From: a virus
Taxonomy: Duplodnaviria; Heunggongvirae; Uroviricota; Caudoviricetes
Length of the DNA stretch: 31,096 bases
Direction: 5' to 3' (one strand)
Virus record (IMG/VR): IMGVR_UViG_2529293246_000004
Part shown: positions 1 to 31,096 of the stretch, in pieces
Layout: every line of letters starts with the position of its first letter
How positions within the stretch are numbered: position 1 is the first letter of the stretch
The notes under the pieces: model-generated
Seen by the model: the letters and a program-made list of their open reading frames with translations, nothing else
Database searches by the model: none
What the model was told of the DNA's origin: nothing
Made by a program: the position numbers and the translations under genes

Positions 1-219
1 TCACATCCACATAATTTGCTGCCCTGACGGCAACGGGTGCGGCCTTACGGCGTGGACTTCTCCCGGCTTCACGATGTATCGCTGTACCGACTCATAAGTG
101 ATGAACGTGGCACTGCAATTCACGTTCTGGCACTGATGATAACGCTCTTTTGTCGTGTCAGTGATATAGCGGCTTGTACGCGCATGTGCGGCATGCTGGC
201 ATAAAGGACAATGAAACAT
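1..219 (-). CDS. ogr: Late-gene transcriptional activator Ogr (zinc-finger)
   Basis: ORF 1..282 trimmed to the internal Met (MFHCPLCQHAAHARTSRY...), giving 72 aa as in P2 Ogr. Cys pairs CPLC and CQNVNC match the Ogr/Delta zinc finger. Lies immediately downstream of D as in P2. Confidence 0.88.
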   Translation of the reverse strand: MFHCPLCQHAAHARTSRYITDTTKERYHQCQNVNCSATFITYESVQRYIVKPGEVHAVRPHPLPSGQQIMWM

Positions 220-300
220 CGCGAGCACCTCTTCCGGTTTTGTTGATGATGCCATTTTAGTTAATTTACCCTTATAAAACAAATAGATAAATAAAACACA

Positions 301-1464
301 TCACTCTTCATCTTCTGTTTCATACTCCACATCAGAAAGCCTGACCTCAAGCTCTAAGGACGTCGTGAAGCCGCTATTATTCAGAAAATGTGTCACCTTA
401 GTGATTGTCCAGTCCTGCTCGTCTATGACGCGCTTAAAGCCTGACACTCTGACCGGCGTTTCCGTGTAAATATCAGCCCGACCAGTGGCAAGGCTGATGG
501 AGAACTCCGCAACGCCCCGTTGCAGTTTGTCCCACTTCGCCTGAGCGGCGCGCATTGCCTGCGCTTTCGTGGCATATACCGTGGTCAGGGCAAAAACGTT
601 GTCAGCCTCACCGGCCATGTATTCACCTTCGCGCGCTTCCGGTACTTTTGGCGCTTTCTTCTGCGTGACTGGTTTCGCTTTCGGGTGCTCCAGTGCGCGC
701 AGGTGTTTCTCTTTCTTTTTGCGTTTCAGTTTTACCTTCTGCTTTTGCGGCTTCGGGTCTTTGGTGTGTAGCCACTTTGCCGTTACGCCGGTGTAGGCTC
801 CACGGTCAGCAATCGCAAAATGGTGACGGTCGCCATCGCTGCGGGTGATGGTAATCTGCGGGATTTTTTTACCGCTGGCCGTCACCCCCTGCCCCGCTTT
901 GAGAAACAGCAGTTTTCCCATTTTTACCGACACCTCACCACCGTTGCGTTCTGCAAGACGGGTCAGGAATTTCGCATCGGACTCCTGCGACTGGTCGATG
1001 TGCGGGATTTTAATTCCGGCCAGTGACGGAGCGACACTGGCTTCCAGCTTGTTACGGGAGGCTATCGCCTCAACAATCGCACCGAGCGTGGTGTCATGCC
1101 AGGAGCCTTCACGGCGGGAATTGAGCGTCCCGCGAAAATCTGCACTCCGGGCGCGGATGGTAACCACATCCGGTGCGCCCCGGTGTTCAACCTCATCAAC
1201 GGTAAATTTCCCTTTGCATACCAGGGCAAAACCTTTCCAGCCGATATACACCGTCAGGACAGCGCCACGAATCGGTAGCCCGACCTGCCCGTCGGCGTCG
1301 TTCAGTTCAATATCAAGCTGGTCAGCCTCAAAGCCCCGGTTATCCGTCAGGGTCATGCTCATCAGACGGTCGCTGATATTGCCGGTAATATCCCTGCTGT
1401 CGAGCATCAGCATGTAATCCGGCGTCAGCGTACTGCCTGCATCAAATGTCAGCGCATCCAGCAT
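301..1464 (-). CDS. D: Tail protein D (tail fibre/baseplate-associated late protein)
   Basis: 387 aa, same length as P2 gpD. Sits between U and ogr. Lys-rich linker (KQKVKLKRKKKEKH) as in gpD-like proteins. Confidence 0.88.
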   Translation of the reverse strand: MLDALTFDAGSTLTPDYMLMLDSRDITGNISDRLMSMTLTDNRGFEADQLDIELNDADGQVGLPIRGAVLTVYIGWKGFALVCKGKFTVDEVEHRGAPDVVTIRARSADFRGTLNSRREGSWHDTTLGAIVEAIASRNKLEASVAPSLAGIKIPHIDQSQESDAKFLTRLAERNGGEVSVKMGKLLFLKAGQGVTASGKKIPQITITRSDGDRHHFAIADRGAYTGVTAKWLHTKDPKPQKQKVKLKRKKKEKHLRALEHPKAKPVTQKKAPKVPEAREGEYMAGEADNVFALTTVYATKAQAMRAAQAKWDKLQRGVAEFSISLATGRADIYTETPVRVSGFKRVIDEQDWTITKVTHFLNNSGFTTSLELEVRLSDVEYETEDEE

Positions 1465-1943
1465 TATCCCGCCTCCGTCATACCCGTGAATTTAGTCGCC
1501 ATACTGCCGGCCTTACCGATGAGCGATTCCGCCTGTTTACCGATATCGCCATAAAGCGCGGCCAGTGATTCATCAACGCGGGTGAGCGACAGCGTAAAAT
1601 CAATTTTTCGGGGTGTGCCGTCTGCAAAGAAAATACTCCCTGTTTCACTCACCCTGCTGATGACATACATGCCGTAAATCATGCCGGTGCCATCCAGCAA
1701 CGGCCACGCCCGACCTTCCTCTGCCATCAGCCTGAGCGTGGTCATCGTCAGCTTGCCGCCGGTCAGTTCGGGATAAAGCACACCGGCCAGCGTGATGTTT
1801 TCCTCACCCACACCGAGAAACTGAAAGGCATCCCGTTTGCCGATACGGGAATTTGACGGCCAGCGATAATCTGATTCACGCTGCATGGTCTGGTGTGGCA
1901 GCGTCTGGCGCATAAAAACAAACATACCTAACGCGAGCATCAT
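1464..1943 (-). CDS. U: Tail protein U
   Basis: 159 aa, equal to P2 gpU. Start overlaps the D stop. Position between T and D. Confidence 0.88.
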   Translation of the reverse strand: MMLALGMFVFMRQTLPHQTMQRESDYRWPSNSRIGKRDAFQFLGVGEENITLAGVLYPELTGGKLTMTTLRLMAEEGRAWPLLDGTGMIYGMYVISRVSETGSIFFADGTPRKIDFTLSLTRVDESLAALYGDIGKQAESLIGKAGSMATKFTGMTEAG

Positions 1944-1957
1944 TTTTCGTCACCTCC

Positions 1958-4405
1958 TTAACCGTCATGCATCATGCTGGCACGGGCGCGCGCACGTTTA
2001 TCCCGCTCGTATTTTTCGAGCGCATCCTGTAACTGGCGGTCAAGCTGTGTCCCCGGCGCAGTACCACCCGTCAGGCTGATGTGATATTCGTTTTTACTCT
2101 GGTCTACATAAGAGCGGCCAGCCGGTGCCGTGACCGGCTGATAAGCCTGATAGCCTGCATAAGAGCTGGTCGCCGGAATATAACCACCGCTGCCATACGT
2201 GGCGGCTTGAGTTCTGGCGGCGGTCTGGTCAAGTGTGTCTGACTCTTTGTTGATAACACCGAGTTTTTCCAGTACCCAGTCAATACCACTGCGCAGTTTG
2301 TTGAACGCATTAAGCGGCAGCATCAGCGCGTCAGCCAGTGCCTGCCCGAACATGACGCCCGTGTCACGGCAACGGTTCAGGGTGTCCTGTGTGGCTTTGA
2401 CCGGGGCAATCAGGTTTTTAAACCACTGCCACGCGGCCTGTAACTTTTCGCCCAGCCAGTCAAACACCGGCTTAAGTGGCGTGAACAGTTCCCCCACCGG
2501 CGCAAATGCCGCTTTCAGCCCTTCCACCACACCGCCAAAGAATGCGCTGACAGGCTCCCAGTATTTACGGATAAGCAACGCCCCGGCGACAATGGCGGCC
2601 ACCACGGCCACAACCGGCCAGCTAATCGCCCCGATGGCCGTCATAACAGCACTGCCAACCGTCGTGAAGATTGCCCCCATTGCGCCTGCTGCCGCGATGA
2701 TGGCATTGATGCCGGTGATAACCGGCCAGGCTACAAGACCAATTGCACCGATGATGCCAGTAAGCGCCAGCGCGCTACCGACAATGAGGCCGATGGTTGA
2801 CGCCAGTGATTTGTTTTTCTGGATCCAGCCGTCGAGTTTTAACACATACTTTGTGGCCGTCTGAGTGAGCTTACGCAGTGCGCCTTCCTGCTGGTCAAAC
2901 AGGTCAGTCCCCACCGCCTCATAAGCGGACTGAAACTCCTTAAAGTCACCGCCGAGGTTATCCTGCATGATTTTAACCAGCTCTTCCGTTTTACCGTCCG
3001 AGGCTTTCAGCGTGGCGGTCAGCTTATCCAGTTTTCCGCTTGCTGCCGCTGCCAGTAAAACGTTCGCTGATTTCAGGGCTTCCTCACCAAAAATGGTTTT
3101 AAGGTATTCCCCCTTCTGAGACGTTCCCAGCTTGTGTTTATCAAAGCTGGCCTGAATCTCTTTCAGAATGGTGAACAACGGACGCATATTTCCCTTTTTG
3201 TCCGAGGTTTTAACGCCAAGCTCTTTGAGTGCATCCCATGCTTTTCCAGTCGGTGCCTGTAATCGGGTGACAACGGCACTGCTACCCGTCCCCGCCATTG
3301 ACCCCCTGATGTTATTGTCATGCAGCACACCTGTCATGGCTGCTGCCTGCTCAAGACTTACACCTGCCGTCCTCGCAACCGGCCCGAGGTAAGTCAGTGC
3401 ATCACTGAGTCCCTGAAAATCAGCCGCCGACTTATTCATCGTTGCCGACAACACGTCGCCCACATGGCTGACATCATCATTTGACAGTTGAAAGGATGCC
3501 TTAGTCCCCAGCAACAGTTGCGCGTTTTCTTCCATCGACCGCTGATTCGCCAGTGCCATATTCAGCGTGACCGGCGTTGCCGCCTGAATAGCCGCAGCAT
3601 CTCCACCCGCTTTCGCAATGATAATCTGTGCACCGGCTGCATCATCTGCCGAGGCTGCGGTATTGTCGCCGAGCTGGCGCGCCTGCTTGCGGAGTGCGGT
3701 CATTTCGGCGGAGTCTTTTGCCACTCCTAGCACGGCCTGCAATTCTGAGTTTTTCTGCGCAAACTCATAACCGGGCATCAGCAGCTTAACTCCGGCCATC
3801 GTTCCCGCCGCCGCAATCCCCACACCGGCAGCGCCTACCGAGGCCATATTTCCGGCCAGTTCCTTTCCGGCCTGATAACGCTGTTTTACTGCGTTAAGTT
3901 TTGCCTGTTGCGCACTGACACGCGCCAGCGCGTCACGCTGACGGTTAAGCTGTGCGGTGGTTTCACTGATACGGTTTTTCAGTCCCTGCTCATCATGTGC
4001 AAGATTGCGGGTATTAATTCCCACAACGGCCAGTTCCCGCTGCTGGCGTTTAACGGAATCCGTCAGGCGGTTATATTTCGCCTGTAAGTCCTCCGCCGCA
4101 CGCTTCGCGGATTCCAGCACTTTCGCCTGAGCACGGGTCGGACGTTCAGTGTTTTTAAACTGTGTGGCAAGGGCTTCGGCCTCCTGCCGTGCCTTTTCAA
4201 GTGCATGACCAGTCACGGCGAGCTGTGCGCTGGTCTTGCGAAATCCCTCAATACGGGATGCGTGACCGTTCAGCTCGCGCAGTGATTTTTGTGTTTCCCG
4301 GATATCCCCCGACAGCGACTTGCTCGCTGTGCGGATGGATTTAAACGGGCGGGATGCCTGGTCAACAGCCCTGAGCAATACCTGTAATTTTACATTGTTA
4401 CTCAT
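1958..4405 (-). CDS. T: Tail tape measure protein
   Basis: 815 aa (P2 gpT length). Coiled-coil Ala/Gln-rich N-terminal half, a hydrophobic Gly/Ala-rich membrane-like stretch and a C-terminal domain, typical of tape measure proteins. Position after E/E'. Confidence 0.9.
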   Translation of the reverse strand: MSNNVKLQVLLRAVDQASRPFKSIRTASKSLSGDIRETQKSLRELNGHASRIEGFRKTSAQLAVTGHALEKARQEAEALATQFKNTERPTRAQAKVLESAKRAAEDLQAKYNRLTDSVKRQQRELAVVGINTRNLAHDEQGLKNRISETTAQLNRQRDALARVSAQQAKLNAVKQRYQAGKELAGNMASVGAAGVGIAAAGTMAGVKLLMPGYEFAQKNSELQAVLGVAKDSAEMTALRKQARQLGDNTAASADDAAGAQIIIAKAGGDAAAIQAATPVTLNMALANQRSMEENAQLLLGTKASFQLSNDDVSHVGDVLSATMNKSAADFQGLSDALTYLGPVARTAGVSLEQAAAMTGVLHDNNIRGSMAGTGSSAVVTRLQAPTGKAWDALKELGVKTSDKKGNMRPLFTILKEIQASFDKHKLGTSQKGEYLKTIFGEEALKSANVLLAAAASGKLDKLTATLKASDGKTEELVKIMQDNLGGDFKEFQSAYEAVGTDLFDQQEGALRKLTQTATKYVLKLDGWIQKNKSLASTIGLIVGSALALTGIIGAIGLVAWPVITGINAIIAAAGAMGAIFTTVGSAVMTAIGAISWPVVAVVAAIVAGALLIRKYWEPVSAFFGGVVEGLKAAFAPVGELFTPLKPVFDWLGEKLQAAWQWFKNLIAPVKATQDTLNRCRDTGVMFGQALADALMLPLNAFNKLRSGIDWVLEKLGVINKESDTLDQTAARTQAATYGSGGYIPATSSYAGYQAYQPVTAPAGRSYVDQSKNEYHISLTGGTAPGTQLDRQLQDALEKYERDKRARARASMMHDG

Positions 4406-4825
4406 TCGTGTTTCCGCTTCGCCGGAGCGCCTTTTCGCGCCATGTGATGAGTTCGGTCAGACTCATGGGATACAGTTCTGATGGCGGCCAGTGAAATATC
4501 ACTGCCACATCCGCCATCAGGTCATCGACCGACAGATTTTTCGGGAACGTCACTGCACCGAGTTCGGCGACAAAAAACCGACCACCTTACCGGCCAGCGC
4601 CACAAGGTCAGGCAGTTCCAGCGCGGCGACCTCCTGCTCGGTCAGCATCGGTGCCGTCATGCGCGGCAGCACTTTAATCAGTGCATCGACTTCGGAGTTT
4701 GCGACCGCAGCCAGACTGACACCGCGCAGCGTCCCGGCATTAGGTTTCATCAGCGTGACCTGTTCGATAACCTGTTCACCACGCTTGACCGGATTATCCA
4801 GGGTAATGACGTTTTCTTTGTTCAT
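4398..4825 (-). CDS. E': Tail assembly chaperone E+E' (programmed -1 frameshift product)
   Basis: On the minus strand the E frame reads GGT TTT TTG TCG (plus about 4571..4579). A -1 slip on T_TTT_TTG opens a frame that I translated by hand without stops to a TAA at plus about 4398..4400, just before the T start. This mirrors the P2 E/E' and lambda G/GT arrangement. Confidence 0.6.
4550..4825 (-). CDS. E: Tail assembly chaperone E
   Basis: 91 aa ORF (MNKENVITLDNPVKRGE...) with an ATG at 4825..4823. Same size and position as P2 gpE, between FII and T. Confidence 0.85.
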   Translation of the reverse strand: MNKENVITLDNPVKRGEQVIEQVTLMKPNAGTLRGVSLAAVANSEVDALIKVLPRMTAPMLTEQEVAALELPDLVALAGKVVGFLSPNSVQ

Positions 4826-4881
4826 GGTTTTCTCACTTCTGAATCGGGGTTAACCGGTCAGCCAGGCTGACCGGATGAAAA

Positions 4882-5400
4882 TCACAGGCCGATATTGCGG
4901 CGGTGTTGCTCCAGCCGGTCGACGCCGTTCACCTTCTCAATCATGTTGATGGTGTCGATTTCGACCAGCTCCTTACCGTCCATCGTCAGCCGGAAATAGG
5001 TGCAGACCACGGAGATTTTCGACTCGGTGTCTTCTCCTTGTTTACCCTCGCCGGTGTCGATTTCTTTCTGACGGCCACGCATGACCACCTCGACGGCCAC
5101 CGTTTCGCCGGTATCGTCGCGCTGGTAAGAACCGGCAAAACGAATCGGCACAGCATCCACACCGGTTGCGGCGTAAAGCTCCCAGATAACCGAATCCGGG
5201 AAGCCCCCGAGCGACCACTCCATTGACAGCGCATCGTCATCAAGGCCGAGGTCTACCGGTGCGCTGCCGTTCATTCCCGCACCGCGATAGTTTTCGAGCT
5301 TACGGGTCAGTTTTGGCAGCGTGATGGACTTTGCAACGCCCTGATAGCTGTAGCCGTTCAGAAAGACGTTCATTAACTTGAGTTTGCGCGGCATTGCCAT
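4882..5400 (-). CDS. FII: Tail tube protein FII
   Basis: 172 aa (P2 gpFII length), downstream of FI and upstream of E. Confidence 0.9.
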   Translation of the reverse strand: MAMPRKLKLMNVFLNGYSYQGVAKSITLPKLTRKLENYRGAGMNGSAPVDLGLDDDALSMEWSLGGFPDSVIWELYAATGVDAVPIRFAGSYQRDDTGETVAVEVVMRGRQKEIDTGEGKQGEDTESKISVVCTYFRLTMDGKELVEIDTINMIEKVNGVDRLEQHRRNIGL

Positions 5401-5412
5401 CGGTCAGGCTCC

Positions 5413-6603
5413 TTAATTGCTGTTAACCGAAGTGACCAGATTTGCCAGGTATTTATCGGTAATACGCTGGCGCAGGGTCAGGTTTTCGAGAGGAGGCACC
5501 GGTGTATAGTCGTAGTCGATATACAGTTTTCCGGCCTTGAGGGTTTCCGCATCGTTGGATTCTTCGCTGAACCAGCAGGTCGCATCCACGATATAGCCGT
5601 TTGTTTTCAGCTCACGGAATTTGGCATTGATGCCGTCAACGATGTCGCGAATCAGCGTTGCGGTGATGGGCTTGTCCACCGCCCACATGTGCGCCTCAGC
5701 CATCGTGTCGGCCAGCACCTGCGCGGTGCGGGTGTAGTTTTCAAAGAGGAACAGCGGGTCATCAGAGCAGGTACGGTTACCCCAGAAGCGGAAACCGTCA
5801 CGGCGAATCAGCGTTGTGACGCCTGACTCATTCAGCAGGTCAGCATCGGTGCCGGACTCCTGCAAATCCCAGAATACAGATGCGCTGATGCCGGTAACAC
5901 CGTTCACCCCGACGTTGGACAGCGTTTTATGCCAGCCCTGCTCCTGGTCGATTCTGGCACGCAGACCCAGCGCACGGGCGGTGGCATACGCGGTGGCGGT
6001 GGTACTGGCAACCGTATCCCATGCGAGGAAATCCGGCCAGATGACCATCAGCTCACGCTGGCTGAAATTCTGACGGTAGGCTTTCACCTCGGAAATGGTC
6101 TTACAGCCCCATGCGCTGATATATCCGAAAGCGCGCAGCTTCTGACAGACTGATGCCAGTGCAACAGCCACCTCTTTGGTATCCAGCCCCGGCACACCAA
6201 GAATACGCGGTTTAACACCGGTTACCGACTCCGCCGCCAGCAGGGCTTTCAGTCCGGTGTACTGACCGTTTTCGTCAGTGGTGCCGATGATATTGGAAAC
6301 GGTCTGCGCGAGTTTCGTTTCTTCGTCGTCGCCGGTTCCGTCTTCCACGCGCACGACAACGGTGACCGGTTTTGACTGGTCAGCGATGGCCTGCAACGAT
6401 GCCGCCAGCGTGCCTTTTTTACCGGCCTTTGCAATCGCGCTCTGCACATTGGTGATCAGCACCGGTTTATTGACGGGGAAGGTTTCCGCATCCGCATCGC
6501 TGGCCGTGCAGACCATGCCAACAATGGCGGTGGATACGGTGGAAATGACGCGGGTGCCGTCGTTAATCTCCAGCACCTGCACGCCGTGATGATAGTCACT
6601 CAT
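5413..6603 (-). CDS. FI: Contractile tail sheath protein FI
   Basis: 396 aa (P2 gpFI length). First gene of the FI-FII-E-T-U-D late operon. Confidence 0.9.
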   Translation of the reverse strand: MSDYHHGVQVLEINDGTRVISTVSTAIVGMVCTASDADAETFPVNKPVLITNVQSAIAKAGKKGTLAASLQAIADQSKPVTVVVRVEDGTGDDEETKLAQTVSNIIGTTDENGQYTGLKALLAAESVTGVKPRILGVPGLDTKEVAVALASVCQKLRAFGYISAWGCKTISEVKAYRQNFSQRELMVIWPDFLAWDTVASTTATAYATARALGLRARIDQEQGWHKTLSNVGVNGVTGISASVFWDLQESGTDADLLNESGVTTLIRRDGFRFWGNRTCSDDPLFLFENYTRTAQVLADTMAEAHMWAVDKPITATLIRDIVDGINAKFRELKTNGYIVDATCWFSEESNDAETLKAGKLYIDYDYTPVPPLENLTLRQRITDKYLANLVTSVNSN

Positions 6604-6700
6604 CCGTTTAACTCCGTGGTTAATGGGTGCAACTATTTTCTGTTGTGCAGAGCATGAGACGCTATTTGACCTGGCTGGTCAGTGGATGAAACAACAGATA
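6604..6700 (-). promoter_or_regulatory. Putative Ogr-dependent late promoter region (PF) upstream of FI
   Basis: Placed by operon logic: non-coding stretch immediately 5' of FI on the minus strand. I could not find a clean TGT-N12-ACA activator site by eye. Confidence 0.3.
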
Positions 6701-6707
6701 AAGAAAA

Positions 6708-6726
6708 GGCGGGCAATTCGCCCGCC
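6708..6726 (-). terminator. GC-rich hairpin followed by a T-tract on the minus strand
   Basis: GGCGGGC-aattc-GCCCGCC perfect 7-bp stem. On the minus strand it is followed by TTTTCTTT. Located between the cargo gene and the FI promoter region. Confidence 0.45.
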
Positions 6727-6862
6727 TGTCCTGATTTGTACTCACTCATTTTCCGACTGACAATTTACATAGCCAAAACACTATCATTTCCCTGACGTTA
6801 AGTTGTATCTTTGATAGGATTAAAAAATGTATAGATAGCTTATACTATTGAGGGAACAAAAA

Positions 6863-7672
6863 ATGACGCAAATTAGTGAACGATGGAAGCACAACGGCAT
6901 TACTAAAGGTTATTGCAATATTTGTGGAAAATATGACTTCCTCACAAAAGATCATGTTCCTCCAAAGTGTGCCATAACCTTAGGTCCTGTTCTTCAGAAA
7001 ACAGTTAGCGAATTTTTTGGTGTTCAGGAACCAGTTAAACCATTAAATGCTAAAAACGGCTCTTATTTCAAAACCATTTGCAGCCACTGTAACAATAAGG
7101 TGTTAGGTGGACTCGACGTTGCAATTGAAAATGTAGCAAAGTCCTTTAAAGAACAGTTGAGTCAATATATGAATGGTATGAATGTATATCCATTCATTAG
7201 AATACCTTTTGATAGCATATCTTTCACTAAGGCTATGATTGGACACGTGCTATCGGCAACTTCAGTTGAAGATTGTAAAAAAGAACCCGTAGATAGCCCC
7301 TTCTATACACCTTTAAAAGATTATGTTTTGGGTAAGAATCCAAGTTTTGAGGAGACTCATGATATTTACTACTGGTTTTACCCACACAGAATGCACATAT
7401 CAGCTCAAAGTGTAGCATTTATGAACGAAGGACATGTAGCATTTATTTGTGCTTTACATTTTTTTCCTATCGGTTTTATTATCACAATTAAAAATGAAGG
7501 AATATACCCTGCACACTCAACAAAATTAGAACTTAAAGATAAATTCCTTACATTTAACATGACATCTGTAAATTATGAGTATACGACATTTCCATTTGTA
7601 AATCTTAAGGGAAACCAAATGTATGCTATAAGCAACGGCCATACATGTGTGAGTTATCCAATAATTAAGTGA
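6863..7672 (+). CDS. Hypothetical cargo protein with N-terminal HNH-like zinc-finger nuclease motif (Z/fun-position moron)
   Basis: ORF 6848..7672 begins at a TTG; the first ATG is at 6863 with GAGGGAA about 8 nt upstream. N-terminus carries C-x2-C (CNIC), then DHVPP, then C-x2-C-N-x-K (CSHCNNK), the HNH/His-Me finger pattern. GC content is visibly low compared with the flanking tail genes. Opposite strand to the neighbouring structural genes. Confidence 0.6.
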   Translation: MTQISERWKHNGITKGYCNICGKYDFLTKDHVPPKCAITLGPVLQKTVSEFFGVQEPVKPLNAKNGSYFKTICSHCNNKVLGGLDVAIENVAKSFKEQLSQYMNGMNVYPFIRIPFDSISFTKAMIGHVLSATSVEDCKKEPVDSPFYTPLKDYVLGKNPSFEETHDIYYWFYPHRMHISAQSVAFMNEGHVAFICALHFFPIGFIITIKNEGIYPAHSTKLELKDKFLTFNMTSVNYEYTTFPFVNLKGNQMYAISNGHTCVSYPIIK

Positions 7673-7726
7673 CTGCTAGATCATAAAATCGACGCAAGTT
7701 CACTTTCTACATATACCATCTATAAT

Positions 7727-7750
7727 GTCCGCTCTTGGCACAGAGCGGAC
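7727..7750. terminator. Perfect 9-bp stem hairpin between convergent cargo gene and G
   Basis: GTCCGCTCT-tggcac-AGAGCGGAC. Sits in the 127-bp gap between the stop of the plus-strand cargo gene (7672) and the stop of minus-strand G (7800). The flanking U-tract is weak on both strands. Confidence 0.4.
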
Positions 7751-7799
7751 TGTCAGATTAGGCTTTACTCTATGCAATAGATATGTAAGCTCATACAAC

Positions 7800-8327
7800 T
7801 TATTGCGGCATTTCCGGCCATTCAGGATTTGCAGGATCCACACGACTGACCAGAACGCTGTAACGCTCCCATGCTTCCAGTCGGCTACGCTCCTCATCTG
7901 TTGCCATGTTCAGTCTGACCGCGCGCTCCAGCGGCAAAATCACGGATTCAGCATCTGCAAGAAGTCTAGCTTTCCGGTTTTCTGCCTGCTGCTGCAATTC
8001 CTCTGCCGTATAAATGCGTTTAATCACTTTGCCATCCTTAAACATCCAGTTCCCTGAAATGTCCGCCCGTCGGTTAGCAGTAATATCCGCCACTTCAACC
8101 ACACTTAATCCATCCGGTCTGATAGCTGTCACATCCTTTTCCACATAGCGGATAATATTATCTTTGTCGTACGCTATTTTTATCGTGTCATCAGCAAAAT
8201 ACTTTTGTTCTTCGTACCAGTTCTTACCATCTTCTGAAAAAAACCAGACAACATCAAAGTCCTTTGTCAATTGATATTGTTCAACCGTTTTTGGATTACC
8301 CGCCGTAATATTTTTTAAATGCTGCAT
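7800..8327 (-). CDS. G: Tail fibre assembly protein (chaperone)
   Basis: 175 aa (P2 gpG length), immediately downstream of H. AT-richer than the core genes. Confidence 0.82.
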
Positions 8328-8330
8328 AAA

Positions 8331-10580
8331 TTATACCTGCGCCACGTTATACCATGTCCCGTTAATGTATTTCTGCACCGGTCTGTAATATACGCCACCA
8401 ATGTTATCGGCAGAGTTTGAGCCGGTATCCTGAACAATAATGCCGGTATATACGCAACCTGACGGAGCCTGATGCGTCCATGTAATACCATTATTTGCTG
8501 GTTTATATGTAGATGCACCGCCCAGCCGCATGTCTCTCACATAACGTGAATCTGACTCAGCTTTGGTGTATGCACCAACATCTCCCGCTGAGGGTTTATG
8601 AGCAGTTGTATATAGTTGCGCCCATCCAGACCAGTTAGCATCTGTGGTATCTCGTCGGGAGCGAATATATGCCGGAGCATGAGCACCGCTGGTTCCACTC
8701 CAGCCAATAAGTAACTCACCCTCTCCTACTGCGGTTACACCAGTGAGATGAAGCACATTACCATAGGCTGTTGGGTAGCCATTGTTGTATGCCTCATACA
8801 TCTGAATACCTGGTGTCCCCTTTACGCTCCCACCTAATGCAGTAACACGGTTTCTGGAAACCAGTGTATTAATATTTATATCGGCAGAGCCATCAAATCT
8901 GACACCATTAATATTTCTTGCGTTCGCTAACTTTGTTGCTGTTGCAGCATTTCCTGAAAGGCTGGAAATAAATGGATGTGAGCAGTAATAACCGCGCCCA
9001 TTTTTAAAATCCAGAATAGCCTGCGCGTTCGTGCTTTCTGTAGCGGGATTAGTTGCCCCCCACTTATATGTCGTCTGACCGACGACATAATCCTCTGTCG
9101 GAACAATAACCGTTAGCCCTTCCTCTGCAAGAATTTGTACAGGGAAAGCTCTGGCTTCAACATAAAAAACACTACATACATCATCATCTTTCAGGCTTGT
9201 AACAATGGAATGAATTGAACGCTCATTAGTCTGATACGTCCAGAAATAACCTGCCGCATATGAACCACGATCAGTCCAGCCTCCGGGCATAACCATGCCA
9301 TTAAACTCGCAGTTATTCATTACATAATCGCTGTTATAACAACCAGTGGAAATAACGACGCGGGATGCCATTTCTCCTGAAAGGCTGGCAGCACGGCGAA
9401 AGATAACGGGATACCACTTCCCGGCAACGACATTTGCAGGGGCTGCAAACGAATACTTTCGCATTCCCTTTTTCTTATCCACTTCACCTTTGCTGTAAAC
9501 ATTAATGTTACTCAGGAAGCGCCCTTTATCAGGAATATCCGCACCGTTCTGATCTTTCTGAAGACGTTTTTCAGCATTGTCATAGGCAGACTTCACCGCT
9601 TTTGGTGTTGCAGCCAGCGTTTCAGAATCACTGTTGGTGGCGCTACTGAGCTGGACAAGACCTTTTCGCGCCGTGGTGGCATCCTGTGCAGTGTATTTCC
9701 CGTTAGCAAGGTCATACGCGGCCTTTACCGCCTTTGGCGTTGCCGCAAGCGTTTCAGAATCGCTGTTGGTGACGCTACTGAGCTGGACAAGACCTTTTCG
9801 CGCTGTGGTGGCGTCCTGTGCAGTGTATTTCCCGTTAGCAAGGTCATACGCGGCCTTTACCGCTTTTGGTGTTGCGGCGAGCGTTTCAGACGTGCTGTTG
9901 GTGGCACTACTGAGCTGGACAAGGCCTTTTCGCGCTGTGGTGGCGTCCTGTGCGGTATATTTCCCGTTAGCAAGGTCATACGCGGCCTTTACCGCTTTCG
10001 GCGTTGCGGCCAGTGTTTCAGATGTGCTGTTGGTCGCACTGCTTAACTGAGTAAAACCTTTTGCGGTCAGCGAGGCGTCCGGGTGACGTCGTGACTGTTC
10101 GTGCTCTGCAATTTTGTCATCAACGTAATCCTGTGTCGCCATCACCGTTGTGGTGTCAATGGTCAGCTCCACCGAGGCCACACTGCTGACGATGATGACC
10201 ATGCGACAGGTCTGCGAACGCCCTGAGCCTTCGGCAAGAGCTGGCTTATAACTTTCGGCCATGTTCGCCACGGCAATTAACGTTCCCGCATCATCGTACA
10301 GGCCAAGCTCACGCATCCAGAAACCGCCCACCTCCGGCGGAATAACCAGCTCTGCGATAATATAATTACTGTTTCGTTTGTCCTGGCTGATTTTGTTCAG
10401 CGTATGTCGCCAGACTTCGTGGATAAGCCCAGTCTGTCCGGCATCCGGGACAGGCAATTTACCACCGCCATCCCCGACGGCCATCGTGGTAATGTTGACC
10501 TTCCGCCCTCCCGGTGCGGTTGCCGCTGCCAGCTTTGCTGCACCGGCAGTGGTGATAACGGTTTTGAATTTTGTGCTCAT
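8331..10580 (-). CDS. H: Tail fibre protein H
   Basis: 749 aa. N-terminus MSTKFKTVITTAGAAKLAAA is typical of P2 gpH. ATG at 10580..10578 with GAGGA upstream. Contains four tandem copies of a 44-aa fibre repeat (LSSATNSTSETLAATPKAVKAAYDLANGKYTAQDATTARKGLVQ). The C-terminal half is divergent and AT-richer. Confidence 0.9.
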   Translation of the reverse strand: MSTKFKTVITTAGAAKLAAATAPGGRKVNITTMAVGDGGGKLPVPDAGQTGLIHEVWRHTLNKISQDKRNSNYIIAELVIPPEVGGFWMRELGLYDDAGTLIAVANMAESYKPALAEGSGRSQTCRMVIIVSSVASVELTIDTTTVMATQDYVDDKIAEHEQSRRHPDASLTAKGFTQLSSATNSTSETLAATPKAVKAAYDLANGKYTAQDATTARKGLVQLSSATNSTSETLAATPKAVKAAYDLANGKYTAQDATTARKGLVQLSSVTNSDSETLAATPKAVKAAYDLANGKYTAQDATTARKGLVQLSSATNSDSETLAATPKAVKSAYDNAEKRLQKDQNGADIPDKGRFLSNINVYSKGEVDKKKGMRKYSFAAPANVVAGKWYPVIFRRAASLSGEMASRVVISTGCYNSDYVMNNCEFNGMVMPGGWTDRGSYAAGYFWTYQTNERSIHSIVTSLKDDDVCSVFYVEARAFPVQILAEEGLTVIVPTEDYVVGQTTYKWGATNPATESTNAQAILDFKNGRGYYCSHPFISSLSGNAATATKLANARNINGVRFDGSADININTLVSRNRVTALGGSVKGTPGIQMYEAYNNGYPTAYGNVLHLTGVTAVGEGELLIGWSGTSGAHAPAYIRSRRDTTDANWSGWAQLYTTAHKPSAGDVGAYTKAESDSRYVRDMRLGGASTYKPANNGITWTHQAPSGCVYTGIIVQDTGSNSADNIGGVYYRPVQKYINGTWYNVAQV
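9590..10080. repeat. Tandem direct repeats, 132-bp unit, about 3.7 copies, inside H
   Basis: Near-identical 132-nt units begin at about 9615, 9747, 9879 and 10011 (agcgtttcagaatc...ctgagctggacaag...). They are in frame and encode the 44-aa repeat. The repetitive plus-strand ORF 9634..10050 is their antisense shadow. Confidence 0.85.
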
Positions 10581-10590
10581 TATTCCTCAC

Positions 10591-11121
10591 TTATCCGGGG
10601 TAAACCGTAATTACATCGCCGTCGTAAGCCACACCACCGGCGAACAGGTGGCCGGGAATGTCCCGGGTAATGTTCAGGCCAATAAGGCGGCGGCTTGCAG
10701 GTTTGGCATCAGCAATCAGCCGTTCCATTTCCTGATACATTGCCTCTGTGATGCCGCTTTCCAGTACACCAATATCAAGCCGGAAGGTGCCGGGCGGGTC
10801 ACTGTTTTCCCACCACTCCGTCACGTTGATGAGATAGCCGAGCGGCTCCACCACACGCCGGATTGCACCTATTGTGCCTTTATGACAGTGGATGAAATAC
10901 GCATCGCGGATAACGGCGCGTTTTGTCGCTTCCGGCCACTTTTCATCCCACCTGTCGACCGAAAACGCCCACGCCAGCCACGGCAGCAGATTTGCCGGGC
11001 AGGTGTCCGGGTTCCACAGCTCACGAATACTGACCGGCGTTTTTTCAATTTCCGCACAGGCTTTTGCGGCGGCAACTTCAAGCGGTGATGAGCCGGTCGG
11101 CAGCAGGCGCGAATCACTCAT
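10591..11121 (-). CDS. I: Baseplate assembly protein I
   Basis: 176 aa (P2 gpI length), between J and H. Confidence 0.88.
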   Translation of the reverse strand: MSDSRLLPTGSSPLEVAAAKACAEIEKTPVSIRELWNPDTCPANLLPWLAWAFSVDRWDEKWPEATKRAVIRDAYFIHCHKGTIGAIRRVVEPLGYLINVTEWWENSDPPGTFRLDIGVLESGITEAMYQEMERLIADAKPASRRLIGLNITRDIPGHLFAGGVAYDGDVITVYPG

Positions 11122-12022
11122 CCGAGCCTCCGGTCACGACGCTGTATTCGGTGCAGAAAGACGCCTGCGTACTGTTGAGCACAATGTCGGCCAGTGGTGC
11201 GGCCAGCTCGACACGCTGCACGCCTTCCACATGCAAAGCGGCATAAATGGCAGACAGACGGATGTCGCGCCCCAGCCGGTGCTGTGCCGTGATGTACGCT
11301 TCCAGTTTTTTCACGGCAGCAGCGCGGATGGGTTCGCTTTCAGGACCAGGGTAAAGGTAAAGCGTGGCGTTTATCTGGTATTCAACGATGGCGGCAGACT
11401 GCACGGTCACGCGGTCGGCCACCGGCCTGACGTCCTCGCCATTAAGGGCGTTGCGCACCACCGCCAGCAGGTCTTCGGATGCGACACCGTTATTTTCGCG
11501 AGACAGCACAGAGATAGTGACACAGGCCGGAGACGGACTGGTGACAGAGATATCCGCGACACGCCCGTCGGCACTGCGACCATGATACTGATAAGCACCC
11601 ACCGACCCGGCAACGCTTAAACCTTCAAACGCCTGCTGAATACGCAGACGATAATCAGTATCAGATTCCATCACTGCCGGTGTCGGCGGGATGGTCGAAT
11701 CATCTGCCGGGGTGATAGTCAGGCGCGTGGTGTTGTAATTGGCACCAATCACATCAAGGTCATTACCGGCGGCACAAGCCAGCATCACCGCCCGTGCGGC
11801 CTCATTCACACGCTGACGCCAGATAAGCTCACGATAAGCATTTTCCTCCAGCAATTTGACGAGAGGCTCGGATTCCAGCGTCAGGGTACGGGCGACCGCC
11901 TCCTGCTGGTCTTCCGGGTAAAGGGAAATCAGTGTCGCCTTGCGTTCGGCGAGAATGGTTTCAAAGTCCAGCTCCTCGACCACATCCGGTGCGGGTAGCT
12001 GGTTCAGGTCGATAATCGGCAT
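11114..12022 (-). CDS. J: Baseplate assembly protein J
   Basis: 302 aa (P2 gpJ length). Overlaps the I start by 8 nt. Confidence 0.88.
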   Translation of the reverse strand: MPIIDLNQLPAPDVVEELDFETILAERKATLISLYPEDQQEAVARTLTLESEPLVKLLEENAYRELIWRQRVNEAARAVMLACAAGNDLDVIGANYNTTRLTITPADDSTIPPTPAVMESDTDYRLRIQQAFEGLSVAGSVGAYQYHGRSADGRVADISVTSPSPACVTISVLSRENNGVASEDLLAVVRNALNGEDVRPVADRVTVQSAAIVEYQINATLYLYPGPESEPIRAAAVKKLEAYITAQHRLGRDIRLSAIYAALHVEGVQRVELAAPLADIVLNSTQASFCTEYSVVTGGSDE

Positions 12023-12026
12023 GGTT

Positions 12027-12374
12027 TCAACTCACAGGGATGGTTAACGAAAGTGGCTGGCCGGTGTCGTTGTGCTGACCGGTTAACGTGACCGTCATTC
12101 GCCCATCAAAACTGCGCGCCGTGGTGACGGATGACAGGGTGACGCGGGGTTCCCATTTCAGCACGGCCATGTAACAGGCGACCTTAATCTGCAACTCAAG
12201 CGCCGGGGTCTGCGGCTGGTCAATCATTGACGCCAGCAACGAGCCGTAATCACGACGCATCACCCGTGAGCCGACCGGTGTACGCAGGATATCGCCGATA
12301 CTCTGGCTGATATGCTCAAGGTCAGTGACCGTCAGGCCATCACTGCGATTCATTCCGAGATAACGCGCTGTCAT
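12027..12374 (-). CDS. W: Baseplate assembly protein W
   Basis: 115 aa (P2 gpW length). Overlaps the V stop. Confidence 0.88.
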   Translation of the reverse strand: MTARYLGMNRSDGLTVTDLEHISQSIGDILRTPVGSRVMRRDYGSLLASMIDQPQTPALELQIKVACYMAVLKWEPRVTLSSVTTARSFDGRMTVTLTGQHNDTGQPLSLTIPVS

Positions 12375-13006
12375 AGAGGACTCCCGGTTGTGCCGCCGCT
12401 GTCGCCTGGGTGTTTGTGGGTATGCAGTACCTTCCCGTTTGATGAGAGTTCACCGCCGGTGTGTTCAATGTTGCCGCGCATCGTCCCGCCCTTCTGCACT
12501 TCCAGCGTGCCGGTAATCAGCTTGTTAGTGCAGACCACCTCCGGTGTGTCCAGGGTGACGCGGGTTGATGCTTTCACCACGACCACCGGCACCGTGGCAG
12601 TAACAGAATCAGAAGCCGTCACGCTGGCCGTTTTAATTCCGCTTACCGTGAGTGCACTGGTTTCGGGTTCATACTCAATCACCGCCCCGTCAGGGAAACG
12701 GATATGCAGGGCATCCGCCGACGCAGACGGCGCGGGGTTATCGCCGGAATAAATCCCCGGCAGAACGAACGCCGTGTCGAGTTCACCGCCCACGGCCAGA
12801 ATCAGCACCTGCTCCCCCACGGAAGGTGCCCACCATGTGCGCGAACGTCCGGCACGATGGGTCAGCCACTGAAGCCAGTCGGTGCACATGCCGCCGGTCT
12901 GCACACGGCAGCGACCGGCGTTAAGGTCGGTTTCGACGATAATGCCGGGGCGTATCATGTTGCGCAGTGCGCGCGCGAGTTCCTGAATATTTGCGAGAGT
13001 GTTCAT
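12371..13006 (-). CDS. V: Baseplate spike/assembly protein V
   Basis: 211 aa (P2 gpV length). First gene of the V-W-J-I-H-G operon. Confidence 0.88.
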   Translation of the reverse strand: MNTLANIQELARALRNMIRPGIIVETDLNAGRCRVQTGGMCTDWLQWLTHRAGRSRTWWAPSVGEQVLILAVGGELDTAFVLPGIYSGDNPAPSASADALHIRFPDGAVIEYEPETSALTVSGIKTASVTASDSVTATVPVVVVKASTRVTLDTPEVVCTNKLITGTLEVQKGGTMRGNIEHTGGELSSNGKVLHTHKHPGDSGGTTGSPL

Positions 13007-13072
13007 AACGGGAAGGATGCCGCCAGGTCATACCGTCGGCAATGTGACGATGAGGTGTCGGGAATGGCACAA
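13007..13072 (-). promoter_or_regulatory. Putative late promoter region (PV) between S and V
   Basis: 66-bp intergenic gap where P2 carries PV. The minus strand contains TGTgccattcccgacACC, an imperfect match to the Ogr-site consensus TGT-N12-ACA. Confidence 0.35.
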
Positions 13073-13525
13073 CTAACGGTCGAGGTGAGCCAGGATAATC
13101 TCTTCAATCATCTGCACATCCTCACCGGTAAAGCCGAGCAGAGGACGCGCCGGATAATCAATCTTCTTACCGTCTTTCCGGTTTTCTTCCGACAGACCGA
13201 ACTGATGCACGCTGGCGATTTTCGGTGACTTCCCGCCGTAAAACTCCATTGATGCCTGTTCAGGGCTGGCGCGGATATGCAAAAAACGACTGGTAATAAG
13301 TTTCGCAAACATTTTTCGCTTAACACGACCAGTCTTTTTTCTGGCGCTCTGCTGCTGGCGTGGCGCGTAGGGTGTGCCGTCCGGGGCTTTCTGTGCCATC
13401 ACCCGACGCTGCTGACTCTGCCGCAGACGTTTCGCCAGTTCGGCACTCAGTCGCCGACGCCCTGACGGTGACAGCGATTCAATCAGTCCGGCCAGCCGGT
13501 CTTCAAAACGCTTAAACTCATTCAT
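13073..13525 (-). CDS. S: Tail completion protein S
   Basis: 150 aa (P2 gpS length). Overlaps the R stop. Confidence 0.88.
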   Translation of the reverse strand: MNEFKRFEDRLAGLIESLSPSGRRRLSAELAKRLRQSQQRRVMAQKAPDGTPYAPRQQQSARKKTGRVKRKMFAKLITSRFLHIRASPEQASMEFYGGKSPKIASVHQFGLSEENRKDGKKIDYPARPLLGFTGEDVQMIEEIILAHLDR

Positions 13526-13985
13526 CCCACTTGCTCACCAGTTCGCCATTGATATAAAGCTCCATCGGGCGGGTGACCGGCTCCGGCGGCGGGGGTTCCG
13601 GGATATTCTTCACATGCAGTGCGCCGTCCACCTCACTGACCAGCGTGCGCTCGGTCAGCATCAGGCTGATGCTGATATCAAAGCTGCTGTCATTGTTGAT
13701 GTCTGCATAAAACGTGAAGCCCTTTTTCTGACCTTCGTCGGTGGTCATGATGTCGGGCTGATTTTCCCGCAGCCACGCCAGCACCGGCACGATGAGCAGG
13801 TCAAAATCACCGGTAAAGTCGGTCACAATGACATTGAGCGTGTAACGCTTTTCGAATGACAGCGACGTCGCCAGTGTGGAGGCAATACTCCCGTTATCCA
13901 CGAATATCCGCAGCATATCGGGGTTAGTTTTCAGTACCGTGACGGCATCAGTCAGCGCCCTGCGCAGGCTGTCGGGTTTGAGCAT
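13518..13985 (-). CDS. R: Tail completion protein R
   Basis: 155 aa (P2 gpR length). Confidence 0.88.
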   Translation of the reverse strand: MLKPDSLRRALTDAVTVLKTNPDMLRIFVDNGSIASTLATSLSFEKRYTLNVIVTDFTGDFDLLIVPVLAWLRENQPDIMTTDEGQKKGFTFYADINNDSSFDISISLMLTERTLVSEVDGALHVKNIPEPPPPEPVTRPMELYINGELVSKWDE

Positions 13986-14238
13986 CGTTTTCGTCCTGAC
14001 AGTGTGTAATCATTTTTACCTGGCTGGCACAGCGCGCCAGCGCGTTCTCAAGCTGCCGGATATCGGCACTTAAATCGCCGTTCGTCTGCGGGTCACTGCC
14101 CGGCATCGGGCAAAGGCTCACTTTCGGGCAGGCGTTGTGGACAATCACTGGCGTCGGTGCAGGCGGGGCGCTGGTGCAACCGGCGCACAGCATCAGGCAG
14201 GTCAGCGCCGTACCAGCGGCGAAAATCTTCGTTTTCAT
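13948..14238 (-). CDS. lysC: LysC, Rz1-like outer-membrane lipoprotein (o-spanin)
   Basis: ORF 13948..14355 trimmed to the internal Met: MKTKIFAAGTALTCLMLCAGC... has a signal peptide and lipobox (LCAGC) followed by a Pro-rich segment. 96 aa as in P2 LysC. Embedded in the +1 frame of lysB and extending past its stop. Confidence 0.75.
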   Translation of the reverse strand: MKTKIFAAGTALTCLMLCAGCTSAPPAPTPVIVHNACPKVSLCPMPGSDPQTNGDLSADIRQLENALARCASQVKMITHCQDENDAQTRQPAQGAD

Positions 14239-14518
14239 TGAGTAATCTCGTGATGGTTTTCTCGCGCTGAGCTTCACGCTTCGCGGCGTTCTCCAGTTCC
14301 TGACGCAGTGCCACCTGCGCCAGCTCGTTTTTGTCTGCCCTGGTGAGCGCAACATGAAGCTGATTTTTCAGCATGGTGATGGTCGTCTGCTGCCCGCTGG
14401 CAACGTTGTTCGCCCTGTCCAGCGAGGCGCGCAGGCTGGCATTTTTGTGTTTCACCAGAAACAGACCGGCCACCGCCAGTGATAACAACACAACCAGCAC
14501 AATCATCAGCCTTGACAT
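14093..14518 (-). CDS. lysB: LysB, Rz-like inner-membrane spanin (i-spanin)
   Basis: 141 aa (P2 LysB length). N-terminal transmembrane helix (IVLVVLLSLAVAGLFLV) then a charged coiled-coil region. Confidence 0.85.
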   Translation of the reverse strand: MSRLMIVLVVLLSLAVAGLFLVKHKNASLRASLDRANNVASGQQTTITMLKNQLHVALTRADKNELAQVALRQELENAAKREAQREKTITRLLNENEDFRRWYGADLPDAVRRLHQRPACTDASDCPQRLPESEPLPDAGQ

Positions 14519-14931
14519 GGTTCCCGCCCCTCAAAACGCTGACGGCAGGCCGTACGTATCAGCCGGAAGAACACCGACACCACGAGGTAAATCAGCGCAG
14601 TAAAAATCCACCCGGCGGCAACCAGCGAGATAAATGTCGCCACCATCACCACCAGAGCTACTGCCCGTCTGCGCCACGGCACCGGCTGCAAAAACAGCGA
14701 CGTGACAATCTTCACGGCCAGCGATTCCGGCGGCAGCTCCCGCCCGTAGCGTTCCAGTACATACTCCGTGGCATACACGCCGACACCACCGGCAACCACA
14801 CAGATAACCGTCGCCAGAATCGCCCAGGCAGCGACAAAACTGACGGTCACGCTCTGCGGGTAAATCAGGGACAGTGCAAGCATCAGCGCCAGCGACACGT
14901 TCAGCATCAGTGAAAGGGATAATTTCTTCAT
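14506..14931 (-). CDS. lysA: LysA, lysis-timing membrane protein
   Basis: 141 aa (P2 LysA length) with several hydrophobic helices. Sits between K and lysB. Confidence 0.8.
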   Translation of the reverse strand: MKKLSLSLMLNVSLALMLALSLIYPQSVTVSFVAAWAILATVICVVAGGVGVYATEYVLERYGRELPPESLAVKIVTSLFLQPVPWRRRAVALVVMVATFISLVAAGWIFTALIYLVVSVFFRLIRTACRQRFEGREPCQG

Positions 14932-14945
14932 GGTGTTTACTCCGT

Positions 14946-15443
14946 TTAAGCCGGTACGCCGCCAGCGGTACGCCAGACGGTGACCAGTTTTTCCAGTGAA
15001 TGCTCACGCTGACCGTAACCGGCACCCGGCAGGGACGCCCAGATATTGCGACAGCGTGAAATGGCGCGGTCAATGCGTCCCGCCCGGATGTCATCCAGTG
15101 CACCGCGTTCGCGGATCAACTGAATGGCGAGCCTGTCCTGTGACAACGGACTGAAATCCGGCAGGGCAAGCTGTTTGCGGTAATGCGGCCAGAACAGGTA
15201 AAGCTGCTGATAGCGACCGGAGGCCGTTGATTTTTCACCGCGACGGTTAAACACCTTCGCCGGTCGGCCATGCGCGAACGGGTGGTCACTGTAGTCGGTG
15301 AAAATTTCCGGCTTTCCGTCCAGTCCGGTGACTATCACGTCATAGCCCCGGTTTTTCGTCAGCGGATGATTCGCCGTCCCTTCGGACACGGCCAGCATGT
15401 CGAGAAAGGCGGCGATATTCTGATGCGTGTTAATTACCGGCAT
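14946..15443 (-). CDS. K: Endolysin (phage lysozyme) K
   Basis: 165 aa (P2 gpK length), immediately downstream of the holin gene Y. Confidence 0.88.
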   Translation of the reverse strand: MPVINTHQNIAAFLDMLAVSEGTANHPLTKNRGYDVIVTGLDGKPEIFTDYSDHPFAHGRPAKVFNRRGEKSTASGRYQQLYLFWPHYRKQLALPDFSPLSQDRLAIQLIRERGALDDIRAGRIDRAISRCRNIWASLPGAGYGQREHSLEKLVTVWRTAGGVPA

Positions 15444-15724
15444 TACGGTTTCCCCCTGCCCTTAAAGCGGCGCTGAATGGCAATCTCAATCACCTGATAA
15501 CCGGCGATACCCAGCATGGAGCCGATGCCGCACACCGCAGGCAGTGACAGGTCAGGAAACTGCACCAGAACAACACCGGCAACCATCGAGACAAAACCAC
15601 CGAGTAACATGCGCCCGATAAACAGACGCGGGGTGATGGGTTCACCACCGGCAAGCACCTTGCCGACAACAATCAGCACCCCAATCATGAAAAGCGACAG
15701 GACGCTTTTTTCTTCTGCTGTCAT
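15443..15724 (-). CDS. Y: Holin Y
   Basis: 93 aa (P2 gpY length). Hydrophobic transmembrane segments and a charged C-terminus (RRFKGRGKP). Confidence 0.85.
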   Translation of the reverse strand: MTAEEKSVLSLFMIGVLIVVGKVLAGGEPITPRLFIGRMLLGGFVSMVAGVVLVQFPDLSLPAVCGIGSMLGIAGYQVIEIAIQRRFKGRGKP

Positions 15725-15727
15725 GCG

Positions 15728-15931
15728 TTACTCCCACAGATTGACAGTTTCAGCCACGGGCGCGGTCTGAACGTCGGGCAGTTCGACGGCGGTGCCGTGC
15801 GGCAGCACCGCACCCAGTTCAGCCAGTCCCGGATTTGCGGCGAGCACGGCCTCGACCACGCCCTCAGTGCGCCCGTAATACCGGACACAGATGGCGTCGA
15901 GCGTGTCGCCCTGTAGCGCAAAGGTCTTCAT
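15728..15931 (-). CDS. X: Tail protein X
   Basis: ORF 15728..16000 trimmed to MKTFALQGDTLDAICVRYYG..., giving 67 aa as in P2 gpX. ATG overlaps the L stop (ATGA). Confidence 0.85.
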   Translation of the reverse strand: MKTFALQGDTLDAICVRYYGRTEGVVEAVLAANPGLAELGAVLPHGTAVELPDVQTAPVAETVNLWE

Positions 15932-16440
15932 CAGATTTGACTCACAATGCAGCGCGGCTTGTCCTGGATTCGCGCCACTGCCCAGCGCATATCCCGCCAC
16001 AGCTCATCAATGGTGCTGTCAATGCTGTCGGCCTTCTTGTCGCCTTTGGCACTGGCATCCACGCCGCGATAACGCTCATAAAGCGACGCGGTCGCCATCG
16101 CACACACGGCGCGCTCGTAGTAAAAAACTTTGATGCTTTCACCGTCGATGTCGTCCGCCGGGACTTCCGCCAGACGCGTAAAACCGGCGGCAATTTTCTG
16201 TTCGCGGTACTCGTACAGCTCCGCATTCGTCTCCGCCATGCCTGACTTGATGGCCTCACGCAGACGGGCGGGGGCGACGGTCTGCTCAAGGCGCATACGT
16301 TCCCGGACGCGCTTCGGGTCGATATCGGGAAAAAAGAACGTGTTTTTAATCACCGGCTCGTCGCCTGCCGGTTGCGGGATGACCACCGTACCCTCACCGG
16401 ACACGGGAGCCTCCTTTCGCGGAATAATCAGCGTCATCAT
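15931..16440 (-). CDS. L: Head completion/stabilisation protein L
   Basis: ORF 15931..16500 trimmed to MMTLIIPRKEAP..., giving 169 aa as in P2 gpL. Confidence 0.85.
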   Translation of the reverse strand: MMTLIIPRKEAPVSGEGTVVIPQPAGDEPVIKNTFFFPDIDPKRVRERMRLEQTVAPARLREAIKSGMAETNAELYEYREQKIAAGFTRLAEVPADDIDGESIKVFYYERAVCAMATASLYERYRGVDASAKGDKKADSIDSTIDELWRDMRWAVARIQDKPRCIVSQI

Positions 16441-16539
16441 GACTACCTCTGAAAAGTCGGGCGGTGGACGCCGGTGCAGTGTCAGGTGATTCACCCTCAC
16501 TGACCGGCGTGCCGCCCTGGCGCGGGGCGCATTCGGTTG

Positions 16540-17283
16540 TTAACTGACTTTCTTTTTCGGGCGTCCACGTTTTGCCGGTGTCACGCTCCGGGTCTTACGC
16601 GGGGCGCGGGTGGCCGCTTTGGGCTGCGGCTCCGGCTTCGGTTTCAGCTCCCGCTCCAGTCGTTCAATCTCTTTTTTGACGCCTGCCTGACAGTCGAGCT
16701 GTGTCGCACGTTGCAGGTGCGCCAGCGCACCTGCGGCATCACCACCGTCACGCAGAAACAGACCGGTGATTTTGTGCAGCTTTGCGCGCACTTCATCAGG
16801 CATGTCAGCCGTGGCGGTCAGTTCAAGGGTGTCCGTCAGCAGGCGGGGATCCACAGACTCACCGGCAGCGTGAGCGCGCATGGCCGCAAGCGCCACCTCC
16901 TCGGTGAACATGTACGGCGGGGTGCGGCGGTGTTTCCCCGGCATGGTCAGACCATACTTCAGGGCATAACGGGCAATCTCCAGCGCACCGGCAATATCGC
17001 CGGTATCCAGACGCCACAGCATGACCGTCATCAGAATGTCATCCTGTGCACCTTTGCCCTGCTCCAGCACGCCGTTCACCCACGGCAACCAGAACGGCAG
17101 CAGTTCGCGTTTTTTCGCGGCCTTCAGCTCTTTTGAATAAATCGCTTTCAGTGTGCGCTGGTCTGCGGCGAGCTTAACCAGCATCTGCTCATAGACAGTT
17201 GCATGTCGCAGCGGGGCGGCTTCCCGCTGCGCGGTCATCGCTGCCGAGACCCGCATCATGTGGCGCTGTGCGGGACTCGTCAT
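16540..17283 (-). CDS. M: Terminase small (endonuclease) subunit M
   Basis: 247 aa (P2 gpM length), between N and L. Confidence 0.88.
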   Translation of the reverse strand: MTSPAQRHMMRVSAAMTAQREAAPLRHATVYEQMLVKLAADQRTLKAIYSKELKAAKKRELLPFWLPWVNGVLEQGKGAQDDILMTVMLWRLDTGDIAGALEIARYALKYGLTMPGKHRRTPPYMFTEEVALAAMRAHAAGESVDPRLLTDTLELTATADMPDEVRAKLHKITGLFLRDGGDAAGALAHLQRATQLDCQAGVKKEIERLERELKPKPEPQPKAATRAPRKTRSVTPAKRGRPKKKVS

Positions 17284-17286
17284 CGG

Positions 17287-18360
17287 TTACGCTCCCGGCT
17301 CTGCGGTCGCTTTAGCCGGTGTGGAGAAATCACCGACCTTAATTTTTTCCACCAGACAACCGGCGGCGTAGTCCTCCACCACGTAATCAATGTTCATTGA
17401 CTCGTAGTTCTCCACGCGGTCGAGTTTCGGGTTTTCCTCAATCACGCGGCGATGGCTGTCATCCATGTAGTAGATGGACAGGTTTTCCAGCTTCGTGATG
17501 AGCATCGCATCCGCCGGGAAGTACGGGACGCGTACCGCCGGCAGGTTGCCGATGCGTTTCTGGCTGATGATGACGTCAGCGGCCAGCATTTCGCTGTTGT
17601 CCTGCTCCTTGTTGACGATGGGAAAATACTTGTCCGCCAGTAGCTGACGTCCCACAATCACCACAAGGTCAGGGTCTTCCTGATACCACGGCTCAATCAG
17701 GTTGTTGGTCGCATCCATCACCAGTGCATCAAGGCTGGCATAATCACCGCCCTTACCCACGCGGATGACCTCAGAGGTGGTGTGCCCTTCCTCGTCAGTG
17801 ACCTTGCTCATCACGCGCGCCGGGGCTTCATTGCGGTATTTCTGCAGCCAGCCGACCGCCACATCCTGCAGCATCGGATTGCTGCTGCGGTCAGAGGTTT
17901 CGGCACGCTTCACGCCGTTAAAACCGGCCATGATGAAATCAAGGGACTGGCGTTTGATAATGGCGTTACGGATACGGAGCTGGAAATCCTGATAACGCGC
18001 CCACAGGTCCAGCGTTTTGTAGCGGATATAAAAATCGAAGTTAATCTGGTCGCATTCGTACTTGTTTGACGCCAGCTTCGAGAAGTCCTTCGGCTGACGC
18101 TCGGTGCCACCGGCGGTGTCGGTGGTGCTGGCGATGGAGCCGGTGACGCCGATGCCAATTTTTTCCCCTTTCATTTCGCTGACCGGCACAATGTTGATGC
18201 GGGTCAGAAAGTCAGAGGACTCCTGCATGGTGTTCATCAGGGTCTGGGTGACCGACGGTTCAACGGTGAATTTTTTCGACACATCACCGGCGTCGATGCC
18301 GTTCAGTTCGGCAACACGGGACAGGTAAGCATTAAATTTAAAGCGGGTTTCCTGGCGCAT
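17287..18360 (-). CDS. N: Major capsid protein N
   Basis: 357 aa (P2 gpN precursor length), downstream of O. Confidence 0.9.
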   Translation of the reverse strand: MRQETRFKFNAYLSRVAELNGIDAGDVSKKFTVEPSVTQTLMNTMQESSDFLTRINIVPVSEMKGEKIGIGVTGSIASTTDTAGGTERQPKDFSKLASNKYECDQINFDFYIRYKTLDLWARYQDFQLRIRNAIIKRQSLDFIMAGFNGVKRAETSDRSSNPMLQDVAVGWLQKYRNEAPARVMSKVTDEEGHTTSEVIRVGKGGDYASLDALVMDATNNLIEPWYQEDPDLVVIVGRQLLADKYFPIVNKEQDNSEMLAADVIISQKRIGNLPAVRVPYFPADAMLITKLENLSIYYMDDSHRRVIEENPKLDRVENYESMNIDYVVEDYAAGCLVEKIKVGDFSTPAKATAEPGA

Positions 18361-18418
18361 AGTTTTTCCTGAAATTAAGGGTTAATCGTGAAGGTTTTCC
18401 CGGACTGACTGATGCCGG

Positions 18419-19273
18419 TCAGCAGTTCGTCATCAGGGCGTCACCGCCACCACCGGTGGCCTTGCTGCGGCGCTGCTGGGTCAGACTTTCGGTGTGGTCG
18501 AGACTGTTTTTCAGGCGGGTGAATGCCTGGCTGGTTTCATCCGCCCTGTCAGCTACATCCTGCTTAAGTGCGGAAAAGGCGGTTTCCATCTCAGCGAGGC
18601 GCTGCTCAGTGGCACTCAGTTTTTCCTGCACATGTTCAGCAACAGCGGTCACCGCTTCATGCACGTCATTCAGACGGGCGTCATCGCTGGCCTGTTTGCG
18701 GCCAAAAATGGATTTCACCTTTTCGGTCAGGGCGGTGAACACGGTTTCAGGCAGGTCTTCAAATTCCAGCTCAACAGGCGTTGCCACTGAAATCAGGTTT
18801 TCAGGGCTTAATTTGAAGCGGTTCAGGGGGTTATGTTTTGCCGTGCGGCAGAATTCCAGGTATTCCGTGCCGAGGCTTGCCGGGTCATCGGTGACGGCCA
18901 GCCCCACCAGATAACATTTGCCGGTGTTGGCAAAGTTCGGCTGAATTTCCATTGAGGTATAGACCTTCTGCGCGGCCTTGTTCATCGCGATAAGGTCATC
19001 GGTCGGGGTGATTTTCGCAAACAGCGCCCATTTGCCTTTCAGCGCCGAATCATCGTCAATCTTTTCGGCCTTCAGTTCGACCACATCGCCATAACGCTTA
19101 AAAATACCGTCAGGCAGGATGCCGCGCAGATGTTCCAGGTTAATGCGGCAACCATAGACTCGCGGGTCAAAGGTTTCGGCCATTTCCTGAATATCCTGCG
19201 CACTGATGACACGCCCGTCACAGGTGTCACCCTCAACGCCGATACGAAAGAATTTTGAGACTTTTTTTGCCAT
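18419..19273 (-). CDS. O: Capsid scaffolding protein O
   Basis: ORF 18419..19339 trimmed to MAKKVSKFFRIGVEGDTCDGR..., giving 284 aa as in P2 gpO. ATG at 19273. Confidence 0.85.
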   Translation of the reverse strand: MAKKVSKFFRIGVEGDTCDGRVISAQDIQEMAETFDPRVYGCRINLEHLRGILPDGIFKRYGDVVELKAEKIDDDSALKGKWALFAKITPTDDLIAMNKAAQKVYTSMEIQPNFANTGKCYLVGLAVTDDPASLGTEYLEFCRTAKHNPLNRFKLSPENLISVATPVELEFEDLPETVFTALTEKVKSIFGRKQASDDARLNDVHEAVTAVAEHVQEKLSATEQRLAEMETAFSALKQDVADRADETSQAFTRLKNSLDHTESLTQQRRSKATGGGGDALMTNC

Positions 19274-19446
19274 TGTCAGGAGTCCTGAATAGTGATTAGA
19301 GGAGTCACATGTCGGCATCAGTTTCCCGACGATACGCATCCTCCGCCATCAGTCCCGGATGGCTTATCACTGACACAACAGCACCTTAGCGAATCGCGGG
19401 GCGCGACTCAGTAGCCTTGCCGTGTATTCATCACGGCGAGGTATTC
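19274..19446. promoter_or_regulatory. Divergent late-promoter region (PO leftward, PP rightward)
   Basis: 173-bp gap between divergently transcribed O (minus) and P (plus), as in P2. Contains short dyads (for example CGTGtattcatCACG). Individual Ogr sites were not confidently resolved. Confidence 0.4.
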
Positions 19447-21219
19447 ATGACCATCACCACAGACACCACTCTTTTACACGACCCGCGTCGTCAGGCGGCG
19501 CTGCTGTACTGGCAGGGATTTTCCGTGCCGCAGATTGCCGCCATGTTGCAGATGAAACGCCCGACGGTGCAGAGCTGGAAACAGCGCGACGGCTGGGACA
19601 GCGTTGCCCCCATCAGCCGTGTCGAAATGAGTCTGGAAGCGCGGCTGACCCAGCTCATCATCAAACCGCAGAAAACCGGCGGTGACTTCAAGGAAATTGA
19701 CCTGCTCGGACGCCAGATTGAACGACTGGCACGGGTAAACCGTTACAGTCAGACCGGCAACGAGGCAGACCTTAATCCGAACGTCGCTAACCGCAACAAA
19801 GGCGGGCGGCGCAAACCGAAAAAGAATTTTTTCAGTGACGAGGCCATCGAAAAGCTGGAGCAGATTTTCTTTGAGCAGTCTTTCGAATATCAGTTGCACT
19901 GGTATCGCGCCGGGCTTGAGCACCGCATCCGCGATATCCTGAAATCCCGCCAGATTGGTGCAACGTTTTATTTTTCCCGCGAGGCGCTGCTGCGCGCCCT
20001 GAAAACCGGTCATAACCAGATTTTTCTGTCGGCCAGTAAAACGCAGGCGTATGTGTTCCGCGAATACATCATCGCCTTTGCCCGGCTGGTTGACGTTGAC
20101 CTGACCGGTGACCCGATTGTCCTGGGCAATAACGGCGCAAAACTGATTTTTCTCGGCACCAACTCCAACACCGCACAGAGCCATAACGGCGACCTGTACG
20201 TCGACGAGATTTTCTGGATCCCGAATTTTCAGGTACTGCGTAAGGTGGCATCAGGTATGGCCTCACAGAGTCACCTGCGCTCGACCTATTTCTCCACCCC
20301 GTCCACGCTGGCGCACGACGCCTACCCGTTCTGGTCGGGTGAACTGTTCAACCGGGGACGCGCCAGCGCCGCCGAACGCGTGGAAATCGACGTCAGTCAT
20401 AACGCCCTTGCCGGCGGGCTTCTCTGTGCGGACGGCCAGTGGCGACAGATTGTCACCATTGAGGACGCCCTGAAAGGCGGCTGCACGCTGTTCGACATTG
20501 AGCAGCTCAAACGCGAAAACAGCGCCGACGATTTTAAAAACCTGTTCATGTGTGAATTTGTTGACGACAAGGCATCGGTGTTCCCGTTCGAGGAGCTGCA
20601 ACGCTGCATGGTCGACACGCTGGAAGAATGGGAAGACTATGCACCGTTTGCCGCCAATCCGTTCGGCTCCCGCCCGGTATGGATTGGTTACGACCCGTCA
20701 CACCGTGGCGACAGCGCCGGATGCGTGGTGCTGGCACCGCCGGTGGTGGCCGGTGGCAAATTCAGAATACTTGAGCGTCACCAGTGGAAAGGCATGGACT
20801 TTGCCACCCAGGCTGAATCCATCCGCAAACTCACCGAAAAATATAACGTCGAATACATCGGTATTGATGCCACCGGCCTCGGTGTCGGCGTGTTCCAGCT
20901 CGTGCGCTCGTTCTATCCTGCCGCGCGCGATATCCGCTACACACCGGAAATGAAAACCGCAATGGTGCTCAAGGCCAAAGACGTTATCCGCCGTGGCTGT
21001 CTGGAATATGACGTCAGCGCCACCGACATCACCAGCTCGTTCATGGCTATCCGCAAGACCATGACCAGCAGCGGACGCAGCGCCACCTATGAGGCCAGCC
21101 GCAGCGAGGAAGCCAGCCACGCCGACCTCGCCTGGGCGACCATGCACGCCCTGTTAAATGAGCCACTCACCGCCGGTATCAGCACCCCGCTGACATCCAC
21201 CATTCTGGAGTTTTACTGA
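19447..21219 (+). CDS. P: Terminase large (ATPase) subunit P
   Basis: ORF 19417..21219 trimmed to MTITTDTTLLHDPRRQAALLYWQGF..., giving 590 aa as in P2 gpP. Confidence 0.9.
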   Translation: MTITTDTTLLHDPRRQAALLYWQGFSVPQIAAMLQMKRPTVQSWKQRDGWDSVAPISRVEMSLEARLTQLIIKPQKTGGDFKEIDLLGRQIERLARVNRYSQTGNEADLNPNVANRNKGGRRKPKKNFFSDEAIEKLEQIFFEQSFEYQLHWYRAGLEHRIRDILKSRQIGATFYFSREALLRALKTGHNQIFLSASKTQAYVFREYIIAFARLVDVDLTGDPIVLGNNGAKLIFLGTNSNTAQSHNGDLYVDEIFWIPNFQVLRKVASGMASQSHLRSTYFSTPSTLAHDAYPFWSGELFNRGRASAAERVEIDVSHNALAGGLLCADGQWRQIVTIEDALKGGCTLFDIEQLKRENSADDFKNLFMCEFVDDKASVFPFEELQRCMVDTLEEWEDYAPFAANPFGSRPVWIGYDPSHRGDSAGCVVLAPPVVAGGKFRILERHQWKGMDFATQAESIRKLTEKYNVEYIGIDATGLGVGVFQLVRSFYPAARDIRYTPEMKTAMVLKAKDVIRRGCLEYDVSATDITSSFMAIRKTMTSSGRSATYEASRSEEASHADLAWATMHALLNEPLTAGISTPLTSTILEFY

Positions 21220-22253
21220 TGAGCAAGAAAAAAGGGAAAACACCGCAACCTGCGGCAAAAACAATGACCGCCAGCGCCCCGAAAATGGAGGCATTCACCT
21301 TTGGTGAGCCGGTGCCGGTACTCGACCGCCGTGACATTCTGGATTACGTCGAGTGCATCAGTAACGGCAGATGGTATGAGCCGCCGGTCAGCTTTACCGG
21401 TCTGGCAAAAAGCCTGCGTGCTGCCGTGCATCACAGCTCACCGATTTACGTCAAACGCAATATTCTGGCTTCAACGTTTATCCCGCACCCGTGGCTTTCC
21501 CAGCAGGATTTCAGCCGCTTTGTGCTGGATTTTCTGGTGTTCGGTAATGCGTTTCTGGAAAAGCGTTACAGCACCACCGGCAAGGTCATCAGACTGGAAA
21601 CCTCACCGGCAAAATATACCCGCCGTGGCGTGGAGGAGGATGTTTACTGGTGGGTGCCTTCCTTCAACGAGCCGACAGCCTTCGCACCTGGCTCCGTGTT
21701 TCATCTGCTGGAGCCGGATATTAATCAGGAGCTGTACGGCCTGCCGGAATATCTCAGCGCCCTTAACTCTGCCTGGCTGAATGAGTCGGCCACGCTGTTC
21801 CGCCGCAAGTATTACGAAAACGGCGCGCATGCCGGATACATCATGTACGTTACCGATGCCGTGCAGGATCGCAACGATATCGAAATGCTTCGCGAAAACA
21901 TGGTGAAGTCGAAAGGCCGCAACAACTTTAAAAACCTGTTTCTCTATGCCCCGCAGGGGAAAGCCGACGGCATTAAAATTATCCCGCTCAGTGAAGTGGC
22001 GACGAAGGACGATTTTTTTAATATCAAAAAAGCCAGCGCCGCTGACCTGCTGGACGCACACCGCATCCCCTTTCAGTTGATGGGTGGCAAGCCGGAGAAC
22101 GTCGGGTCACTGGGCGATATTGAGAAAGTGGCAAAGGTCTTTGTCCGCAATGAGCTAATCCCGTTACAGGACAGGATTCGGGAAATAAACGGCTGGCTCG
22201 GCCAGGAGGTCATCCGCTTTAAAAACTACTCACTGGACACTGACAACGGCTGA
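21219..22253 (+). CDS. Q: Portal protein Q
   Basis: 344 aa (P2 gpQ length). ATG overlaps the P stop. Last gene before cos. Confidence 0.9.
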   Translation: MSKKKGKTPQPAAKTMTASAPKMEAFTFGEPVPVLDRRDILDYVECISNGRWYEPPVSFTGLAKSLRAAVHHSSPIYVKRNILASTFIPHPWLSQQDFSRFVLDFLVFGNAFLEKRYSTTGKVIRLETSPAKYTRRGVEEDVYWWVPSFNEPTAFAPGSVFHLLEPDINQELYGLPEYLSALNSAWLNESATLFRRKYYENGAHAGYIMYVTDAVQDRNDIEMLRENMVKSKGRNNFKNLFLYAPQGKADGIKIIPLSEVATKDDFFNIKKASAADLLDAHRIPFQLMGGKPENVGSLGDIEKVAKVFVRNELIPLQDRIREINGWLGQEVIRFKNYSLDTDNG

Positions 22254-22257
22254 ACAT

Positions 22258-22278
22258 CGCCGCCTGCGGGCGGCTTTT
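22258..22278 (+). terminator. Rho-independent terminator after Q
   Basis: CGCCC-tgc-GGGCG stem-loop followed by gc and TTTTTT, 5 nt past the Q stop codon. Confidence 0.6.
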
Positions 22279-22422
22279 TTACACCCCGTCATCACGCCCT
22301 CACACGCTCACCACCGCACAAAACAGCCCGCAGACACACCAACGCCCCGGCGCACAATCTAAACGCCATTACGACGCGCTGAGACGCTGAAAAAATAAAA
22401 TCAGCACCACCGCCAGCGCGCA

Positions 22423-22441
22423 GTGCTTTCCCCGCCTCGCC
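22423..22441. other. cos: cos site (19-nt cohesive-end sequence), internal to the element
   Basis: Plus strand reads GTGCTTTCCCCGCCTCGCC, the reverse complement of GGCGAGGCGGGGAAAGCAC, which I recall as the P2 cohesive end. The adjacent reverse-complement sequence (ACTGCGCGCTG...GGTGGTGCTGATT) also resembles the P2 left end. Confidence 0.8.
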
Positions 22442-22679
22442 CGCCCGCTTCATGGAGCGGTTTTAATGCAGTTGCATAGATACTATGGATCCGCACCAGT
22501 CCTGACCGCACGCAGCCTGAACGGACATCCCCGACGCATGCAAAAACATTCACTTGTTGCATGCAACGGCTTATTTAATGACAAACCAACTTAAATTTAC
22601 AAAATCCACAGGTATGGATACTTTGCGAACATGATAGGCTTACGAGAATTATCGTGCCTGTTTTTGAACGGAGAAAGTT

Positions 22680-23621
22680 ATGCAAGGTGAAGTTGACGAA
22701 CAGCAACCAAATGAGATTATTTCGGAGTTTGGATACTATCCAGTAGAAGTTAACATTGAGACTGAACAATTTTCTTTGCGTACTTTACCCGGTCTTATTG
22801 AGAAAGTGGAACGTATTAACAATGATAAAAACGTTGTTAATGGTTGGATATACCCTGGGAATCGAGAGGTATATAACCTTAATGGTGACTCATGCACAAT
22901 GCCTTATAGTTACCGAGTATTCGGCATGCCCAAAACGCACACACTAAAATTAAAAAACACATCCTCGTTAGAAACTCTCAACTTTGTTGTGTGGTGCCTC
23001 TCTTTTTTCAAGGGTATAAGATTGACAACCACTGACGCTGGTTTTCTTGATGCAACCACTATCAAGCCCACTAAGTTAACCGATTTTATTCTCGTTGGAT
23101 GCTCTGAAAAAGAAGTCATAGAACTGGCTCTTAATTATATAACTAACAAACAAAAGGATGCGCACTCCCCCAAAAGAATTGCGGCAGTGGTGCATGCGCT
23201 ATTCTTATCTCAAAACCCACAATACCTTCCTTTTGAAAAATTCCAGTACCTTTACATGGCACTTGATGGTTGCTTTGCTTTATCGTGGGCTGAGCATGAC
23301 AAGGCTCCTGATAAAACCCAGCCAAATCATTCCAAGCGATTAAAGTGGATGTGCAGAATTTATGGGTTATCAATCCCCACATGGGTATCAGGCAAAAAAA
23401 ACATTTCTGGCATCCGCAATGATAATTTTCATGAGGCTATTTTTTTTGGCCAACCACTTGGTTTTTCCAGTGTTAACAACAATCAATATGGTAACGATAT
23501 ATTACTGCAAATGCAGAAACTCGTTTGTCGCCTATTAGCGGCAATACTGTCGGTTAATGATTGCGGTTATCTCAAATCTTCGGTCAACTCACGAGAGTAC
23601 CATTCATTAAAATTAACTTAA
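22680..23621 (+). CDS. Hypothetical cargo protein, 313 aa, at the position P2 uses for old
   Basis: ATG at 22680 with GGAGA 7 nt upstream. AT-rich. I recognise no conserved motif and see no Walker A P-loop. Opposite strand to the early operon, as P2 old is. Confidence 0.6.
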   Translation: MQGEVDEQQPNEIISEFGYYPVEVNIETEQFSLRTLPGLIEKVERINNDKNVVNGWIYPGNREVYNLNGDSCTMPYSYRVFGMPKTHTLKLKNTSSLETLNFVVWCLSFFKGIRLTTTDAGFLDATTIKPTKLTDFILVGCSEKEVIELALNYITNKQKDAHSPKRIAAVVHALFLSQNPQYLPFEKFQYLYMALDGCFALSWAEHDKAPDKTQPNHSKRLKWMCRIYGLSIPTWVSGKKNISGIRNDNFHEAIFFGQPLGFSSVNNNQYGNDILLQMQKLVCRLLAAILSVNDCGYLKSSVNSREYHSLKLT

Positions 23622-23652
23622 TGCTAACGCCTCACTTCGTTCGTTGTTCAAC

Positions 23653-23690
23653 CCCGCCAGCACTGAAAACATGTTTCATTGCTGGCGGGG
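23653..23690 (+). terminator. Long hairpin downstream of the 313-aa gene
   Basis: CCCCGCCAGC ... GCTGGCGGGG 10-bp stem around an 18-nt loop that is itself palindromic, followed by TTCTCT. Begins about 30 nt after the stop codon. Confidence 0.45.
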
Positions 23691-23941
23691 TTCTCTATCG
23701 TCTGCGTGGTGGCGGCGCAAGGCTGGACTGACCGATATAGTTAAGCTGTTCGTAATTATCCCTGACTATTTCGGCACACCCGACTAGCTCATCGGGCGTC
23801 AGATTTTCGTTGACCATAATCTGCTGTAAACGGTGAACAATGGCCATCAACCTGACACTTTTGGTGTTATATGTGGTATCTCACATGAGATTACTGACCA
23901 AGGTGCATCTTGGTTGACTCATTTCATATCCATCCACACCA

Positions 23942-24622
23942 CTACATCTTTATTGCATATTTATTAAAAGACGCCCAGTTCAACAAAAAAACATTATTCA
24001 TATACCATTCAATATAATTTTTATTTTTAGATTGACTGTCAAGTAGCACACAAACATCAACCTGTTTATCAATCAATTTTGCAATATAAACCACAAACTC
24101 AACACTCGAATATCTCTTTGTGCCTAGCAAATATAATATTTCATCTGACAAATAATTAGACTCATGTGAAAAGACATTATCATTTAACAAAATCAATCCG
24201 CCAATCGAGTCATTTAAATCCAAAACATCCTTTGTTGCATTTATTTGCTTATTAGCTTCTTTAACTACCTTTGTTTTAATATTTTCATAAGCAAAGTTCA
24301 TTATATCATTTCTAAATCGCTTTGAGTCTGGGTGTCTTTTTATCAACTCTTCTAAATGAATAGCACCATGCCAGTTTTTTGCAAGCCAACTATCAGTTTT
24401 AACCAACTCATTCAGTTTATCATTGACATTCTTGACCCTGTCAGAAAAAAGACTTTTCATCTCCAAAATTATCTTTTTATTATCAATAAGATAATCTGCC
24501 ATCTTGCGATTCTGACCATCCTTCATCCGGAACTTATGATGAATATCATCAATAGAAATCCCTTTTTCATGCTCAACAATGAATCTCTTAACATTGTTTT
24601 CTAATTCGCTGTATTGTTTCAT
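23942..24622 (-). CDS. Hypothetical cargo protein, 226 aa, at the position P2 uses for tin
   Basis: ATG at 24622 with GGGGGA upstream. Markedly AT-rich, Lys/Asn-rich protein with no motif I recognise. Directly downstream of a small gene on the same strand. Confidence 0.6.
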   Translation of the reverse strand: MKQYSELENNVKRFIVEHEKGISIDDIHHKFRMKDGQNRKMADYLIDNKKIILEMKSLFSDRVKNVNDKLNELVKTDSWLAKNWHGAIHLEELIKRHPDSKRFRNDIMNFAYENIKTKVVKEANKQINATKDVLDLNDSIGGLILLNDNVFSHESNYLSDEILYLLGTKRYSSVEFVVYIAKLIDKQVDVCVLLDSQSKNKNYIEWYMNNVFLLNWASFNKYAIKM

Positions 24623-24649
24623 TCTTTCCCCCGTGAATTTTATTGTGAT

Positions 24650-24841
24650 TCACTTACGTGGACGACACAGCATACCACTTTTACTCTCTGCTATTTCCAG
24701 TAAATCAATGGAGAATGACTCCTCGTGCAAAACTCCTTCTTTATCATGCCAAATACATTTAGCATGAGTCTCAGTAGAGTCAGATACAGTCATTTTAAAT
24801 CCACCGCTTTTCAAACAAACAACATCTGCAGGCTTTAACAT
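24650..24841 (-). CDS. Small DUF2158/YodC-like protein, 63 aa
   Basis: ORF 24650..24925 trimmed to the ATG at 24841, which has GGAGA 5-6 nt upstream. Sequence MLKPADVVCLKSGGFKMTVSDSTETHAKCIWHDKEGVLHEESF resembles the GD-VV-LKSGGP-MTV...C-W core of YodC-like small proteins. First gene of a two-gene minus-strand unit. Confidence 0.55.
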   Translation of the reverse strand: MLKPADVVCLKSGGFKMTVSDSTETHAKCIWHDKEGVLHEESFSIDLLEIAESKSGMLCRPRK

Positions 24842-24968
24842 TTTTGTCTCCAACATTTTTAAGTAATGCATTATAACATAATGATATTGACGTAGATTTA
24901 ATGCATGCAACCATATAAAAAACAATCAATTACAGTCAAAACTGCTTAATACTGTATAGATGAGATCA

Positions 24969-27248
24969 TTACTCAAATTGATGCCAGAATCCCGGCCACT
25001 CATCAGCGACCGGATACGTGAATTTTTTCCCGTCATAATTTACGGTCGCGCCACGCGCCAGCGCCTCAAGCTCCCATCGCTGCGGCCTGATACCGTTCTG
25101 AGCAAGGTCAACGCGGATACGGGTGATTTGCAATCGTTCAGACCGGCTCAGTCTGGCCGATGGTGCAATTTCATGCGGTTTTAACGGGCTTCCGTTTCTT
25201 TGTTGACGATTTGGCGTTCTCAGCCCGTGTTTTAATGCGCCCCTGAGCGCCCTCACGACATCCGGGTCATTCCATTCGATAACACCGTCATCAGCCAGAT
25301 TAAGCACGGCTGCGGCGTGTTCAGAAGGCGTGGGAGCCGGTAACGAAGTATTACCGCCGGTGAGCTTTCCACAGTTATTGACAGGACTCCGAGGCGCGGC
25401 GATGCCGCTTTTTAAAGTCAAAGGCTCAACGACCGGCACTTTCGGAACAATGCGCCAGTCCGTCGTTCTGGTGATATGAATATGACGCGCGCCGAGATGC
25501 GGCGCGTAAATGCCGACCACTCTCTCGACTTCTTCCTCGTACTCGTTAACGTCATCCGACGGGCTACGGGCAACCCTGACAGTCTGGCAATCGCGCGGGA
25601 CATTTGCCCCACCCTGCGCGCTGATATACAGCGCAAAATCACCACTGTCTGCGGCGGCGCGTGCAGCCTCGACGCGCTCGTCAAACTCATCAGCAATGCT
25701 GACGCCGCGAGGCAATTTGCGTAGTTCACGGTAAGCCCCCATTGTCGGCAGGCCAACCGTTTTAAATTGCGGAATGCGCCACGTTGACGCCCATGCGGTA
25801 ACAGCCGCGGCAGTATCTTTCAGCGGTCTGCCGGTATCGTTATCGAGCTGCCCATCCAGTGCATAGCCGTCGATATTTTTTGAGATGTATTTCGCGATAT
25901 ACCCCGCAGCACCGCCCCGGTTAAGGTGTTTTTCCTGAAAACGGTTTCGCGCGGCTCCTCTTTCGTCGCCATCCTCTTTGAGCGCATAGCGACGCATGAT
26001 TTCGATAATCTGGTTACGCTGGCGTGGATGACAAAAAAGCATCATATGCCAGTGCGGCGTTCCGTCGTGGTGTGGCTCGACGACACGCAAACCGTAGACC
26101 TGTAAATCATTATCCTTGAATGCCGTGCGCATCAGGCTCCAGATACGGCAGAGATAACGCTGCGCATCCTTTGGATTAAATGCCTCATCGTTCCAGCCGT
26201 GATTAAGCTGAACGGTTTTACTTTCGCCTTTTCCGACCTGACGTGTCGGGTGATACTTTGACGGCGCGGTCAGCGTGATAAACATCCCCAAATCACCCTC
26301 TGCGGCGGCGTAACGCTCAATACCGGCAATGGTGTTCATCAGCTCCATCCGGCGAATTTCTGGATTAGAAATACTGCCCATCACCTTACTGATAAGGTCG
26401 ATGCGCTCGCCGGTTTCCCTGTTTTCAAGGTCACACGATTTAAGAAATTCCAGATTTGCCTGGCGGCGCGCACGCACATCACGAATGGCATGTTTACTGG
26501 CATAAGGAGAACGGTCTTTATTGACCTCCCCGACAGCAATCAGTAACGCCTCATGCCAGCGCATACGCTGGCCTTTAAGCTGACTAATCCACCACTCATC
26601 GTTAAACAGACGGGCAATGGCAGAATATGCCTGCCTCGTGGTCATCTGTCCTTTACTGTATTTTTTCCAGTAGAGCGGGGAAATATTGAAAGCACGTGCA
26701 GCGCCAGCAACATGACCATACAGGTGAGCCTGCGCCTCATCCGTAAACAGCGATTCTTTTTCACCATGCGCATCAACCCATGCATCGCAGAGTTCCTCAT
26801 ACATCATGAAAAGCTGCGATGAGATACGGGCGGCAAACTTTTTCAGCTCCTTGTCATTCATTCCAGGCAGGCGCGCATAGTGGTCACGCTCTGCCAGAAA
26901 CAGCAACGACGCGTCGGTGTTCATTTCATGGCGCTGATTCACGCGCTCAATGCGCGGCCATAAACGACGCTGAAAAGTGGATGTGAGGAAATAAAACCCG
27001 TGCACCGGGCTTTTATTGCGCCGGATGTAGTCATAGCGTGAAGTAAACAGCGAACGCAAAAAGTAAGGCAGGCGGTTAATCGTGGATAAAACACCTTGCA
27101 CCTGACGCATCTCGTCACGTGTAAGGGGTCTTTCGCGCCCGACGGCCTCGCGTGGCGCGTTCCATGCATAAGCACCGGTAAACGTCTTACCGGTGCCTGC
27201 GGCAAATGCTGACGGAGGGACAAAACGCCCGGAGGCTTTAACGTCCAT
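24969..27248 (-). CDS. A: Replication initiation protein A (rolling-circle nicking endonuclease)
   Basis: ORF 24969..27290 (773 aa from a TTG) trimmed to the first ATG at 27248, giving 759 aa, close to P2 gpA (761 aa). Last gene of the early operon. Confidence 0.88.
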   Translation of the reverse strand: MDVKASGRFVPPSAFAAGTGKTFTGAYAWNAPREAVGRERPLTRDEMRQVQGVLSTINRLPYFLRSLFTSRYDYIRRNKSPVHGFYFLTSTFQRRLWPRIERVNQRHEMNTDASLLFLAERDHYARLPGMNDKELKKFAARISSQLFMMYEELCDAWVDAHGEKESLFTDEAQAHLYGHVAGAARAFNISPLYWKKYSKGQMTTRQAYSAIARLFNDEWWISQLKGQRMRWHEALLIAVGEVNKDRSPYASKHAIRDVRARRQANLEFLKSCDLENRETGERIDLISKVMGSISNPEIRRMELMNTIAGIERYAAAEGDLGMFITLTAPSKYHPTRQVGKGESKTVQLNHGWNDEAFNPKDAQRYLCRIWSLMRTAFKDNDLQVYGLRVVEPHHDGTPHWHMMLFCHPRQRNQIIEIMRRYALKEDGDERGAARNRFQEKHLNRGGAAGYIAKYISKNIDGYALDGQLDNDTGRPLKDTAAAVTAWASTWRIPQFKTVGLPTMGAYRELRKLPRGVSIADEFDERVEAARAAADSGDFALYISAQGGANVPRDCQTVRVARSPSDDVNEYEEEVERVVGIYAPHLGARHIHITRTTDWRIVPKVPVVEPLTLKSGIAAPRSPVNNCGKLTGGNTSLPAPTPSEHAAAVLNLADDGVIEWNDPDVVRALRGALKHGLRTPNRQQRNGSPLKPHEIAPSARLSRSERLQITRIRVDLAQNGIRPQRWELEALARGATVNYDGKKFTYPVADEWPGFWHQFE

Positions 27249-27513
27249 GTGAGCCAAAAGCCTCTGAACAACGCTTGCTGAGTTGCTCAACCTGCGCGTT
27301 TAAATCAGCAAAAGATTTTGCGCTTCCGGTCAGAATATCGTGATGCATCAGGCCGGAAACGAGCTGGCTTAATTTCGGGTAATAACCAACCACCGCCAGC
27401 CATTCCTGACCGGCGTTTTTACCGCTTTCCGCTCTCTTTTTCTCGTGGAGAATAAACTGAAAGCTGTCACTGGTAACGACATAACGTTCGCCAATTTCAA
27501 TACGAATACTCAT
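27238..27513 (-). CDS. Hypothetical early-operon protein, 91 aa
   Basis: ATG at 27513 with GGAGA upstream. Stop overlaps the A start; start overlaps the stop of the upstream gene (ATGA). Position of the small orfs preceding A in P2. Confidence 0.6.
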   Translation of the reverse strand: MSIRIEIGERYVVTSDSFQFILHEKKRAESGKNAGQEWLAVVGYYPKLSQLVSGLMHHDILTGSAKSFADLNAQVEQLSKRCSEAFGSHGR

Positions 27514-27734
27514 GCCGTTCTCCGGTAATGTTTGTTTTTTGCTTCAAAGACTGACTGACAGGAAACACAACGCGTGGCTGACGGATAAGCCGCACGACGG
27601 GCAGCAGGTATTGGCGCGTCACACTCTTCGCAAACCAGCGCAGAAGCACCGCAATGTTTTACCCTTGCCGCGTTAATCTGACGCTCCAGTAATTCAGCCT
27701 GTTGTTCCTGAATGAAATCTACGTTGTCCGGCAT
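27510..27734 (-). CDS. TraR/DksA-family C4 zinc-finger protein, 74 aa
   Basis: C-x2-C-x17-C-x2-C (CEEC ... CVSC) is the DksA/TraR C4 finger. P2-like early operons carry such a protein. Confidence 0.7.
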   Translation of the reverse strand: MPDNVDFIQEQQAELLERQINAARVKHCGASALVCEECDAPIPAARRAAYPSATRCVSCQSVFEAKNKHYRRTA

Positions 27735-28024
27735 TACCAGTTCCTTTTGTCGTTCAGTTTCTTAAATTCATCAGCGCAATAGCTGACGATTTCTGTCGTT
27801 AATTTTGTCAGTTCATCCACGGAGGAAATTTGCTTGTGGAATACAGCGCGTTTAACAAGTAAATTGACCACATCAGACAGGAGATTTAATTTATCCGCAT
27901 AAATGGCTATAGTTGATTCCACCATATCCCCAGTGTTTTTATCGCGTTTAATATCAGCTAGCGACAAATCACCATTTTTCATGACTGAAATCTTCAGCCA
28001 GTTATTAAGCAATATATTTTTCAT
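27734..28024 (-). CDS. Hypothetical protein, 96 aa, AT-rich moron within the early operon
   Basis: ATG at 28024 overlapping the upstream stop (ATGA). Stop overlaps the next start (TAATG). Visibly lower GC than B and A on either side. Confidence 0.5.
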   Translation of the reverse strand: MKNILLNNWLKISVMKNGDLSLADIKRDKNTGDMVESTIAIYADKLNLLSDVVNLLVKRAVFHKQISSVDELTKLTTEIVSYCADEFKKLNDKRNW

Positions 28025-28266
28025 TCGCTATATGCCCTCTCCGCAGAATCAATCATTTCCCGGCCATTATCGGTAATACAGAAACCTTCTCTTGATTTGG
28101 TCACAAGCCCCCATTTCCCCATTGCTATAAATGCTTTTTCCACACGACTAGGACAGGAGCGGAAGACATCGCTTGAAGGATGTAGTGGAGTCTTGTTATC
28201 TAATTTTTTAAGTAATGAAAGTTGATAATCTGTTAAGCGTTTCCTGAACCATTTTGTATTTGTCAT
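28021..28266 (-). CDS. Hypothetical early-operon protein, 81 aa
   Basis: ORF 28021..28272 trimmed to the ATG at 28266 (81 aa). Translationally coupled to the downstream gene. Confidence 0.55.
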   Translation of the reverse strand: MTNTKWFRKRLTDYQLSLLKKLDNKTPLHPSSDVFRSCPSRVEKAFIAMGKWGLVTKSREGFCITDNGREMIDSAERAYSE

Positions 28267-28280
28267 CTCCAACTTCCCTG

Positions 28281-28493
28281 TTATTTATTGAGTCCTAGAT
28301 TATGGAATTTGGCAGACTCCTGACTGAGCAACTCGACTATCTCCACGCGGGATAACTCCGCCTTTGTGATGTGGCGAATCATGGCATCAAGATGAGACGA
28401 AAAGCGCGTTGCTGCATCGGCCTGTGCTTCGGTTCTGGCCTGTTGCAGCATTAATGCGTATTTACCGCACTGATTTTCAGAAACTGTATGCAT
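28281..28493 (-). CDS. Hypothetical early-operon protein, 70 aa
   Basis: ATG at 28493. Lies between B and the 81-aa orf. Confidence 0.55.
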
Positions 28494-28556
28494 GACTTTC
28501 TCCAGGCAAAAAGAAGCCCCGCACGATTAAGTGCGTTAAAAACTTTGGTTAATTAC

Positions 28557-29057
28557 TTAATGCAGATATTGCTCTGGTTTTACCGACGTCAGAATTGTCG
28601 GTGCATATTCAAACAGACTGAATAATTCACGTAATGCACGGAATAAAGCATCACGCCAGTAACATGACTCTTCATTAATTCGCCAGTATGGCTGATTAAA
28701 TTCTTTTTCTGTCAGTCGTGCGTGCATAAATAAAGTACGGCGCTGACTGACAGTTAAAAAGCTAATATATGCATACTCACTTGCACCGACCTTACGGCGT
28801 TTTGAGAATGCCCCACGCAATTCATCAATTGCACAAACCAGCCGTTCACGTTCGACGTCGTTCATTTCTTCAAAACGCATCGTTGCATGACGCTGTTTTA
28901 ACTGTGCATGGAAGCAAACCGTTAGCCGTTCGCGCTCCATCATCTGATTATAATAATCACATGTCTCCTGCCAGCGAGGGACGGCAAGATGCTTACCAAT
29001 TATCCGGCGCATAGTTGCTGGTTGTTTTTCAACGAGATTGAGCGTCATCACTGTCAT
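28557..29057 (-). CDS. B: Replication protein B (helicase loader-like)
   Basis: ORF 28557..29063 trimmed to the second ATG (MTVMTLNL...), which has GGAGGG 7 nt upstream, giving 166 aa as in P2 gpB. Confidence 0.85.
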   Translation of the reverse strand: MTVMTLNLVEKQPATMRRIIGKHLAVPRWQETCDYYNQMMERERLTVCFHAQLKQRHATMRFEEMNDVERERLVCAIDELRGAFSKRRKVGASEYAYISFLTVSQRRTLFMHARLTEKEFNQPYWRINEESCYWRDALFRALRELFSLFEYAPTILTSVKPEQYLH

Positions 29058-29290
29058 TTCCATACCCTCCGGCTTTTCAGAAAGGTCAGAGCCTTTTTTA
29101 ACGGACTCTGTTTTTTGGTGCGGATAATGATTCCCTTACGCCCCTTACCGTGGGTAATGGTGAAGTCAATCGCCCTAGGGCTTTCGTTACGCAATAACTG
29201 AGCAATACAACGAGGCTCGTTCATCCTTTCCACCTTAAGCCGCACGGCCATGTCTTGATTTGCTGTAACTAATGCGATTTTTCCAGTCAT
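29054..29290 (-). CDS. Small early protein, 78 aa (orf78-like)
   Basis: ORF 29054..29314 trimmed to the ATG at 29290, giving 78 aa. Lies between cox and B as P2 orf78 does. Confidence 0.65.
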   Translation of the reverse strand: MTGKIALVTANQDMAVRLKVERMNEPRCIAQLLRNESPRAIDFTITHGKGRKGIIIRTKKQSPLKKALTFLKSRRVWK

Positions 29291-29591
29291 GCCATTCTGT
29301 CGGAGCTTCATCAACTAGTTGGGCTGCGTACTTGTCCCACTCACGGCGATTAATCCATAACTCAGCATGACCGCCCGGCTTTAATGGGTCTGTCATATAA
29401 AAGGCTGGTAACTTGCCTGCTTTCGCCATTTCAGCAACAGCACGAGGCGTCTTACCGATGTAAAGAGCAAATCCCTCTTTCGAGAGCAAATCCGACGGTG
29501 CGGCTGCAAGTTTGATGTCACATTTTTTACTTTTTGTGAGATCAGATACTTTTTCTCCAACATCGTTATTCATTTCTGATCCAATACTCAT
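29235..29591 (-). CDS. cox: Cox-like excisionase/early repressor (HTH)
   Basis: C-terminal two-thirds (...ALYIGKTPRAVAEMAKAGKLPAFYMTDP...ELWINRREWD) resembles P2 Cox as I recall it (...KLIGKSTGAVRRMIDKGKLPVIDMTDP...). First gene of the minus-strand early operon, divergent from C. Start chosen at the ATG at 29591 (GAGGA upstream). The track ORF begins at a TTG at 29621. Longer than P2 Cox, so the start is uncertain. Confidence 0.65.
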   Translation of the reverse strand: MSIGSEMNNDVGEKVSDLTKSKKCDIKLAAAPSDLLSKEGFALYIGKTPRAVAEMAKAGKLPAFYMTDPLKPGGHAELWINRREWDKYAAQLVDEAPTEWHDWKNRISYSKSRHGRAA

Positions 29592-29695
29592 TTTGATATC
29601 CTCAACTTTGGTGCCATTCAACCAGAGCTATTTGAAGCCGCTCTGCGTTGTTCTGGTGTGTCGCATACAACATAAATTACGAGATACGACAATTC
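29592..29695. promoter_or_regulatory. Lysis-lysogeny switch region (divergent Pe and Pc promoters and operators)
   Basis: About 100-bp gap between divergent cox (minus) and C (plus), the P2 switch architecture. Specific operator half-sites were not resolved by eye. Confidence 0.45.
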
Positions 29696-30007
29696 ATGTC
29701 AAATACACAAATCACATCTCAAGCAGAGAAACTCGCACTTATTCGGGAGTCAGAAAGAATGACAAGGAAGCAAGTTGCTGAATTAACTGGAATTAACTAC
29801 AACACCTATGCTGGATATGAGCAGGGAAAAGTAAAGATGTCTTTTGACGCAGGCATGAAATTTTTCAAGCCTGAAAGATTTCGCAAGTACCGTGACTGGT
29901 TCATGTTTGATGAAACTGATCCCGCTGGCGGACAAATAGCCCCGGCGCTCGCGCACATTGGGCAAGACTCAACAACCTTGCACCACTCAGACCAAAAGAC
30001 TGGCTGA
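29696..30007 (+). CDS. C: Immunity repressor C
   Basis: ORF 29648..30007 trimmed to the ATG at 29696 (MSNTQITSQAEKLALIRESERMTRKQVAELTGINYNTYAGYEQGK...), 103 aa. HTH motif. C-terminus ...GQIAPALAHIGQDSTTLHHSDQKTG resembles the P2 C repressor. Upstream of int on the same strand. Confidence 0.8.
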   Translation: MSNTQITSQAEKLALIRESERMTRKQVAELTGINYNTYAGYEQGKVKMSFDAGMKFFKPERFRKYRDWFMFDETDPAGGQIAPALAHIGQDSTTLHHSDQKTG

Positions 30008-30100
30008 CGATTTATTCAGCATATGTATGCAGTAAATGTACGAAAGAAAATTGCATTAATTTTCAAGTAGTAGAAGTAAACAGCGTCATCGGAGGGCTTT

Positions 30101-31096
30101 ATGTCTATTAAAAAGCTCGATGATGGTCGTTATGAAGTGGACGTCAGACCGCAGGGTGCAGATGGAAAACGTATCAGGCGGAAATTTAAAACTAAAGGTG
30201 AAGCTCAAGCATTCGAACGTCATGTACTGGTTAACTACCACAACAAAGAGTGGCTGGAGAAGCCAGCCGACCGCCGAACTCTTACAGAGTTGTTAGGCAG
30301 ATGGTGGATATATCATGGAAAATCACATGAGCGTGGAGATATTGAACGGGGGCGTTTGACGACAATAATCGCCAAATTTGCAGAAATGGGAGTGTCCAGA
30401 GCTGACCAGCTAACAAAGAAAACGATAACTGATTATCGCGTTGTAATGATGAACGATGGTCTAAAACCAGCCAGCGTAAATCGGCATCTGGCAATAATGA
30501 GCGGGATGTTCACCAAGTTAATTGACGCCGGTGAATACCATTCTCACAACCCGTTCCGTGAGGTTAAGCGATTACGTGAAGCTGTTACAGAAATGGCTTT
30601 TTTGTCCAGTGAAGAGATTACACGGCTGTTATCCATGCTCGATGGTGATGAATTAAATGCGACTCTGGTCTGCCTTTCTACTGGTGGACGCTGGAGTGAA
30701 GTGTCTAATTTAAAAGCTGAACACATCATTAACCAGATGGTTACGTTTATGAAAACTAAAAACGGAAAGCGCAGGACAATTCCCGTTTCGCAGGACCTGA
30801 TTAAACGGATCAAGACCAAAAATTCAGGCAGGCTTTTTAATGCCAGTTACTACAAAGTGCGCAACGCTCTCAGGGAAGTAAAACCCGATTTACCTGACGG
30901 ACAGGCAGTGCATGTTTTGAGGCATACATTTGCCACACATTTTATAATGAATGGAGGTAACATAATCACATTGCAGCGCATCCTGGGTCATTCTAACATT
31001 CAGCAAACTATGACCTACGCACACTTTGCACCGGATTTCTTACAAGATGCAGTGACTCTTAACCCGGTGTCAGGAATGTCCATAATGCGTCCATAA
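30101..31096 (+). CDS. int: Tyrosine integrase (P2-type)
   Basis: 331 aa with GGAGGG RBS. Tyrosine-recombinase boxes: VLRHTFATH and GHSNIQQTMTYAH with the catalytic Tyr. Stop codon is at the window edge, so attL is expected just beyond it. Confidence 0.9.
   Translation: MSIKKLDDGRYEVDVRPQGADGKRIRRKFKTKGEAQAFERHVLVNYHNKEWLEKPADRRTLTELLGRWWIYHGKSHERGDIERGRLTTIIAKFAEMGVSRADQLTKKTITDYRVVMMNDGLKPASVNRHLAIMSGMFTKLIDAGEYHSHNPFREVKRLREAVTEMAFLSSEEITRLLSMLDGDELNATLVCLSTGGRWSEVSNLKAEHIINQMVTFMKTKNGKRRTIPVSQDLIKRIKTKNSGRLFNASYYKVRNALREVKPDLPDGQAVHVLRHTFATHFIMNGGNIITLQRILGHSNIQQTMTYAHFAPDFLQDAVTLNPVSGMSIMRP

Follow-up and report, generated by a model that had tools for sequence, protein, structure and literature searches.

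Few temperate phages are understood as well as the P2-like prophages. By the usual species threshold, phages belong together when their genomes are 95% or more identical in nucleotide sequence over the entire length. The attachment core of P2 (NC_001895) measures 27 bp and lies at locI. Sequenced peduoviruses with another integrase and attP, of the type described below, include Yersinia phages vB_YpM_115 (OR545056) and vB_YpM_46, Escherichia phages D8, 11W, 12W and S164, and Peduovirus P24E6b and P24A7b. The defence hotspots of P2 are old/tin, which adjoins cos, and, within the tail gene region, fun(Z) and orf30 (Rousset et al. 2022 PMC9122126; NAR 2026 PMC13586616).

The DNA analysed here is a stretch of 31,096 nucleotides (the window). 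We are highly confident that it represents a P2-like temperate phage (genus Peduovirus), intact and inserted into the chromosome of Escherichia coli, and that its source contig was trimmed at the outermost CDS boundaries, i.e. the stop codons of ogr and int. It is an ordinary P2-family prophage, each mosaic module of which is already present in public records; the exact mosaic is absent from complete RefSeq E. coli genomes, the best of which reaches 86% coverage at 96% identity. The window shares its cos with P2, and its genes run in P2 order over the Q–ogr and int–A segments. However, only 24,055 of its 31,096 nt align to P2 (at 95.8%; overall similarity about 74%), which is below the whole-genome threshold of 95%, and the window is therefore not a member of the species Peduovirus P2. 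The phages grouped with vB_YpM_115 differ in hotspot cargo, and none of them covers at least 80% of the right-hand 8.9 kb of the window.

Gene content and synteny with P2

Comparison of the 42 annotated P2 proteins with the window by tblastn matched 37 of them, on the reverse strand and in P2 order. Most core proteins were matched over their full length at 91–100% amino acid identity (Q, P, O, N, M, L, X, Y, K, lysA, lysB, lysC, R, S, V, W, J, I, FI, FII, E, T, U, D and ogr, as well as A, B, orf78, orf80, orf82 and orf83). Lower identities were obtained for G (75%), orf81 (73%), int (53%), C (48%) and cox (35%), the match of H was restricted to its N-terminal 251 residues (95% identity), and orf30, fun(Z), orf91, tin and old had no counterpart in the window. 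All 38 placed gene models begin with Met, end with a stop codon and are free of internal stops, and their lengths equal those of P2 save in seven cases: H (749 vs 669 aa), A (759 vs 761), orf80 (70 vs 74), orf81 (96 vs 100), cox (118 vs 91), C (103 vs 99) and int (331 vs 337). The first-pass annotation, which had claimed P2 gene order and protein lengths from ogr to int in reverse complement, is thus borne out, with 37 collinear proteins and most lengths equal. Additionally, the late genes follow the Peduovirus order Q-P / O-N-M-L-X-Y-K-lysA-lysB-R-S / V-W-J-I-H-G / FI-FII-E-T-U-D / ogr, and gpA, gpB, Ogr, a divergent C/Cox switch and a tyrosine integrase adjoining attP (between int and ogr) are all present, as is typical of the genus.

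At the left end of the window, ogr (1..219, reverse strand) encodes an intact 72-aa zinc-finger late-gene activator with 100% amino acid identity to P2 Ogr; a TTG-initiated ORF at 1–282 is an over-extension of this gene. The tail genes of the F operon (301..6603, reverse strand) are intact, full-length ORFs with 92–99% amino acid identity to P2, namely D (301–1464), U (1464–1943), T (1958–4405), E (4550–4825), FII (4882–5400) and FI (5413–6603), and an E+E' frameshift product would be expected to reach to about 4398. The baseplate and tail-fibre genes of the V operon (7800..13006, reverse strand) comprise G (7800–8327), H (8331–10580), I (10591–11121), J (11114–12022), W (12027–12374) and V (12371–13006). 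The last four are 97–100% identical to P2, whereas G and the C-terminus of H are swapped relative to P2, H bearing Phage_tail_fib and Phage_fiber_2 domains (Pfam). The O operon (13073..19273, reverse strand) carries S, R, lysC, lysB, lysA, K, Y, X, L, M, N and O at 95–100% amino acid identity to P2, with roles in tail completion, lysis, the head and the small terminase. Between S and V, 66 bp without a gene mark the orf30 slot. On the forward strand, P (large terminase, 19447–21219) and Q (portal, 21219–22253) are 99.8% and 99.7% identical to their P2 counterparts at the amino acid level.

The cos site (22423–22441, reverse strand) lies 170 bp beyond the Q stop, next to the portal gene, as is characteristic of Peduovirus. 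Its 19-nt cohesive-end sequence is the exact reverse complement of P2 cosL/cosR, GGCGAGGCGGGGAAAGCAC, and occurs once in the window when both strands are scanned, against a chance expectation of 2.3e-7; the internal cos reported at first pass was therefore exact and unique.

The early (replication) operon (24969..29224, reverse strand) consists of A (24969–27248), orf83, orf82, orf81, an extra ORF, orf80, B (28557–29057) and orf78 (29054–29224). Identity to P2 is 97% for both A and B, 100% for orf78 and orf82, 98% for orf83 and 91% for orf80, and the extra 81-aa ORF between orf81 and orf80 (28021–28266, reverse strand) belongs to phrog_11056. The immunity switch (29235..30007) is formed by the divergently transcribed genes cox (29235–29591, reverse strand; Phage_Cox Pfam match 1.9e-29) and C, the repressor (29696–30007, forward strand), whose matches to HTH families lie under the Pfam cut-off. 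As this module is only 35–48% identical to that of P2, its regulation cannot be assumed to be P2-like. The tyrosine integrase gene int (30101..31096, forward strand) encodes Int_N and Phage_integrase Pfam domains.

Attachment within pflA and the integrated state

The window opens with the first base of the reverse-strand ogr stop codon (base 1) and closes with the final base of the int stop (base 31096). Since the window was cut at these two stops, it lacks 213 bp of phage DNA, which represent most of attP including the core. The first-pass description of a whole prophage consequently holds for the genes, all of which are intact, though not for the ends, as 110 bp past ogr, 90 bp past int and the core are missing; the att cores are situated at these distances rather than immediately outside the window, as had been proposed. 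The window is a prophage call trimmed to coding sequences that misses its att sites, which is a caveat for attachment-site studies on such windows. Two TATGGAC repeats over the last int codons (31078..31095, reverse strand), detected by a motif scan, are candidate P'-arm-type Int sites; their position relative to the int stop is that of the annotated P2 P' arm, and Int would be expected to bind there. They are the sole portion of attP within the window.

Because the window itself is without flanks, its source was deduced from identical or near-identical copies. One copy (L030) is 100.000% identical over window positions 1–17672 and has focA-pflB at its left, while three others (L033, L034 and L035) are 100.000% identical over 14969–31096 and have pflA-ycaK at their right. 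Furthermore, NODE_8 of ENA ERZ654358 (53984–85079) contains the whole window with one substitution (position 6913) and host DNA on both sides. Extending the ends by about 200 bp, as suggested at first pass, thus located host DNA and a direct repeat on both sides, although the repeat is shorter than the 20–30 bp predicted: the att core is a 13-bp perfect direct repeat, GTCAGTTATTGGT, corresponding to nt 3–15 of host pflA, and reaches 17/19 when extended imperfectly. In the identical copies, host flanks are present and the core stands at both junctions, and the empty site in K-12 holds a single copy of it. The att assignment rests on the present analysis, since no publication naming pflA as the attB of P2-like phages was found in the searchable literature. 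Among 5,426 complete E. coli genomes, 405 have this pflA junction; the integrase/att type of the window thus occurs in hundreds of them.

Given that 13 bp is short, less than half of the P2 core, it was considered whether the repeat might be coincidental and the true att sites lie elsewhere, for example at a longer repeat further out. This is extremely improbable, as a chance 13-mer common to two 200-bp flanks is expected 5e-4 times, and homology to the K-12 empty site ends precisely at the repeat on both sides. In-silico excision retaining one repeat yields a sequence collinear with K-12 pflB-pflA (1701 bp, 99.35%, gap-free). Moreover, the predicted attP, reconstructed as int-90 bp-core-110 bp-ogr, is contiguous in at least 15 phage records (100% coverage, 97–98% identity), and the core with both arms recurs base for base in phage records including those of vB_YpM_115 and D8. 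The ogr-side arm is near-identical to the annotated terminator, Int P-arm and IHF sites of P2, divergence starting at the core.

The first-pass annotation had left the choice between an integrated prophage and a circle opened at attP, and the chromosomal pflB and pflA flanks of the identical copies decide for the former. One alternative is phage DNA that was free, as a circle or concatemer, or a circle produced by the assembly, opened between ogr and int. An internal cos would be expected here too, and permuted records are numerous among the deposited phages of this family. Such a record would, however, hold the 213-bp int-attP-ogr segment, which sequenced phages possess and the window lacks; the window moreover ends exactly at two stop codons, and every identical copy found is chromosomal, which renders this origin very improbable. 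Phage DNA does continue beyond ogr and int, an outcome that the first-pass annotation had named as refuting its reading, but it represents the attP arms and does not indicate a circular assembly artefact. Another alternative is that the element, like the ogrK remnant of K-12, is a cryptic leftover of P2 that is fixed in its host and defective in phage production; P2-like remnants are common in E. coli, and two deleted relatives (L021 and L031) occupy the same or similar loci. We nevertheless regard it as unlikely, because the 38 gene models include all essential P2 genes at full length, the identical copies have an intact cos and intact att cores and arms on both sides, and the reconstructed length of 31,309 bp fits the 29–35 kb range of sequenced P2-like phages. 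For the integrated prophage, the internal position of cos follows from integration, in which the circular phage DNA is broken at attP, between int and ogr.

Replacement of the pflA 5' end and predicted life cycle

The 90 bp past int supply an ATG and 20 codons (MSNLTNCNTTENTATAGATK) in frame with pflA codon 2. The resulting PflA of 265 aa is called in frame in every lysogen inspected, and its gene always starts 32 bp after int. The small phage ORF spans the attP core in sequenced phage records too. Both the attB core in pflA and this in-frame replacement of the pflA 5' end are defined here, and a description of them was not found in the searchable literature. No terminator-like site was found on the sense strand of the int-pflA interval, and one promoter-like site is located in the 3' end of int, a number not above chance.

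The life cycle can be modelled on P2 biology, from which the use of Int, IHF and Cox sites, the expression of the fused pflA and inducibility are inferred. The tyrosine integrase would recombine the 13-bp attP core with its identical counterpart, nt 3–15 of pflA. In the lysogen, some 31 kb separate the bulk of pflA from its native promoter, ribosome-binding site and ATG, which are stranded on the ogr side, and the fused pflA would presumably be transcribed by read-through of the C-int transcript or from the weak promoter-like site in the 3' end of int. After derepression through the C/Cox switch, Cox and Int would be expected to excise the element and gpA and gpB to replicate its DNA, whereupon Ogr would activate the four late operons and the terminase (gpM/gpP) would cleave cos, generating 19-nt cohesive ends and a 31,309-bp genome.

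Low-GC cargo in the hotspot slots

Where P2 has its accessory genes (fun(Z), tin, old and orf91), the window carries low-GC cargo, and these foreign genes lie exactly in the P2 defence-hotspot slots (PMC9122126, PMC13586616). By analogy with P2 biology, the cargo in the fun(Z) and old/tin slots may represent lysogenic-conversion genes, probably of an anti-phage kind.

The fun(Z) slot contains a gene (6863..7672, forward strand; 35–38% GC vs 55–60% in the core) for a 269-aa protein of phrog_21495, a family without assigned function, which has no match in Pfam, PADLOC or NCBIfam. Its N-terminal CxxC...DHVPP...CxxCN motif is HNH-like. Among 41 homologues, C21, D30, H31, C73, C76, N77, D85 and H128 are invariant, and the motif residues C18/C21, D30-H31 and C73-x2-C76-N77 are invariant or nearly so; weak HNH_5 and Endonuclease_7 matches were obtained for 2–3 homologues only (E 0.002–0.17). 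The structure model is confident (pTM 0.88), and the whole chain of this model matched no solved fold. Escherichia phage pro147 (NC_028896) carries this fun(Z)-slot gene at 99.3% nucleotide identity, together with a pflA-type integrase region, but, unlike the window, has a reverse transcriptase in its cos-proximal slot.

In the position and orientation of old, a gene at 22680..23621 (forward strand) encodes a protein of 313 aa whose N-terminal domain is beta-rich and whose C-terminal domain is HEPN-like. The HEPN Rx4-6H motif is present as R246-N-D-N-F-H251-E, and 40 homologues, the most distant of them 45% identical, all retain R246, N247, H251 and E252. Neither the protein nor these homologues matched Pfam at E up to 10, nor any curated HEPN model. 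For one homologue, HEPN is named in the source label ('Apea-like HEPN') only. The HEPN construct tested by Rousset et al. 2022 (pFR103, PMC9122126) is a different protein.

Downstream of A, three reverse-strand genes occupy a region of 30–42% GC (23695..24841). They encode proteins of 51 aa (23695–23850; phrog_11386) and 226 aa (23942–24622; phrog_20483) and a 63-aa DUF2158 protein (24650–24841; phrog_3261; DUF2158 Pfam match 4.7e-8), and all three phrog families are without assigned function. The 226-aa family is narrow and no PDB relative of it was found. The four-gene arrangement, including the 313-aa gene, corresponds to 'hypothetical + hypothetical + hypothetical + DUF2158' in Table S5A of Rousset et al. 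2022 (PMC9122126). Phage vB_EcoM-720R8 (ON470606) has the same set adjoining cos and covers 90% of window positions 1–25000 at 94.8%, but its Cox is of P2 length (91 aa, against 118 aa in the window). Neither pro147 nor vB_EcoM-720R8 joins both cargo sets to the immunity and integration module of the window.

None of the 269-, 313-, 226-, 63- and 51-aa proteins, nor any of the 40 homologues of the 313-aa protein, matched PADLOC-DB v2. The 313-, 269- and 226-aa candidates may be uncharacterised anti-phage effectors, and the core-spanning ORF may be an evolved device that, in about 7% of sequenced E. coli, rebuilds pflA with an N-terminus of phage origin and brings this gene of anaerobic metabolism under the control of prophage transcription; these two readings are advanced jointly and tentatively, at somewhat less than an even chance. 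The three hotspot genes without functional annotation are reasonable candidates for defence-gene screening. The 313-, 269- and 226-aa families also occur solo on other mobile elements or chromosomes.

P2 gene set, cohesive end and relatives of the element

Comparison of the 42 annotated P2 proteins (NC_001895) with the window by tblastn identified counterparts for 37, in exactly the P2 order and on the reverse strand. The first-pass annotation had claimed that gene order and protein lengths follow P2 from ogr to int, and the proposed alignment to P2 was indeed collinear. Full-length identities of 92–100% to P2 were found for Q, P, O, N, M, L, X, Y, K, lysA, lysB, lysC, R, S, V, W, J, I, FI, FII, E, T, U, D and ogr, and of 91–100% for A, B, orf78, orf80, orf82 and orf83, followed by G (75%) and orf81 (73%). 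The products of int (53%), C (48%) and cox (35%) represent a different module. All 38 placed gene models begin with Met, end in a stop codon and are free of internal stops. A single copy of the P2 cohesive-end sequence GGCGAGGCGGGGAAAGCAC was found, in reverse complement, at 22423–22441 (chance expectation in the window, 2.3e-7), which bears out the earlier placement of a 19-nt internal cos.

The tail-fibre gene H (8331–10580, reverse strand) is 80 codons longer than that of P2 and matches it over the N-terminal 251 residues only; its internal repeats, especially those at 9573–10040, are Phage_fiber_2 repeats with approximately 90% identity at an offset of 132 nt. The divergence of H, together with the 75% identity of G, suggests that the receptor-binding module has been swapped. 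An additional 81-aa ORF absent from P2 (28021–28266, reverse strand; phrog_11056) is located between the orf80 and orf81 homologues and is also present in several relatives (loci L007, L010, L011 and L017 of other assemblies). Neither Rfam matches at gathering thresholds nor tRNA genes were detected in the window.

Window base 1 belongs to the stop codon of ogr (1–219, 72 aa, 100% identical to P2 Ogr) and the window ends with the stop codon of int; such stop-codon-to-stop-codon boundaries are characteristic of a prophage call that was cut back to its CDS limits. It was also observed that the mechanical ORF list over-extends ogr to a 93-aa ORF with a TTG start (1–282, reverse strand).

Every defining feature that was tested, whether for P2-like phages or for integrated prophages, is present in the element, which adds to a very well-known kind of phage. 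Among 50,697 phage records searched by megablast, 30 cover at least 80% of window 1–25000, all of them Peduovirus. Alignment to P2 covers only 77% of the window, at 95.8%, and the element therefore does not belong to that species. Its exact mosaic was absent from complete RefSeq E. coli genomes (best 86% coverage at 96%) and from the phage records (best 90% of window 1–25000 at 94.8%); every module is present elsewhere, and identical copies occur in draft assemblies.

Integrated copies and attachment sites

As the window is without flanks, identical copies were sought elsewhere by exact-protein look-up. The rarer proteins (the 269-aa cargo protein, gpA and H) led to identical DNA; the integrase look-up (14,860 blocks) returned only relatives with other cargo and was uninformative for this purpose because the protein is too common. 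Among complete genomes the nearest relative was in E. coli GD33 (~98% identity), where the element lies between pflB and pflA. One draft-assembly locus (L030, GCA_013055765.1) is 100.000% identical over window 1–17672 and extends on its left into pflB and focA; three others (L033, L034 and L035; GCA_038402575.1, ERZ654358 and GCA_000264215.1) are 100.000% identical over 14969–31096 and extend on their right into pflA, ycaK and ycaN. L034 and a further locus, L050, proved to be parts of a single contig (ERZ654358 NODE_8) which, once stitched, contains the whole window at contig positions 53984–85079, preceded by 1,670 bp and followed by 6,152 bp of host DNA, and differs from it by one substitution (window 6913, T to C). 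That the record might be a circular assembly artefact was thus rejected, since identical or near-identical copies, including the full-length copy in NODE_8, sit in host DNA at pflB/pflA, and the reading of the window as an integrated prophage is supported by the same flanks. The single difference in NODE_8 falls within the 269-aa cargo gene.

The core of the attachment site was located by anchoring on the empty site of K-12. Host homology to K-12 breaks on both sides at one 13-bp sequence, GTCAGTTATTGGT, corresponding to pflA nt 3–15; two 200-bp flanks would be expected to share a 13-mer 5e-4 times by chance. In the identical copies, 110 bp separate the left core from window base 1 and 90 bp separate base 31096 from the right core, such that the att core is not immediately outside the window as had been proposed. 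Examination of the flanks did reveal the anticipated direct repeat and host DNA; the repeat is, however, 13 bp in length rather than 20–30 bp, and a longer, imperfect version of it matches at 17 of 19 positions. Deletion of the element in silico, retaining one core, yielded 1,701 bp collinear with K-12 at 99.35% identity and with a gap-free junction. In the source record of the window, the order expected at the left junction is CACCGCAAT-GTCAGTTATTGGT-110 bp-window, and that at the right junction is window-90 bp-GTCAGTTATTGGT-CGCATTCAC.

A predicted attP was built by joining the arms (int end, 90 bp, core, 110 bp, ogr end). The resulting sequence runs uninterrupted in 15 or more sequenced phage records (100% coverage, 97–98% identity), and in Yersinia phage vB_YpM_115 and Escherichia phage D8 the core and arms match base for base. 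The contiguity of attP in phage records indicates a full phage genome of 31,309 bp. Therefore, while the gene set is that of a complete P2-type phage, the claim that the window is a whole prophage requires qualification, as it is 213 bp short of the element. The annotated ogr terminator, Int P-arm and IHF sites of P2 (NC_001895) are almost identical to the 110-bp arm. Divergence of P2 from the attP of this element starts exactly at the core. Two TATGGAC repeats at 31078–31095, which overlap the final int codons and occupy the same position as the P2 P' arm, are a putative P' arm and would be the sole part of attP within the window. A literature search for pflA as attB for P2-like phages returned nothing relevant.

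In-frame replacement of the pflA 5' end

On integration, the body of pflA is cut off from its promoter, ribosome-binding site and ATG; the native promoter and ATG come to lie beyond ogr, at a distance of ~31 kb. The 90 bp following int supply a new ATG and 20 codons (MSNLTNCNTTENTATAGATK), in frame through the core to pflA codon 2; in the free phage, as judged from the reconstructed attP, a 27-codon ORF spans the core and ends just past it. In all lysogens inspected, a 265-aa radical-SAM PflA is called 32 bp after int, the K-12 protein being 246 aa in length; the fusion thus starts with a leader of 20 residues encoded by the phage. The sense strand from int to pflA showed no terminator-like sites, and the one promoter-like site, in the int 3' end, was not above chance. 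The C-int transcript would presumably read through into the fused pflA and so allow its expression. Of 5,426 complete E. coli genomes, 405 carry the int-attR-pflA junction (e.g. APEC O78 and strain M10), and this in-frame replacement may be of specialist interest.

Cargo genes in the accessory slots

The GC content falls from 55–60% in the core genome to 30–42% at 6601–7800 and 22801–25200, which correspond to the fun(Z) slot and the cos-proximal old/tin slot, respectively, both of which are accessory/defence hotspots of P2 (PMC9122126, PMC13586616). None of the cargo proteins matched PADLOC models, Pfam and NCBIfam assigned a function to none of the 269-, 313-, 226- and 51-aa proteins, and sequence-profile searches of the PDB gave chance matches only. 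The three unannotated hotspot genes are the other point of possible specialist interest.

The fun(Z) slot carries the low-GC gene for the 269-aa protein (6863–7672, forward strand; phrog_21495), which is also present in phage pro147 (99.3%). Alignment of homologues revealed conserved C18/C21, D30-H31, C73-x2-C76-N77, D85 and H128, and this CxxC...DH...CxxCN pattern appears HNH-like; HNH_5 and Endonuclease VII matches were marginal and confined to few homologues. The predicted structure is confident (pTM 0.88), and its comparison with solved structures identified no relatives. The labels 'chaperonin' and 'metal-binding protein' in source records were unsupported, the former being treated as an annotation artefact.

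The 313-aa gene (22680–23621, forward strand) has the position and orientation of P2 old. Its product, unrecognised by Pfam and PADLOC, belongs to a family that reaches Aeromonas, Pseudomonas and Acinetobacter at ~48% identity, with an invariant R246-N-D-x-F-H251-E (Rx4H motif), and its model (pTM 0.83) is beta-rich in the N-terminal half and helical in the C-terminal half. Homologues in these three genera occur as solo genes. Based on motif and predicted fold the protein may be described as HEPN-like, and it was not assigned to a named family. It differs in sequence from the 'Putative HEPN' tested by Rousset et al., and identity with that protein was rejected.

Downstream of A, on the reverse strand, are a 51-aa ORF (23695–23850), a 226-aa ORF (23942–24622) and a 63-aa DUF2158 protein (24650–24841), the last being recurrent in many P2 hotspot arrangements. 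The 51-aa label 'meiotically up-regulated 80 protein' was unsupported by family searches and regarded as an annotation artefact. The 226-aa protein represents a narrow Enterobacterales family, for which family and PDB profile searches detected no relatives of known function; its homologues also stand alone on Pantoea IncFII-type plasmids. Its invariant D43...E54-x-K56 could, speculatively, be a candidate PD-(D/E)xK nuclease motif. An obligate two-gene system of the 313-aa and 226-aa proteins was rejected, and the two are considered independent modules, because distant homologues of each are found alone in unrelated contexts. The four-gene arrangement of 313-aa, 51-aa, 226-aa and DUF2158 genes is listed, uncharacterised, by Rousset et al. 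2022 (Table S5A, PMC9122126), and phage vB_EcoM-720R8 carries the same arrangement with all four genes annotated as hypothetical.

The orf30 slot, 66 bp between S and V (13007–13072), contains no gene. In two relatives (L025 and L031) it is occupied by a two-gene cassette with Pfam matches to PycTM and, weakly, to Guanylate_cyc/AGS_C, which suggests a Pycsar-type system.

What the first reader, a model, noticed from the sequence alone, without database searches (positions are those of the whole stretch)
6604..7799. AT-rich cargo gene with HNH-like zinc-finger motif at the Z/fun position: candidate anti-phage exclusion gene
Between the conserved tail genes FI and G, where P2 carries Z/fun, sits one plus-strand gene (6863..7672, 269 aa) on the opposite strand to all surrounding late genes. 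It is visibly lower in GC and is bracketed by hairpins at 6708..6726 and 7727..7750. Its N-terminus has CNIC-x8-DHVPP ... CSHCNNK, which fits the C-x2-C/His/C-x2-C-N-x-K pattern of HNH (His-Me finger) nucleases. About 180 aa of sequence I cannot assign follow. A nuclease-like moron in a known P2 hotspot for superinfection-exclusion genes is a plausible new single-gene defence or abortive-infection effector.
Basis: partly seen in the sequence, partly recalled or inferred. Interest (0 to 1): 0.82.

Follow-up and report, generated by a model that had tools for sequence, protein, structure and literature searches.

The report
Uncharacterised HNH-like nuclease cargo in P2 hotspot
A P2-type prophage carries, in a slot known to hold anti-phage genes, a single mobile gene for an undescribed zinc-finger (HNH-type) nuclease-like protein; it is a credible but untested new phage-defence gene that also travels between other prophages, plasmids and defence islands.

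Summary
A 269-aa gene (6863..7672, +) lies between P2 tail genes FI and G, opposite to the late genes. Its GC is 0.35 against 0.57 in FI, and both hairpins are real. No library places the protein itself: Pfam HNH_5 scores 12.3 bits against a 27.5 cut-off, PADLOC and NCBIfam give nothing, and its PHROG has no function. Family-level evidence supports a Cys4-zinc HNH core. C18, C21, H31, C73, C76 and N77 are invariant in 213 diverse relatives. 28 of 41 members weakly hit HNH_5, and one relative passes its threshold. The rest of the confident model (pLDDT 87.7) matches no solved or viral structure. The family is large (1,678 clusters at 50% identity), always about 270 aa, and under purifying selection. 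It has no conserved partner gene. It moves as a ~1-kb cassette ending in hairpins. It occurs at several variable positions of P2-like prophages, in a Rac-like prophage, a filamentous prophage and IncF plasmids. It also sits in islands beside CBASS, AbiTii and Shedu-type genes. Best reading: a stand-alone HNH DNase used for phage defence, with its self/non-self rule unknown. Defence is inferred from context only.

The parts
6863..7672 (+). Cargo gene, 269 aa plus stop. RefSeq WP_000192157.1; UniProt A0A376TD18; PHROG 21495.
   Evidence: All alleles compared are intact 269-codon ORFs, with dN/dS 0.03-0.17 for alleles with dS of at least 0.18.
6914..6925 (+). First zinc knuckle, C18-x2-C21.
   Evidence: Both Cys are invariant in 213 family members. 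The stretch aligns to the start of the Pfam HNH_5 profile.
6950..6964 (+). D30-H31-V-P33-P34: the His-Me finger general-base dyad at the end of predicted strand 24-32.
   Evidence: H31 and P34 are 100% conserved, P33 99% and D30 98%. Strand position from the AF2 secondary structure.
7079..7099 (+). Second zinc knuckle plus the metal-binding Asn: C73-x2-C76-N77-N-K79, at the strand 67-73 / helix 74-80 junction.
   Evidence: C73, C76 and N77 are invariant. The stretch aligns to the second half of HNH_5 in distant members and to PDB 4h9d, an HNH endonuclease.
7115..7117 (+). D85, 99% conserved, at the start of the long helix 85-103; a possible further metal or active-site residue.
   Evidence: The role is inferred.
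7241..7246 (+). Invariant G127-H128 in helix 118-131, in the part of the protein with no fold match.
7367..7384 (+). Aromatic motif Y169-Y-W171-F-Y173-P174. W171 is invariant.
   Evidence: Its role is unknown; a ligand or base-binding role is speculation.
6787..6862 (+). Cassette leader that travels with the gene and includes the SD GAGGG. No consensus sigma-70 site reaches the scan threshold here.
   Evidence: 93-95% identical in Kluyvera, Erwinia, the Rac-like prophage and IncF plasmids. Promoter scan.
6776..6786 (.). Left junction: the 11-bp AAACACTATCA shared by the P2 backbone and the cassette. The left hairpin seen in other copies is missing here.
7727..7755 (.). Right end element: hairpin GTCCGCTCT-TGGCAC-AGAGCGGAC followed by TGTCA. 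It sits at the right boundary of the FI-G hotspot in many P2-like phages.
   Evidence: Homology breakpoints between contexts fall inside it.
6707..6727 (-). Terminator-like hairpin with a T-run on the minus strand. It is P2 backbone, not cargo.
   Evidence: It lies inside the 6604-6786 stretch that is 95-98% identical in the P2-like phages listed.

Best explanation
The gene encodes a cytoplasmic, stand-alone His-Me finger (HNH-type) metal-dependent nuclease. C18, C21, C73 and C76 would hold a structural zinc. H31 would act as general base, and D30 and N77 would hold the catalytic divalent metal. This core is embedded in a compact ~270-aa fold with no described relative. That the gene is real, mobile and selected is shown. 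The nuclease chemistry is inferred from invariant residues. The function is inferred from context: carried as a single-gene cassette by temperate phages, plasmids and islands and expressed from the prophage, it cuts DNA of infecting phages. Because it moves without any methyltransferase, antitoxin or other partner, it must either recognise something that host DNA lacks or stay inactive until infection. A feature absent from host DNA could be a modified base or a replication or recombination structure, as for Type IV enzymes such as McrA. The non-HNH part, with invariant H128 and W171, would supply that specificity. I favour direct, Type IV-like or structure-specific cleavage slightly over abortive infection, but the data do not separate them.
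For: - **Real, selected gene.** Intact 269-codon alleles in E. coli, Kluyvera, Erwinia, Enterobacter, Photorhabdus and Rouxiella; dN/dS is 0.03-0.17 for alleles with dS of at least 0.18.
- **Large family.** 1,678 clusters at 50% identity match at E<=1e-3, and nearly all are about 260-300 aa and match full length.
- **HNH core.** C18, C21, H31, C73, C76 and N77 are invariant and D30 and D85 are at least 98% conserved in 213 members.
- **Pfam support.** 28 of 41 members hit HNH_5 and 4 hit Endonuclease_7, all below threshold. Distant members match both halves of HNH_5. Relative P0288 (E 1.7e-19 to the N-terminal profile) passes the HNH_5 gathering score, 28.8 against 27.5 bits.
- **PDB sequence support.** The only PDB sequence hit of the N-terminal profile is an HNH endonuclease, 4h9d, with both motif halves in order.
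- **Hotspot position.** The window copy sits in the P2 Z/fun hotspot, which held three of the defence systems found in PMC9519451 and is described in bioRxiv 10.1101/2024.10.15.618418. Relatives lie in the portal-to-gpA (old/tin) hotspot of other P2-like prophages, after gene D, or beside the integrase.
- **Other mobile elements.** Relatives also lie in a Rac-like prophage on the strand opposite its neighbours and at the end of a filamentous prophage.
- **Defence neighbours.** Some homologues sit beside type I CBASS (cyclase E 1e-115, 2TM effector E 5e-72), AbiTii (E 1e-34), PtuA/GajA/AriA-type ATPases, HEPN_AbiU2 and SduA_C.
- **No partner.** No conserved neighbour exists across 28 genome loci.
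Against: - Nothing was tested: there are no nuclease or phage-resistance data for any member, and no paper mentions its accessions.
- The protein's own Pfam score is far below threshold.
- PADLOC (2023) and NCBIfam give nothing.
- The defence-neighbour evidence is anecdotal and has no matched control.
- On IncF plasmids the gene sits by IS26, a transporter and a DUF2254 gene, not by defence genes.
- The FI-G locus also carries non-defence cargo such as tail-fibre swaps and invertases (10.1101/2024.10.15.618418).
- No consensus promoter was found upstream.
Confidence: 0.55

Rival explanations
1. A selfish or mobility nuclease: a free-standing homing-type HNH endonuclease, or the enzyme that moves its own hairpin-ended cassette. 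Its spread across elements would then reflect self-propagation, not benefit to the host.
For: HNH is a classic homing-endonuclease fold. The gene moves as a discrete ~1-kb unit between unrelated backbones, and the breakpoints lie inside terminal hairpins. It is AT-rich and lies between conserved phage genes.
Against: The same two hairpins bound many other cargoes of different size in P2-like phages: the FI-to-hairpin distance takes at least 10 values. P2's own Z/fun cargo has the same hairpins. The hairpins are therefore not specific to this gene. No NUMOD, IENR1 or HTH DNA-binding module was found. Insertion contexts share no common target gene. Purifying selection persists over deep divergence.
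Confidence: 0.12
2. A lysogenic-conversion or housekeeping function unrelated to phage defence, for example DNA repair or recombination, a regulator, or a zinc-binding protein whose HNH-like site serves binding rather than cleavage.
For: The protein itself fails every curated threshold. Most of the fold is unmatched. Hotspots carry mixed cargo. The plasmid contexts are not defence-like.
Against: Degenerate HNH domains usually lose the D-H and Asn residues, yet here they are invariant in 213 sequences. The gene recurs in several defence-type hotspots of P2-like phages and beside CBASS, AbiTii and Shedu-type genes.
Confidence: 0.15
3. A toxin used for element maintenance or bacterial competition, held in check by an unseen antitoxin such as an antisense RNA from within the cassette.
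For: Promoter-like sites lie at the 3' end of the cassette on both strands: 7699-7726 (+) and 7709-7680 (-). The (+) site is kept in all cassette copies. A lone nuclease needs restraint.
Against: The number of promoter-like sites is no higher than in shuffles, 4 against 4.4 expected. There is no room for a second protein gene in the ~1-kb unit. The protein has no signal peptide or secretion-associated neighbour. No TA family matched.
Confidence: 0.08
4. A counter-defence or inter-phage weapon that acts for the prophage during its own lytic cycle, for example by degrading host or rival-element DNA.
For: P2 hotspots may also carry anti-defence genes, and nucleases serve such roles in some phages (general knowledge, not tested here).
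Against: The gene is on the opposite strand to the late operons and outside them. It is also found in chromosomal islands and plasmids with no phage.
Confidence: 0.05

Closest known systems
Cys4-zinc HNH / His-Me finger nucleases (Pfam HNH_5 PF14279; T4 endonuclease VII, PF02945)
   Same: The motif order is the same: CxxC, then D-H, then CxxC-N. The Asn follows directly after the second knuckle, as I recall for endonuclease VII (C23/C26, D40-H41, C58/C61-N62; from memory, not checked here). There are sub-threshold hits to both families, and one relative passes HNH_5.
   Different: About 41 residues (a helix and a loop) are inserted between D-H and the second knuckle. The motif is embedded in a ~270-aa globule whose remainder has no match. 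The query scores 12.3 bits against a cut-off of 27.5.
EcoKMcrA, the prophage e14-borne Type IV (modification-dependent) HNH restriction enzyme
   Different: In McrA the HNH domain is C-terminal and a separate N-terminal domain reads 5mC (prior knowledge). Here the HNH motif is N-terminal and the rest shows no similarity to any reader domain. Modification dependence is pure conjecture.
P2 Z/fun and the defence systems mapped to the P2 hotspots (PD-T4-5, PD-T4-9/CmdTAC, PD-T4-10 are among those named for the two hotspots)
   Same: Same slot between FI and G, AT-rich, with its own transcription unit. Literature: PMC9519451 and 10.1101/2024.10.15.618418.
   Different: There is no sequence relationship: no PADLOC model, which should include the PD-T4 systems (my understanding of PADLOC's content, not checked here), matches at E<=10. 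P2's own cargo is a different 300-aa protein.
Free-standing HNH homing endonucleases of phages (I-HmuI, T4 Mob proteins)
   Same: An HNH gene inserted between conserved phage genes, low in GC, and moving on its own.
   Different: It has no recognised DNA-binding modules and no common target gene. It occurs in temperate elements, plasmids and chromosomal islands. Its end hairpins are shared with unrelated cargo.
HNH effectors of multi-gene defence systems (Septu PtuB, Zorya ZorE)
   Same: HNH chemistry used for anti-phage defence. PtuA-like ATPases occur near some homologues.
   Different: Those effectors need partner genes. This family has no conserved neighbour and no PADLOC hit.
Integron gene cassettes with attC hairpins (comparison for the mobility only)
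   Same: A promoter-poor single-gene unit ending in imperfect palindromes. Junctions between contexts fall within the palindromes.
   Different: The sequence is not attC-like and no integrase is linked. Hairpins sit at both ends with different loops (GAGCGA and TGGCAC). The exchange mechanism is unknown. GenBank AJ512685 already annotates 'inverted repeats' at this P2 locus.

Membership tests
HNH / His-Me finger nuclease superfamily | Catalytic His (general base), usually in a D/E-H dyad at the end of the first strand | tested here: met
   D30-H31. H31 is 100% and D30 98% conserved in 213 members. The dyad lies at the end of predicted strand 24-32.
HNH / His-Me finger nuclease superfamily | Metal-binding Asn or His at the start of the helix that follows the second strand | tested here: met
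   N77 is invariant, right after C76, at strand 67-73 / helix 74-80.
HNH / His-Me finger nuclease superfamily | Two CxxC knuckles holding a structural zinc (the zinc-finger HNH subgroup) | tested here: met
   C18, C21, C73 and C76 are all invariant. Zinc binding itself was not testable.
HNH / His-Me finger nuclease superfamily | Significant profile match (Pfam gathering score) | tested here: not met
   The query scores 12.3 bits for HNH_5 against 27.5. 28 of 41 members hit below threshold. Only relative P0288 passes, 28.8 bits, which gives a transitive link.
HNH / His-Me finger nuclease superfamily | beta-beta-alpha-metal fold superposable on solved HNH domains | tested here: inconclusive
HNH / His-Me finger nuclease superfamily | Divalent-metal-dependent nucleic-acid cleavage | not testable with these tools
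   Needs biochemistry.
Anti-phage defence system (generic) | Located in a recognised defence hotspot or island | tested here: met
   P2 FI-G (Z/fun) hotspot (PMC9519451). Relatives lie in the old/tin hotspot and beside CBASS, AbiTii, HEPN_AbiU2 and SduA_C genes.
Anti-phage defence system (generic) | Match to a described defence family | tested here: not met
   PADLOC-DB v2.0.0 gives 0 hits for the query and for 10 distant members. More recent DefenseFinder models were not available.
Anti-phage defence system (generic) | Confers resistance to phage when expressed | not testable with these tools
   No experimental report was found for WP_000192157, WP_000161640-type alleles or A0A376TD18.
Type IV (modification-dependent) restriction enzymes | A modified-base reader domain (SRA, EVE/ASCH/YTH-like, winged helix and others) joined to a nuclease | tested here: not met
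HNH homing endonucleases | Accessory DNA-binding modules and a fixed target site next to the insertion | tested here: not met
   No such modules. There are at least 8 unrelated insertion contexts.
Toxin-antitoxin or two-gene systems | A conserved adjacent partner gene | tested here: not met
   No ORF cluster is shared across the 28 genome loci next to the gene. The cassette shared between contexts is only about 1.0 kb.

The most novel reading that the evidence does not exclude
The gene founds an undescribed family of single-protein immune nucleases: an HNH active site built into a new fold that tells phage from host DNA without any partner. It is also one cargo of a general, hairpin-delimited cassette-exchange system. 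In that system, recombination within conserved 9-bp-stem hairpins swaps defence genes between P2-like phages, lambdoid prophages, plasmids and chromosomal islands, much as attC sites do for integron cassettes.
Probability: 0.3. Interest if true: 0.78.

Novelty: new variant of a known kind. Interest (0 to 1): 0.56.

Why it matters
If confirmed, this adds a widespread family (1,678 clusters at 50% identity; 141 of 5,426 complete E. coli genomes) to the list of one-gene anti-phage nucleases. It would raise a sharp question: how does a lone HNH enzyme, with no methyltransferase or antitoxin, spare its host? About 170 residues with no structural relative would then be a new specificity or sensor module. 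The cassette anatomy also gives a concrete handle on how P2 hotspots exchange cargo with lambdoid prophages and resistance plasmids, a process that recent surveys call unexplained. The same ~1-kb unit, ending in related hairpins with breakpoints inside them, is found in all of these elements.

Tried and rejected
- **Library searches.** Pfam, NCBIfam and PADLOC on the query gave nothing above threshold, and PHROGs gave only a family of unknown function.
- **PDB sequence searches.** The protein, the full-length profile and the N-terminal profile gave only one weak HNH hit.
- **Domain swapping.** N-terminal-only hits turned out to be truncated or frameshifted copies, so the 'effector plus separable sensor' picture is not supported.
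- **Partner gene.** None was found. A ~200-aa membrane/coiled-coil ORF adjoins the gene in only two loci.
- **Literature.** Searches for the accessions, for phage pro147 and for HNH genes in P2 hotspots found nothing on this protein. Nilsson et al. 2004 could not be read.
- **A count I corrected.** I first read as '133 genomes carry it in P2'. The cassette alone covers 81% of that query. The real numbers are 141 genomes in any context and 25 with the P2 junction.
- **'Chaperonin' label.** This NCBI name has no support in any search.
- **Promoter.** No consensus sigma-70 promoter was found upstream of the ORF.

Full report
**1. The observation**

The window is a P2-type prophage with the usual gene order (D, U, T, E, FII, FI ... 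G, H, I, J, W, V ... N, O, P, Q ... A ... int). Between FI (5413..6603, -) and G (7800..8327, -) lies one ORF on the other strand, 6863..7672. It encodes 269 aa and has a GAGGG Shine-Dalgarno sequence upstream of the ATG. Its GC is 0.346, against 0.567 for FI and 0.518 for the window.

Both hairpins are real.
- 6707-6727 has dG -20.1 kcal/mol and z -5.4. On the minus strand it is followed by a T-run, so it is terminator-like.
- 7727-7750 has a perfect 9-bp stem, with z -3.8 and -5.0 on the two strands.

Comparison with P2 shows that backbone homology ends at 6786 and resumes at 7736. The first hairpin is therefore P2 backbone. The second is the end of the insert.

**2. What the protein is**

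The protein alone matches nothing curated:
- Pfam HNH_5 scores 12.3 bits against a cut-off of 27.5.
- PADLOC and NCBIfam give no hit.
- PHROG 21495 has unknown function.
- PDB sequence searches give nothing.

The family is informative. There are 86 close relatives of about 270 aa in Gammaproteobacteria, mislabelled 'chaperonin' or 'metal-binding protein'. A profile search of 1.84 billion representatives finds 1,678 clusters at E<=1e-3 and 307 at E<=1e-30. Almost all are 260-300 aa and match end to end.

In an alignment of 213 diverse members the invariant residues are C18, C21, H31, P34, C73, C76, N77, G127, H128, W171 and P202. D30, P33, D85 and P244 are at least 98% conserved. The first group is the signature of a zinc-finger HNH (His-Me finger) nuclease: two CxxC knuckles, the D-H dyad, and an Asn straight after the second knuckle.

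Further support for the HNH reading:
- 28 of 41 members hit HNH_5 and 4 hit Endonuclease_7, all below threshold.
- Distant members match the first half or the second half of the HNH_5 profile.
- A profile of residues 8-104 finds one PDB sequence at E<=10. It is an HNH endonuclease (4h9d), with both motif halves in order.
- A relative found with that profile (P0288, E 1.7e-19) passes the HNH_5 gathering score.

The AlphaFold model is confident (pLDDT 87.7, pTM 0.89). It places H31 at the end of strand 24-32 and C76-N77 at the start of helix 74-80, after strand 67-73. That is a beta-beta-alpha arrangement with a ~35-residue insertion.

N-terminal-only hits are truncated or frameshifted copies. 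The protein is therefore one unit, not an effector fused to an exchangeable sensor.

Alleles from six genera are intact. Those with dS of at least 0.18 give dN/dS 0.03-0.17. The near-identical pro147 copy is too close to be informative.

**3. Where it lives**

In complete E. coli genomes the gene occurs in 141 of 5,426. Only 25 of these have the P2-flank/cassette junction, out of about 990 genomes with that P2 flank. Phage pro147 is one example.

The common ~95% allele (WP_000161640.1) occurs in two other settings:
- A Rac-like lambdoid prophage, between the replication genes and the nin-like region, again opposite to its neighbours.
- IncFII plasmids, including an NDM plasmid, next to IS26.

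Among 51 IMG/VR loci, relatives occupy these positions:

| Position in P2-like contig | Loci |
|---|---|
| FI-G slot | 5 |
| portal-to-gpA (old/tin) slot | about 6 |
| after gene D | 3-4 |
| beside the integrase | 2 |

The remaining viral loci have no P2 gene nearby and mostly carry the ~95% allele. The old/tin position is also seen in Tatumella and Aeromonas genomes. A Vibrio homologue ends a filamentous prophage, beside a DUF2726 protein.

In chromosomal islands the neighbours include:
- HEPN_AbiU2, SduA_C, Fic and IS110 in Plesiomonas.
- A type I CBASS pair in five loci by ORF clustering (four within the nearest-five set), with resolvase, integrase and helicase genes.
- AbiTii in Rouxiella.
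- PtuA/GajA/AriA/Old-type ATPases in four cases.
- Tox-MPTase4 and KptA-HTH genes in Motilimonas.

No neighbour is conserved across loci.

**4. How it moves**

The DNA shared between the window and the Kluyvera, Erwinia, Rac-like and plasmid copies is 6776..7742/7750 at 91-95% identity. That is exactly the non-P2 insert. Among non-P2 contexts the shared unit is about 1.02-1.04 kb and nothing else is shared.

The unit is bounded by two related hairpins:
- Left: GTCCGCTTT-GAGCGA-AAAGCAGAC-TGTCAC, 116 nt before the ATG.
- Right: GTCCGCTsT-TGGCAC-ArAGCGGAC, 58 nt after the stop.

Homology between contexts breaks inside these hairpins. In this window the left hairpin is missing. Backbone and cassette meet at an 11-bp shared AAACACTATCA.

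The exact motif occurs once in the window, against 0 expected, and in 73 IMG/VR contigs. There the TGGCAC-loop hairpin lies 48-63 nt past G in about 40 P2-like contigs. The GAGCGA-loop hairpin lies 187-193 nt before FI in about 15. The distance between FI and the right hairpin takes at least ten values, from 1.2 to 3.6 kb.

The hairpins are thus the fixed borders of the hotspot, whatever the cargo. GenBank AJ512685 (P2-EC67 Z region) already annotates 'left/right inverted repeat' here. This is presumably from Nilsson et al. 2004, which I could not read.

**5. Mechanism**

- *Shown:* a real, selected, horizontally mobile single gene, with invariant residues that form an HNH active site and a Cys4 zinc site.
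- *Inferred from the chemistry of the HNH superfamily:* metal-dependent cleavage of nucleic acid.
- *Inferred from context:* a role in excluding other phages.

The unit is only ~1 kb and has no partner. Host safety must therefore come either from substrate specificity or from activation on infection. Specificity could be Type IV-like recognition of modified DNA, or recognition of phage replication or recombination structures as with endonuclease VII. The unmatched ~170 residues, with invariant G127-H128 and the aromatic YYWFYP motif, are the natural candidates for that role. This last point is speculation.

The rivals are a selfish or homing nuclease, a non-defence function, a toxin, and a counter-defence gene. 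They are weighed in the structured fields. The main argument against a selfish nuclease is that the hairpin ends are shared with unrelated cargo.

**6. Comparison with what is known, and novelty**

The Z/fun slot is a known defence hotspot (PMC9519451; 10.1101/2024.10.15.618418). HNH nucleases are common defence effectors. The kind is therefore known.

This family is not described:
- It has no Pfam, NCBIfam or PADLOC model.
- No paper mentions its accessions, and it is absent from the DefensePredictor supplements.
- Most of its fold has no structural relative.

I file it as a new variant of a known kind: a candidate single-gene HNH defence nuclease. I do not file it as a member of any named defence system.

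**7. Verdict**

| Claim | Confidence |
|---|---|
| Observation | confirmed |
| HNH-type nuclease | about 0.8 |
| Defence role (with HNH nuclease; the best explanation) | about 0.55 |

Interest is moderate (0.56). The find is expected in type for this locus. It is still an unannotated, widespread family with an unexplained self/non-self rule and a clear, testable cassette anatomy.

Noticed in passing
window 7727-7755; loci L048, L093-L095, L012, L013; IMG/VR loci L096-L166: The FI-G hotspot of P2-like phages is delimited by two related 9-bp-stem hairpins. One has loop GAGCGA and lies about 188 nt before FI. The other has loop TGGCAC and lies about 60 nt after G. Each is followed by TGTCA. Cargo of at least 10 different sizes lies between them. 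The same hairpins end the ~1-kb HNH cassette in lambdoid prophages, IncF plasmids, Kluyvera and Erwinia, with homology breakpoints inside the hairpins. About 8 contigs with the motif have no P2 gene nearby and were not examined.
   Followed up: partly
window 22254-24968: The second P2 hotspot (portal Q to replication gene A, the old/tin position) holds low-GC DNA (0.28-0.41) with three ORFs: 22680..23621 (+, 313 aa), 23942..24622 (-, 226 aa) and 24650..24925 (-, DUF2158). The first two have no Pfam, PADLOC or NCBIfam family. They are another pair of unknown candidate cargo genes.
   Followed up: partly
window 9579-10034: Tail-fibre gene H contains a 132-nt tandem repeat, 3.5 copies at 91% match. 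It encodes repeated '...SSATNSTSETLAATPKAVKAAYDLANGKYTAQDATTARKGLVQL' units.
   Followed up: no
window 7800-8327; loci L001, L042-L044 versus L010, L048: The tail-fibre assembly gene G next to the cargo is mosaic. P2-like contigs carrying this gene family in the FI-G slot have G at either ~78% or ~98% amino-acid identity to the window, while FI stays at 97-99%. Contigs with the near-identical (99%) cargo allele include both G types (L001 and L042-L044 at 78%, L010 at 99%). This points to a recombination joint at the right hairpin.
   Followed up: partly
window 7699-7726 (+): A promoter-like site, TTCACT-16 nt-TATAAT (10 of 12), lies between the stop codon and the right hairpin. It is kept in all cassette copies compared. 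It would read into the hairpin and, in P2, antisense to G. Overall the number of promoter-like sites is no higher than in shuffles.
   Followed up: no
loci L012 (9201-9803) and L014 (10949-11620): A 200-223-aa ORF with an N-terminal membrane segment and a coiled coil adjoins the homologue in Kluyvera and Enterobacter, in different orientations. It has no Pfam hit; only the Kluyvera copy (L012) was scanned on its own against Pfam and PADLOC, with no hit. It could be an occasional partner or separate cargo.
   Followed up: no
loci L094, L095 (E. coli IncFII plasmids pM505-a and pNDM_2_P21_SE1_04.20): The ~95% allele sits directly beside IS26 on multi-resistance plasmids. In complete E. coli genomes, 29 places with the gene are on plasmids. 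The gene therefore also circulates with resistance-plasmid mosaics.
   Followed up: partly
protein family (NCBI names): Many database entries name this family 'chaperonin'. No search here gives any support for that name. It looks like a propagated mis-annotation.
   Followed up: no

Follow-up and report, generated by a model that had tools for sequence, protein, structure and literature searches.

Tail fibres combine a conserved N-terminal part with exchangeable distal parts, the two being joined at short shared sequences, and distal fibre parts are common to P2, Mu, P1, and lambdoid phages. The genes encoding them are reportedly mosaic through recombination at shared motifs. One repeat, catalogued as Phage_fiber_2 (PF03406, "phage tail fibre repeat"), occurs in lambda Stf, in Stf proteins of E. 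coli prophages, in Mu S, and in P2 gpH. For the latter protein, a cryo-EM preprint describes a trimer of approximately 54 nm in which "two repeat domains" follow the adaptor domain (10.64898/2026.09.14.750843), in agreement with the two units that we count in P2 gpH. Here, we describe a repeat array in gene H of a window of 31,096 nucleotides, i.e., the whole stretch of DNA analysed (IMG/VR record IMGVR_UViG_2529293246_000004). The features of gene H and its neighbour G are as follows.

8331-10580, minus strand: gene H, P2-type tail fibre; a single open reading frame (ORF) of 749 aa between I (PF09684) and G (PF02413)
10128-10580, minus strand: N-terminal tail-collar or baseplate-adaptor domain, aa 1-151 (PF12571 match, 3e-58)
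9948-10079, minus strand: unit 1, aa 168-211; diverges most among the full units (25-29 of 132 bases from units 2 and 3)
9816-9947, minus strand: unit 2, aa 212-255, internal; 92% identity to unit 3
9684-9815, minus strand: unit 3, aa 256-299, internal
9552-9683, minus strand: unit 4, aa 300-343, terminal; repeat retained only in the first 93 nt (9591-9683)
9531-9551, minus strand: main mosaic joint immediately distal to the array; encodes QNGADIP (aa 344-350)
8331-9530, minus strand: distal, lower-GC part of H (receptor-binding end), GC 0.43-0.51, with further joints near 8938 and 8552
7800-8327, minus strand: gene G, tail-fibre assembly chaperone that travels with distal H (PF02413 Caudo_TAP, 6.7e-35)

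H occupies the position expected from the late operon V-W-J-I-H-G, with I upstream and G downstream, and the region is colinear with that of P2. The first 858 nt of H are 95% identical to P2 H if one 132-nt unit absent in P2 is set aside, and the DNA identity of the N-terminal part to the H genes of P2, Wphi, and other members of Peduovirus amounts to 95-98%. The N-terminal domain is the part of H that relatives conserve best, their median pairwise difference there being 2.2%. The order I-H-G, together with the resemblance to P2 H, identifies the product as gpH, and H is the tail-fibre gene of an E. coli prophage of the P2-like (Peduovirus) kind. Neighbouring cargo ORFs yielded nothing in scans with PADLOC, Pfam, and NCBIfam.

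Tandem Repeats Finder reported an array at 9579-10034 with a period of 132, 3.5 copies, 91% matches, 0 indels, and a score of 723. In the protein register, this corresponds to four 44-aa units arranged head-to-tail at 9552-10079, all in frame within the 749-aa ORF. At an offset of 132, 295 of 324 positions match, compared to a maximum of 122 over 20 codon shuffles of H, and the repeat signal is thus far above chance. The earlier note, made from the letters alone, had placed four near-identical in-frame copies of 132 bp at 9590-10080; these coordinates proved right within about 40 nt at the distal end, and four tandem in-frame units are indeed present, but the copies are 8-24% divergent instead of differing at only a few bases. 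Specifically, 10 of 132 bases separate units 2 and 3 (92% identical), 25 separate units 1 and 2 (81%), and 29 separate units 1 and 3, whereas units 3 and 4 show 32 differences over the full unit and 9 within the first 93 nt, unit 4 departing from the repeat after AVKSAYD. The longest perfect runs common to adjacent copies span 50, 41, 31, and 29 nt. Third codon positions take 7 of 10, 8 of 9, and 15 of 25 of the between-copy differences, a bias that is probably a sign of selection on the protein. Unit 1 was found in every relative examined, its start being aa 168 in each of the five named reference phages, and the spacing of units among relatives was 44 aa in 235 of 235 cases.

Four stretches of H matched PF03406, with 263.6 bits against a cut-off of 22 (E = 4.1e-80), and each of the four units fits the profile nearly end to end (e.g., positions 1-41 of 42). 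The PF03406 array sits between the PF12571 tail-collar domain and the receptor-binding end of H. Judged by these profile matches, each H unit represents one copy of Phage_fiber_2, an already catalogued kind of repeat. Units of this type occur in 4,881 representative protein clusters, proteins among the best hits carrying 2 to 22 of them, and nearly the same unit, residue for residue, is present in unrelated fibre backbones. Elsewhere than in P2-like fibres, the unit number reaches 12 or more. Lambdoid genes of the stf type in E. coli, annotated as "prophage tail fiber N-terminal domain," match the H repeat at 82-88% DNA identity, and the number of places resembling H per E. coli genome has a median of 2 and a maximum of 13. 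Complete E. coli genomes with a match number 1,933. An AlphaFold2 monomer model of aa 141-400 was all-helical with a mean pLDDT of 43 and was discarded as unusable. By analogy with the repeat domains described for P2 gpH, the PF03406 units may form a trimeric proximal shaft module of gpH.

The array had been proposed to undergo copy-number change, and comparison of the H repeat number among relatives bore this out, with 2, 3, 4, and 5 units found between flanks of 97-99% identity in alleles that have one and the same receptor-binding end. The comparison covered two samples: the 120 best matches from 8,000 proteins and the 80 best from at least 594 loci. Of the best 120 protein clusters with this fibre, 2 units were counted in 7, 3 units in 54, and 4 units in 60; both samples are biased towards the query, and these frequencies of copy-number classes are not population estimates. 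Outside the array, the 120 clusters are essentially identical, save for the tip of the 741-aa and 697-aa alleles and the N-terminal domain of a single cluster (P0119). The distal-end type of the window occurs with 2, 3, 4, or 5 units, the last in one IMG/VR locus. On either side of the array, alleles with 2, 3, and 4 copies are colinear at the DNA level with an identity of 97-98%, and they differ in length by exactly 132 or 264 nt. A mere 14 of 1,722 bases separate the flanks of alleles with 2, 3, and 5 copies; a further 3-copy allele clusters with 4-copy alleles by its flanks. Copy number is variable within five distal-end types, and the ORF is intact in all variants, with steps that are exact multiples of 132 nt. 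Among named phages, one unit is present in the P2 isolate P2SIAC10, two in P2 and Wphi, and three in fiAA91-ss and PSP3, and another P2-like H (P0124) has six. P2-like H genes thus display a copy-number polymorphism of 1 to 6 units. The searchable literature yielded no explicit account of a varying number of these units among P2-like H genes.

The units that were gained, lost, or converted in relatives are internal ones. Three 3-copy alleles (L061, L062, and L072) retain a unit-3-like internal unit, and a fourth (L080) retains a unit-2-like one. The allele of locus L054 contains two 100% identical units, which represent a duplication of its own unit 3 and for which unit 3 is the closest unit of the window (126 of 132 bases), and in the allele of locus L043 unit 2 has been converted to the unit-3 type (99%). 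Since different units were lost and a fresh duplicate and a converted unit are present, the copy-number changes are independent and recurrent, and unit-to-unit conversion occurs as well. Orthologous identity (90.7% for unit 2 and 93.2% for unit 3) is barely above paralogous identity (88.4%), and the same polymorphisms recur in units 2 and 3 in many combinations. Measured over 52 genes in register, the units are 2 to 3.5 times as diverse as the N-terminal domain.

The array was also suspected to mark a junction between the conserved N-terminal part of H and a divergent, AT-richer distal part, and both the base composition and alignment to relatives confirm this. GC content is 0.54-0.57 over the N-terminal part and the array and 0.43-0.47 directly distal to it. 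Numerous H genes of Peduovirus align at 97-98% as far as query nt 1049, where their match ends, and 37 of 51 four-copy relatives lose similarity to the window at gene nt ~1032-1049, corresponding to window position ~9532, about 20 nt past the array. The mosaic breakpoint that the earlier note had suggested seeking by such an alignment was thereby located just distal to the array, and the array sits at the main mosaic joint of H. In relatives with a different distal module, the match stops at query nt 594, 726, 858, or 990; each of these positions falls on nt 93 of a unit. Additional joints lie further downstream; relatives of the P22H4/9W type match only to query nt 1643, and the 741-aa alleles possess another tip segment after aa ~677. 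The H tip is similar to Mu S/S' and to a "short tail fiber" (8ju3, 5yvq, 9cuy). Across the 2-, 3-, and 4-copy alleles, the block of distal H and G is 98% identical.

We consider it likely that the array is composed of tandem Phage_fiber_2 shaft modules of gpH whose copy number is changed by misaligned recombination, the end of the array being a crossover point. Because the unit comprises exactly 44 codons, the reading frame is preserved when units are gained or lost, and the fibre would become one module longer or shorter. The copies retain perfect runs of 29-50 nt with one another and resemble this repeat in further fibre genes of E. coli prophages. Homologous recombination in a misaligned register, whether confined to H or involving a second fibre gene or a different phage genome, would then lead to the gain, loss, or conversion of internal units. 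Where the last unit ends would be the crossover at which distal modules, each with its matching G chaperone, join the conserved N-terminal part. Recombination would then be the mechanism behind the copy-number changes, which in turn may alter the length or reach of the fibre. RecA-dependent exchange between copies that are 8-24% divergent should be rare and opposed by mismatch repair.

A different weighting of the same routes is conceivable, although we hold it to be somewhat doubtful: copy number could be mainly a by-product of register-shifted swaps of fibre modules between P2-like, Mu-like, and lambdoid phages or prophages, with slippage or unequal exchange inside one lysogen playing a minor part. 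The presence of the unit in unrelated backbones and in lambdoid stf-type genes (82-88%) speaks for such swaps, as do the elevated polymorphism of the units relative to the N-terminal domain and the mosaic joints in register with the unit. Moreover, genetic exchange between two tail-fibre genes, one of a P2-like and one of a lambdoid prophage, in a single E. coli isolate has been reported (10.1101/2022.05.07.487787). However, intragenic events most simply account for the exact duplication of a neighbouring unit in L054 and for the conversion of unit 2 in L043 to the unit-3 type of that allele, and the flanks on both sides of the array stay of one type across the 2- to 5-copy series. Note that module swapping and intragenic change are not mutually exclusive. 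More speculative, and in our view rather unlikely, is the idea that the array is a selected "length dial and universal adaptor," in which the number of units would be tuned to the thickness of O-antigen or capsule or to the size of the distal module, and the unit DNA would be kept similar as a crossover site common to P2-like, Mu-like, and lambdoid prophages for trading receptor-binding ends.

That the array is an old, stable structural repeat, with copy numbers marking a few ancient lineages and no ongoing change, is very improbable. Differences between copies lie mainly at synonymous sites, which means that the array as such is not of recent origin, and the best 41 complete-genome matches are all four-copy alleles, while the isolates Z142-2, -4, and -7 of one hospital have H genes of equal length. 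Against fixed lineages stand the small number of flank differences between 2-, 3-, and 5-unit alleles, the separate 3-copy allele among 4-copy ones, the loss of different units, the 100% duplicate and the conversion, and the variation of copy number in five distal-end types. An invariant repeat number among many relatives together with synonymous divergence between copies had been named beforehand as the signature of an old, stable structure; the divergence is present, but the number varies, and a stable array with fixed lineages of copy number is largely refuted. Collapse or expansion of the tandem repeat in short-read assemblies is a still weaker candidate. Draft or metagenome contigs make up many of the sequences in the comparison, and some alleles derive from short-read assemblies, but units of 132 nt that are 8-24% divergent are easily assembled, 3-copy alleles (CP048604 and CP055048) and 4-copy alleles occur in complete genomes (e.g., locus L081), ORFs are intact with steps of exact 132-nt multiples, and individually sequenced reference phages have 1, 2, and 3 units; assembly artefacts are therefore a highly improbable source of the copy-number differences. 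The repeat lies inside a host-range gene, the usual place of programmed variation systems, but the chance that it is one is negligible, as a phase-variable contingency repeat is ruled out by a 44-codon unit that cannot shift the frame and by the ORF kept in all variants, an invertible switch of the Mu G or P1 C segment type by the lack of inverted repeats of at least 16 nt in 6500-10700 and of a recombinase domain in the scanned ORFs adjoining H and G, and the target of a diversity-generating retroelement by differences that are mostly third-position transitions of all kinds, not adenine-specific, in copies that are tandem and all coding, the same adjoining ORFs containing no reverse-transcriptase domain.

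If shaft modules of gpH are gained and lost by misaligned recombination, as we favour, stackable modules would be one way in which temperate phages change their reach and swap receptor-binding ends while the attachment to the baseplate is left untouched. The alleles with 2, 3, 4, and 5 units of one fibre, together with the named phages with 1, 2, and 3, constitute a natural series usable for relating shaft length to adsorption or host range. For the engineering of chimeric P2 fibres, suitable cut sites lie behind nt 93 of a unit or directly behind NGADIP.

In comparison with P2 gpH (AF063097, the type tail fibre of Peduovirus), the V-W-J-I-H-G operon, the N-terminal domain, and unit 1 are common to both, whereas P2 has two units and the H of the window has four, and the distal ends differ, starting with AVKTVMDETNKK... 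in P2 gpH and with AVKSAYDNAEKRLQKDQNGADIP... in H. Of the Mu fibres S and S' (PDB 5yvq, 8ju3, 9ki1), S contains one unit, and NGADIP comes after it as in H (S residues 99-173 versus H 288-362); the C-terminal tip of S is related to that of H. Mu differs from H in having a single unit and another N-terminal attachment, and the Mu tip is varied by the invertible G segment, which has no counterpart at 6500-10700 of the window. With respect to the Phage_fiber_2 family, nothing essential differs; this H allele has four copies, the internal ones being unusually alike in DNA (92%). As in known fibre mosaicism, exchangeable distal parts follow a conserved N-terminal part, and the H array fits the known modular, mosaic tail fibres and is no new kind of system. 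What is added here to that mosaicism is the unit count, ranging from 1 to 6, and evidence of recurrent gain, loss, and conversion of units within one fibre type.

The window is a prophage of the P2-like type (Peduovirus), and its late genes are carried on the minus strand in the same order as in P2. The tail-fibre gene H, its neighbors, and its repeat units, numbered from the N-terminal side, are located as follows.

8331-10580, minus strand: gene H, P2-type tail fibre, a single open reading frame (ORF) of 749 aa
Preceding H, minus strand: gene I (PF09684)
Following H, minus strand: gene G, tail-fibre assembly protein (Caudo_TAP)
10079-9948, minus strand: unit 1, aa 168-211 of the H product (gpH)
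9947-9816, minus strand: unit 2, aa 212-255
9815-9684, minus strand: unit 3, aa 256-299
9683-9552, minus strand: unit 4, aa 300-343

Pfam analysis placed a P2-type N-terminal tail-collar domain (PF12571) over gpH aa 1-151 and recognized the 'phage tail fibre repeat' PF03406 in four stretches, with 263.6 bits versus a cut-off of 22. Tandem Repeats Finder detected one strong array at 9579-10034 (period 132, 3.5 copies, 91% matches, no indels, score 723), and at an offset of 132, matches occurred at 295 of 324 positions, versus a maximum of 122 when the codons of H were shuffled 20 times. Both results confirm the array described in the earlier note, whereas its copies are less alike than the 'near-identical' 132-bp repeats claimed there. 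Specifically, 10 of 132 bases separate unit 2 from unit 3, and unit 1 differs from these two at 25 and 29 bases, respectively; unit 4 shows nine differences from unit 3 within its first 93 bases and diverges completely past residues AVKSAYD. Most unit-to-unit differences lie in third codon positions (7 of 10, 8 of 9, and 15 of 25), with transitions predominating, and this bias indicates that the protein sequence was conserved while the DNA drifted. The longest perfect runs common to neighboring units are 50, 41, 31, and 29 nt. An antisense ORF of 138 aa (9634-10050, plus strand) lies entirely within the array and is most likely a by-product of repeat composition rather than a gene.

The units form a modular, in-frame array that belongs to a known family of fibre repeats, and their copy number is polymorphic. 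Among the best 120 of 8,000 protein clusters, a best-scoring, query-biased subset in which, as in the locus sample, copy-class proportions are not population frequencies, 44 had the window's 749 aa and four units, 50 had 705 aa and three units, 7 had 661 aa and two units, and 13 had 741 aa and four units with another tip segment. Outside the array, the aligned proteins are essentially identical to that of the window and whole 44-residue blocks make the difference, the exceptions being that other tip, found in the 741- and 697-aa alleles, and, in one allele (P0119), another N-terminal domain. At the DNA level, the window was compared with a 3-copy allele from the complete genome CP048604, a second 3-copy allele, and a 2-copy allele; V-W-J-I, the first 501 nt of H, and the segment from distal H through G align colinearly at 97-98% identity, and the lengths differ by exactly 132, 132, and 264 nt, respectively. 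The comparison of repeat number among related prophages proposed in the earlier note thus revealed variation in exact 132-nt steps: the best 80 of at least 594 IMG/VR loci, which share the N-terminal part, contain 2 to 5 units with 44-residue spacing in 235 of 235 intervals, and unit number varies inside five distal-end types (3/4, 3/4, 4/5, 3/4/5, and 4/5). One unit is present in the P2 isolate OU784549, two in P2 and Wphi, three in fiAA91-ss and PSP3, six in one P2-like H, and 7 to 12 nearly identical units in unrelated fibre backbones. An assembly artefact is ruled out, as complete genomes and reference phages also differ in unit number. The fibre proteins P0121-P0124, some with quite different N-terminal domains, carry the 44-aa unit 6 to 12 times, nearly residue for residue; in several of them it is part of a 101-aa higher-order repeat, alternating with a 57-aa unit containing HTHPWNQITG.

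Copy-number events are recurrent, with independent gains and losses and conversion between units, which upholds the view of copy number as changeable. Within the window's fibre type, 2-, 3-, and 5-unit alleles are only 14 of 1,722 flanking bases apart, and another 3-copy allele groups with 4-copy alleles. The internal unit kept in 3-copy alleles is unit-3-like in three loci (L061, L062, and L072) and unit-2-like in L080; two neighboring units of the 5-copy locus L054 are 100% identical, and L043 has unit-3-type sequence (99%) in place of unit 2. In a comparison of 44 distinct four-copy arrays, unit 2 of a gene is barely more similar to unit 2 of other genes (90.7%) than to their unit 3 (88.4%), and the same polymorphisms are found in units 2 and 3 in many combinations. 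Median pairwise diversity is 4.5-7.6% in the units versus 2.2% in the N-terminal domain, i.e., 2 to 3.5 times higher.

A crossover point lies at the end of the array. GC content is 0.54-0.57 over the N-terminal part and the array, 0.43-0.47 just distal to it, and declines further across G and the cargo gene that follows. In many Peduovirus H genes, 97-98% identity to the window extends to nt 1049 of H and stops there, and the collapse of similarity falls at nt ~1032-1049 (window ~9532) in 37 of 51 four-copy relatives, about 20 nt past unit 4 and after the QNGADIP codons. For relatives with fewer units and another distal end, the match ends at nt 594, 726, 858, or 990, all of which correspond to position 93 within a unit, the place at which the final unit departs from the repeat in every allele. 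The GC drop and the collapse bear out the previously noted junction between a conserved N-terminal part and an AT-richer distal part, and the suggested comparison of distal H places the main mosaic joint at ~9532. At least two further joints lie distal to the array, near nt 1643 (window ~8938), the limit of the match to P22H4/9W-type relatives, and near aa ~677 (window ~8552), where a short near-tip segment (aa ~677-735) is replaced in the 741-aa alleles. Downstream of an intact G, the 2-copy relative L082 contains a 64-aa Caudo_TAP fragment (L082 coordinates 6540-6734), apparently left behind from a previous fibre-chaperone module by a past exchange.

Judged from the sequences, unit patterns of this kind would be expected from repeated unequal exchange and from unit-to-unit conversion. 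By what is established for homologous recombination, perfect runs of 29-50 nt lie close to the shortest length that supports efficient RecA-dependent exchange, and a divergence of 8-24% between units should make exchange rare and mismatch-repair sensitive. The patterns may also stem from recombination with copies of this repeat in other fibre genes, a plausible additional route. E. coli genomes carry places similar to H (median 2, up to 13), lambdoid stf-type genes included; fibre-gene recombination between a P2-like and a lambdoid prophage inside one isolate has been reported (10.1101/2022.05.07.487787). An invertible segment is ruled out, with no inverted repeats of 16 nt or more in 6500-10700 and no recombinase domain in the ORFs neighboring H and G. 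Nor is the array a retroelement target, since the differences are not adenine-specific, or a frame-switching contingency repeat, since each unit spans exactly 44 codons.

Cargo ORFs occupy two other sites of the window.

6863-7672, plus strand: very AT-rich ORF of 269 aa (GC 0.30-0.38), between G and FI
22680-23621, plus strand: ORF of 313 aa, between Q and A (phrog_5937)
23942-24622, minus strand: ORF of 226 aa, between Q and A (phrog_20483)

These sites are the positions of fun(Z) and old/tin in P2, respectively. Pfam, PADLOC, and NCBIfam gave no match for any of the three ORFs, which match only PHROG families of unknown function (phrog_21495 for the first). By eye, the ORF at 6863-7672 displays a CxxC...DHVPP...CxxCN motif that recalls those of HNH nucleases. 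The G-FI cargo is quite different among relatives: L081 has a 352-aa hypothetical protein there, L082 a 224-aa ORF adjoining a RES-domain protein, and L084 a 197-aa ORF, a typical pattern for a hotspot of variable cargo or defence.

Overall, the earlier interpretation is supported; recombination is the putative mechanism, and each unit would lengthen the shaft by a fixed amount. The repeat family, its occurrence in P2 gpH, and mosaic tail-fibre genes are all established, and public databases hold proteins 99-100% identical to the window's gpH with PF03406 in their precomputed domain list. Neither an explicit 1-to-6-unit series in P2-like H genes nor recurrent gain, loss, and conversion of units within one fibre type was found in the searchable literature; together, the series and the recurrence evidence are a modest descriptive addition and no new kind of system. 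In phage Mu S, a single unit precedes the same NGADIP motif that follows the array in the window's H; the tip of the latter is similar to Mu S/S' and to a PDB 'short tail fiber' (8ju3, 5yvq, and 9cuy). According to a cryo-EM preprint on P2 (10.64898/2026.09.14.750843), gpH is a trimer of ~54 nm whose adaptor domain is followed by two repeat domains, in agreement with the two units counted here in P2.

Follow-up and report, generated by a model that had tools for sequence, protein, structure and literature searches.

A stand-alone cargo gene beside cos in the P2 gpQ-gpA hotspot encodes a two-domain protein with a probable HEPN domain

The gene next to cos in a P2-like phage, ORF313, encodes a protein of two conserved halves, of which the C-terminal one is probably a HEPN domain, and the gene travels without a conserved partner as cargo of the hypervariable gpQ-gpA defence hotspot. 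We analyzed it within a 31,096-nucleotide stretch of Caudoviricetes DNA (IMG/VR record IMGVR_UViG_2529293246_000004), referred to here as the window. The features discussed below are collected in Table 1.

Table 1 Features of the cos-to-A interval of the window.
Feature	Position	Strand	Details
P2-type 19-nt cohesive end (cos)	22423..22441	.	Reverse complement of P2 cosR = GTGCTTTCCCCGCCTCGCC; cos-side edge of the hotspot
Perfect 8-nt inverted repeat GCATGCAA(N13)TTGCATGC	22536..22564	.	Read from the sequence; just upstream of the promoter-like site
Promoter-like site ATGACA-16 nt-CAAAAT	22578..22605	+	Consensus scan, 9/12 matches; positional equivalent of the P2 old-tin promoter
Shine-Dalgarno GGAG	22670..22673	+	6 nt 5' of the ATG; RBS of ORF313 annotated in AM157369
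ORF313 CDS	22680..23621	+	ATG start, 313 aa + stop; RefSeq WP_001161210.1
N-terminal alpha/beta domain, residues 1-142	22680..23105	+	Near-invariant FGYYP, W56, R79, PKTH (84-87), G112-x-R114, GFLDAT (121-126), D135
C-terminal helical domain, HEPN-like, residues 143-313	23106..23618	+	
Rx4H (RNxxxH) motif R246-N-D-N-F-H251-E252	23415..23435	+	Putative catalytic; motif in model helix 242-256
Conserved backbone segment, 260 bp	23624..23882	.	82-88% identity to Wphi, P22H4 and other Peduovirus records with other cargo
Hairpin	23650..23692	.	19-nt arms, 5-nt loop; separates the convergent transcripts of ORF313 and the early operon
51-aa ORF	23695..23850	-	Inside the conserved backbone segment; RefSeq name 'meiotically up-regulated 80 protein', odd
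ORF226 (226 aa, no domain) + DUF2158 protein, two-gene unit	23942-24925	-	

ORF313 follows the scaffold (O), terminase (P) and portal (Q) genes and cos, and is itself followed on the other strand by the 51-aa ORF, ORF226, the DUF2158 gene and the replication gene A. The 313-aa plus-strand frame and ribosome-binding site given in a preliminary description of this DNA are present as stated there, as is the AT-rich composition (GC 0.39, versus 0.52 over the full window); the gene lies inside a block of low GC at 22500-25000. ORF313 is a genuine gene under purifying selection, since its dN/dS is 0.26-0.30 against three phage homologues and homologous sequences, mostly of about 300 aa, fall into 390 clusters when grouped at 90% identity and 650 when grouped at 50%. 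A copy from P2-EC67, deposited in 2005 under the name 'ORF313', shares 98.7% protein identity with the window protein, and its neighbours were named ORF226 and ORF73. In all records the relatives of ORF313 are annotated as 'hypothetical'.

The interval between gpQ and gpA of P2 is an experimentally supported defence hotspot, and ORF313 occupies it between cos and gene A, where Wphi and P2 hold other genes. The cos edge is well conserved: positions 22423-22470 are 96% identical to P2 33593-33546 (cosR). The reference P2 genome has old nearest to cos, on the other strand from gene A and with transcription running away from cos; ORF313, transcribed towards A, has the same place and direction. The positional analogy with old drawn in the preliminary description, including the opposite orientation to the early operon, is therefore correct, because P2 itself has this layout. 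The statement that ORF313 lacks a Walker A motif and is not an old orthologue also holds. The protein has no Walker A motif, and BLASTP showed no similarity to Old or Tin of P2. Membership of the OLD family was thus rejected, on these grounds, on the length of 313 aa and on the lack of any PADLOC or Pfam match.

The upstream region has been partly conserved along with the position. Positions 22537-22612 of the window are 67% identical to the DNA preceding old in P2, where the starts of the old-tin mRNA have been mapped; these starts align at 22609-22611, just 3' of the promoter-like site and about 70 nt before the ATG. This suggests that ORF313 is expressed from a putative promoter equivalent to Pold. 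The columns of the inverted repeat are kept in the alignment of the P2 old upstream region with three ORF313-carrying phages, and the repeat could be a regulatory site, such as an operator, or another backbone signal. The stretch from cos to the repeat (22473-22536) is unrelated to P2.

Downstream of ORF313, the hairpin folds strongly (-35.7 kcal/mol for 96 nt, z -5.2), lacks a T-run and was not picked up by a terminator scan. It had been described as the gene's own terminator. Since it lies inside the 260-bp segment that is conserved whatever the cargo, being common to Wphi and other Peduovirus records, we regard it as a backbone element that does not belong to ORF313; it is a likely bidirectional stop signal. 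The segment is absent from the reference P2 genome. On either side of it lie the two cargo slots of the A-to-cos interval, which exchange independently of each other, and it is a probable recombination anchor between the ORF313 slot and the ORF226/DUF2158 slot. A search with Rfam found no RNA families in the window.

Alignments of 30, 45 and 63 homologues revealed a single two-part architecture of about 300 aa in which both halves are conserved. The preliminary description had recognized no motif in the protein. This does not hold, since the C-terminal half, whose model matches HEPN structures, contains an RNxxxH(E) motif that is near-invariant in the alignment of 63 homologues. Across 45 homologues with 25-50% identity to the window protein, R246 and H251 never vary, and conservation is at least 90% at N247 and E252. 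HEPN proteins have an Rx4-6H motif, typically RNxxxH, in the last core helix. The motif was reportedly defined by Anantharaman and colleagues in 2013, with RNxxxH as its canonical form, and ORF313 fits it.

The model of the C-terminal domain is an up-and-down four-helix bundle that matches the HEPN fold. The matching structures comprise HEPN proteins (4nqf, 2hsb, 1wol), the sacsin HEPN domain and the HEPN-MNT toxins 7ae2 and 5yep, with further matches to the C-terminal domains of aminoglycoside and lincosamide nucleotidyltransferases. Model confidence is lowest around residues 241-270 (pLDDT 51-64), which include the motif helix. Foldseek against the PDB gave no match for the ORF313 model, and a PDB sequence search gave none for the protein. 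The strongly conserved N-terminal domain has no relative among solved folds, AbiJ-NTD and CBS included; we propose that it is a sensor or regulatory domain.

Remote-homology searches and structure prediction had been recommended for this protein; for a HEPN assignment no profile reached threshold, and the predicted fold matched HEPN. Neither Pfam, NCBIfam nor PADLOC 2.0 gave a match to the window protein at E<=1, and searches of the same collections with 30 and 45 homologues and with family consensus sequences gave nothing usable. In PHROGs, ORF313 matches only phrog_5937, a family of 'unknown function'. Below threshold, one of the 45 homologues matched HEPN_RiboL-PSP (E 0.074) and one HEPN_Apea (PF18739; E 0.15). 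An hhalign comparison of ORF313 with the MAE_28990/RiboL-PSP HEPN family, built from a sequence in the supplement of Rousset et al., returned a probability of 0.3%. Thus no described HEPN family gave a significant sequence-profile match to ORF313. Membership of the ApeA/Apea-like HEPN family (PF18739) was rejected, the window protein having no match, the best family member reaching only E 0.15 and PADLOC giving no match; the UniProt name of A0A3A8EY04 served as a lead only, and the match behind it was not reproduced.

Overall, support for HEPN membership is moderate and not decisive. Fold and motif together lead us to assign the C-terminal domain to HEPN with good though incomplete confidence. 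The competing reading of the same helical bundle is that it is non-catalytic, with the conserved arginine and histidine serving in binding or structure; ORF313 might then act, for example, in superinfection exclusion through binding to a protein of phage or host, in anti-defence or in a lysogenic conversion unrelated to phages. Beside the low model confidence at the motif helix and the silent profiles stand the invariance of R246 and H251 and the fold matches, and we consider this reading unlikely.

ORF313 is a stand-alone gene with no conserved partner. Only five of 80 homologue loci have a 73-aa HTH_3 gene immediately upstream, so an HTH partner was rejected as a general feature of the family. 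The window holds no small ORF that could be a partner, and none of the 25 neighbour families listed as most frequent is an MNT family. For lack of a conserved antitoxin, with the HTH gene at 5/80 loci and no partner ORF in the window, we also rejected a type II HEPN-MNT module or other toxin-antitoxin pair.

The neighbouring ORF226/DUF2158 unit deserves separate consideration, as ORF313 might be one part of a three-gene system with these two genes. All 27 complete E. coli genomes that carry the unit have an ORF313 homologue immediately adjacent to it, and phage 720R8 and P2-EC67 hold the same trio. In the survey of co-occurrence that had been proposed, every complete E. coli genome with the unit thus has ORF313, but the unit is missing from 66 of the 93 E. 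coli carriers of ORF313, from phages 613R3 and YpM46 and from all non-enterobacterial ORF313 loci examined. The ORF226 family is narrow; the gene occurs alone on Pantoea IncFII-type plasmids and, in a Citrobacter prophage, together with DUF2158 beside a different cos-side gene. Obligatory linkage of ORF313 to the unit was thus rejected. The two sets of genes lie on opposite strands with the conserved backbone segment between them. Moreover, the unit is at least 99% identical in the 27 carriers while the adjacent ORF313 alleles form two groups, with about 100% and about 85% identity to the allele of the window, and from this 15% difference we conclude that the slots reassort across the conserved 260-bp segment. 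Rousset et al. 2022 likewise scored the unit as P2-hotspot system 63, apart from the system to which ORF313 belongs (system 11). We consider a three-gene system very unlikely and treat ORF313 as acting alone.

In complete E. coli genomes the ORF313 family is found in 93 of 5426 (1.7%), always on the chromosome, with nucleotide identity to the window allele ranging from about 100% down to a 60-80% band. Only seven phage records carry it, all of them Peduoviridae and all with the gene next to cos. These counts bear on a further possibility raised in the preliminary description, that ORF313 is a core P2 gene present in all relatives: it is not, since only those seven phage records and 93 of the complete E. 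coli genomes carry it. Beyond E. coli, a scan of one genome per species returned 77 loci, covering alpha-, beta- and gammaproteobacteria, Latescibacterota, Planctomycetota, Acidobacteria, Longimicrobiales and Thermomicrobiales.

The settings of these loci are varied. In Acinetobacter one homologue is a moron between the capsid and portal genes of a P22-like prophage, and another lies on a small plasmid beside BrnTA (BrnT/BrnA) and RelE/ParE modules. A Burkholderia conjugative plasmid has its homologue beside FRG and DUF4238 genes and an integrase. In Aeromonas the homologue adjoins an AlkZ-like gene among metabolic genes, and some homologues sit amid housekeeping genes (trp genes, yidC, mnmE). 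In Pseudomonas integrase islands there is a fixed cassette (loci L003-L006, L012, L013 and L026) in the order 73-aa HTH_3 gene, homologue, serine resolvase; it may move as a unit, and nearby in the islands that contain it are genes for an HNH protein and a SEFIR/TIR-NACHT protein of 959 aa.

To describe the neighbourhoods more systematically, we took the two nearest ORFs on each side at 53 non-redundant loci, which gave 138 ORFs. Strong PADLOC matches among them were to mad2 (3), RmrA (2), HmaB, Drt1a, type IIG RM, Hhe, HEC-05, PDC-S37, PDC-S49 and PDC-M06B. Pfam matches comprised DUF4238 (2), HSDR_N (2) and MmeI, besides resolvases and conjugation, phage and housekeeping genes. Such neighbourhoods are typical of a mobile conflict gene; the enrichment of defence genes is qualitative, stated without a matched background.

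The same surroundings can be read differently. ORF313 could be a HEPN-type ribonuclease with a role outside defence, for example a toxin that stabilizes the mobile element through addiction or post-segregational killing, or an enzyme for RNA processing or regulation in the life cycle of the element. Plasmid homologues do adjoin the BrnT/BrnA and RelE/ParE modules, the small HTH_3 gene precedes the homologue in the Pseudomonas islands as in some toxin-antitoxin or regulator pairs, and about one quarter of P2 hotspots hold non-defence cargo such as partition systems. Against this, many of the neighbours are bona fide defence genes, and the family has no conserved antitoxin-like partner, the HTH gene being the exception noted above and the window containing none. 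A toxin with nothing to oppose it could not work by addiction, which argues against that variant. We judge a non-defence ribonuclease improbable, somewhat more so than the non-catalytic bundle, and lean towards a role in defence. Position and neighbourhood make an anti-phage exclusion function a plausible prediction.

By analogy with AbiD/F, AbiV, ApeA, Csm6 and DS-11, we infer how expression, ribonuclease activity, dimerization, sensing by the N-terminal domain and the resulting phenotype might be connected. ORF313 would probably be transcribed in the lysogen from the promoter equivalent to Pold. Its C-terminal domain would be a metal-independent endoribonuclease like other HEPN enzymes, most likely working as a dimer in which two Rx4H motifs meet. 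Because no antitoxin gene accompanies ORF313, it is most likely the N-terminal domain that would hold the ribonuclease off, until a trigger from an infecting phage switches it on. The activated enzyme might then cut tRNA, rRNA or mRNA, so that translation would stop and the infection would be aborted, and the lysogen population and its resident prophage would be protected. Taken as one joint statement, our best-supported reading, in which ORF313 works on its own in abortive infection as a HEPN ribonuclease that inhibits itself, is a proposal that we hold to be about evenly balanced between right and wrong. A more far-reaching and more tentative reading makes ORF313 the founder of a family of single-protein immune sensors that has no name and is widespread in Proteobacteria and several other phyla; in it a new N-terminal fold would sense a phage-derived trigger and set free a highly divergent HEPN ribonuclease.

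The preliminary description had put ORF313 forward as a candidate for an undescribed exclusion function. Should it have such a function, its effector is likely to be of a known kind, a HEPN ribonuclease, and not undescribed chemistry. ORF313 would thus combine a familiar effector with an unfamiliar N-terminal domain, and one more HEPN gene in the hotspot would not surprise a specialist.

The family is already catalogued, without a domain or a name. In Table S5B of Rousset et al. 2022 a homologue with 73% identity is the single-gene 'system 11', found at 218 of 18,150 loci and assigned no domain, and the arrangements in their Table S5A include the window's own WP_001161210. System 11 is the 11th most abundant system of the P2 hotspot and is absent from the systems that they tested; the 'Putative HEPN' from E. 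coli S88, which they did test, is a different protein from ORF313. The family is absent from the validated systems of DefensePredictor and from PADLOC 2.0, and DS-40 of DefensePredictor, at 311 aa close in length, is unrelated. In the literature we found no paper citing WP_001161210 or CAJ43160 and no experiment on any family member.

The P2 cos-proximal hotspot is a proven anti-phage reservoir, and the ORF313 family is among its commonest unassigned occupants (rank 11, 218 E. coli loci) and reaches far beyond enterobacteria on phages, plasmids and islands. The HEPN assignment turns it into a testable hypothesis, with the conserved 140-residue N-terminal domain as a candidate new trigger sensor. 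If ORF313 does turn out to act in defence, the annotation tools for defence genes, which now miss the family, would gain a model; if not, it would be a frequent non-defence moron of P2-like phages. Were the sensor-family reading true, it would provide both a new sensor module and a function for an abundant cargo of the P2 hotspot.

The window has a second low-GC island at 6500-8000 (GC 0.35-0.43), between the tail sheath gene and the tail-fibre genes. This is the position of the P2 Z/fun site, the second P2 defence hotspot (Vassallo et al. 2022). On the opposite strand the island carries an ORF of 274 aa (6848-7672, +) with no Pfam or PADLOC match, a candidate cargo gene.

Among known systems, Old and Tin of P2 resemble ORF313 in their slot next to cos, their orientation and their partly conserved promoter region, and all three are expected to be lysogenic-conversion or exclusion cargo. 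However, Old is an ABC ATPase with a TOPRIM nuclease of about 580 aa, whereas ORF313 has neither Walker A nor TOPRIM and is about half the size. The nearest in kind are the single-protein HEPN systems, namely the Abi proteins AbiD/AbiF (Abi_2), AbiJ and AbiV, ApeA (Gao et al. 2020) and the CBS-HEPN protein DS-11 (DefensePredictor), although ORF313 gives no profile match to any of them. Csm6/Csx1 (CARF-HEPN) and the HEPN-MNT toxins are also among the closest known systems. System 11 of Rousset et al. 2022 is the same protein family as ORF313 at the same locus.

Follow-up and report, generated by a model that had tools for sequence, protein, structure and literature searches.

Phased ATGCA repeats next to the cohesive end of a P2-like phage probably form the recognition part of its cos packaging site

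The analyzed sequence (IMG/VR record IMGVR_UViG_2529293246_000004), whose whole stretch of 31,096 nucleotides is called the window below, belongs to a P2-like phage and runs opposite to the P2 map. It encodes the terminase small subunit gpM (16540..17283, minus strand; Pfam PF05944 Phage_term_smal, E=1.4e-47), the terminase large subunit gpP (19417..21219, plus strand; Terminase_6N and Terminase_6C) and the portal protein gpQ (21219..22253, plus strand; PF04860 Phage_portal), which is 99.7% identical to P2 Q by tblastn and whose gene marks the left side of cos on the P2 map. The N-terminal part of gpP contains a helix-turn-helix (PF06056 Terminase_5 at residues 22-79; HTH_23, E=1.4e-7), and a gpP homologue in ON470606 carries the annotation GpP. 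The portal gene is followed by an intrinsic terminator (22259..22281, plus strand), which was detected by a terminator scan as GCCGCCTGCGGGCGGC and a T run and resembles tQ, annotated at the equivalent place in the P2 record. The cargo part of the locus, located outside the cos element, includes ORF313 (22680..23621, plus strand) and, downstream of it, ORF226 (23942-24622, minus strand), after which comes gene A. The same order, ORF313, ORF226 and gene A, was deposited as P2-EC67 (AM157369); ORF313 is annotated there, and the window segment 22469-22700 (the ORF313 upstream region and the 5' end of the gene) matches that record at 99.6%. The cos-adjacent locus is a hotspot of P2-like phages (PMC9122126). 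We tested the placement of cos at this locus and found that it adjoins portal gene Q and has the terminase genes P and M nearby, all three supported by Pfam.

Using the cohesive-end pattern, we gathered cos regions from IMG/VR and, together with those of P2 and 186, obtained 105 distinct sequences, P4-like satellites included. These were grouped into 43 clusters by spacer sequence (<65% identity), 32 clusters by downstream sequence and 14 clusters by upstream sequence. A first alignment, from cos to +280, covered P2 and 186, two E. coli phages and one phage each of Klebsiella and Yersinia. All offsets are counted with position 22423 of the window taken as +1.

The 19-nt 5' cohesive-end sequence GGCGAGGCGGGGAAAGCAC has an exact reverse-complement match at 22423-22441, between portal gene Q and the A-proximal variable cargo locus. 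The window sequence at this staggered-nick site, GTGCTTTCCCCGCCTCGCC (22423..22441), is the reverse complement of P2 cosL, and the segment agrees in full with cosL/cosR as annotated in NC_001895. The deposited phage genome OQ383618.1 starts exactly at the base equivalent to 22423. Around the cohesive end, near-invariant alignment columns span offsets -7 to +55 among both the 43 spacer and the 14 upstream cluster representatives, which delimits an invariant core of ~62 bp (22416-22477) terminating in AATGCAgtTGCAt. Its left edge is formed by GCGCGCA at offsets -7 to -1 (22416..22422); the upstream, Q-side conservation begins only at -7, as judged from 14 unrelated upstream contexts. The right half of the core, +20 to +55 (22442..22477), consists of a hairpin-like CCGCTTCATGGAGCGG, a T run and a terminal AATGCAGTTGCAT. 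Covariation was considered for the core hairpin (22445-22460), and no clean covariation was seen among its variants. Megablast gave matches in 2116 of the 5426 complete E. coli genomes, most of them ending at +54/+55, and only 80 genomes possess the ORF313 junction.

A '55-bp core' of this cos site is attributed to Ziermann & Calendar 1990 in two later papers (PMC5694545, PMC3931495); it takes in the first palindrome of the region and excludes the three repeats described below. The near-invariant stretch ending at +54/+55 corresponds to this cited element, a core around the cohesive end that P2, 186 and P4 have in common.

The end of the core contains the pentamer ATGCA at 22466-22470 (+44) and an inverted TGCAT at 22473-22477. 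ATGCA starts at +41 to +45 in 101 of the 105 unique cos regions, and among the 43 cluster representatives ATGCR is found at exactly +44 in all but one (42/43). The inverted TGCAT at +51 to +55 is present in 64/105 cos regions and absent from P2 itself. The two pentamers make up the first palindrome of the initial annotation (22466..22477), ATGCAGTTGCAT, a 5-bp inverted repeat ATGCA/TGCAT around GT; it is present as described, one base to the left of the 22467-22478 given for it. Beyond the core lies a spacer of ~60 nt (22478..22535), whose sequences are unrelated between the 43 clusters (<65% identity), yet whose length is constant. A semi-conserved inverted repeat of the GCGCCAG..CTGGCG type, suspected by eye within the spacer (+58 to +104), was dropped, as the mean best arm among the 43 representatives was 3.65 compared with 3.79 in shuffles, i.e. 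no longer.

The spacer is followed by three direct copies of the pentamer, here named R1, R2 and R3. R1, GCATGCAAAA (22536..22545, plus strand), includes ATGCA at 22538-22542 (+116) and the left arm of the inverted repeat noticed initially. ATGCA was found at +116 to +120 in 83/105 sequences and in 35/43 representatives, with the consensus ATGCAAA. R2 (22547..22553, plus strand) lies exactly 10 bp past R1 and reads CATTCAC (+126), a decayed CATGCAC. Its pentamer ATTCA (22548-22552) shows a G-to-T change common to the closest relatives of the window; the same position in 186, P2 and P4 reads CATGCAC or AATGCAC. ATGCA starts at +126 to +130 in 73/105 cos regions, R2 is located at +125 to +127 in 37/43 representatives, and the step from R1 to R2 equals 10 bp in 33 of 34 representatives. 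R3, TTGCATGCAA (22557..22566, plus strand), includes ATGCA at 22561-22565 (+139) and the right arm of the initially noticed repeat, and it is the last conserved element of the region. ATGCA occurs at +136 to +140 in 66/105 sequences; R3 is less strict than the other copies, lying 9-13 bp from R2 and having an exact ATGCA in only 23/43 representatives. At least two of the three array copies are retained in 36/43 representatives with <65% identical spacers. In the flanks, ATGCA has a background of 16 occurrences in 18,146 positions. Several copies of one motif occur on one side of the nick (+44, +116, +126 and ~+136-139) and none on the Q side, where no ATGCA peak was found among the 105 cos regions. 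Over this stretch, isolated phages show 96.8-99.1% identity to the window despite the degenerate R2, which suggests that an exact R2 is dispensable.

Support for the reality of these sites comes from conservation and not from the statistics of the window itself. As claimed, the window holds the 8-bp inverted repeat, GCATGCAA (22536-22543) and TTGCATGC (22557-22564) being 13 nt apart, and between R1 and R3 it extends to 16 nt at 81% complementarity, a feature that would suit the initial suggestion that these dyads serve as an operator for a dimeric transcription regulator controlling ORF313. However, shuffling 22450-22680 with dinucleotides preserved produced a perfect 8-bp inverted repeat (loop <=30 nt) in 184 of 2000 cases (9%), and the 8-bp dyad by itself is not significant. 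ATGCA is under-represented window-wide, with 76 matches compared with 104 +/- 11 expected; five of them within 111 bp (22460-22570) are the window maximum, but other stretches equal it. The right arm TTGCATGC belongs to the 10-bp palindrome TTGCATGCAA (22557-22566), and GCATGCAA occurs at both 22536 and 22559 as a perfect direct repeat; the two arms are also a direct repeat because GCATGC is its own reverse complement.

It is the direct repeats that recur family-wide, and many relatives lack any inverted repeat. For instance, one cos region (L018) has four tandem AATGCAA copies, and L018 and another region, L022, exemplify three or four copies without the dyad. By these comparisons, the family conserves direct, helically phased ATGCA repeats, with R1 and R2 one helical turn apart, and not dyad symmetry. 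From the relatives lacking the dyad, and from P2, which lacks the second half of the first palindrome, the 8-bp inverted repeat of the window is a lineage-specific by-product of the palindromic GCATGC flanks on R1 and R3.

The border between the conserved array and the cargo was located by comparing phages with different downstream genes. In the first alignment, homology between phages with different cargo stops at about 22567-22571, and both dyad regions are common to 186-type phages with quite different downstream genes (tum, orf97), so that the dyads go with the conserved packaging region and not with the cargo insertion. Four cos regions (L025, L029, L066 and L099) are 96-98% identical to the window from +1 to +140 and then diverge right past R3 (22565); L025 carries just a small 88-aa ORF ahead of gene A. 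Conversely, the ORF313 module with both of its candidate promoters is also found behind 186-type cos with an intact R2 (L007, L083). These two observations indicate that the cos array and the cargo module assort independently, with a junction at ~+143 to +147. The 5' part of the ORF313 module (22566..22679, plus strand) is shared only with ORF313 carriers, some of which have a 186-type cos.

This 5' part holds two candidate sigma-70 promoters, at 22578-22605 and 22623-22652, as well as a ribosome-binding site GGAG at 22670-22673, annotated in AM157369. The second candidate is the promoter proposed initially, TTGCGA and AATTAT; both hexamers are present, at 22623-22628 and 22647-22652, and their spacer measures 18 nt instead of the 17 nt claimed. 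With 8/12 consensus positions it falls under the 9/12 cut-off of the promoter scan, which instead lists ATGACA-16-CAAAAT at 22578-22605. Neither candidate is favoured by conservation among the ORF313 carriers. The inverted repeat of R1 and R3 lies 13-60 bp upstream of the candidate promoters, as an operator might; nevertheless, the promoter-like sites belong to the cargo module, which begins at ~22566 after R3, so the repeats do not travel with the promoter or the gene. Pfam and PADLOC searches gave zero matches for ORF313 and ORF226, with no DNA-binding or other known domain, and a 91-aa ORF matches DUF2158 only; hence no cognate DNA-binding regulator was detected by Pfam/PADLOC among these three ORFs, which further speaks against an operator.

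The array is equally independent of what lies downstream on a larger scale. The same layout, at fixed cos offsets, is found ahead of 32 unrelated downstream contexts. In 186 the terminator of a converging gene lies next to cos, and in P4 the 3' end of psu does; with the adjacent gene pointing towards cos, neither has a promoter there for the sites to regulate. The satellite P4 carries AATGCAGTTGCAC and GCATGCAAAGCCATGCACCTTATCGATGCATGG at the same offsets as the window. P2 and P4 are reported to have essentially only cos in common (PMC9122126, PMC9594776), and P4-like satellites have no terminase of their own (PMC9122126). That satellites keep the array of their helper although they lack a terminase ties the array to packaging.

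We further compared eleven cos regions, namely those of ten phages of several genera and of satellite P4. In all eleven, the distances from the core copy to R1, R2 and R3 are 71-72, 81-82 and 91-100 bp, respectively, although an R3 equivalent is missing from phiCTX and Shewanella M16-3. The pentamer itself differs by phage lineage (ATGCA, GTGCA, CTGCR, ACGCR), also between two E. coli phages. ATGCA or ATGCR is found in P2, 186, P4, PSP3, Ralstonia RSA1 (ATGCA; 71, 81 and 100 bp from the core copy) and Burkholderia KS5 (ATGCR; 71, 81 and 94 bp); RSA1 and KS5 have a different cohesive end and keep ATGCA. Escherichia P88 and Enterobacter phiT5282H possess GTGCA as the core pentamer and throughout the three-copy array (72, 82 and 92 bp in both). 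Pseudomonas phiCTX has CTGCR at 71 and 81 bp with an extra copy at 55 bp, and Shewanella M16-3 has ACGCR at 71 and 81 bp. The comparison omits four phages (E. coli 813R9, Fels-2, Pseudomonas PaBSM-2607 and Vibrio PV94), as no P2-type cos core was found within ~900 bp downstream of their Q genes, and in some of them another gene follows Q. A different repeat, TTTCCGTG, was observed in HP1, whose genome layout differs and whose orientation is provisional.

Each phage in this comparison has the same pentamer variant in its core copy as in its array. Since the core copy and the array share the variant within each phage, the two are likely to be read by one protein, and since P2 and P88 share a host and differ in the pentamer, this reader is argued to be encoded by the phage. 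The concerted change of the pentamer thus points to a single phage-encoded reader, most likely the terminase.

Taken together, these observations favour the reading, to which we assign a probability of about three in four, that the repeats are the recognition part of the phage cos packaging site rather than a site that regulates the cargo gene. The initial annotation had offered a packaging-related site as its second option, and this option is borne out by the occurrence of the sites at fixed cos offsets in P2, 186, PSP3, P4 and ~100 other cos regions. The element as a whole is a P2-family cos site, of an ordinary and already known kind. The site consists of an invariant core with one ATGCA, a spacer of fixed length and free sequence, and the three direct copies R1-R3, with the cargo module (promoter and ORF313) joined immediately past R3. 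We infer that the terminase would bind the pentamers along a single helical face, which would bring its nuclease to the 19-mer ~100 bp away and single out the DNA to be packaged. As candidate readers, either or both of the small subunit gpM (PF05944) and the helix-turn-helix at the N-terminus of the large subunit gpP come into question, and the window encodes both. The P4-like satellites would keep the array so that the terminase of the helper packages them. P2/P4 cosmids with longer cos flanks are reported to transduce ~10^4-fold better than those with short flanks (PMC9594776), as would be expected if DNA outside the 55-bp core were required. A literature search on the direction of P2 packaging found nothing. 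Instead of anchoring the terminase, the array could have a role in ending packaging or in bending the DNA.

Two further explanations were considered. In one, an architectural protein of the host would bind the pentamers of cos, or the pentamers would themselves bend or phase the DNA; we consider this unlikely. The spacing of one helical turn and the flanking A/T tracts (e.g. AAAAAAATTGTGCAAATTTGTGCA in P88) do resemble bent-DNA sites, and IHF sites are annotated in a wider region around cos in the phiCTX record. However, phages of the same host differ, as with ATGCA in P2 and GTGCA in P88, both from E. coli, and ATGCA recurs in phages whose hosts are as distant as E. coli, Ralstonia and Burkholderia; therefore the pentamer tracks the phage lineage and not the host. 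Moreover, the core copy beside the nick site changes together with the array. To our knowledge, ATGCA matches no host-factor consensus.

It can also be speculated that the packaging array has a dual use, with terminase occupancy late in infection also shutting off the adjacent cargo or defence gene, or with transcription modulating that gene; we regard this as improbable. Its appeal lies in the layout: the annotated old-tin starts of P2 at 33424/33426 (+168/+170) place a predicted -35 element, TTGAAT, at +134-139, overlapping R3, and the best-scoring promoter-like site of the window starts 13 bp past R3. On the other hand, the ORF313 promoter is a predicted one, the regulatory link would have to be deduced from this arrangement, and the layout may just reflect selection for cargo close to an indispensable element.

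The operator reading is very improbable and already largely refuted by cargo-independent conservation: because the sites are kept in P2-like genomes regardless of cargo, the pattern that the initial annotation itself had linked to cos function, the operator idea fails on its own terms.

Returning to the cos reading, annotation of this region should assign the dyads to cos and not to the regulation of the cargo gene, and the border of the P2 defence/cargo hotspot can be set at the last pentamer repeat. As a tentative extension, which we place somewhat short of even odds, the cos of Peduoviridae may hold a specificity code of fixed geometry, in which a lineage-specific pentamer (ATGCA, GTGCA, CTGCR or ACGCR) closes the core, two to three more copies lie 72, 82 and ~92-95 bp away on one helical face beyond the spacer, and the array, not the 55-bp core by itself, decides which terminase pairs with which genome and hence which helper a P4-like satellite can use. 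A literature search on ATGCA with terminase and cos gave nothing relevant, and the geometry of the pentamer array may be under-described, the literature examined giving the 55-bp core only and not the three phased repeats. A rule for the array would be useful for the design of efficient P2/P4 cosmids, for predicting helper-satellite compatibility and for locating cos in prophages.

Among known systems, the closest is the cos of P2, 186 and P4 (Peduoviridae and their satellites), reportedly defined by the functional dissection of Ziermann and Calendar in 1990. The window shares with it the 19-nt cohesive end, the invariant core and the position between Q and the variable locus by gene A, and it has the same pentamer array at the same offsets as 186, PSP3 and P4. 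It differs in the G-to-T change of R2 (ATTCA) and in the downstream cargo, which is ORF313 and ORF226 as in P2-EC67, old and tin in P2, and orf97 and tum in 186.

The cosB site of phage lambda comprises the sites R3-R2-R1, which are bound by the small terminase subunit gpNu1, and an IHF site. By analogy, the window has short repeats clustered on one side of the nick, ~50-150 bp off, which presumably anchor the terminase. Unlike those of cosB, the window repeats are direct and 10 bp apart, with one further copy inside the core and no sequence similarity to the lambda sites, and no IHF consensus was seen between them. In contrast to lambda, the large subunit of the P2 type has its own N-terminal helix-turn-helix. 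A further difference from lambda is that packaging in P2 reportedly proceeds from monomeric circles (PMC2231350).

Within the P2 family, the phiCTX record (NC_003278) annotates a 'region3, containing R4, R5, R6 repeats', that is, repeats spanning cos. The CTGCR copies of phiCTX lie 0, 9, 55, 71 and 81 bp from the core copy and match the 0/72/82 geometry of the window; phiCTX differs from the window in its pentamer CTGCR, the extra copy and the cohesive end. Finally, relative to the P2 hotspot or TO-region (Odegrip et al. 2006; Rousset et al. 2022, PMC9122126), the repeats form the border on the cos side: they lie outside the hotspot cargo, as a fixed flank against which cargo modules swap.

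The large terminase subunit, gpP (19417-21219, + strand), carries an N-terminal helix-turn-helix at residues 22-79 (PF06056 Terminase_5; HTH_23, E=1.4e-7), which comes on top of its ATPase and nuclease domains. Given the presence of this N-terminal domain, cos sequences could be read by the large subunit itself.

The ATGCA pentamer, which is repeated in the cos core and the adjoining array, is rarer than expected over the whole window, with 76 matches on both strands versus 104 +/- 11 in shuffled sequences, and all 100 shuffles of the window contained at least 76 copies. The scarcity of ATGCA outside cos could mean that spurious recognition sites are avoided, or it could stem from a simple compositional bias. 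A second local cluster of ATGCA/ATGCAT, amounting to five hits when both strands are counted, was observed at 24866-24909, inside a 91-aa ORF with a DUF2158 match (24650-24925, - strand) that lies immediately downstream of gene A. This cluster has no evident link to cos.

Repeats of other kinds were observed in two other phages. In Haemophilus phage HP1 (NC_001697), a different motif, (A/T)TTTCCGTG, occurs three times close to the end of the genome, at about 4-13, 36-46 and 98-110 of the reverse complement of the right end. These copies may be analogous recognition repeats for a divergent terminase. In Shewanella phage M16-3, three tandem 9-bp repeats, GCGATCCAC, lie beyond the array of ACGCR, the counterpart of ATGCA in this phage, about 229-255 nt past the stop codon of the portal gene Q.

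The terminator scan detected a hairpin-like element, CCGCTTCATGGAGCGG followed by TTTT, within the invariant cos core (22445-22464), which is terminator-like on the + strand. Its variants in relatives do not show clean covariation. The hairpin may keep transcripts that read past Q from entering cos or the cargo, or it may belong to the terminase substrate.

Two relatives with another small cargo gene (L019 and L132) share ACGGCTTATTTAATGACAAA(T/C)CAACTTAA with the window at 22566-22594 and diverge from it only from ~22594/22595. On this sequence comparison, the latter position is a second recombination junction, located within what is otherwise the ORF313 cargo module. On the opposite side of cos, the P2-like phages vB_EcoM-613R3, 813R9 and Fels-2 either carry an additional gene that separates Q from cos or lack a cos in the 900 bp next to Q; in some lineages, therefore, cargo can be acquired on the Q side as well.

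The cargo genes of the window are ORF313 (22680-23621, + strand), whose junction is present in ~80 of 5426 complete E. coli genomes, and ORF226 (23942-24622, - strand). Neither protein had a match in the Pfam or PADLOC searches, and the two genes may constitute an uncharacterised defence or exclusion pair. Both occupy the cos-adjacent cargo hotspot of P2, and the same two genes are found in this hotspot in P2-EC67 (AM157369).

Follow-up and report, generated by a model that had tools for sequence, protein, structure and literature searches.

A truncated small phage gene and a conserved RNA hairpin lie between two cargo cassettes in the gpA-gpQ hotspot of a P2-like phage genome

Background

The region between gpA and gpQ of P2-like phages is known as the 'TO' (tin/old) variability hotspot, for which Odegrip et al. 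2006 are reportedly also to be credited. The interval between gpA and the portal gene is documented as the 'tin/old' hotspot of these phages (Rousset et al. 2022, PMC9122126), and the locus table of that work lists DUF2158 and three hypothetical genes with the protein accessions of the arrangement described here. Earlier studies treated gpA-gpQ as one hotspot (PMC9122126), whereas the same locus is described here as two cargo slots parted by a semi-conserved island, which consists of a 68-aa-type gene (ORF68) and an RNA hairpin.

Several described systems resemble parts of this island. PHROG 11386, an uncharacterised P2-like phage protein, is like the small ORF of our locus in its sequence, its position on the gpA strand and its trailing hairpin; however, our copy is without the first 18 residues and the start codon and is not coupled to the upstream gene. 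An analogous cassette replacement is found at the same place in P2 itself, where orf91 (DUF3850) lies beside old-tin, is shortened (109 aa vs 150 aa in relatives) and directly abuts tin. In P2, ORF68 and the hairpin were removed wholly by the cassette, whereas the cassette studied here took away the DUF3850 gene but no more than the 5' end of ORF68. The hairpin resembles intrinsic terminators and terminator-bounded 'moron' insertions, being GC-rich, stable, placed at an operon end and directly followed by cargo, but it differs from intrinsic terminators in having no U-tract on the sense strand. Finally, the domain of PF06689 proteins occurs at the C-terminus of distant ORF68 relatives (from Serratia where named), whereas our copy and the Escherichia/Salmonella-type members have no zinc ribbon and carry a variable Pro/Arg-rich tail instead.

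Results

Neighbouring genes

The window, i.e., the whole stretch of 31,096 nucleotides analysed here, is a P2-like (Peduovirus) phage genome as judged by its gene order against the usual P2 map. The region was found with 100% identity in a prophage of E. coli GD33 and with 99.7% identity in the P2-EC67 hotspot record (GenBank AM157369), whose annotation lists ORF73, ORF226 and ORF313 and leaves the small ORF unannotated. The genes around the segment of interest are as follows.

19417-21219, plus strand: terminase, in P2-like gene order
21219-22253, plus strand: portal, in P2-like gene order
22680-23621, plus strand: ORF313, inside cargo cassette 2
23942-24622, minus strand: ORF226, inside cargo cassette 1
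24650-24925 or shorter, minus strand: DUF2158 ORF, inside cargo cassette 1
24969-27290, minus strand: replication endonuclease gpA, in P2-like gene order

ORF226 and ORF313 have no family in Pfam or NCBIfam, and no PADLOC match was obtained for ORF226, ORF313 or the DUF2158 ORF. The three are candidate components of an anti-phage system or of some other accessory system. For the DUF2158 ORF, the annotated starts disagree (91 aa from a TTG in the window, 73 aa in AM157369, 63 aa in RefSeq). Just 5' of this ORF lies a sigma-70-like site (TTGACT-18-TATGGT, 24939-24910, minus strand), which could drive expression of the cassette in the lysogen.

The small ORF is a gene fragment that lacks its 5' end

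The sequence-only reading had described the segment 23700-23941 as a GC-richer spacer between convergent AT-rich cargo genes, containing a 50-codon minus-strand ORF with a poor ribosome-binding site. These observations were borne out. ORF313 (plus) and ORF226 (minus) converge on the segment, and its GC content is 0.471, compared with 0.322 and 0.396 in the flanking cassettes. The ORF runs from an ATG at 23847, or from a TTG at 23850, and its product is exactly MAIVHRLQQIMVNENLTPDELVGCAEIVRDNYEQLNYIGQSSLAPPPRRR. The anti-SD duplex energy 5' of the ATG is only -3.4 kcal/mol (regional ATG mean, -2.6; ORF226, -8.6), and the AGG involved is only 3 nt from the ATG.

23695..23847, minus strand: 50-codon ORF with its stop codon, a 5'-truncated copy of ORF68 matching phrog_11386
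23848..23882, minus strand: remnant of the N-terminal extension of ORF68, homologous to about codons 6-18 of relatives

The 50-aa product matches phrog_11386 (E 1.9e-25) at profile positions 19-69 of 69 only. The ORF thus starts at the internal Met19, which is invariant in the family, and the first 32 residues of the product are identical to those of many full-length members. About 74% of the ORF68 protein is retained, including all invariant family residues, and the copy lies where the family's members lie, namely downstream of gpA, on the gpA strand and before the cos/portal region. The hallmarks of full-length members (67-69 aa, an N-terminal MHRIPGEIPQHKTKNIKL, and an SD or a stop/start overlap) are absent. 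Together with a breakpoint at 23882, the partial profile match confirmed the earlier proposal that the ORF is the 3' end of a longer gene and that cassette replacement removed the 5' end.

The small ORF had no meaningful match in Pfam, NCBIfam or PADLOC (a VBS match at E 0.032 was sub-threshold). No promoter was found directly 5' of it; the sole nearby same-strand promoter-like site falls inside the ORF. The frames of the plus-strand ORFs that overlap the segment carry no coding signal, and these ORFs were rejected as genes. The exact 50-aa product was found on hundreds of contigs. In RefSeq/PGAP, the ORF at 23695-23850 (minus), in its 50/51-aa form, is named 'meiotically up-regulated 80 protein' (WP_250667401.1; L004 2576-2731). 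Because no Pfam or NCBIfam model supports any name, this looks like a spurious propagated label, present on hundreds to thousands of contigs.

ORF68 in relatives

A total of 92 loci were gathered and then analysed by script; a scan of genome contigs gave 5 loci, and viral contigs formed the working set. An intact 68-aa-type ORF with an 18-codon N-terminal extension is present in 75 of the 92. The 68-aa relative from Yersinia phage vB_YpM_46 covers the entire phrog_11386 profile, and a search with it retrieved 195 database proteins, mostly of 67-78 aa, spanning Escherichia, Salmonella, Citrobacter, Enterobacter, Klebsiella and Buttiauxella. Family members read MHRIPGEIPQHKTKNIKL-MAIVHRLQQIMVNENLTPDELVGCAEIVRDNY and then carry a tail, usually with PPRR at its end, whose differences in length preserve the reading frame.

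Codon statistics give an unambiguous coding signal and show strong purifying selection on the whole intact ORF. The pN/pS ratio is 0.08 in the core and 0.14 in the N-terminal extension, whereas the other two frames give 1.2-1.8. The core has 11, 4 and 26 variable sites at first, second and third codon positions, respectively, and the extension has 9, 8 and 15. This pattern in the family ruled out that the ORF arose by chance or that the conserved element is purely non-coding. The intact gene starts at a TAATG overlap with the upstream stop or behind a GAGG-type SD, and the mean SD energy is -6.7 kcal/mol at the intact start and -0.05 kcal/mol at the internal Met19 of relatives. Given the codon signal in both core and extension together with these start signals, ORF68 in relatives is, on sequence evidence, a real, selected 68-aa gene with both parts translated. 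Relatives therefore carry a conserved intact small gene with its own ribosome-binding signals, contrary to the proposal of the sequence-only reading that the ORF derives from an earlier resident cargo gene.

The gene order in relatives is gpA, a DUF3850/ASCH gene and ORF68. DUF3850 is the upstream neighbour in 60 loci, and the common arrangement has a 150-aa gene with DUF3850/ASCH and DUF7415 (the long form of P2 orf91) in place of cassette 1. Downstream of the island, at least 20 unrelated cargo clusters were found, on either strand. Related genes also lie between gpA and the portal gene in prophages of Salmonella, Enterobacter, Buttiauxella, Trabulsiella and Serratia. Considering the neighbour survey, the GC content and the conserved position, ORF68 behaves as a phage gene rather than as cargo. 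In the record of phage Wphi (AY135739, L002 3400-4177), two genes, gp91 and gp92, stand in place of a single DUF3850-type gene, and a frameshift interrupts the ORF68 homologue, which is not annotated; at the closely related OU784549 locus, there is one 150-aa gene and an intact 68-aa ORF. The breaks in Wphi are likely to be indel errors or real frameshifts.

Boundaries of the island and the cassettes

Pairwise comparison with relatives placed breakpoints at 24986, 23882/23883, 23623/23624 and about 22504. They delimit a conserved P2-like island of 259 bp (23624-23882) between two cargo cassettes.

22505..23623, plus strand: cargo cassette 2 (ORF313), GC 0.40, between the island and the cos region
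23883..24985, minus strand: cargo cassette 1 (DUF2158 ORF and ORF226), 1,103 bp, GC 0.32

Backbone homology at 96-98% identity stops at 24986 and resumes at about 22476-22504, beyond cassette 2. Cassette 1 replaces the DUF3850/ASCH gene and also ~17 nt at the 3' end of gpA and ~6 codons at the start of ORF68. The earlier segment was real, but its right edge was set slightly too wide, as homology stops at 23882 and positions 23883-23941 belong to the ORF226 cassette. The GC content of the island itself is 0.494, and that of gpA and the portal gene is about 0.535. The small ORF does not look like defence cargo, since it is found beside at least 20 cargo clusters, has a GC of 0.49 vs 0.32-0.40 and has no PADLOC match.

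On the other side, the sequence GGCGAGGCGGGGAAAGCAC, which we take to be the 19-nt P2 cohesive-end sequence, has an exact match at 22423-22441 (minus). It lies ~65-80 bp from the point where homology resumes, so that cargo slot 2 extends nearly to cos.

The island is ~88% identical to relatives, compared with 96-98% for the flanking gpA and portal regions. This suggests that it may have been exchanged along with cargo or may stem from a more diverged lineage.

Junction and alleles of the truncated copy

Nucleotide homology to intact relatives begins at GAGATACC (23882), which corresponds to intact codons 6-8. A 1-nt length difference puts the upstream part of the 23848..23882 remnant out of frame. 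Accordingly, relatives read MHRIPGEIPQHKTKNIKL followed by MAIVHRLQ..., whereas the window reads ...LM*DTTYNTKSVRL followed by MAIVHRLQ, the full upstream frame being ...MSQPRCTLVSNLM*DTTYNTKSVRL-MAIV. Two further features lie at this junction.

23881..23883, minus strand: TGA stop in the frame of the ORF, CGA in a sister allele
23881..23922, minus strand: 13-codon junction mini-ORF (MSQPRCTLVSNLM*), SD -5.5 kcal/mol

The mini-ORF owes its existence to the cassette junction; its stop codon is the TGA, which lies 33 nt upstream of the ATG of the 50-codon ORF. The sister allele has the same arrangement and is 98.65% identical to the window over 5.2 kb, with 2 nt differing across the compared stretch of junction, ORF and hairpin. 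With CGA in place of TGA, it has an open frame of 63/75 aa (P0065, P0163) behind a moderate SD (-5.5 kcal/mol). The base homologous to the first position of the TGA is C in 54 of the 71 intact loci scored and T in three intact relatives. From the C majority in intact relatives, the TGA is taken as the derived state and, by parsimony, probably arose from CGA.

ORF226 occurs only with a truncated ORF (11 of 11 loci). In the same 11 loci, ORF226 (with the DUF2158 ORF) is always accompanied by ORF313; ORF313 also occurs without ORF226, including beside intact ORF68 in 13 loci. Since ORF226 is found solely with truncated copies and ORF313 also with intact ones, the arrival of the ORF226 cassette is indicated as the truncating event, independently of ORF313.

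The core of the two main truncated alleles differs by 5 synonymous and 0 non-synonymous changes. These synonymous-only differences, together with the intact invariant residues, make continued selection, and hence expression, possible. Meanwhile, four of the 11 truncated loci (L038, L039, L042 and L043; protein P0165, whose product is on 520 contigs) carry R29W at a position that is invariably Arg in the full-length alignment (A2). This substitution may reflect relaxed constraint or clonal spread.

A conserved hairpin and tail follow the gene

The sequence-only reading of the segment as a spacer with a gene remnant held for the truncated gene but overlooked two elements downstream of the stop codon.

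23650..23692, minus strand: conserved RNA hairpin, ~18 bp with one internal mismatch and a 5-nt loop
23624..23649, minus strand: conserved tail (GGTTGAACAACGA..GTGAGGCGTTAG), 26 nt, ending exactly at the downstream cargo junction

The hairpin begins 2 nt past the stop codon of the ORF and has an MFE of -33.7 kcal/mol (z -6.7 vs shuffles). Compensatory double changes were found in 8 of 15 pairs, 95.5% of cells pair, and all covariation measures were above all 500 shuffles and all slid-register controls. Of 41 unique sequences, 40 fold more stably on the ORF-sense strand (mean -26.5 vs -19.2 kcal/mol), although this count overstates independence because the sequences are related. The excess stability arises from many G·U pairs and points to a function in the gpA-strand transcript.

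Specifically, the hairpin has the stable, GC-rich stem-loop of an intrinsic terminator but no U-tract 3' of the stem on the sense strand, which continues GGGGUUGAACAACG. A terminator scan made no call at the hairpin, and the antisense strand has only the U-rich UUCUCUAU. Rfam 15 has no family for it; the sole match was a chance-level miRNA (21 bits vs a gathering threshold of 100, E 0.51). In a Serratia-type distant P2-like relative, a canonical terminator directly follows the orthologous gene.

Conservation runs ~70 nt past the stop codon, to ...GAGGCGTTAG (23624), and sequences diverge by cargo type after ..GGCGTTAG. The hairpin with the ..GAGGCGTTAG tail, as found in Escherichia/Salmonella-type members, is present in the window. 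In a P2-like prophage of E. coli E47 (L097 3501-3587) with reverse-transcriptase cargo, the hairpin and tail are found with neither ORF68 nor the DUF3850 gene, indicating that the hairpin module can persist alone.

The hairpin would mark and protect the 3' end of the early-operon mRNA, as a terminator or a stabiliser, and it may also terminate convergent cargo transcripts. On a speculative and rather improbable view, the near-invariant loop might in addition be recognised as a specific site in the RNA, perhaps by the neighbouring ASCH/DUF3850 protein.

Distribution

Complete E. coli genomes contain the P2-type portal gene at 1,932 places. The island was found at 586 places, and at 388 of these the match spans 80% or more of its length. 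The island is thus present in ~30% of E. coli P2-like prophages and absent from ~70%, and the window-type junction occurs in ~41 genomes of this set. P2 itself has neither ORF68 nor the hairpin, which suggests that the gene is dispensable for P2 growth. The island is semi-conserved and not core. Because it is absent from P2 and from ~70% of E. coli P2-like prophages, the label 'backbone' is only partly apt.

Predicted structure and zinc-finger fusions

An AlphaFold model based on a 41-sequence alignment shows a two-helix hairpin (helices at 10-32 and 36-59, mean pLDDT 77.5), with pLDDT of at least 90 over residues ~21-50. By this model, truncation would cost helix 1 nine of its 23 residues. 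A sequence-profile search of the PDB gave nothing below E 0.5. Foldseek searches with the model yielded no match below E 2.8 in the PDB or BFVD, which is unsurprising for a two-helix hairpin.

An exhaustive profile search of 1.84 billion representatives returned only 32 matches, indicating a narrow family. Six of the 32 are fusions of 101-122 aa in which the helical domain is followed by a C-terminal ClpX-type C4 zinc finger, scoring 43-68 bits for PF06689 (cut-off 27, the Pfam gathering threshold). Four were examined.

L093 6001-6369: ORF68-zinc finger fusion, with sequence relatives that carry Serratia names
L094 6001-6345: ORF68-zinc finger fusion
L096 6001-6327: ORF68-zinc finger fusion
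L095 6001-6321: ORF68-zinc finger fusion in a non-phage, transposase-rich context

Three of these four sit between gpA and the portal gene in P2-like prophages. The ORF of the window and its 68-aa relatives have no Pfam match and no C4 zinc ribbon (CxxC...CxxC). The zinc-binding domain of ClpX is a dimerisation and adaptor/substrate-docking module, and the fusions suggest, as a lead only, a link between the ORF68 family and ClpX. The family could act as a modulator of host ClpX/ClpXP (adaptor, decoy or inhibitor), the Escherichia-type members working via their Pro/Arg-rich tail and the window allele being disabled or attenuated; we regard this as a speculative and rather improbable proposal. 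A likeness of this tail to ClpX-binding peptides was set aside because of the tail's variability. A literature search found nothing relevant on phage-encoded ClpX zinc-domain proteins.

Discussion

The segment is very probably an island between two cassettes, in which ORF68 was truncated by the cassette carrying the DUF2158 ORF and ORF226. Within this account, the homology, the truncation, the breakpoints, the selection on the intact family and the covariation of the hairpin are demonstrated. The course of events would be as follows. The DUF2158-ORF226 cassette would have entered by recombination, with one junction at the end of gpA and the other near codon 6 of ORF68, removing the DUF3850/ASCH gene together with the start codon of ORF68, its SD and the stop/start overlap. 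The 1-nt frame change and the TGA would then have closed the frame made by the junction, leaving a 50-codon ORF that starts at an internal Met behind a weak SD. Such a remnant would be poorly translated or not translated at all and appears to be drifting toward a pseudogene. The island itself may persist because it serves as a shared flank for cassette exchange.

The strongest alternative is that the 50-aa ORF is still a working gene, its core being made from the internal Met either directly or by re-initiation after the mini-ORF, with the N-terminal 18 residues dispensable. That Met is invariant in all aligned homologues, all invariant residues are kept, the residues modelled with confidence by AlphaFold (~21-50, pLDDT of at least 90) are among those retained, and the two main truncated alleles differ only synonymously in the core. 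Moreover, three A-to-G changes just 5' of the ATG lift the SD from ~0 to -3.4 kcal/mol, and the 50-aa product is widespread. However, the resulting SD is near the background mean (-2.6 kcal/mol) and only 3 nt from the ATG, the missing extension is under purifying selection in relatives (pN/pS 0.14), helix 1 is short of 9 of its 23 residues, R29W at an invariant residue is common in truncated copies, and the TGA closed the longer open frame of the sister allele. On balance, a working 50-aa gene is rather unlikely.

The other two alternatives are much weaker. An origin as the stranded 3' end of a former cargo gene, displaced by later cassettes, agrees with the true loss of the 5' end to a cassette and with the documented hotspot at this locus (PMC9122126), but the same gene stands beside at least 20 unrelated cargo clusters, its GC is backbone-like, and related genes occupy the equivalent position in prophages of Salmonella, Enterobacter, Buttiauxella, Trabulsiella and Serratia; former cargo is therefore very unlikely. 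It is more improbable still that the ORF is fortuitous and that what is conserved is solely an element at the DNA or RNA level, such as a terminator, a recombination site or a small RNA. The hairpin and tail are indeed conserved and covarying, and they survive without the ORF in the prophage carrying the reverse transcriptase. Against this stand the variable sites of the ORF (26:11:4 at codon positions 3:1:2), its pN/pS of 0.08 in frame and above 1.2 in the other two frames, the C-terminal length changes that stay in frame and the lack of an Rfam match.

For the window alone, the truncated ORF68 is a routine truncated gene, and the island is a case of ordinary mosaicism that results from the swapping of cassettes at the known gpA-gpQ hotspot. 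Of modest interest besides are the hotspot's bipartite structure and the relatives with a ClpX zinc finger. For annotation, a misleading RefSeq name is corrected, and a gene left out of the annotation of the P2-EC67 and Wphi records is recognised. Through the ClpX zinc-finger fusions, the function of a widespread, uncharacterised phage protein becomes open to testing for the first time. The gpA-gpQ defence hotspot is not one uniform slot: the island splits it and gives sharp cargo junctions, which help to delimit the cassettes and to consider their exchange.

Follow-up and report, generated by a model that had tools for sequence, protein, structure and literature searches.

Two adjacent genes directly downstream of gene A in a P2-like prophage encode a 63-aa protein of the DUF2158/YodC family and a 226-aa protein (P2-EC67 ORF226) that is predicted to be a PD-(D/E)xK-type nuclease. 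On balance we favor the reading that they form a nuclease-based exclusion or anti-phage cassette of the P2 hotspot, in which the small protein is a lineage-specific accessory. We infer this function from the window, that is, the whole stretch of DNA that was analyzed (31,096 nucleotides; Caudoviricetes; IMG/VR record IMGVR_UViG_2529293246_000004), from structure models, and from the relatives of both genes.

A conserved two-gene cassette in the tin/old hotspot

The pair lies at the tin position, between gpA and the portal gene (Table 1). Its coordinates, its 27-nt spacing, and its place downstream of gene A on the same strand were all as described in an earlier note made from the sequence of the window. 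The earlier note had also called this position a known defense hotspot, and two studies show that the tin/old locus of P2-like prophages is such a hotspot (Rousset 2022, PMC9122126; Vassallo 2022, PMC9519451). The GC content of the cassette is 32%, compared with about 54% for gpA and the portal gene. A Megablast match to P2, Wphi, and others covers query positions 1371–1629 (window 23624–23882) and ends there. An Rfam scan of the hotspot gave no match. The locus itself is already known. It was deposited in 2006 as P2-EC67 ORF73/ORF226, and the cassette is listed without a function in the 2022 hotspot catalogue.

Table 1. Positions of the cassette, its genes and signals, and the flanking features in the window
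Feature	Position	Strand	Remark
Portal gene	21219..22253		
GC-rich hairpin, 19-bp arms	23650..23692		Between the convergent minus-strand unit and ORF313
51-aa ORF related to Wphi gp92 (phrog_11386)	23695..23850	-	Downstream of the pair; semi-conserved P2 backbone
Low-GC cassette with the two-gene unit	23883..24968	-	From the gene A stop codon to the resumption of P2/Wphi backbone similarity
226-aa protein (P2-EC67 ORF226)	23942..24622	-	Predicted PD-(D/E)xK-type nuclease effector
Codons of the putative catalytic beta-hairpin	24455..24496	-	A-D43-Y ... E54-M-K56
Intergenic spacer	24623..24649	-	27 nt; Shine-Dalgarno-like GGGGGA (24632..24627) for the 226-aa gene
63-aa DUF2158/YodC-family protein	24650..24841	-	Pfam match
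GGAG ribosome-binding site	24848..24851	-	6 nt upstream of the small-gene ATG
Extended -10 element TGtTATAAT	24870..24878	-	Read from sequence; probable promoter of the two-gene unit
Gene A (gpA)	24969..27290	-	Same strand as the two-gene unit, which is directly downstream

The earlier note made its proposal depend on the two genes occurring together in other genomes, and they do. E. coli, Salmonella, and Citrobacter provided 28 P2-like loci in which the pair was intact, with gaps of 27–43 nt. Among 5426 complete E. coli genomes, the small gene had a single match in each of 27, ORF226 had a single match in each of the same 27, and wherever a P2-like context was examined, the two genes were together (28 loci; 27/27 E. 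coli). The tight linkage pointed out earlier also held, as a conserved unit that looks co-transcribed and is kept while the other hotspot gene changes. The pair stays adjacent while its surroundings recombine to contain alleles of ORF313, a DUF2188 gene, a 250-aa gene, or nothing, and in six Citrobacter loci it fills the hotspot alone. No locus was found in which this DUF2158 subfamily is beside any other gene. By tblastn, the small protein was found in only two phage records. PLSDB contained no copy, and the representative genomes contained no member of the close subfamily.

Besides the pair, the hotspot of the window contains only ORF313 and the 51-aa ORF, and neither has a methyltransferase domain. 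ORF313 is on the opposite strand and was found in 99 E. coli genomes, with two alleles beside the invariant pair. It was rejected as a third component, as at least 72 E. coli genomes carry it without the pair, and the pair also occurs without it; ORF313 is missing in the Citrobacter loci. The 51-aa ORF is probably co-transcribed with the pair, but it is outside the cassette and is absent beside the pair in the Citrobacter loci. The small gene was also compared with the conserved orf91 of P2, and this identity was rejected, as the orf91 found at that place in Wphi and 613R3 is DinI-like.

The earlier note had listed two candidate sigma70 elements, and both are at the sites it gave. TATAAT (24875..24870) is preceded by TG (24878..24877), which makes it an extended -10 element, and this element is invariant as TGnTATAAT in three Citrobacter loci (74–76% protein identity). 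TTGACT (24939..24934) is present in the window, but it is not conserved in the three Citrobacter loci. Extended -10 promoters do not require a good -35 element. Judging from the sequence, TGtTATAAT is most likely the promoter of the pair.

In GenBank and RefSeq, the small gene is annotated as a 73-aa or a 91-aa version. The start of the 63-aa version is supported because the upstream ATGs are out of frame in Citrobacter, and it is fixed by the invariant extended -10 element and the GGAG site, where GTTGGAGA is conserved across all four aligned loci. No consensus promoter and no terminator were predicted in the spacer, and its GGGGGA agrees with the ribosome-binding site that had been claimed for the 226-aa gene. 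A promoter scan listed a promoter-like match inside the ORF226 coding region, at 24204. The hairpin beyond the pair (-34.3 kcal/mol, z -5.6) is likely to be the 3' end of both convergent transcripts, although on the minus strand it lacks a canonical U-tract.

The predicted nuclease and the DUF2158 protein

Both ORFs are, by their substitution patterns, real genes under purifying selection and not chance ORFs, because dN/dS against the Citrobacter copies was 0.20–0.23 for the small gene and 0.08 for ORF226. The larger protein is encoded by an AT-rich gene and is rich in lysine and asparagine, as described earlier (GC 30%, K+N 22%, pI 8.7).

ORF226 has the conserved D...(D/E)-x-K motif and the upstream acidic residue by which PD-(D/E)xK nucleases are recognized. 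D43, E54, K56, and Q126 were invariant in 90 out of 90 diverse family members that are only 20–40% identical to the window protein, and the upstream acidic residues E8 and D25 were present in 63 and 81 of the 90, respectively. In the predicted structure, the beta-hairpin with the catalytic motif comes after an N-terminal helix, D43 is directly before the modeled strand 44–46, and E54-x-K56 is within strand 51–57. A 'QIxxTK' helix and an 'LN(D/E)' motif are specific to the family.

ORF226 had no hit in Pfam, NCBIfam, or PADLOC and no significant profile match to a curated nuclease family. The matches in these scans were noise, such as Tape_meas_lam_C (E 0.09) and RQC_minor_2 (E 0.006, 15 bits against a cut-off of 300). 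Distant family members matched REase_DpnII-MboI (PF18742) across the motif with a best E of 1.3e-4 and at most 17.7 bits, the cut-off being 27. Foldseek against the PDB gave nothing for ORF226 at E ≤ 0.001, and the best hit was Cas4 SSO0001 (E 0.12). Searches of PDB sequences with the profiles of both families and with the small protein itself gave nothing credible; a shikimate kinase hit (E 0.04) was a chance match to the ExK strand. When the family profile was compared by hhalign with a shallow alignment of the Mrr_cat domains that are fused to some members, the probability was 0.3%. The invariant signature and the restriction-endonuclease-like model suggest that ORF226, which belongs to a large family without a name, is probably a PD-(D/E)xK nuclease of the restriction-endonuclease type. 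The earlier note had regarded the larger protein as the effector of the pair, and the signature and the model agree with this. Homology to a housekeeping or structural family would have spoken against the proposal, and the larger protein shows none.

The nuclease family comprises about 350 representative clusters from many phyla, and the Mrr_cat domain in the fused members is N-terminal. A homologue that is 64% identical to ORF226 is on conjugative plasmids of Pantoea (27 contigs), and neither the ~500 nt upstream of it nor any other part of the 12-kb loci contained a DUF2158-like ORF. Another relative, 41% identical, adjoins a prophage CI repressor and a DUF4238 gene and has no DUF2158 neighbor. 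DUF4238 is a family that was validated as defense in PMC9122126. Similarly, 56 distant relatives in diverse genomes had no DUF2158 ORF within ~8 kb, and their neighbors were heterogeneous and mostly not defense genes. The gene of one relative overlaps with a DACND-DACNH-DAC cyclase gene at the stop codon of the latter. This link was found in one locus type only, and cyclases are not among the commonest neighbors of the 56 relatives. Against PADLOC, the distant family members gave only scattered weak hits. An obligate antitoxin role of the DUF2158 protein is unlikely because the relatives of ORF226 nearly always have no DUF2158 neighbor.

The small protein had been called DUF2158-like, and its score is above the Pfam gathering threshold (PF09926; E 4.7e-8, 33.1 bits, cut-off 22.3, residues 6–46). 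It is modeled as a five-strand KOW/SH3-like beta-barrel (residues 7–50) followed by a disordered, variable, and basic C-terminal tail (residues 51–63). A profile search retrieved at least 1581 clusters of PF09926, and nearly all of these proteins are stand-alone and 50–100 aa long. Solitary small DUF2158 genes are common in lytic phages and chromosomes, and they also occur in the early-gene arrays of phAPEC8-, CR9-, and Aeromonas-type phages. YodC/DUF2158-domain genes accompany the UG2 (DRT2) reverse transcriptases, some of them fused to WYL (Mestre et al. 2022).

Possible functions of the pair

In the reading that we favor, the pair is a horizontally acquired cassette in the P2 tin/old hotspot that would be expressed in the lysogen, most likely from its own extended -10 promoter. 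ORF226 would be a metal-dependent nuclease with a restriction-endonuclease fold, from a widespread family whose members usually stand alone on mobile elements. In the enterobacterial P2 lineage, the nuclease would have gained the upstream 63-aa KOW/SH3-like protein as an accessory subunit. The pair most likely acts in superinfection exclusion or anti-phage defense, and the nuclease may cut the invading nucleic acid, or cellular nucleic acid in an abortive mode. The two proteins may interact physically, and the small barrel protein might restrain, target, or trigger the nuclease, possibly via its disordered basic tail. Any role that we assign to the small protein is pure conjecture.

The earlier note had suggested a regulator-effector or antitoxin-toxin pair. 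The conserved unit and the hallmarks of an effector stood, while the strict toxin-antitoxin version was weakened. In that version, the pair is a type II toxin-antitoxin or addiction module with ORF226 as a toxic nuclease and the DUF2158 protein as a labile antitoxin that binds it and autoregulates the operon, and loss of the antitoxin would lead to defense or prophage stabilization. We consider this unlikely. The genes are indeed adjacent and co-oriented under a single promoter, with a small upstream gene, a 27-nt gap, and a larger downstream gene. Moreover, the small protein has a folded core and a disordered, fast-evolving C-terminal tail like many antitoxins, the co-occurrence in P2-like prophages is perfect, and one locus (L017) has a natural truncation of ORF226 while the small gene is intact. 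An unrelated new toxin-antitoxin pair, PD-T4-10, was also validated as defense in an E. coli screen (PMC9519451). However, a toxin family should always be found with its cognate antitoxin, and the Pantoea plasmids, the CI-repressor locus, and the 56 genomic loci keep the nuclease-like gene alone. In addition, DNA-binding domains of the RHH, HTH, or AbrB type are absent from the small protein, and no PADLOC toxin or antitoxin model matched. In one Salmonella assembly the small gene is disrupted by IS21; the contigs with a disrupted small gene do not extend far enough to reveal the condition of ORF226.

The solo relatives also bear on the idea that the two genes are unrelated neighbors, to which we give little credence. 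ORF226 would then be a solitary nuclease, either defensive or a selfish type IV or homing-like enzyme, and the DUF2158 gene an independent moron, for example a host-modulating or anti-defense factor as in the early regions of lytic phages, the two being linked by common descent only. Adjacency, the short gap, and the single conserved promoter have persisted while the surroundings recombine, and this DUF2158 subfamily was never found beside another gene, which argues against independence. Nevertheless, the nuclease-like genes are solo in the overwhelming majority of cases, almost every DUF2158 protein stands alone, and the sampled pairs are all from a narrow clade (Escherichia, Salmonella, Citrobacter), so shared ancestry could explain the co-occurrence. 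The synonymous divergence between the window and Citrobacter, about 0.6 for the small gene and about 1.2–1.7 for the large one, also points in this direction.

A role in the life cycle of the phage itself, as a recombination or replication nuclease or in lytic degradation of host DNA and not in the exclusion of competitors, is very unlikely: PD-(D/E)xK nucleases are common as phage recombination enzymes, and the pair directly follows the replication gene A on the same strand, where read-through of the early operon is possible, but the cassette is rare, with 27 of 5426 E. coli genomes and no more than 2 of 50,697 phage records carrying it, although P2-like phage records are far commoner (99 matched the hotspot query), and it has a foreign GC content, its own conserved promoter, homologues on plasmids and beside a CI repressor, and different cargo at the same site in other P2-like phages.

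Related systems and significance

Like the tin/old genes of P2, the cassette is low-GC accessory cargo in the slot between gpA and cos/portal, with the tin-position gene co-oriented with A and the old-position gene, here ORF313, on the opposite strand. A role in lysogenic conversion is likewise expected for the cassette, but there is no sequence or domain similarity to tin/old. Tin targets the ssDNA-binding protein of T-even phages. Old is described as an ABC-ATPase and TOPRIM protein.

As in the PD-(D/E)xK superfamily (BsmI, N.BspD6I, NgoMIV, BstYI, PF18742), the invariant D...ExK of the ORF226 family is on a beta-hairpin that follows an N-terminal helix, but the family is outside every curated Pfam and NCBIfam nuclease family at threshold. 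No cognate methyltransferase for a restriction-modification system was found in the hotspot, and the Citrobacter hotspots contain the pair alone. Unlike NucC of CBASS and Can2/Card1 of type III CRISPR, ORF226 has no sensor extension and no cyclase neighbor.

PADLOC-DB v2.0.0, which presumably includes models of PD-T4-10, gave no match at E up to 1 for the small protein, ORF226, ORF313, or the 51-aa ORF. The cassette thus has no sequence similarity to PD-T4-10, and homologues of ORF226 exist without the small gene. The two are alike in having a small upstream gene and a larger downstream effector of unknown family, and P2-like prophages contributed seven of the 21 systems of the E. coli defense screen (PMC9519451). 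The three-gene 'no predicted domain' P1-defense system of Rousset 2022 seems to be different from the cassette; there was no PADLOC match, and the accessions are named only in the arrangement table of that study. In UG2/DRT2, the same YodC/COG5475 (DUF2158) domain is encoded beside a defense effector (Mestre et al. 2022), but that effector is a reverse transcriptase and not a predicted nuclease, and the linked YodC is the N-terminal domain of larger proteins, some of them WYL-fused, whereas it is a free 63-aa protein in the cassette.

A broader and improbable reading is that DUF2158/YodC is a general KOW-like sensor or adaptor in bacterial immunity. A free barrel like the C-terminal domain of NusG would bind to a factor of the host or of a phage and control a nuclease that is otherwise autonomous, and it would have the same role beside DRT2. 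Candidate factors would include components of the machinery of transcription and translation, or phage proteins directed against such components. If this were true, a family of at least 1,500 clusters including E. coli YodC would obtain its first function, and a new family of nucleases would be established as modular defense effectors.

P2-like prophage hotspots are a proven anti-phage reservoir, and most of the previously untested cargo tried so far proved to be defensive. If the cassette is active, current concepts would not be overturned. However, an unnamed PD-(D/E)xK family would join the repertoire of defense effectors, and there would be a first functional handle on DUF2158/YodC, a very common small protein. 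Moreover, the partnered effector of the P2 lineage and the solo effectors of the Pantoea plasmids and others would provide a natural comparison for the recruitment of accessory subunits.

Gene pair at the tin/old position

The 31,096-bp window spans a P2-like (Peduovirus) prophage nearly in full, and E. coli strain HCP5S3_I4 is 100% identical to it over the pair region. The interval between gene A and portal gene Q is the tin/old-bearing locus in P2, and in P2-like elements this locus is a hotspot of anti-phage systems (PMC9122126; PMC9519451). Its GC content is 30-43%, compared with ~54% for the genes on either side. In P2, Wphi and 613R3, gene A is normally followed by a DinI-like orf91, which the window phage lacks. 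The existence of the locus was already known, since the AM157369 deposit is entitled 'P2-EC67 proviral ORF226 and ORF313' (the small gene is ORF73 there) and Table S5A of Rousset et al. 2022 (PMC9122126) lists a 'DUF2158 + hypothetical + hypothetical' arrangement; the other supplementary files of that paper that were examined do not contain it. None of the full texts searched ties DUF2158 to the tin/old-position locus.

All coordinates in the earlier note were reproduced, including the TTGACT and TATAAT elements that it had proposed upstream of the small gene. A TG precedes TATAAT and makes it an extended -10 element (TGtTATAAT), a type that does not require a good -35. The TGnTATAAT, the GGAG ribosome-binding site and the ATG were invariant in three Citrobacter loci (protein identity 74-84%), and TTGACT was not conserved there. 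Longer annotations of the small gene (73 aa in GenBank AM157369, 91 aa elsewhere) start at an upstream ATG or TTG. Since these starts are out of frame in Citrobacter, the comparison supports 63 aa as the product. Between the window and the Citrobacter copies, dN/dS was 0.20-0.23 for the small gene and ~0.08 for the large gene, and purifying selection acts on both.

Features of the window (positions in nucleotides)
Feature	Position	Strand	Remarks
274-aa ORF	6848..7672	+	Z/fun hotspot position; candidate accessory gene
Portal gene Q	21219..22253	+
ORF313	22680..23621	+	'old' position; opposite to pair; phrog_5937
Hairpin	23650..23692		between convergent genes; -34 kcal/mol, z -5.6
51-aa ORF	23695..23850	-	downstream of cassette; semi-conserved P2 backbone, related to Wphi gp92
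Cassette limits	~23883..24968
226-aa ORF (ORF226)	24622..23942	-	30% GC; Lys+Asn 22%; pI 8.7
Intergenic spacer	27 nt	-	contains GGGGGA
63-aa ORF	24841..24650	-	Pfam DUF2158 above threshold, E 4.7e-8
GGAG	24851..24848		ribosome-binding site
TATAAT	24875..24870		-10 element
TG	24878..24877		extended -10
TTGACT	24939..24934
Gene A	24969..27290	-	replication endonuclease

The cassette limits follow from a constant pair in variable surroundings. Transcription from both convergent sides probably ends at the hairpin. ORF313, the third gene of the hotspot, occurs as two alleles (~100% and ~82% amino acid identity) beside a virtually invariant pair, and it is replaced in Citrobacter by a DUF2188 gene, a 250-aa gene or nothing. 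It was found in 99 of the 5426 complete E. coli genomes, and therefore mostly without the pair, as well as in phages that lack the pair. ORF313 matched no family in Pfam, NCBIfam or PADLOC; it belongs to the hotspot independently of the pair and is a defence candidate in its own right. GC content also drops, to 35-43%, in a second island between the tail-sheath and tail-fibre genes; its 274-aa ORF had no match in Pfam or PADLOC.

ORF226 and its relatives

ORF226 matched no model in Pfam, NCBIfam or PADLOC, and its sole family match was a PHROG of unknown function. Close homologues (>=64% identity) were found only in Escherichia, Salmonella, Citrobacter and Pantoea. Searching 1.84 billion representative proteins by profile HMMER gave 346 relatives at E <= 1e-3, 75 of them at E <= 1e-10. 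These fall into three length classes: stand-alone proteins of ~230-260 aa, proteins of ~330-345 aa with a C-terminal extension, and proteins of ~600-740 aa in which an N-terminal Mrr_cat restriction-endonuclease domain precedes the ORF226-like domain, sometimes with a SEC-C motif. In the fusions (relatives P0053, P0069, P0139 and others), the ORF226-like domain spans residues ~345-520 and a SEC-C motif ends some of the proteins; the architecture combines two nuclease-type domains.

All of 90 sequences that share only 20-40% identity with ORF226 have D43, E54, K56 and Q126, and N147, T130, A123 and D25 are nearly invariant; the family signature is K-[KR]-A-D-[YF] ... E-x-K-[ST]-L, [AS]-x-x-Q-I-x-x-T-K, L-N-[DE]. 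In the AlphaFold2 model (pLDDT 81.6, pTM 0.78), D43 lies just before strand 44-46 and E54-x-K56 lies inside strand 51-57; the two strands form a hairpin preceded by an N-terminal helix bearing E8. This modelled helix-then-hairpin placement of the motif resembles the canonical layout of the PD-(D/E)xK superfamily. Foldseek returned nothing significant with the model, and its top hits, Cas4 SSO0001 and Rai1 (E >= 0.12), are also PD-(D/E)xK proteins. Several family members gave sub-threshold Pfam REase_DpnII-MboI matches over the motif region (best E 1.3e-4). On this evidence, ORF226 is quite probably an active PD-(D/E)xK-type enzyme of an uncurated family.

The relatives live in diverse contexts. 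A Pantoea ananatis homologue (loci L003-L006; 64% identity, 240 aa with a 14-aa C-terminal extension) is carried by conjugative plasmids of IncFII type, where a PLD-family (PLDc_2) nuclease/repA region and a relaxase flank it; the sequence upstream of it is its own, and the plasmid locus contained no DUF2158-like ORF. Some copies have a Macro-domain gene nearby. A 41%-identical relative (locus L028, 4327..6539) is immediately 3' of a prophage CI/S24-type repressor and adjoins a serine recombinase and a gene of the DUF4238 family, a validated anti-T7 defence (PMC9122126). A 346-aa relative (loci L030, 2508..5041, and L031, 3..1837) overlaps the stop codon of a DACND-DACNH-DAC (diadenylate-cyclase-type) gene, which suggests that some members act as effectors in cyclic-nucleotide signalling; recent reports place DAC-domain proteins in anti-phage defence. 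When representative genomes were scanned with a degenerate motif, 56 true members emerged in many phyla, and none of the 56 loci (up to 8 kb) contained a DUF2158 ORF. Their neighbours were heterogeneous, a few being Schlafen/AlbA_2, Abi_C, trypsin-like peptidase or transposase genes and many housekeeping. From these contexts, the ORF226 family is mainly a stand-alone, mobile and patchily distributed gene that has a DUF2158 partner only in the enterobacterial P2 lineage.

The DUF2158 partner and the role of the pair

The pair was intact and adjacent in the window, P2-EC67 and phage vB_EcoM-720R8, in eight E. coli/Salmonella genome loci, in eight IMG/VR contigs and in nine Citrobacter or metagenome loci. 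When the genes were searched separately at low stringency against 5426 complete E. coli genomes, each matched the identical 27, once per genome, so the linkage seen in the earlier note holds in other genomes. Two rival explanations are that the genes are simply co-inherited neighbours and that the cassette works in the lytic growth of the phage itself. Two damaged copies were observed in Salmonella: ORF226 is truncated to 203 aa beside an intact small gene in CP030214 (locus L017, 2626..3237), and an IS21 element interrupts the small gene in AAJDXT010000089 (locus L162, 92..226), on a contig too short to show ORF226.

AlphaFold2 with a 65-sequence alignment modelled residues 7-50 of the 63-aa protein as a five-strand small beta-barrel (pLDDT ~90) and the C-terminal tail (51-63), its fastest-evolving part, as disordered. 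The DUF2158 family comprises at least 1581 clusters, which makes it very large, and nearly all its members are stand-alone proteins of 50-100 aa. UG2 (DRT2) reverse transcriptases have YodC-domain genes as companions, in some cases fused to WYL (Mestre et al. 2022), and this was the only defence link of DUF2158/YodC found in the literature search. DUF2158 members also include genes from early regions of lytic phages.

The best-supported reading is that the pair is a putative exclusion cassette expressed in the lysogen. ORF226 would be its nuclease effector, and the KOW-like 63-aa protein would be an accessory peculiar to the P2 lineage that would restrain, target or trigger ORF226. The two-gene unit of the earlier note stands, as the genes are adjacent in every listed locus; a strict toxin-antitoxin version is less likely, since outside the P2 lineage the effector family almost always occurs without a DUF2158 partner, but within that lineage it keeps some probability. 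The pair is a candidate module for nuclease-based defence, or a toxin-antitoxin-like one, in a hotspot already known. What is new here is the nuclease-family assignment of ORF226, the fold of its partner and the co-occurrence pattern, with the function predicted; the cassette will not surprise specialists, and it is a sound candidate for functional testing.
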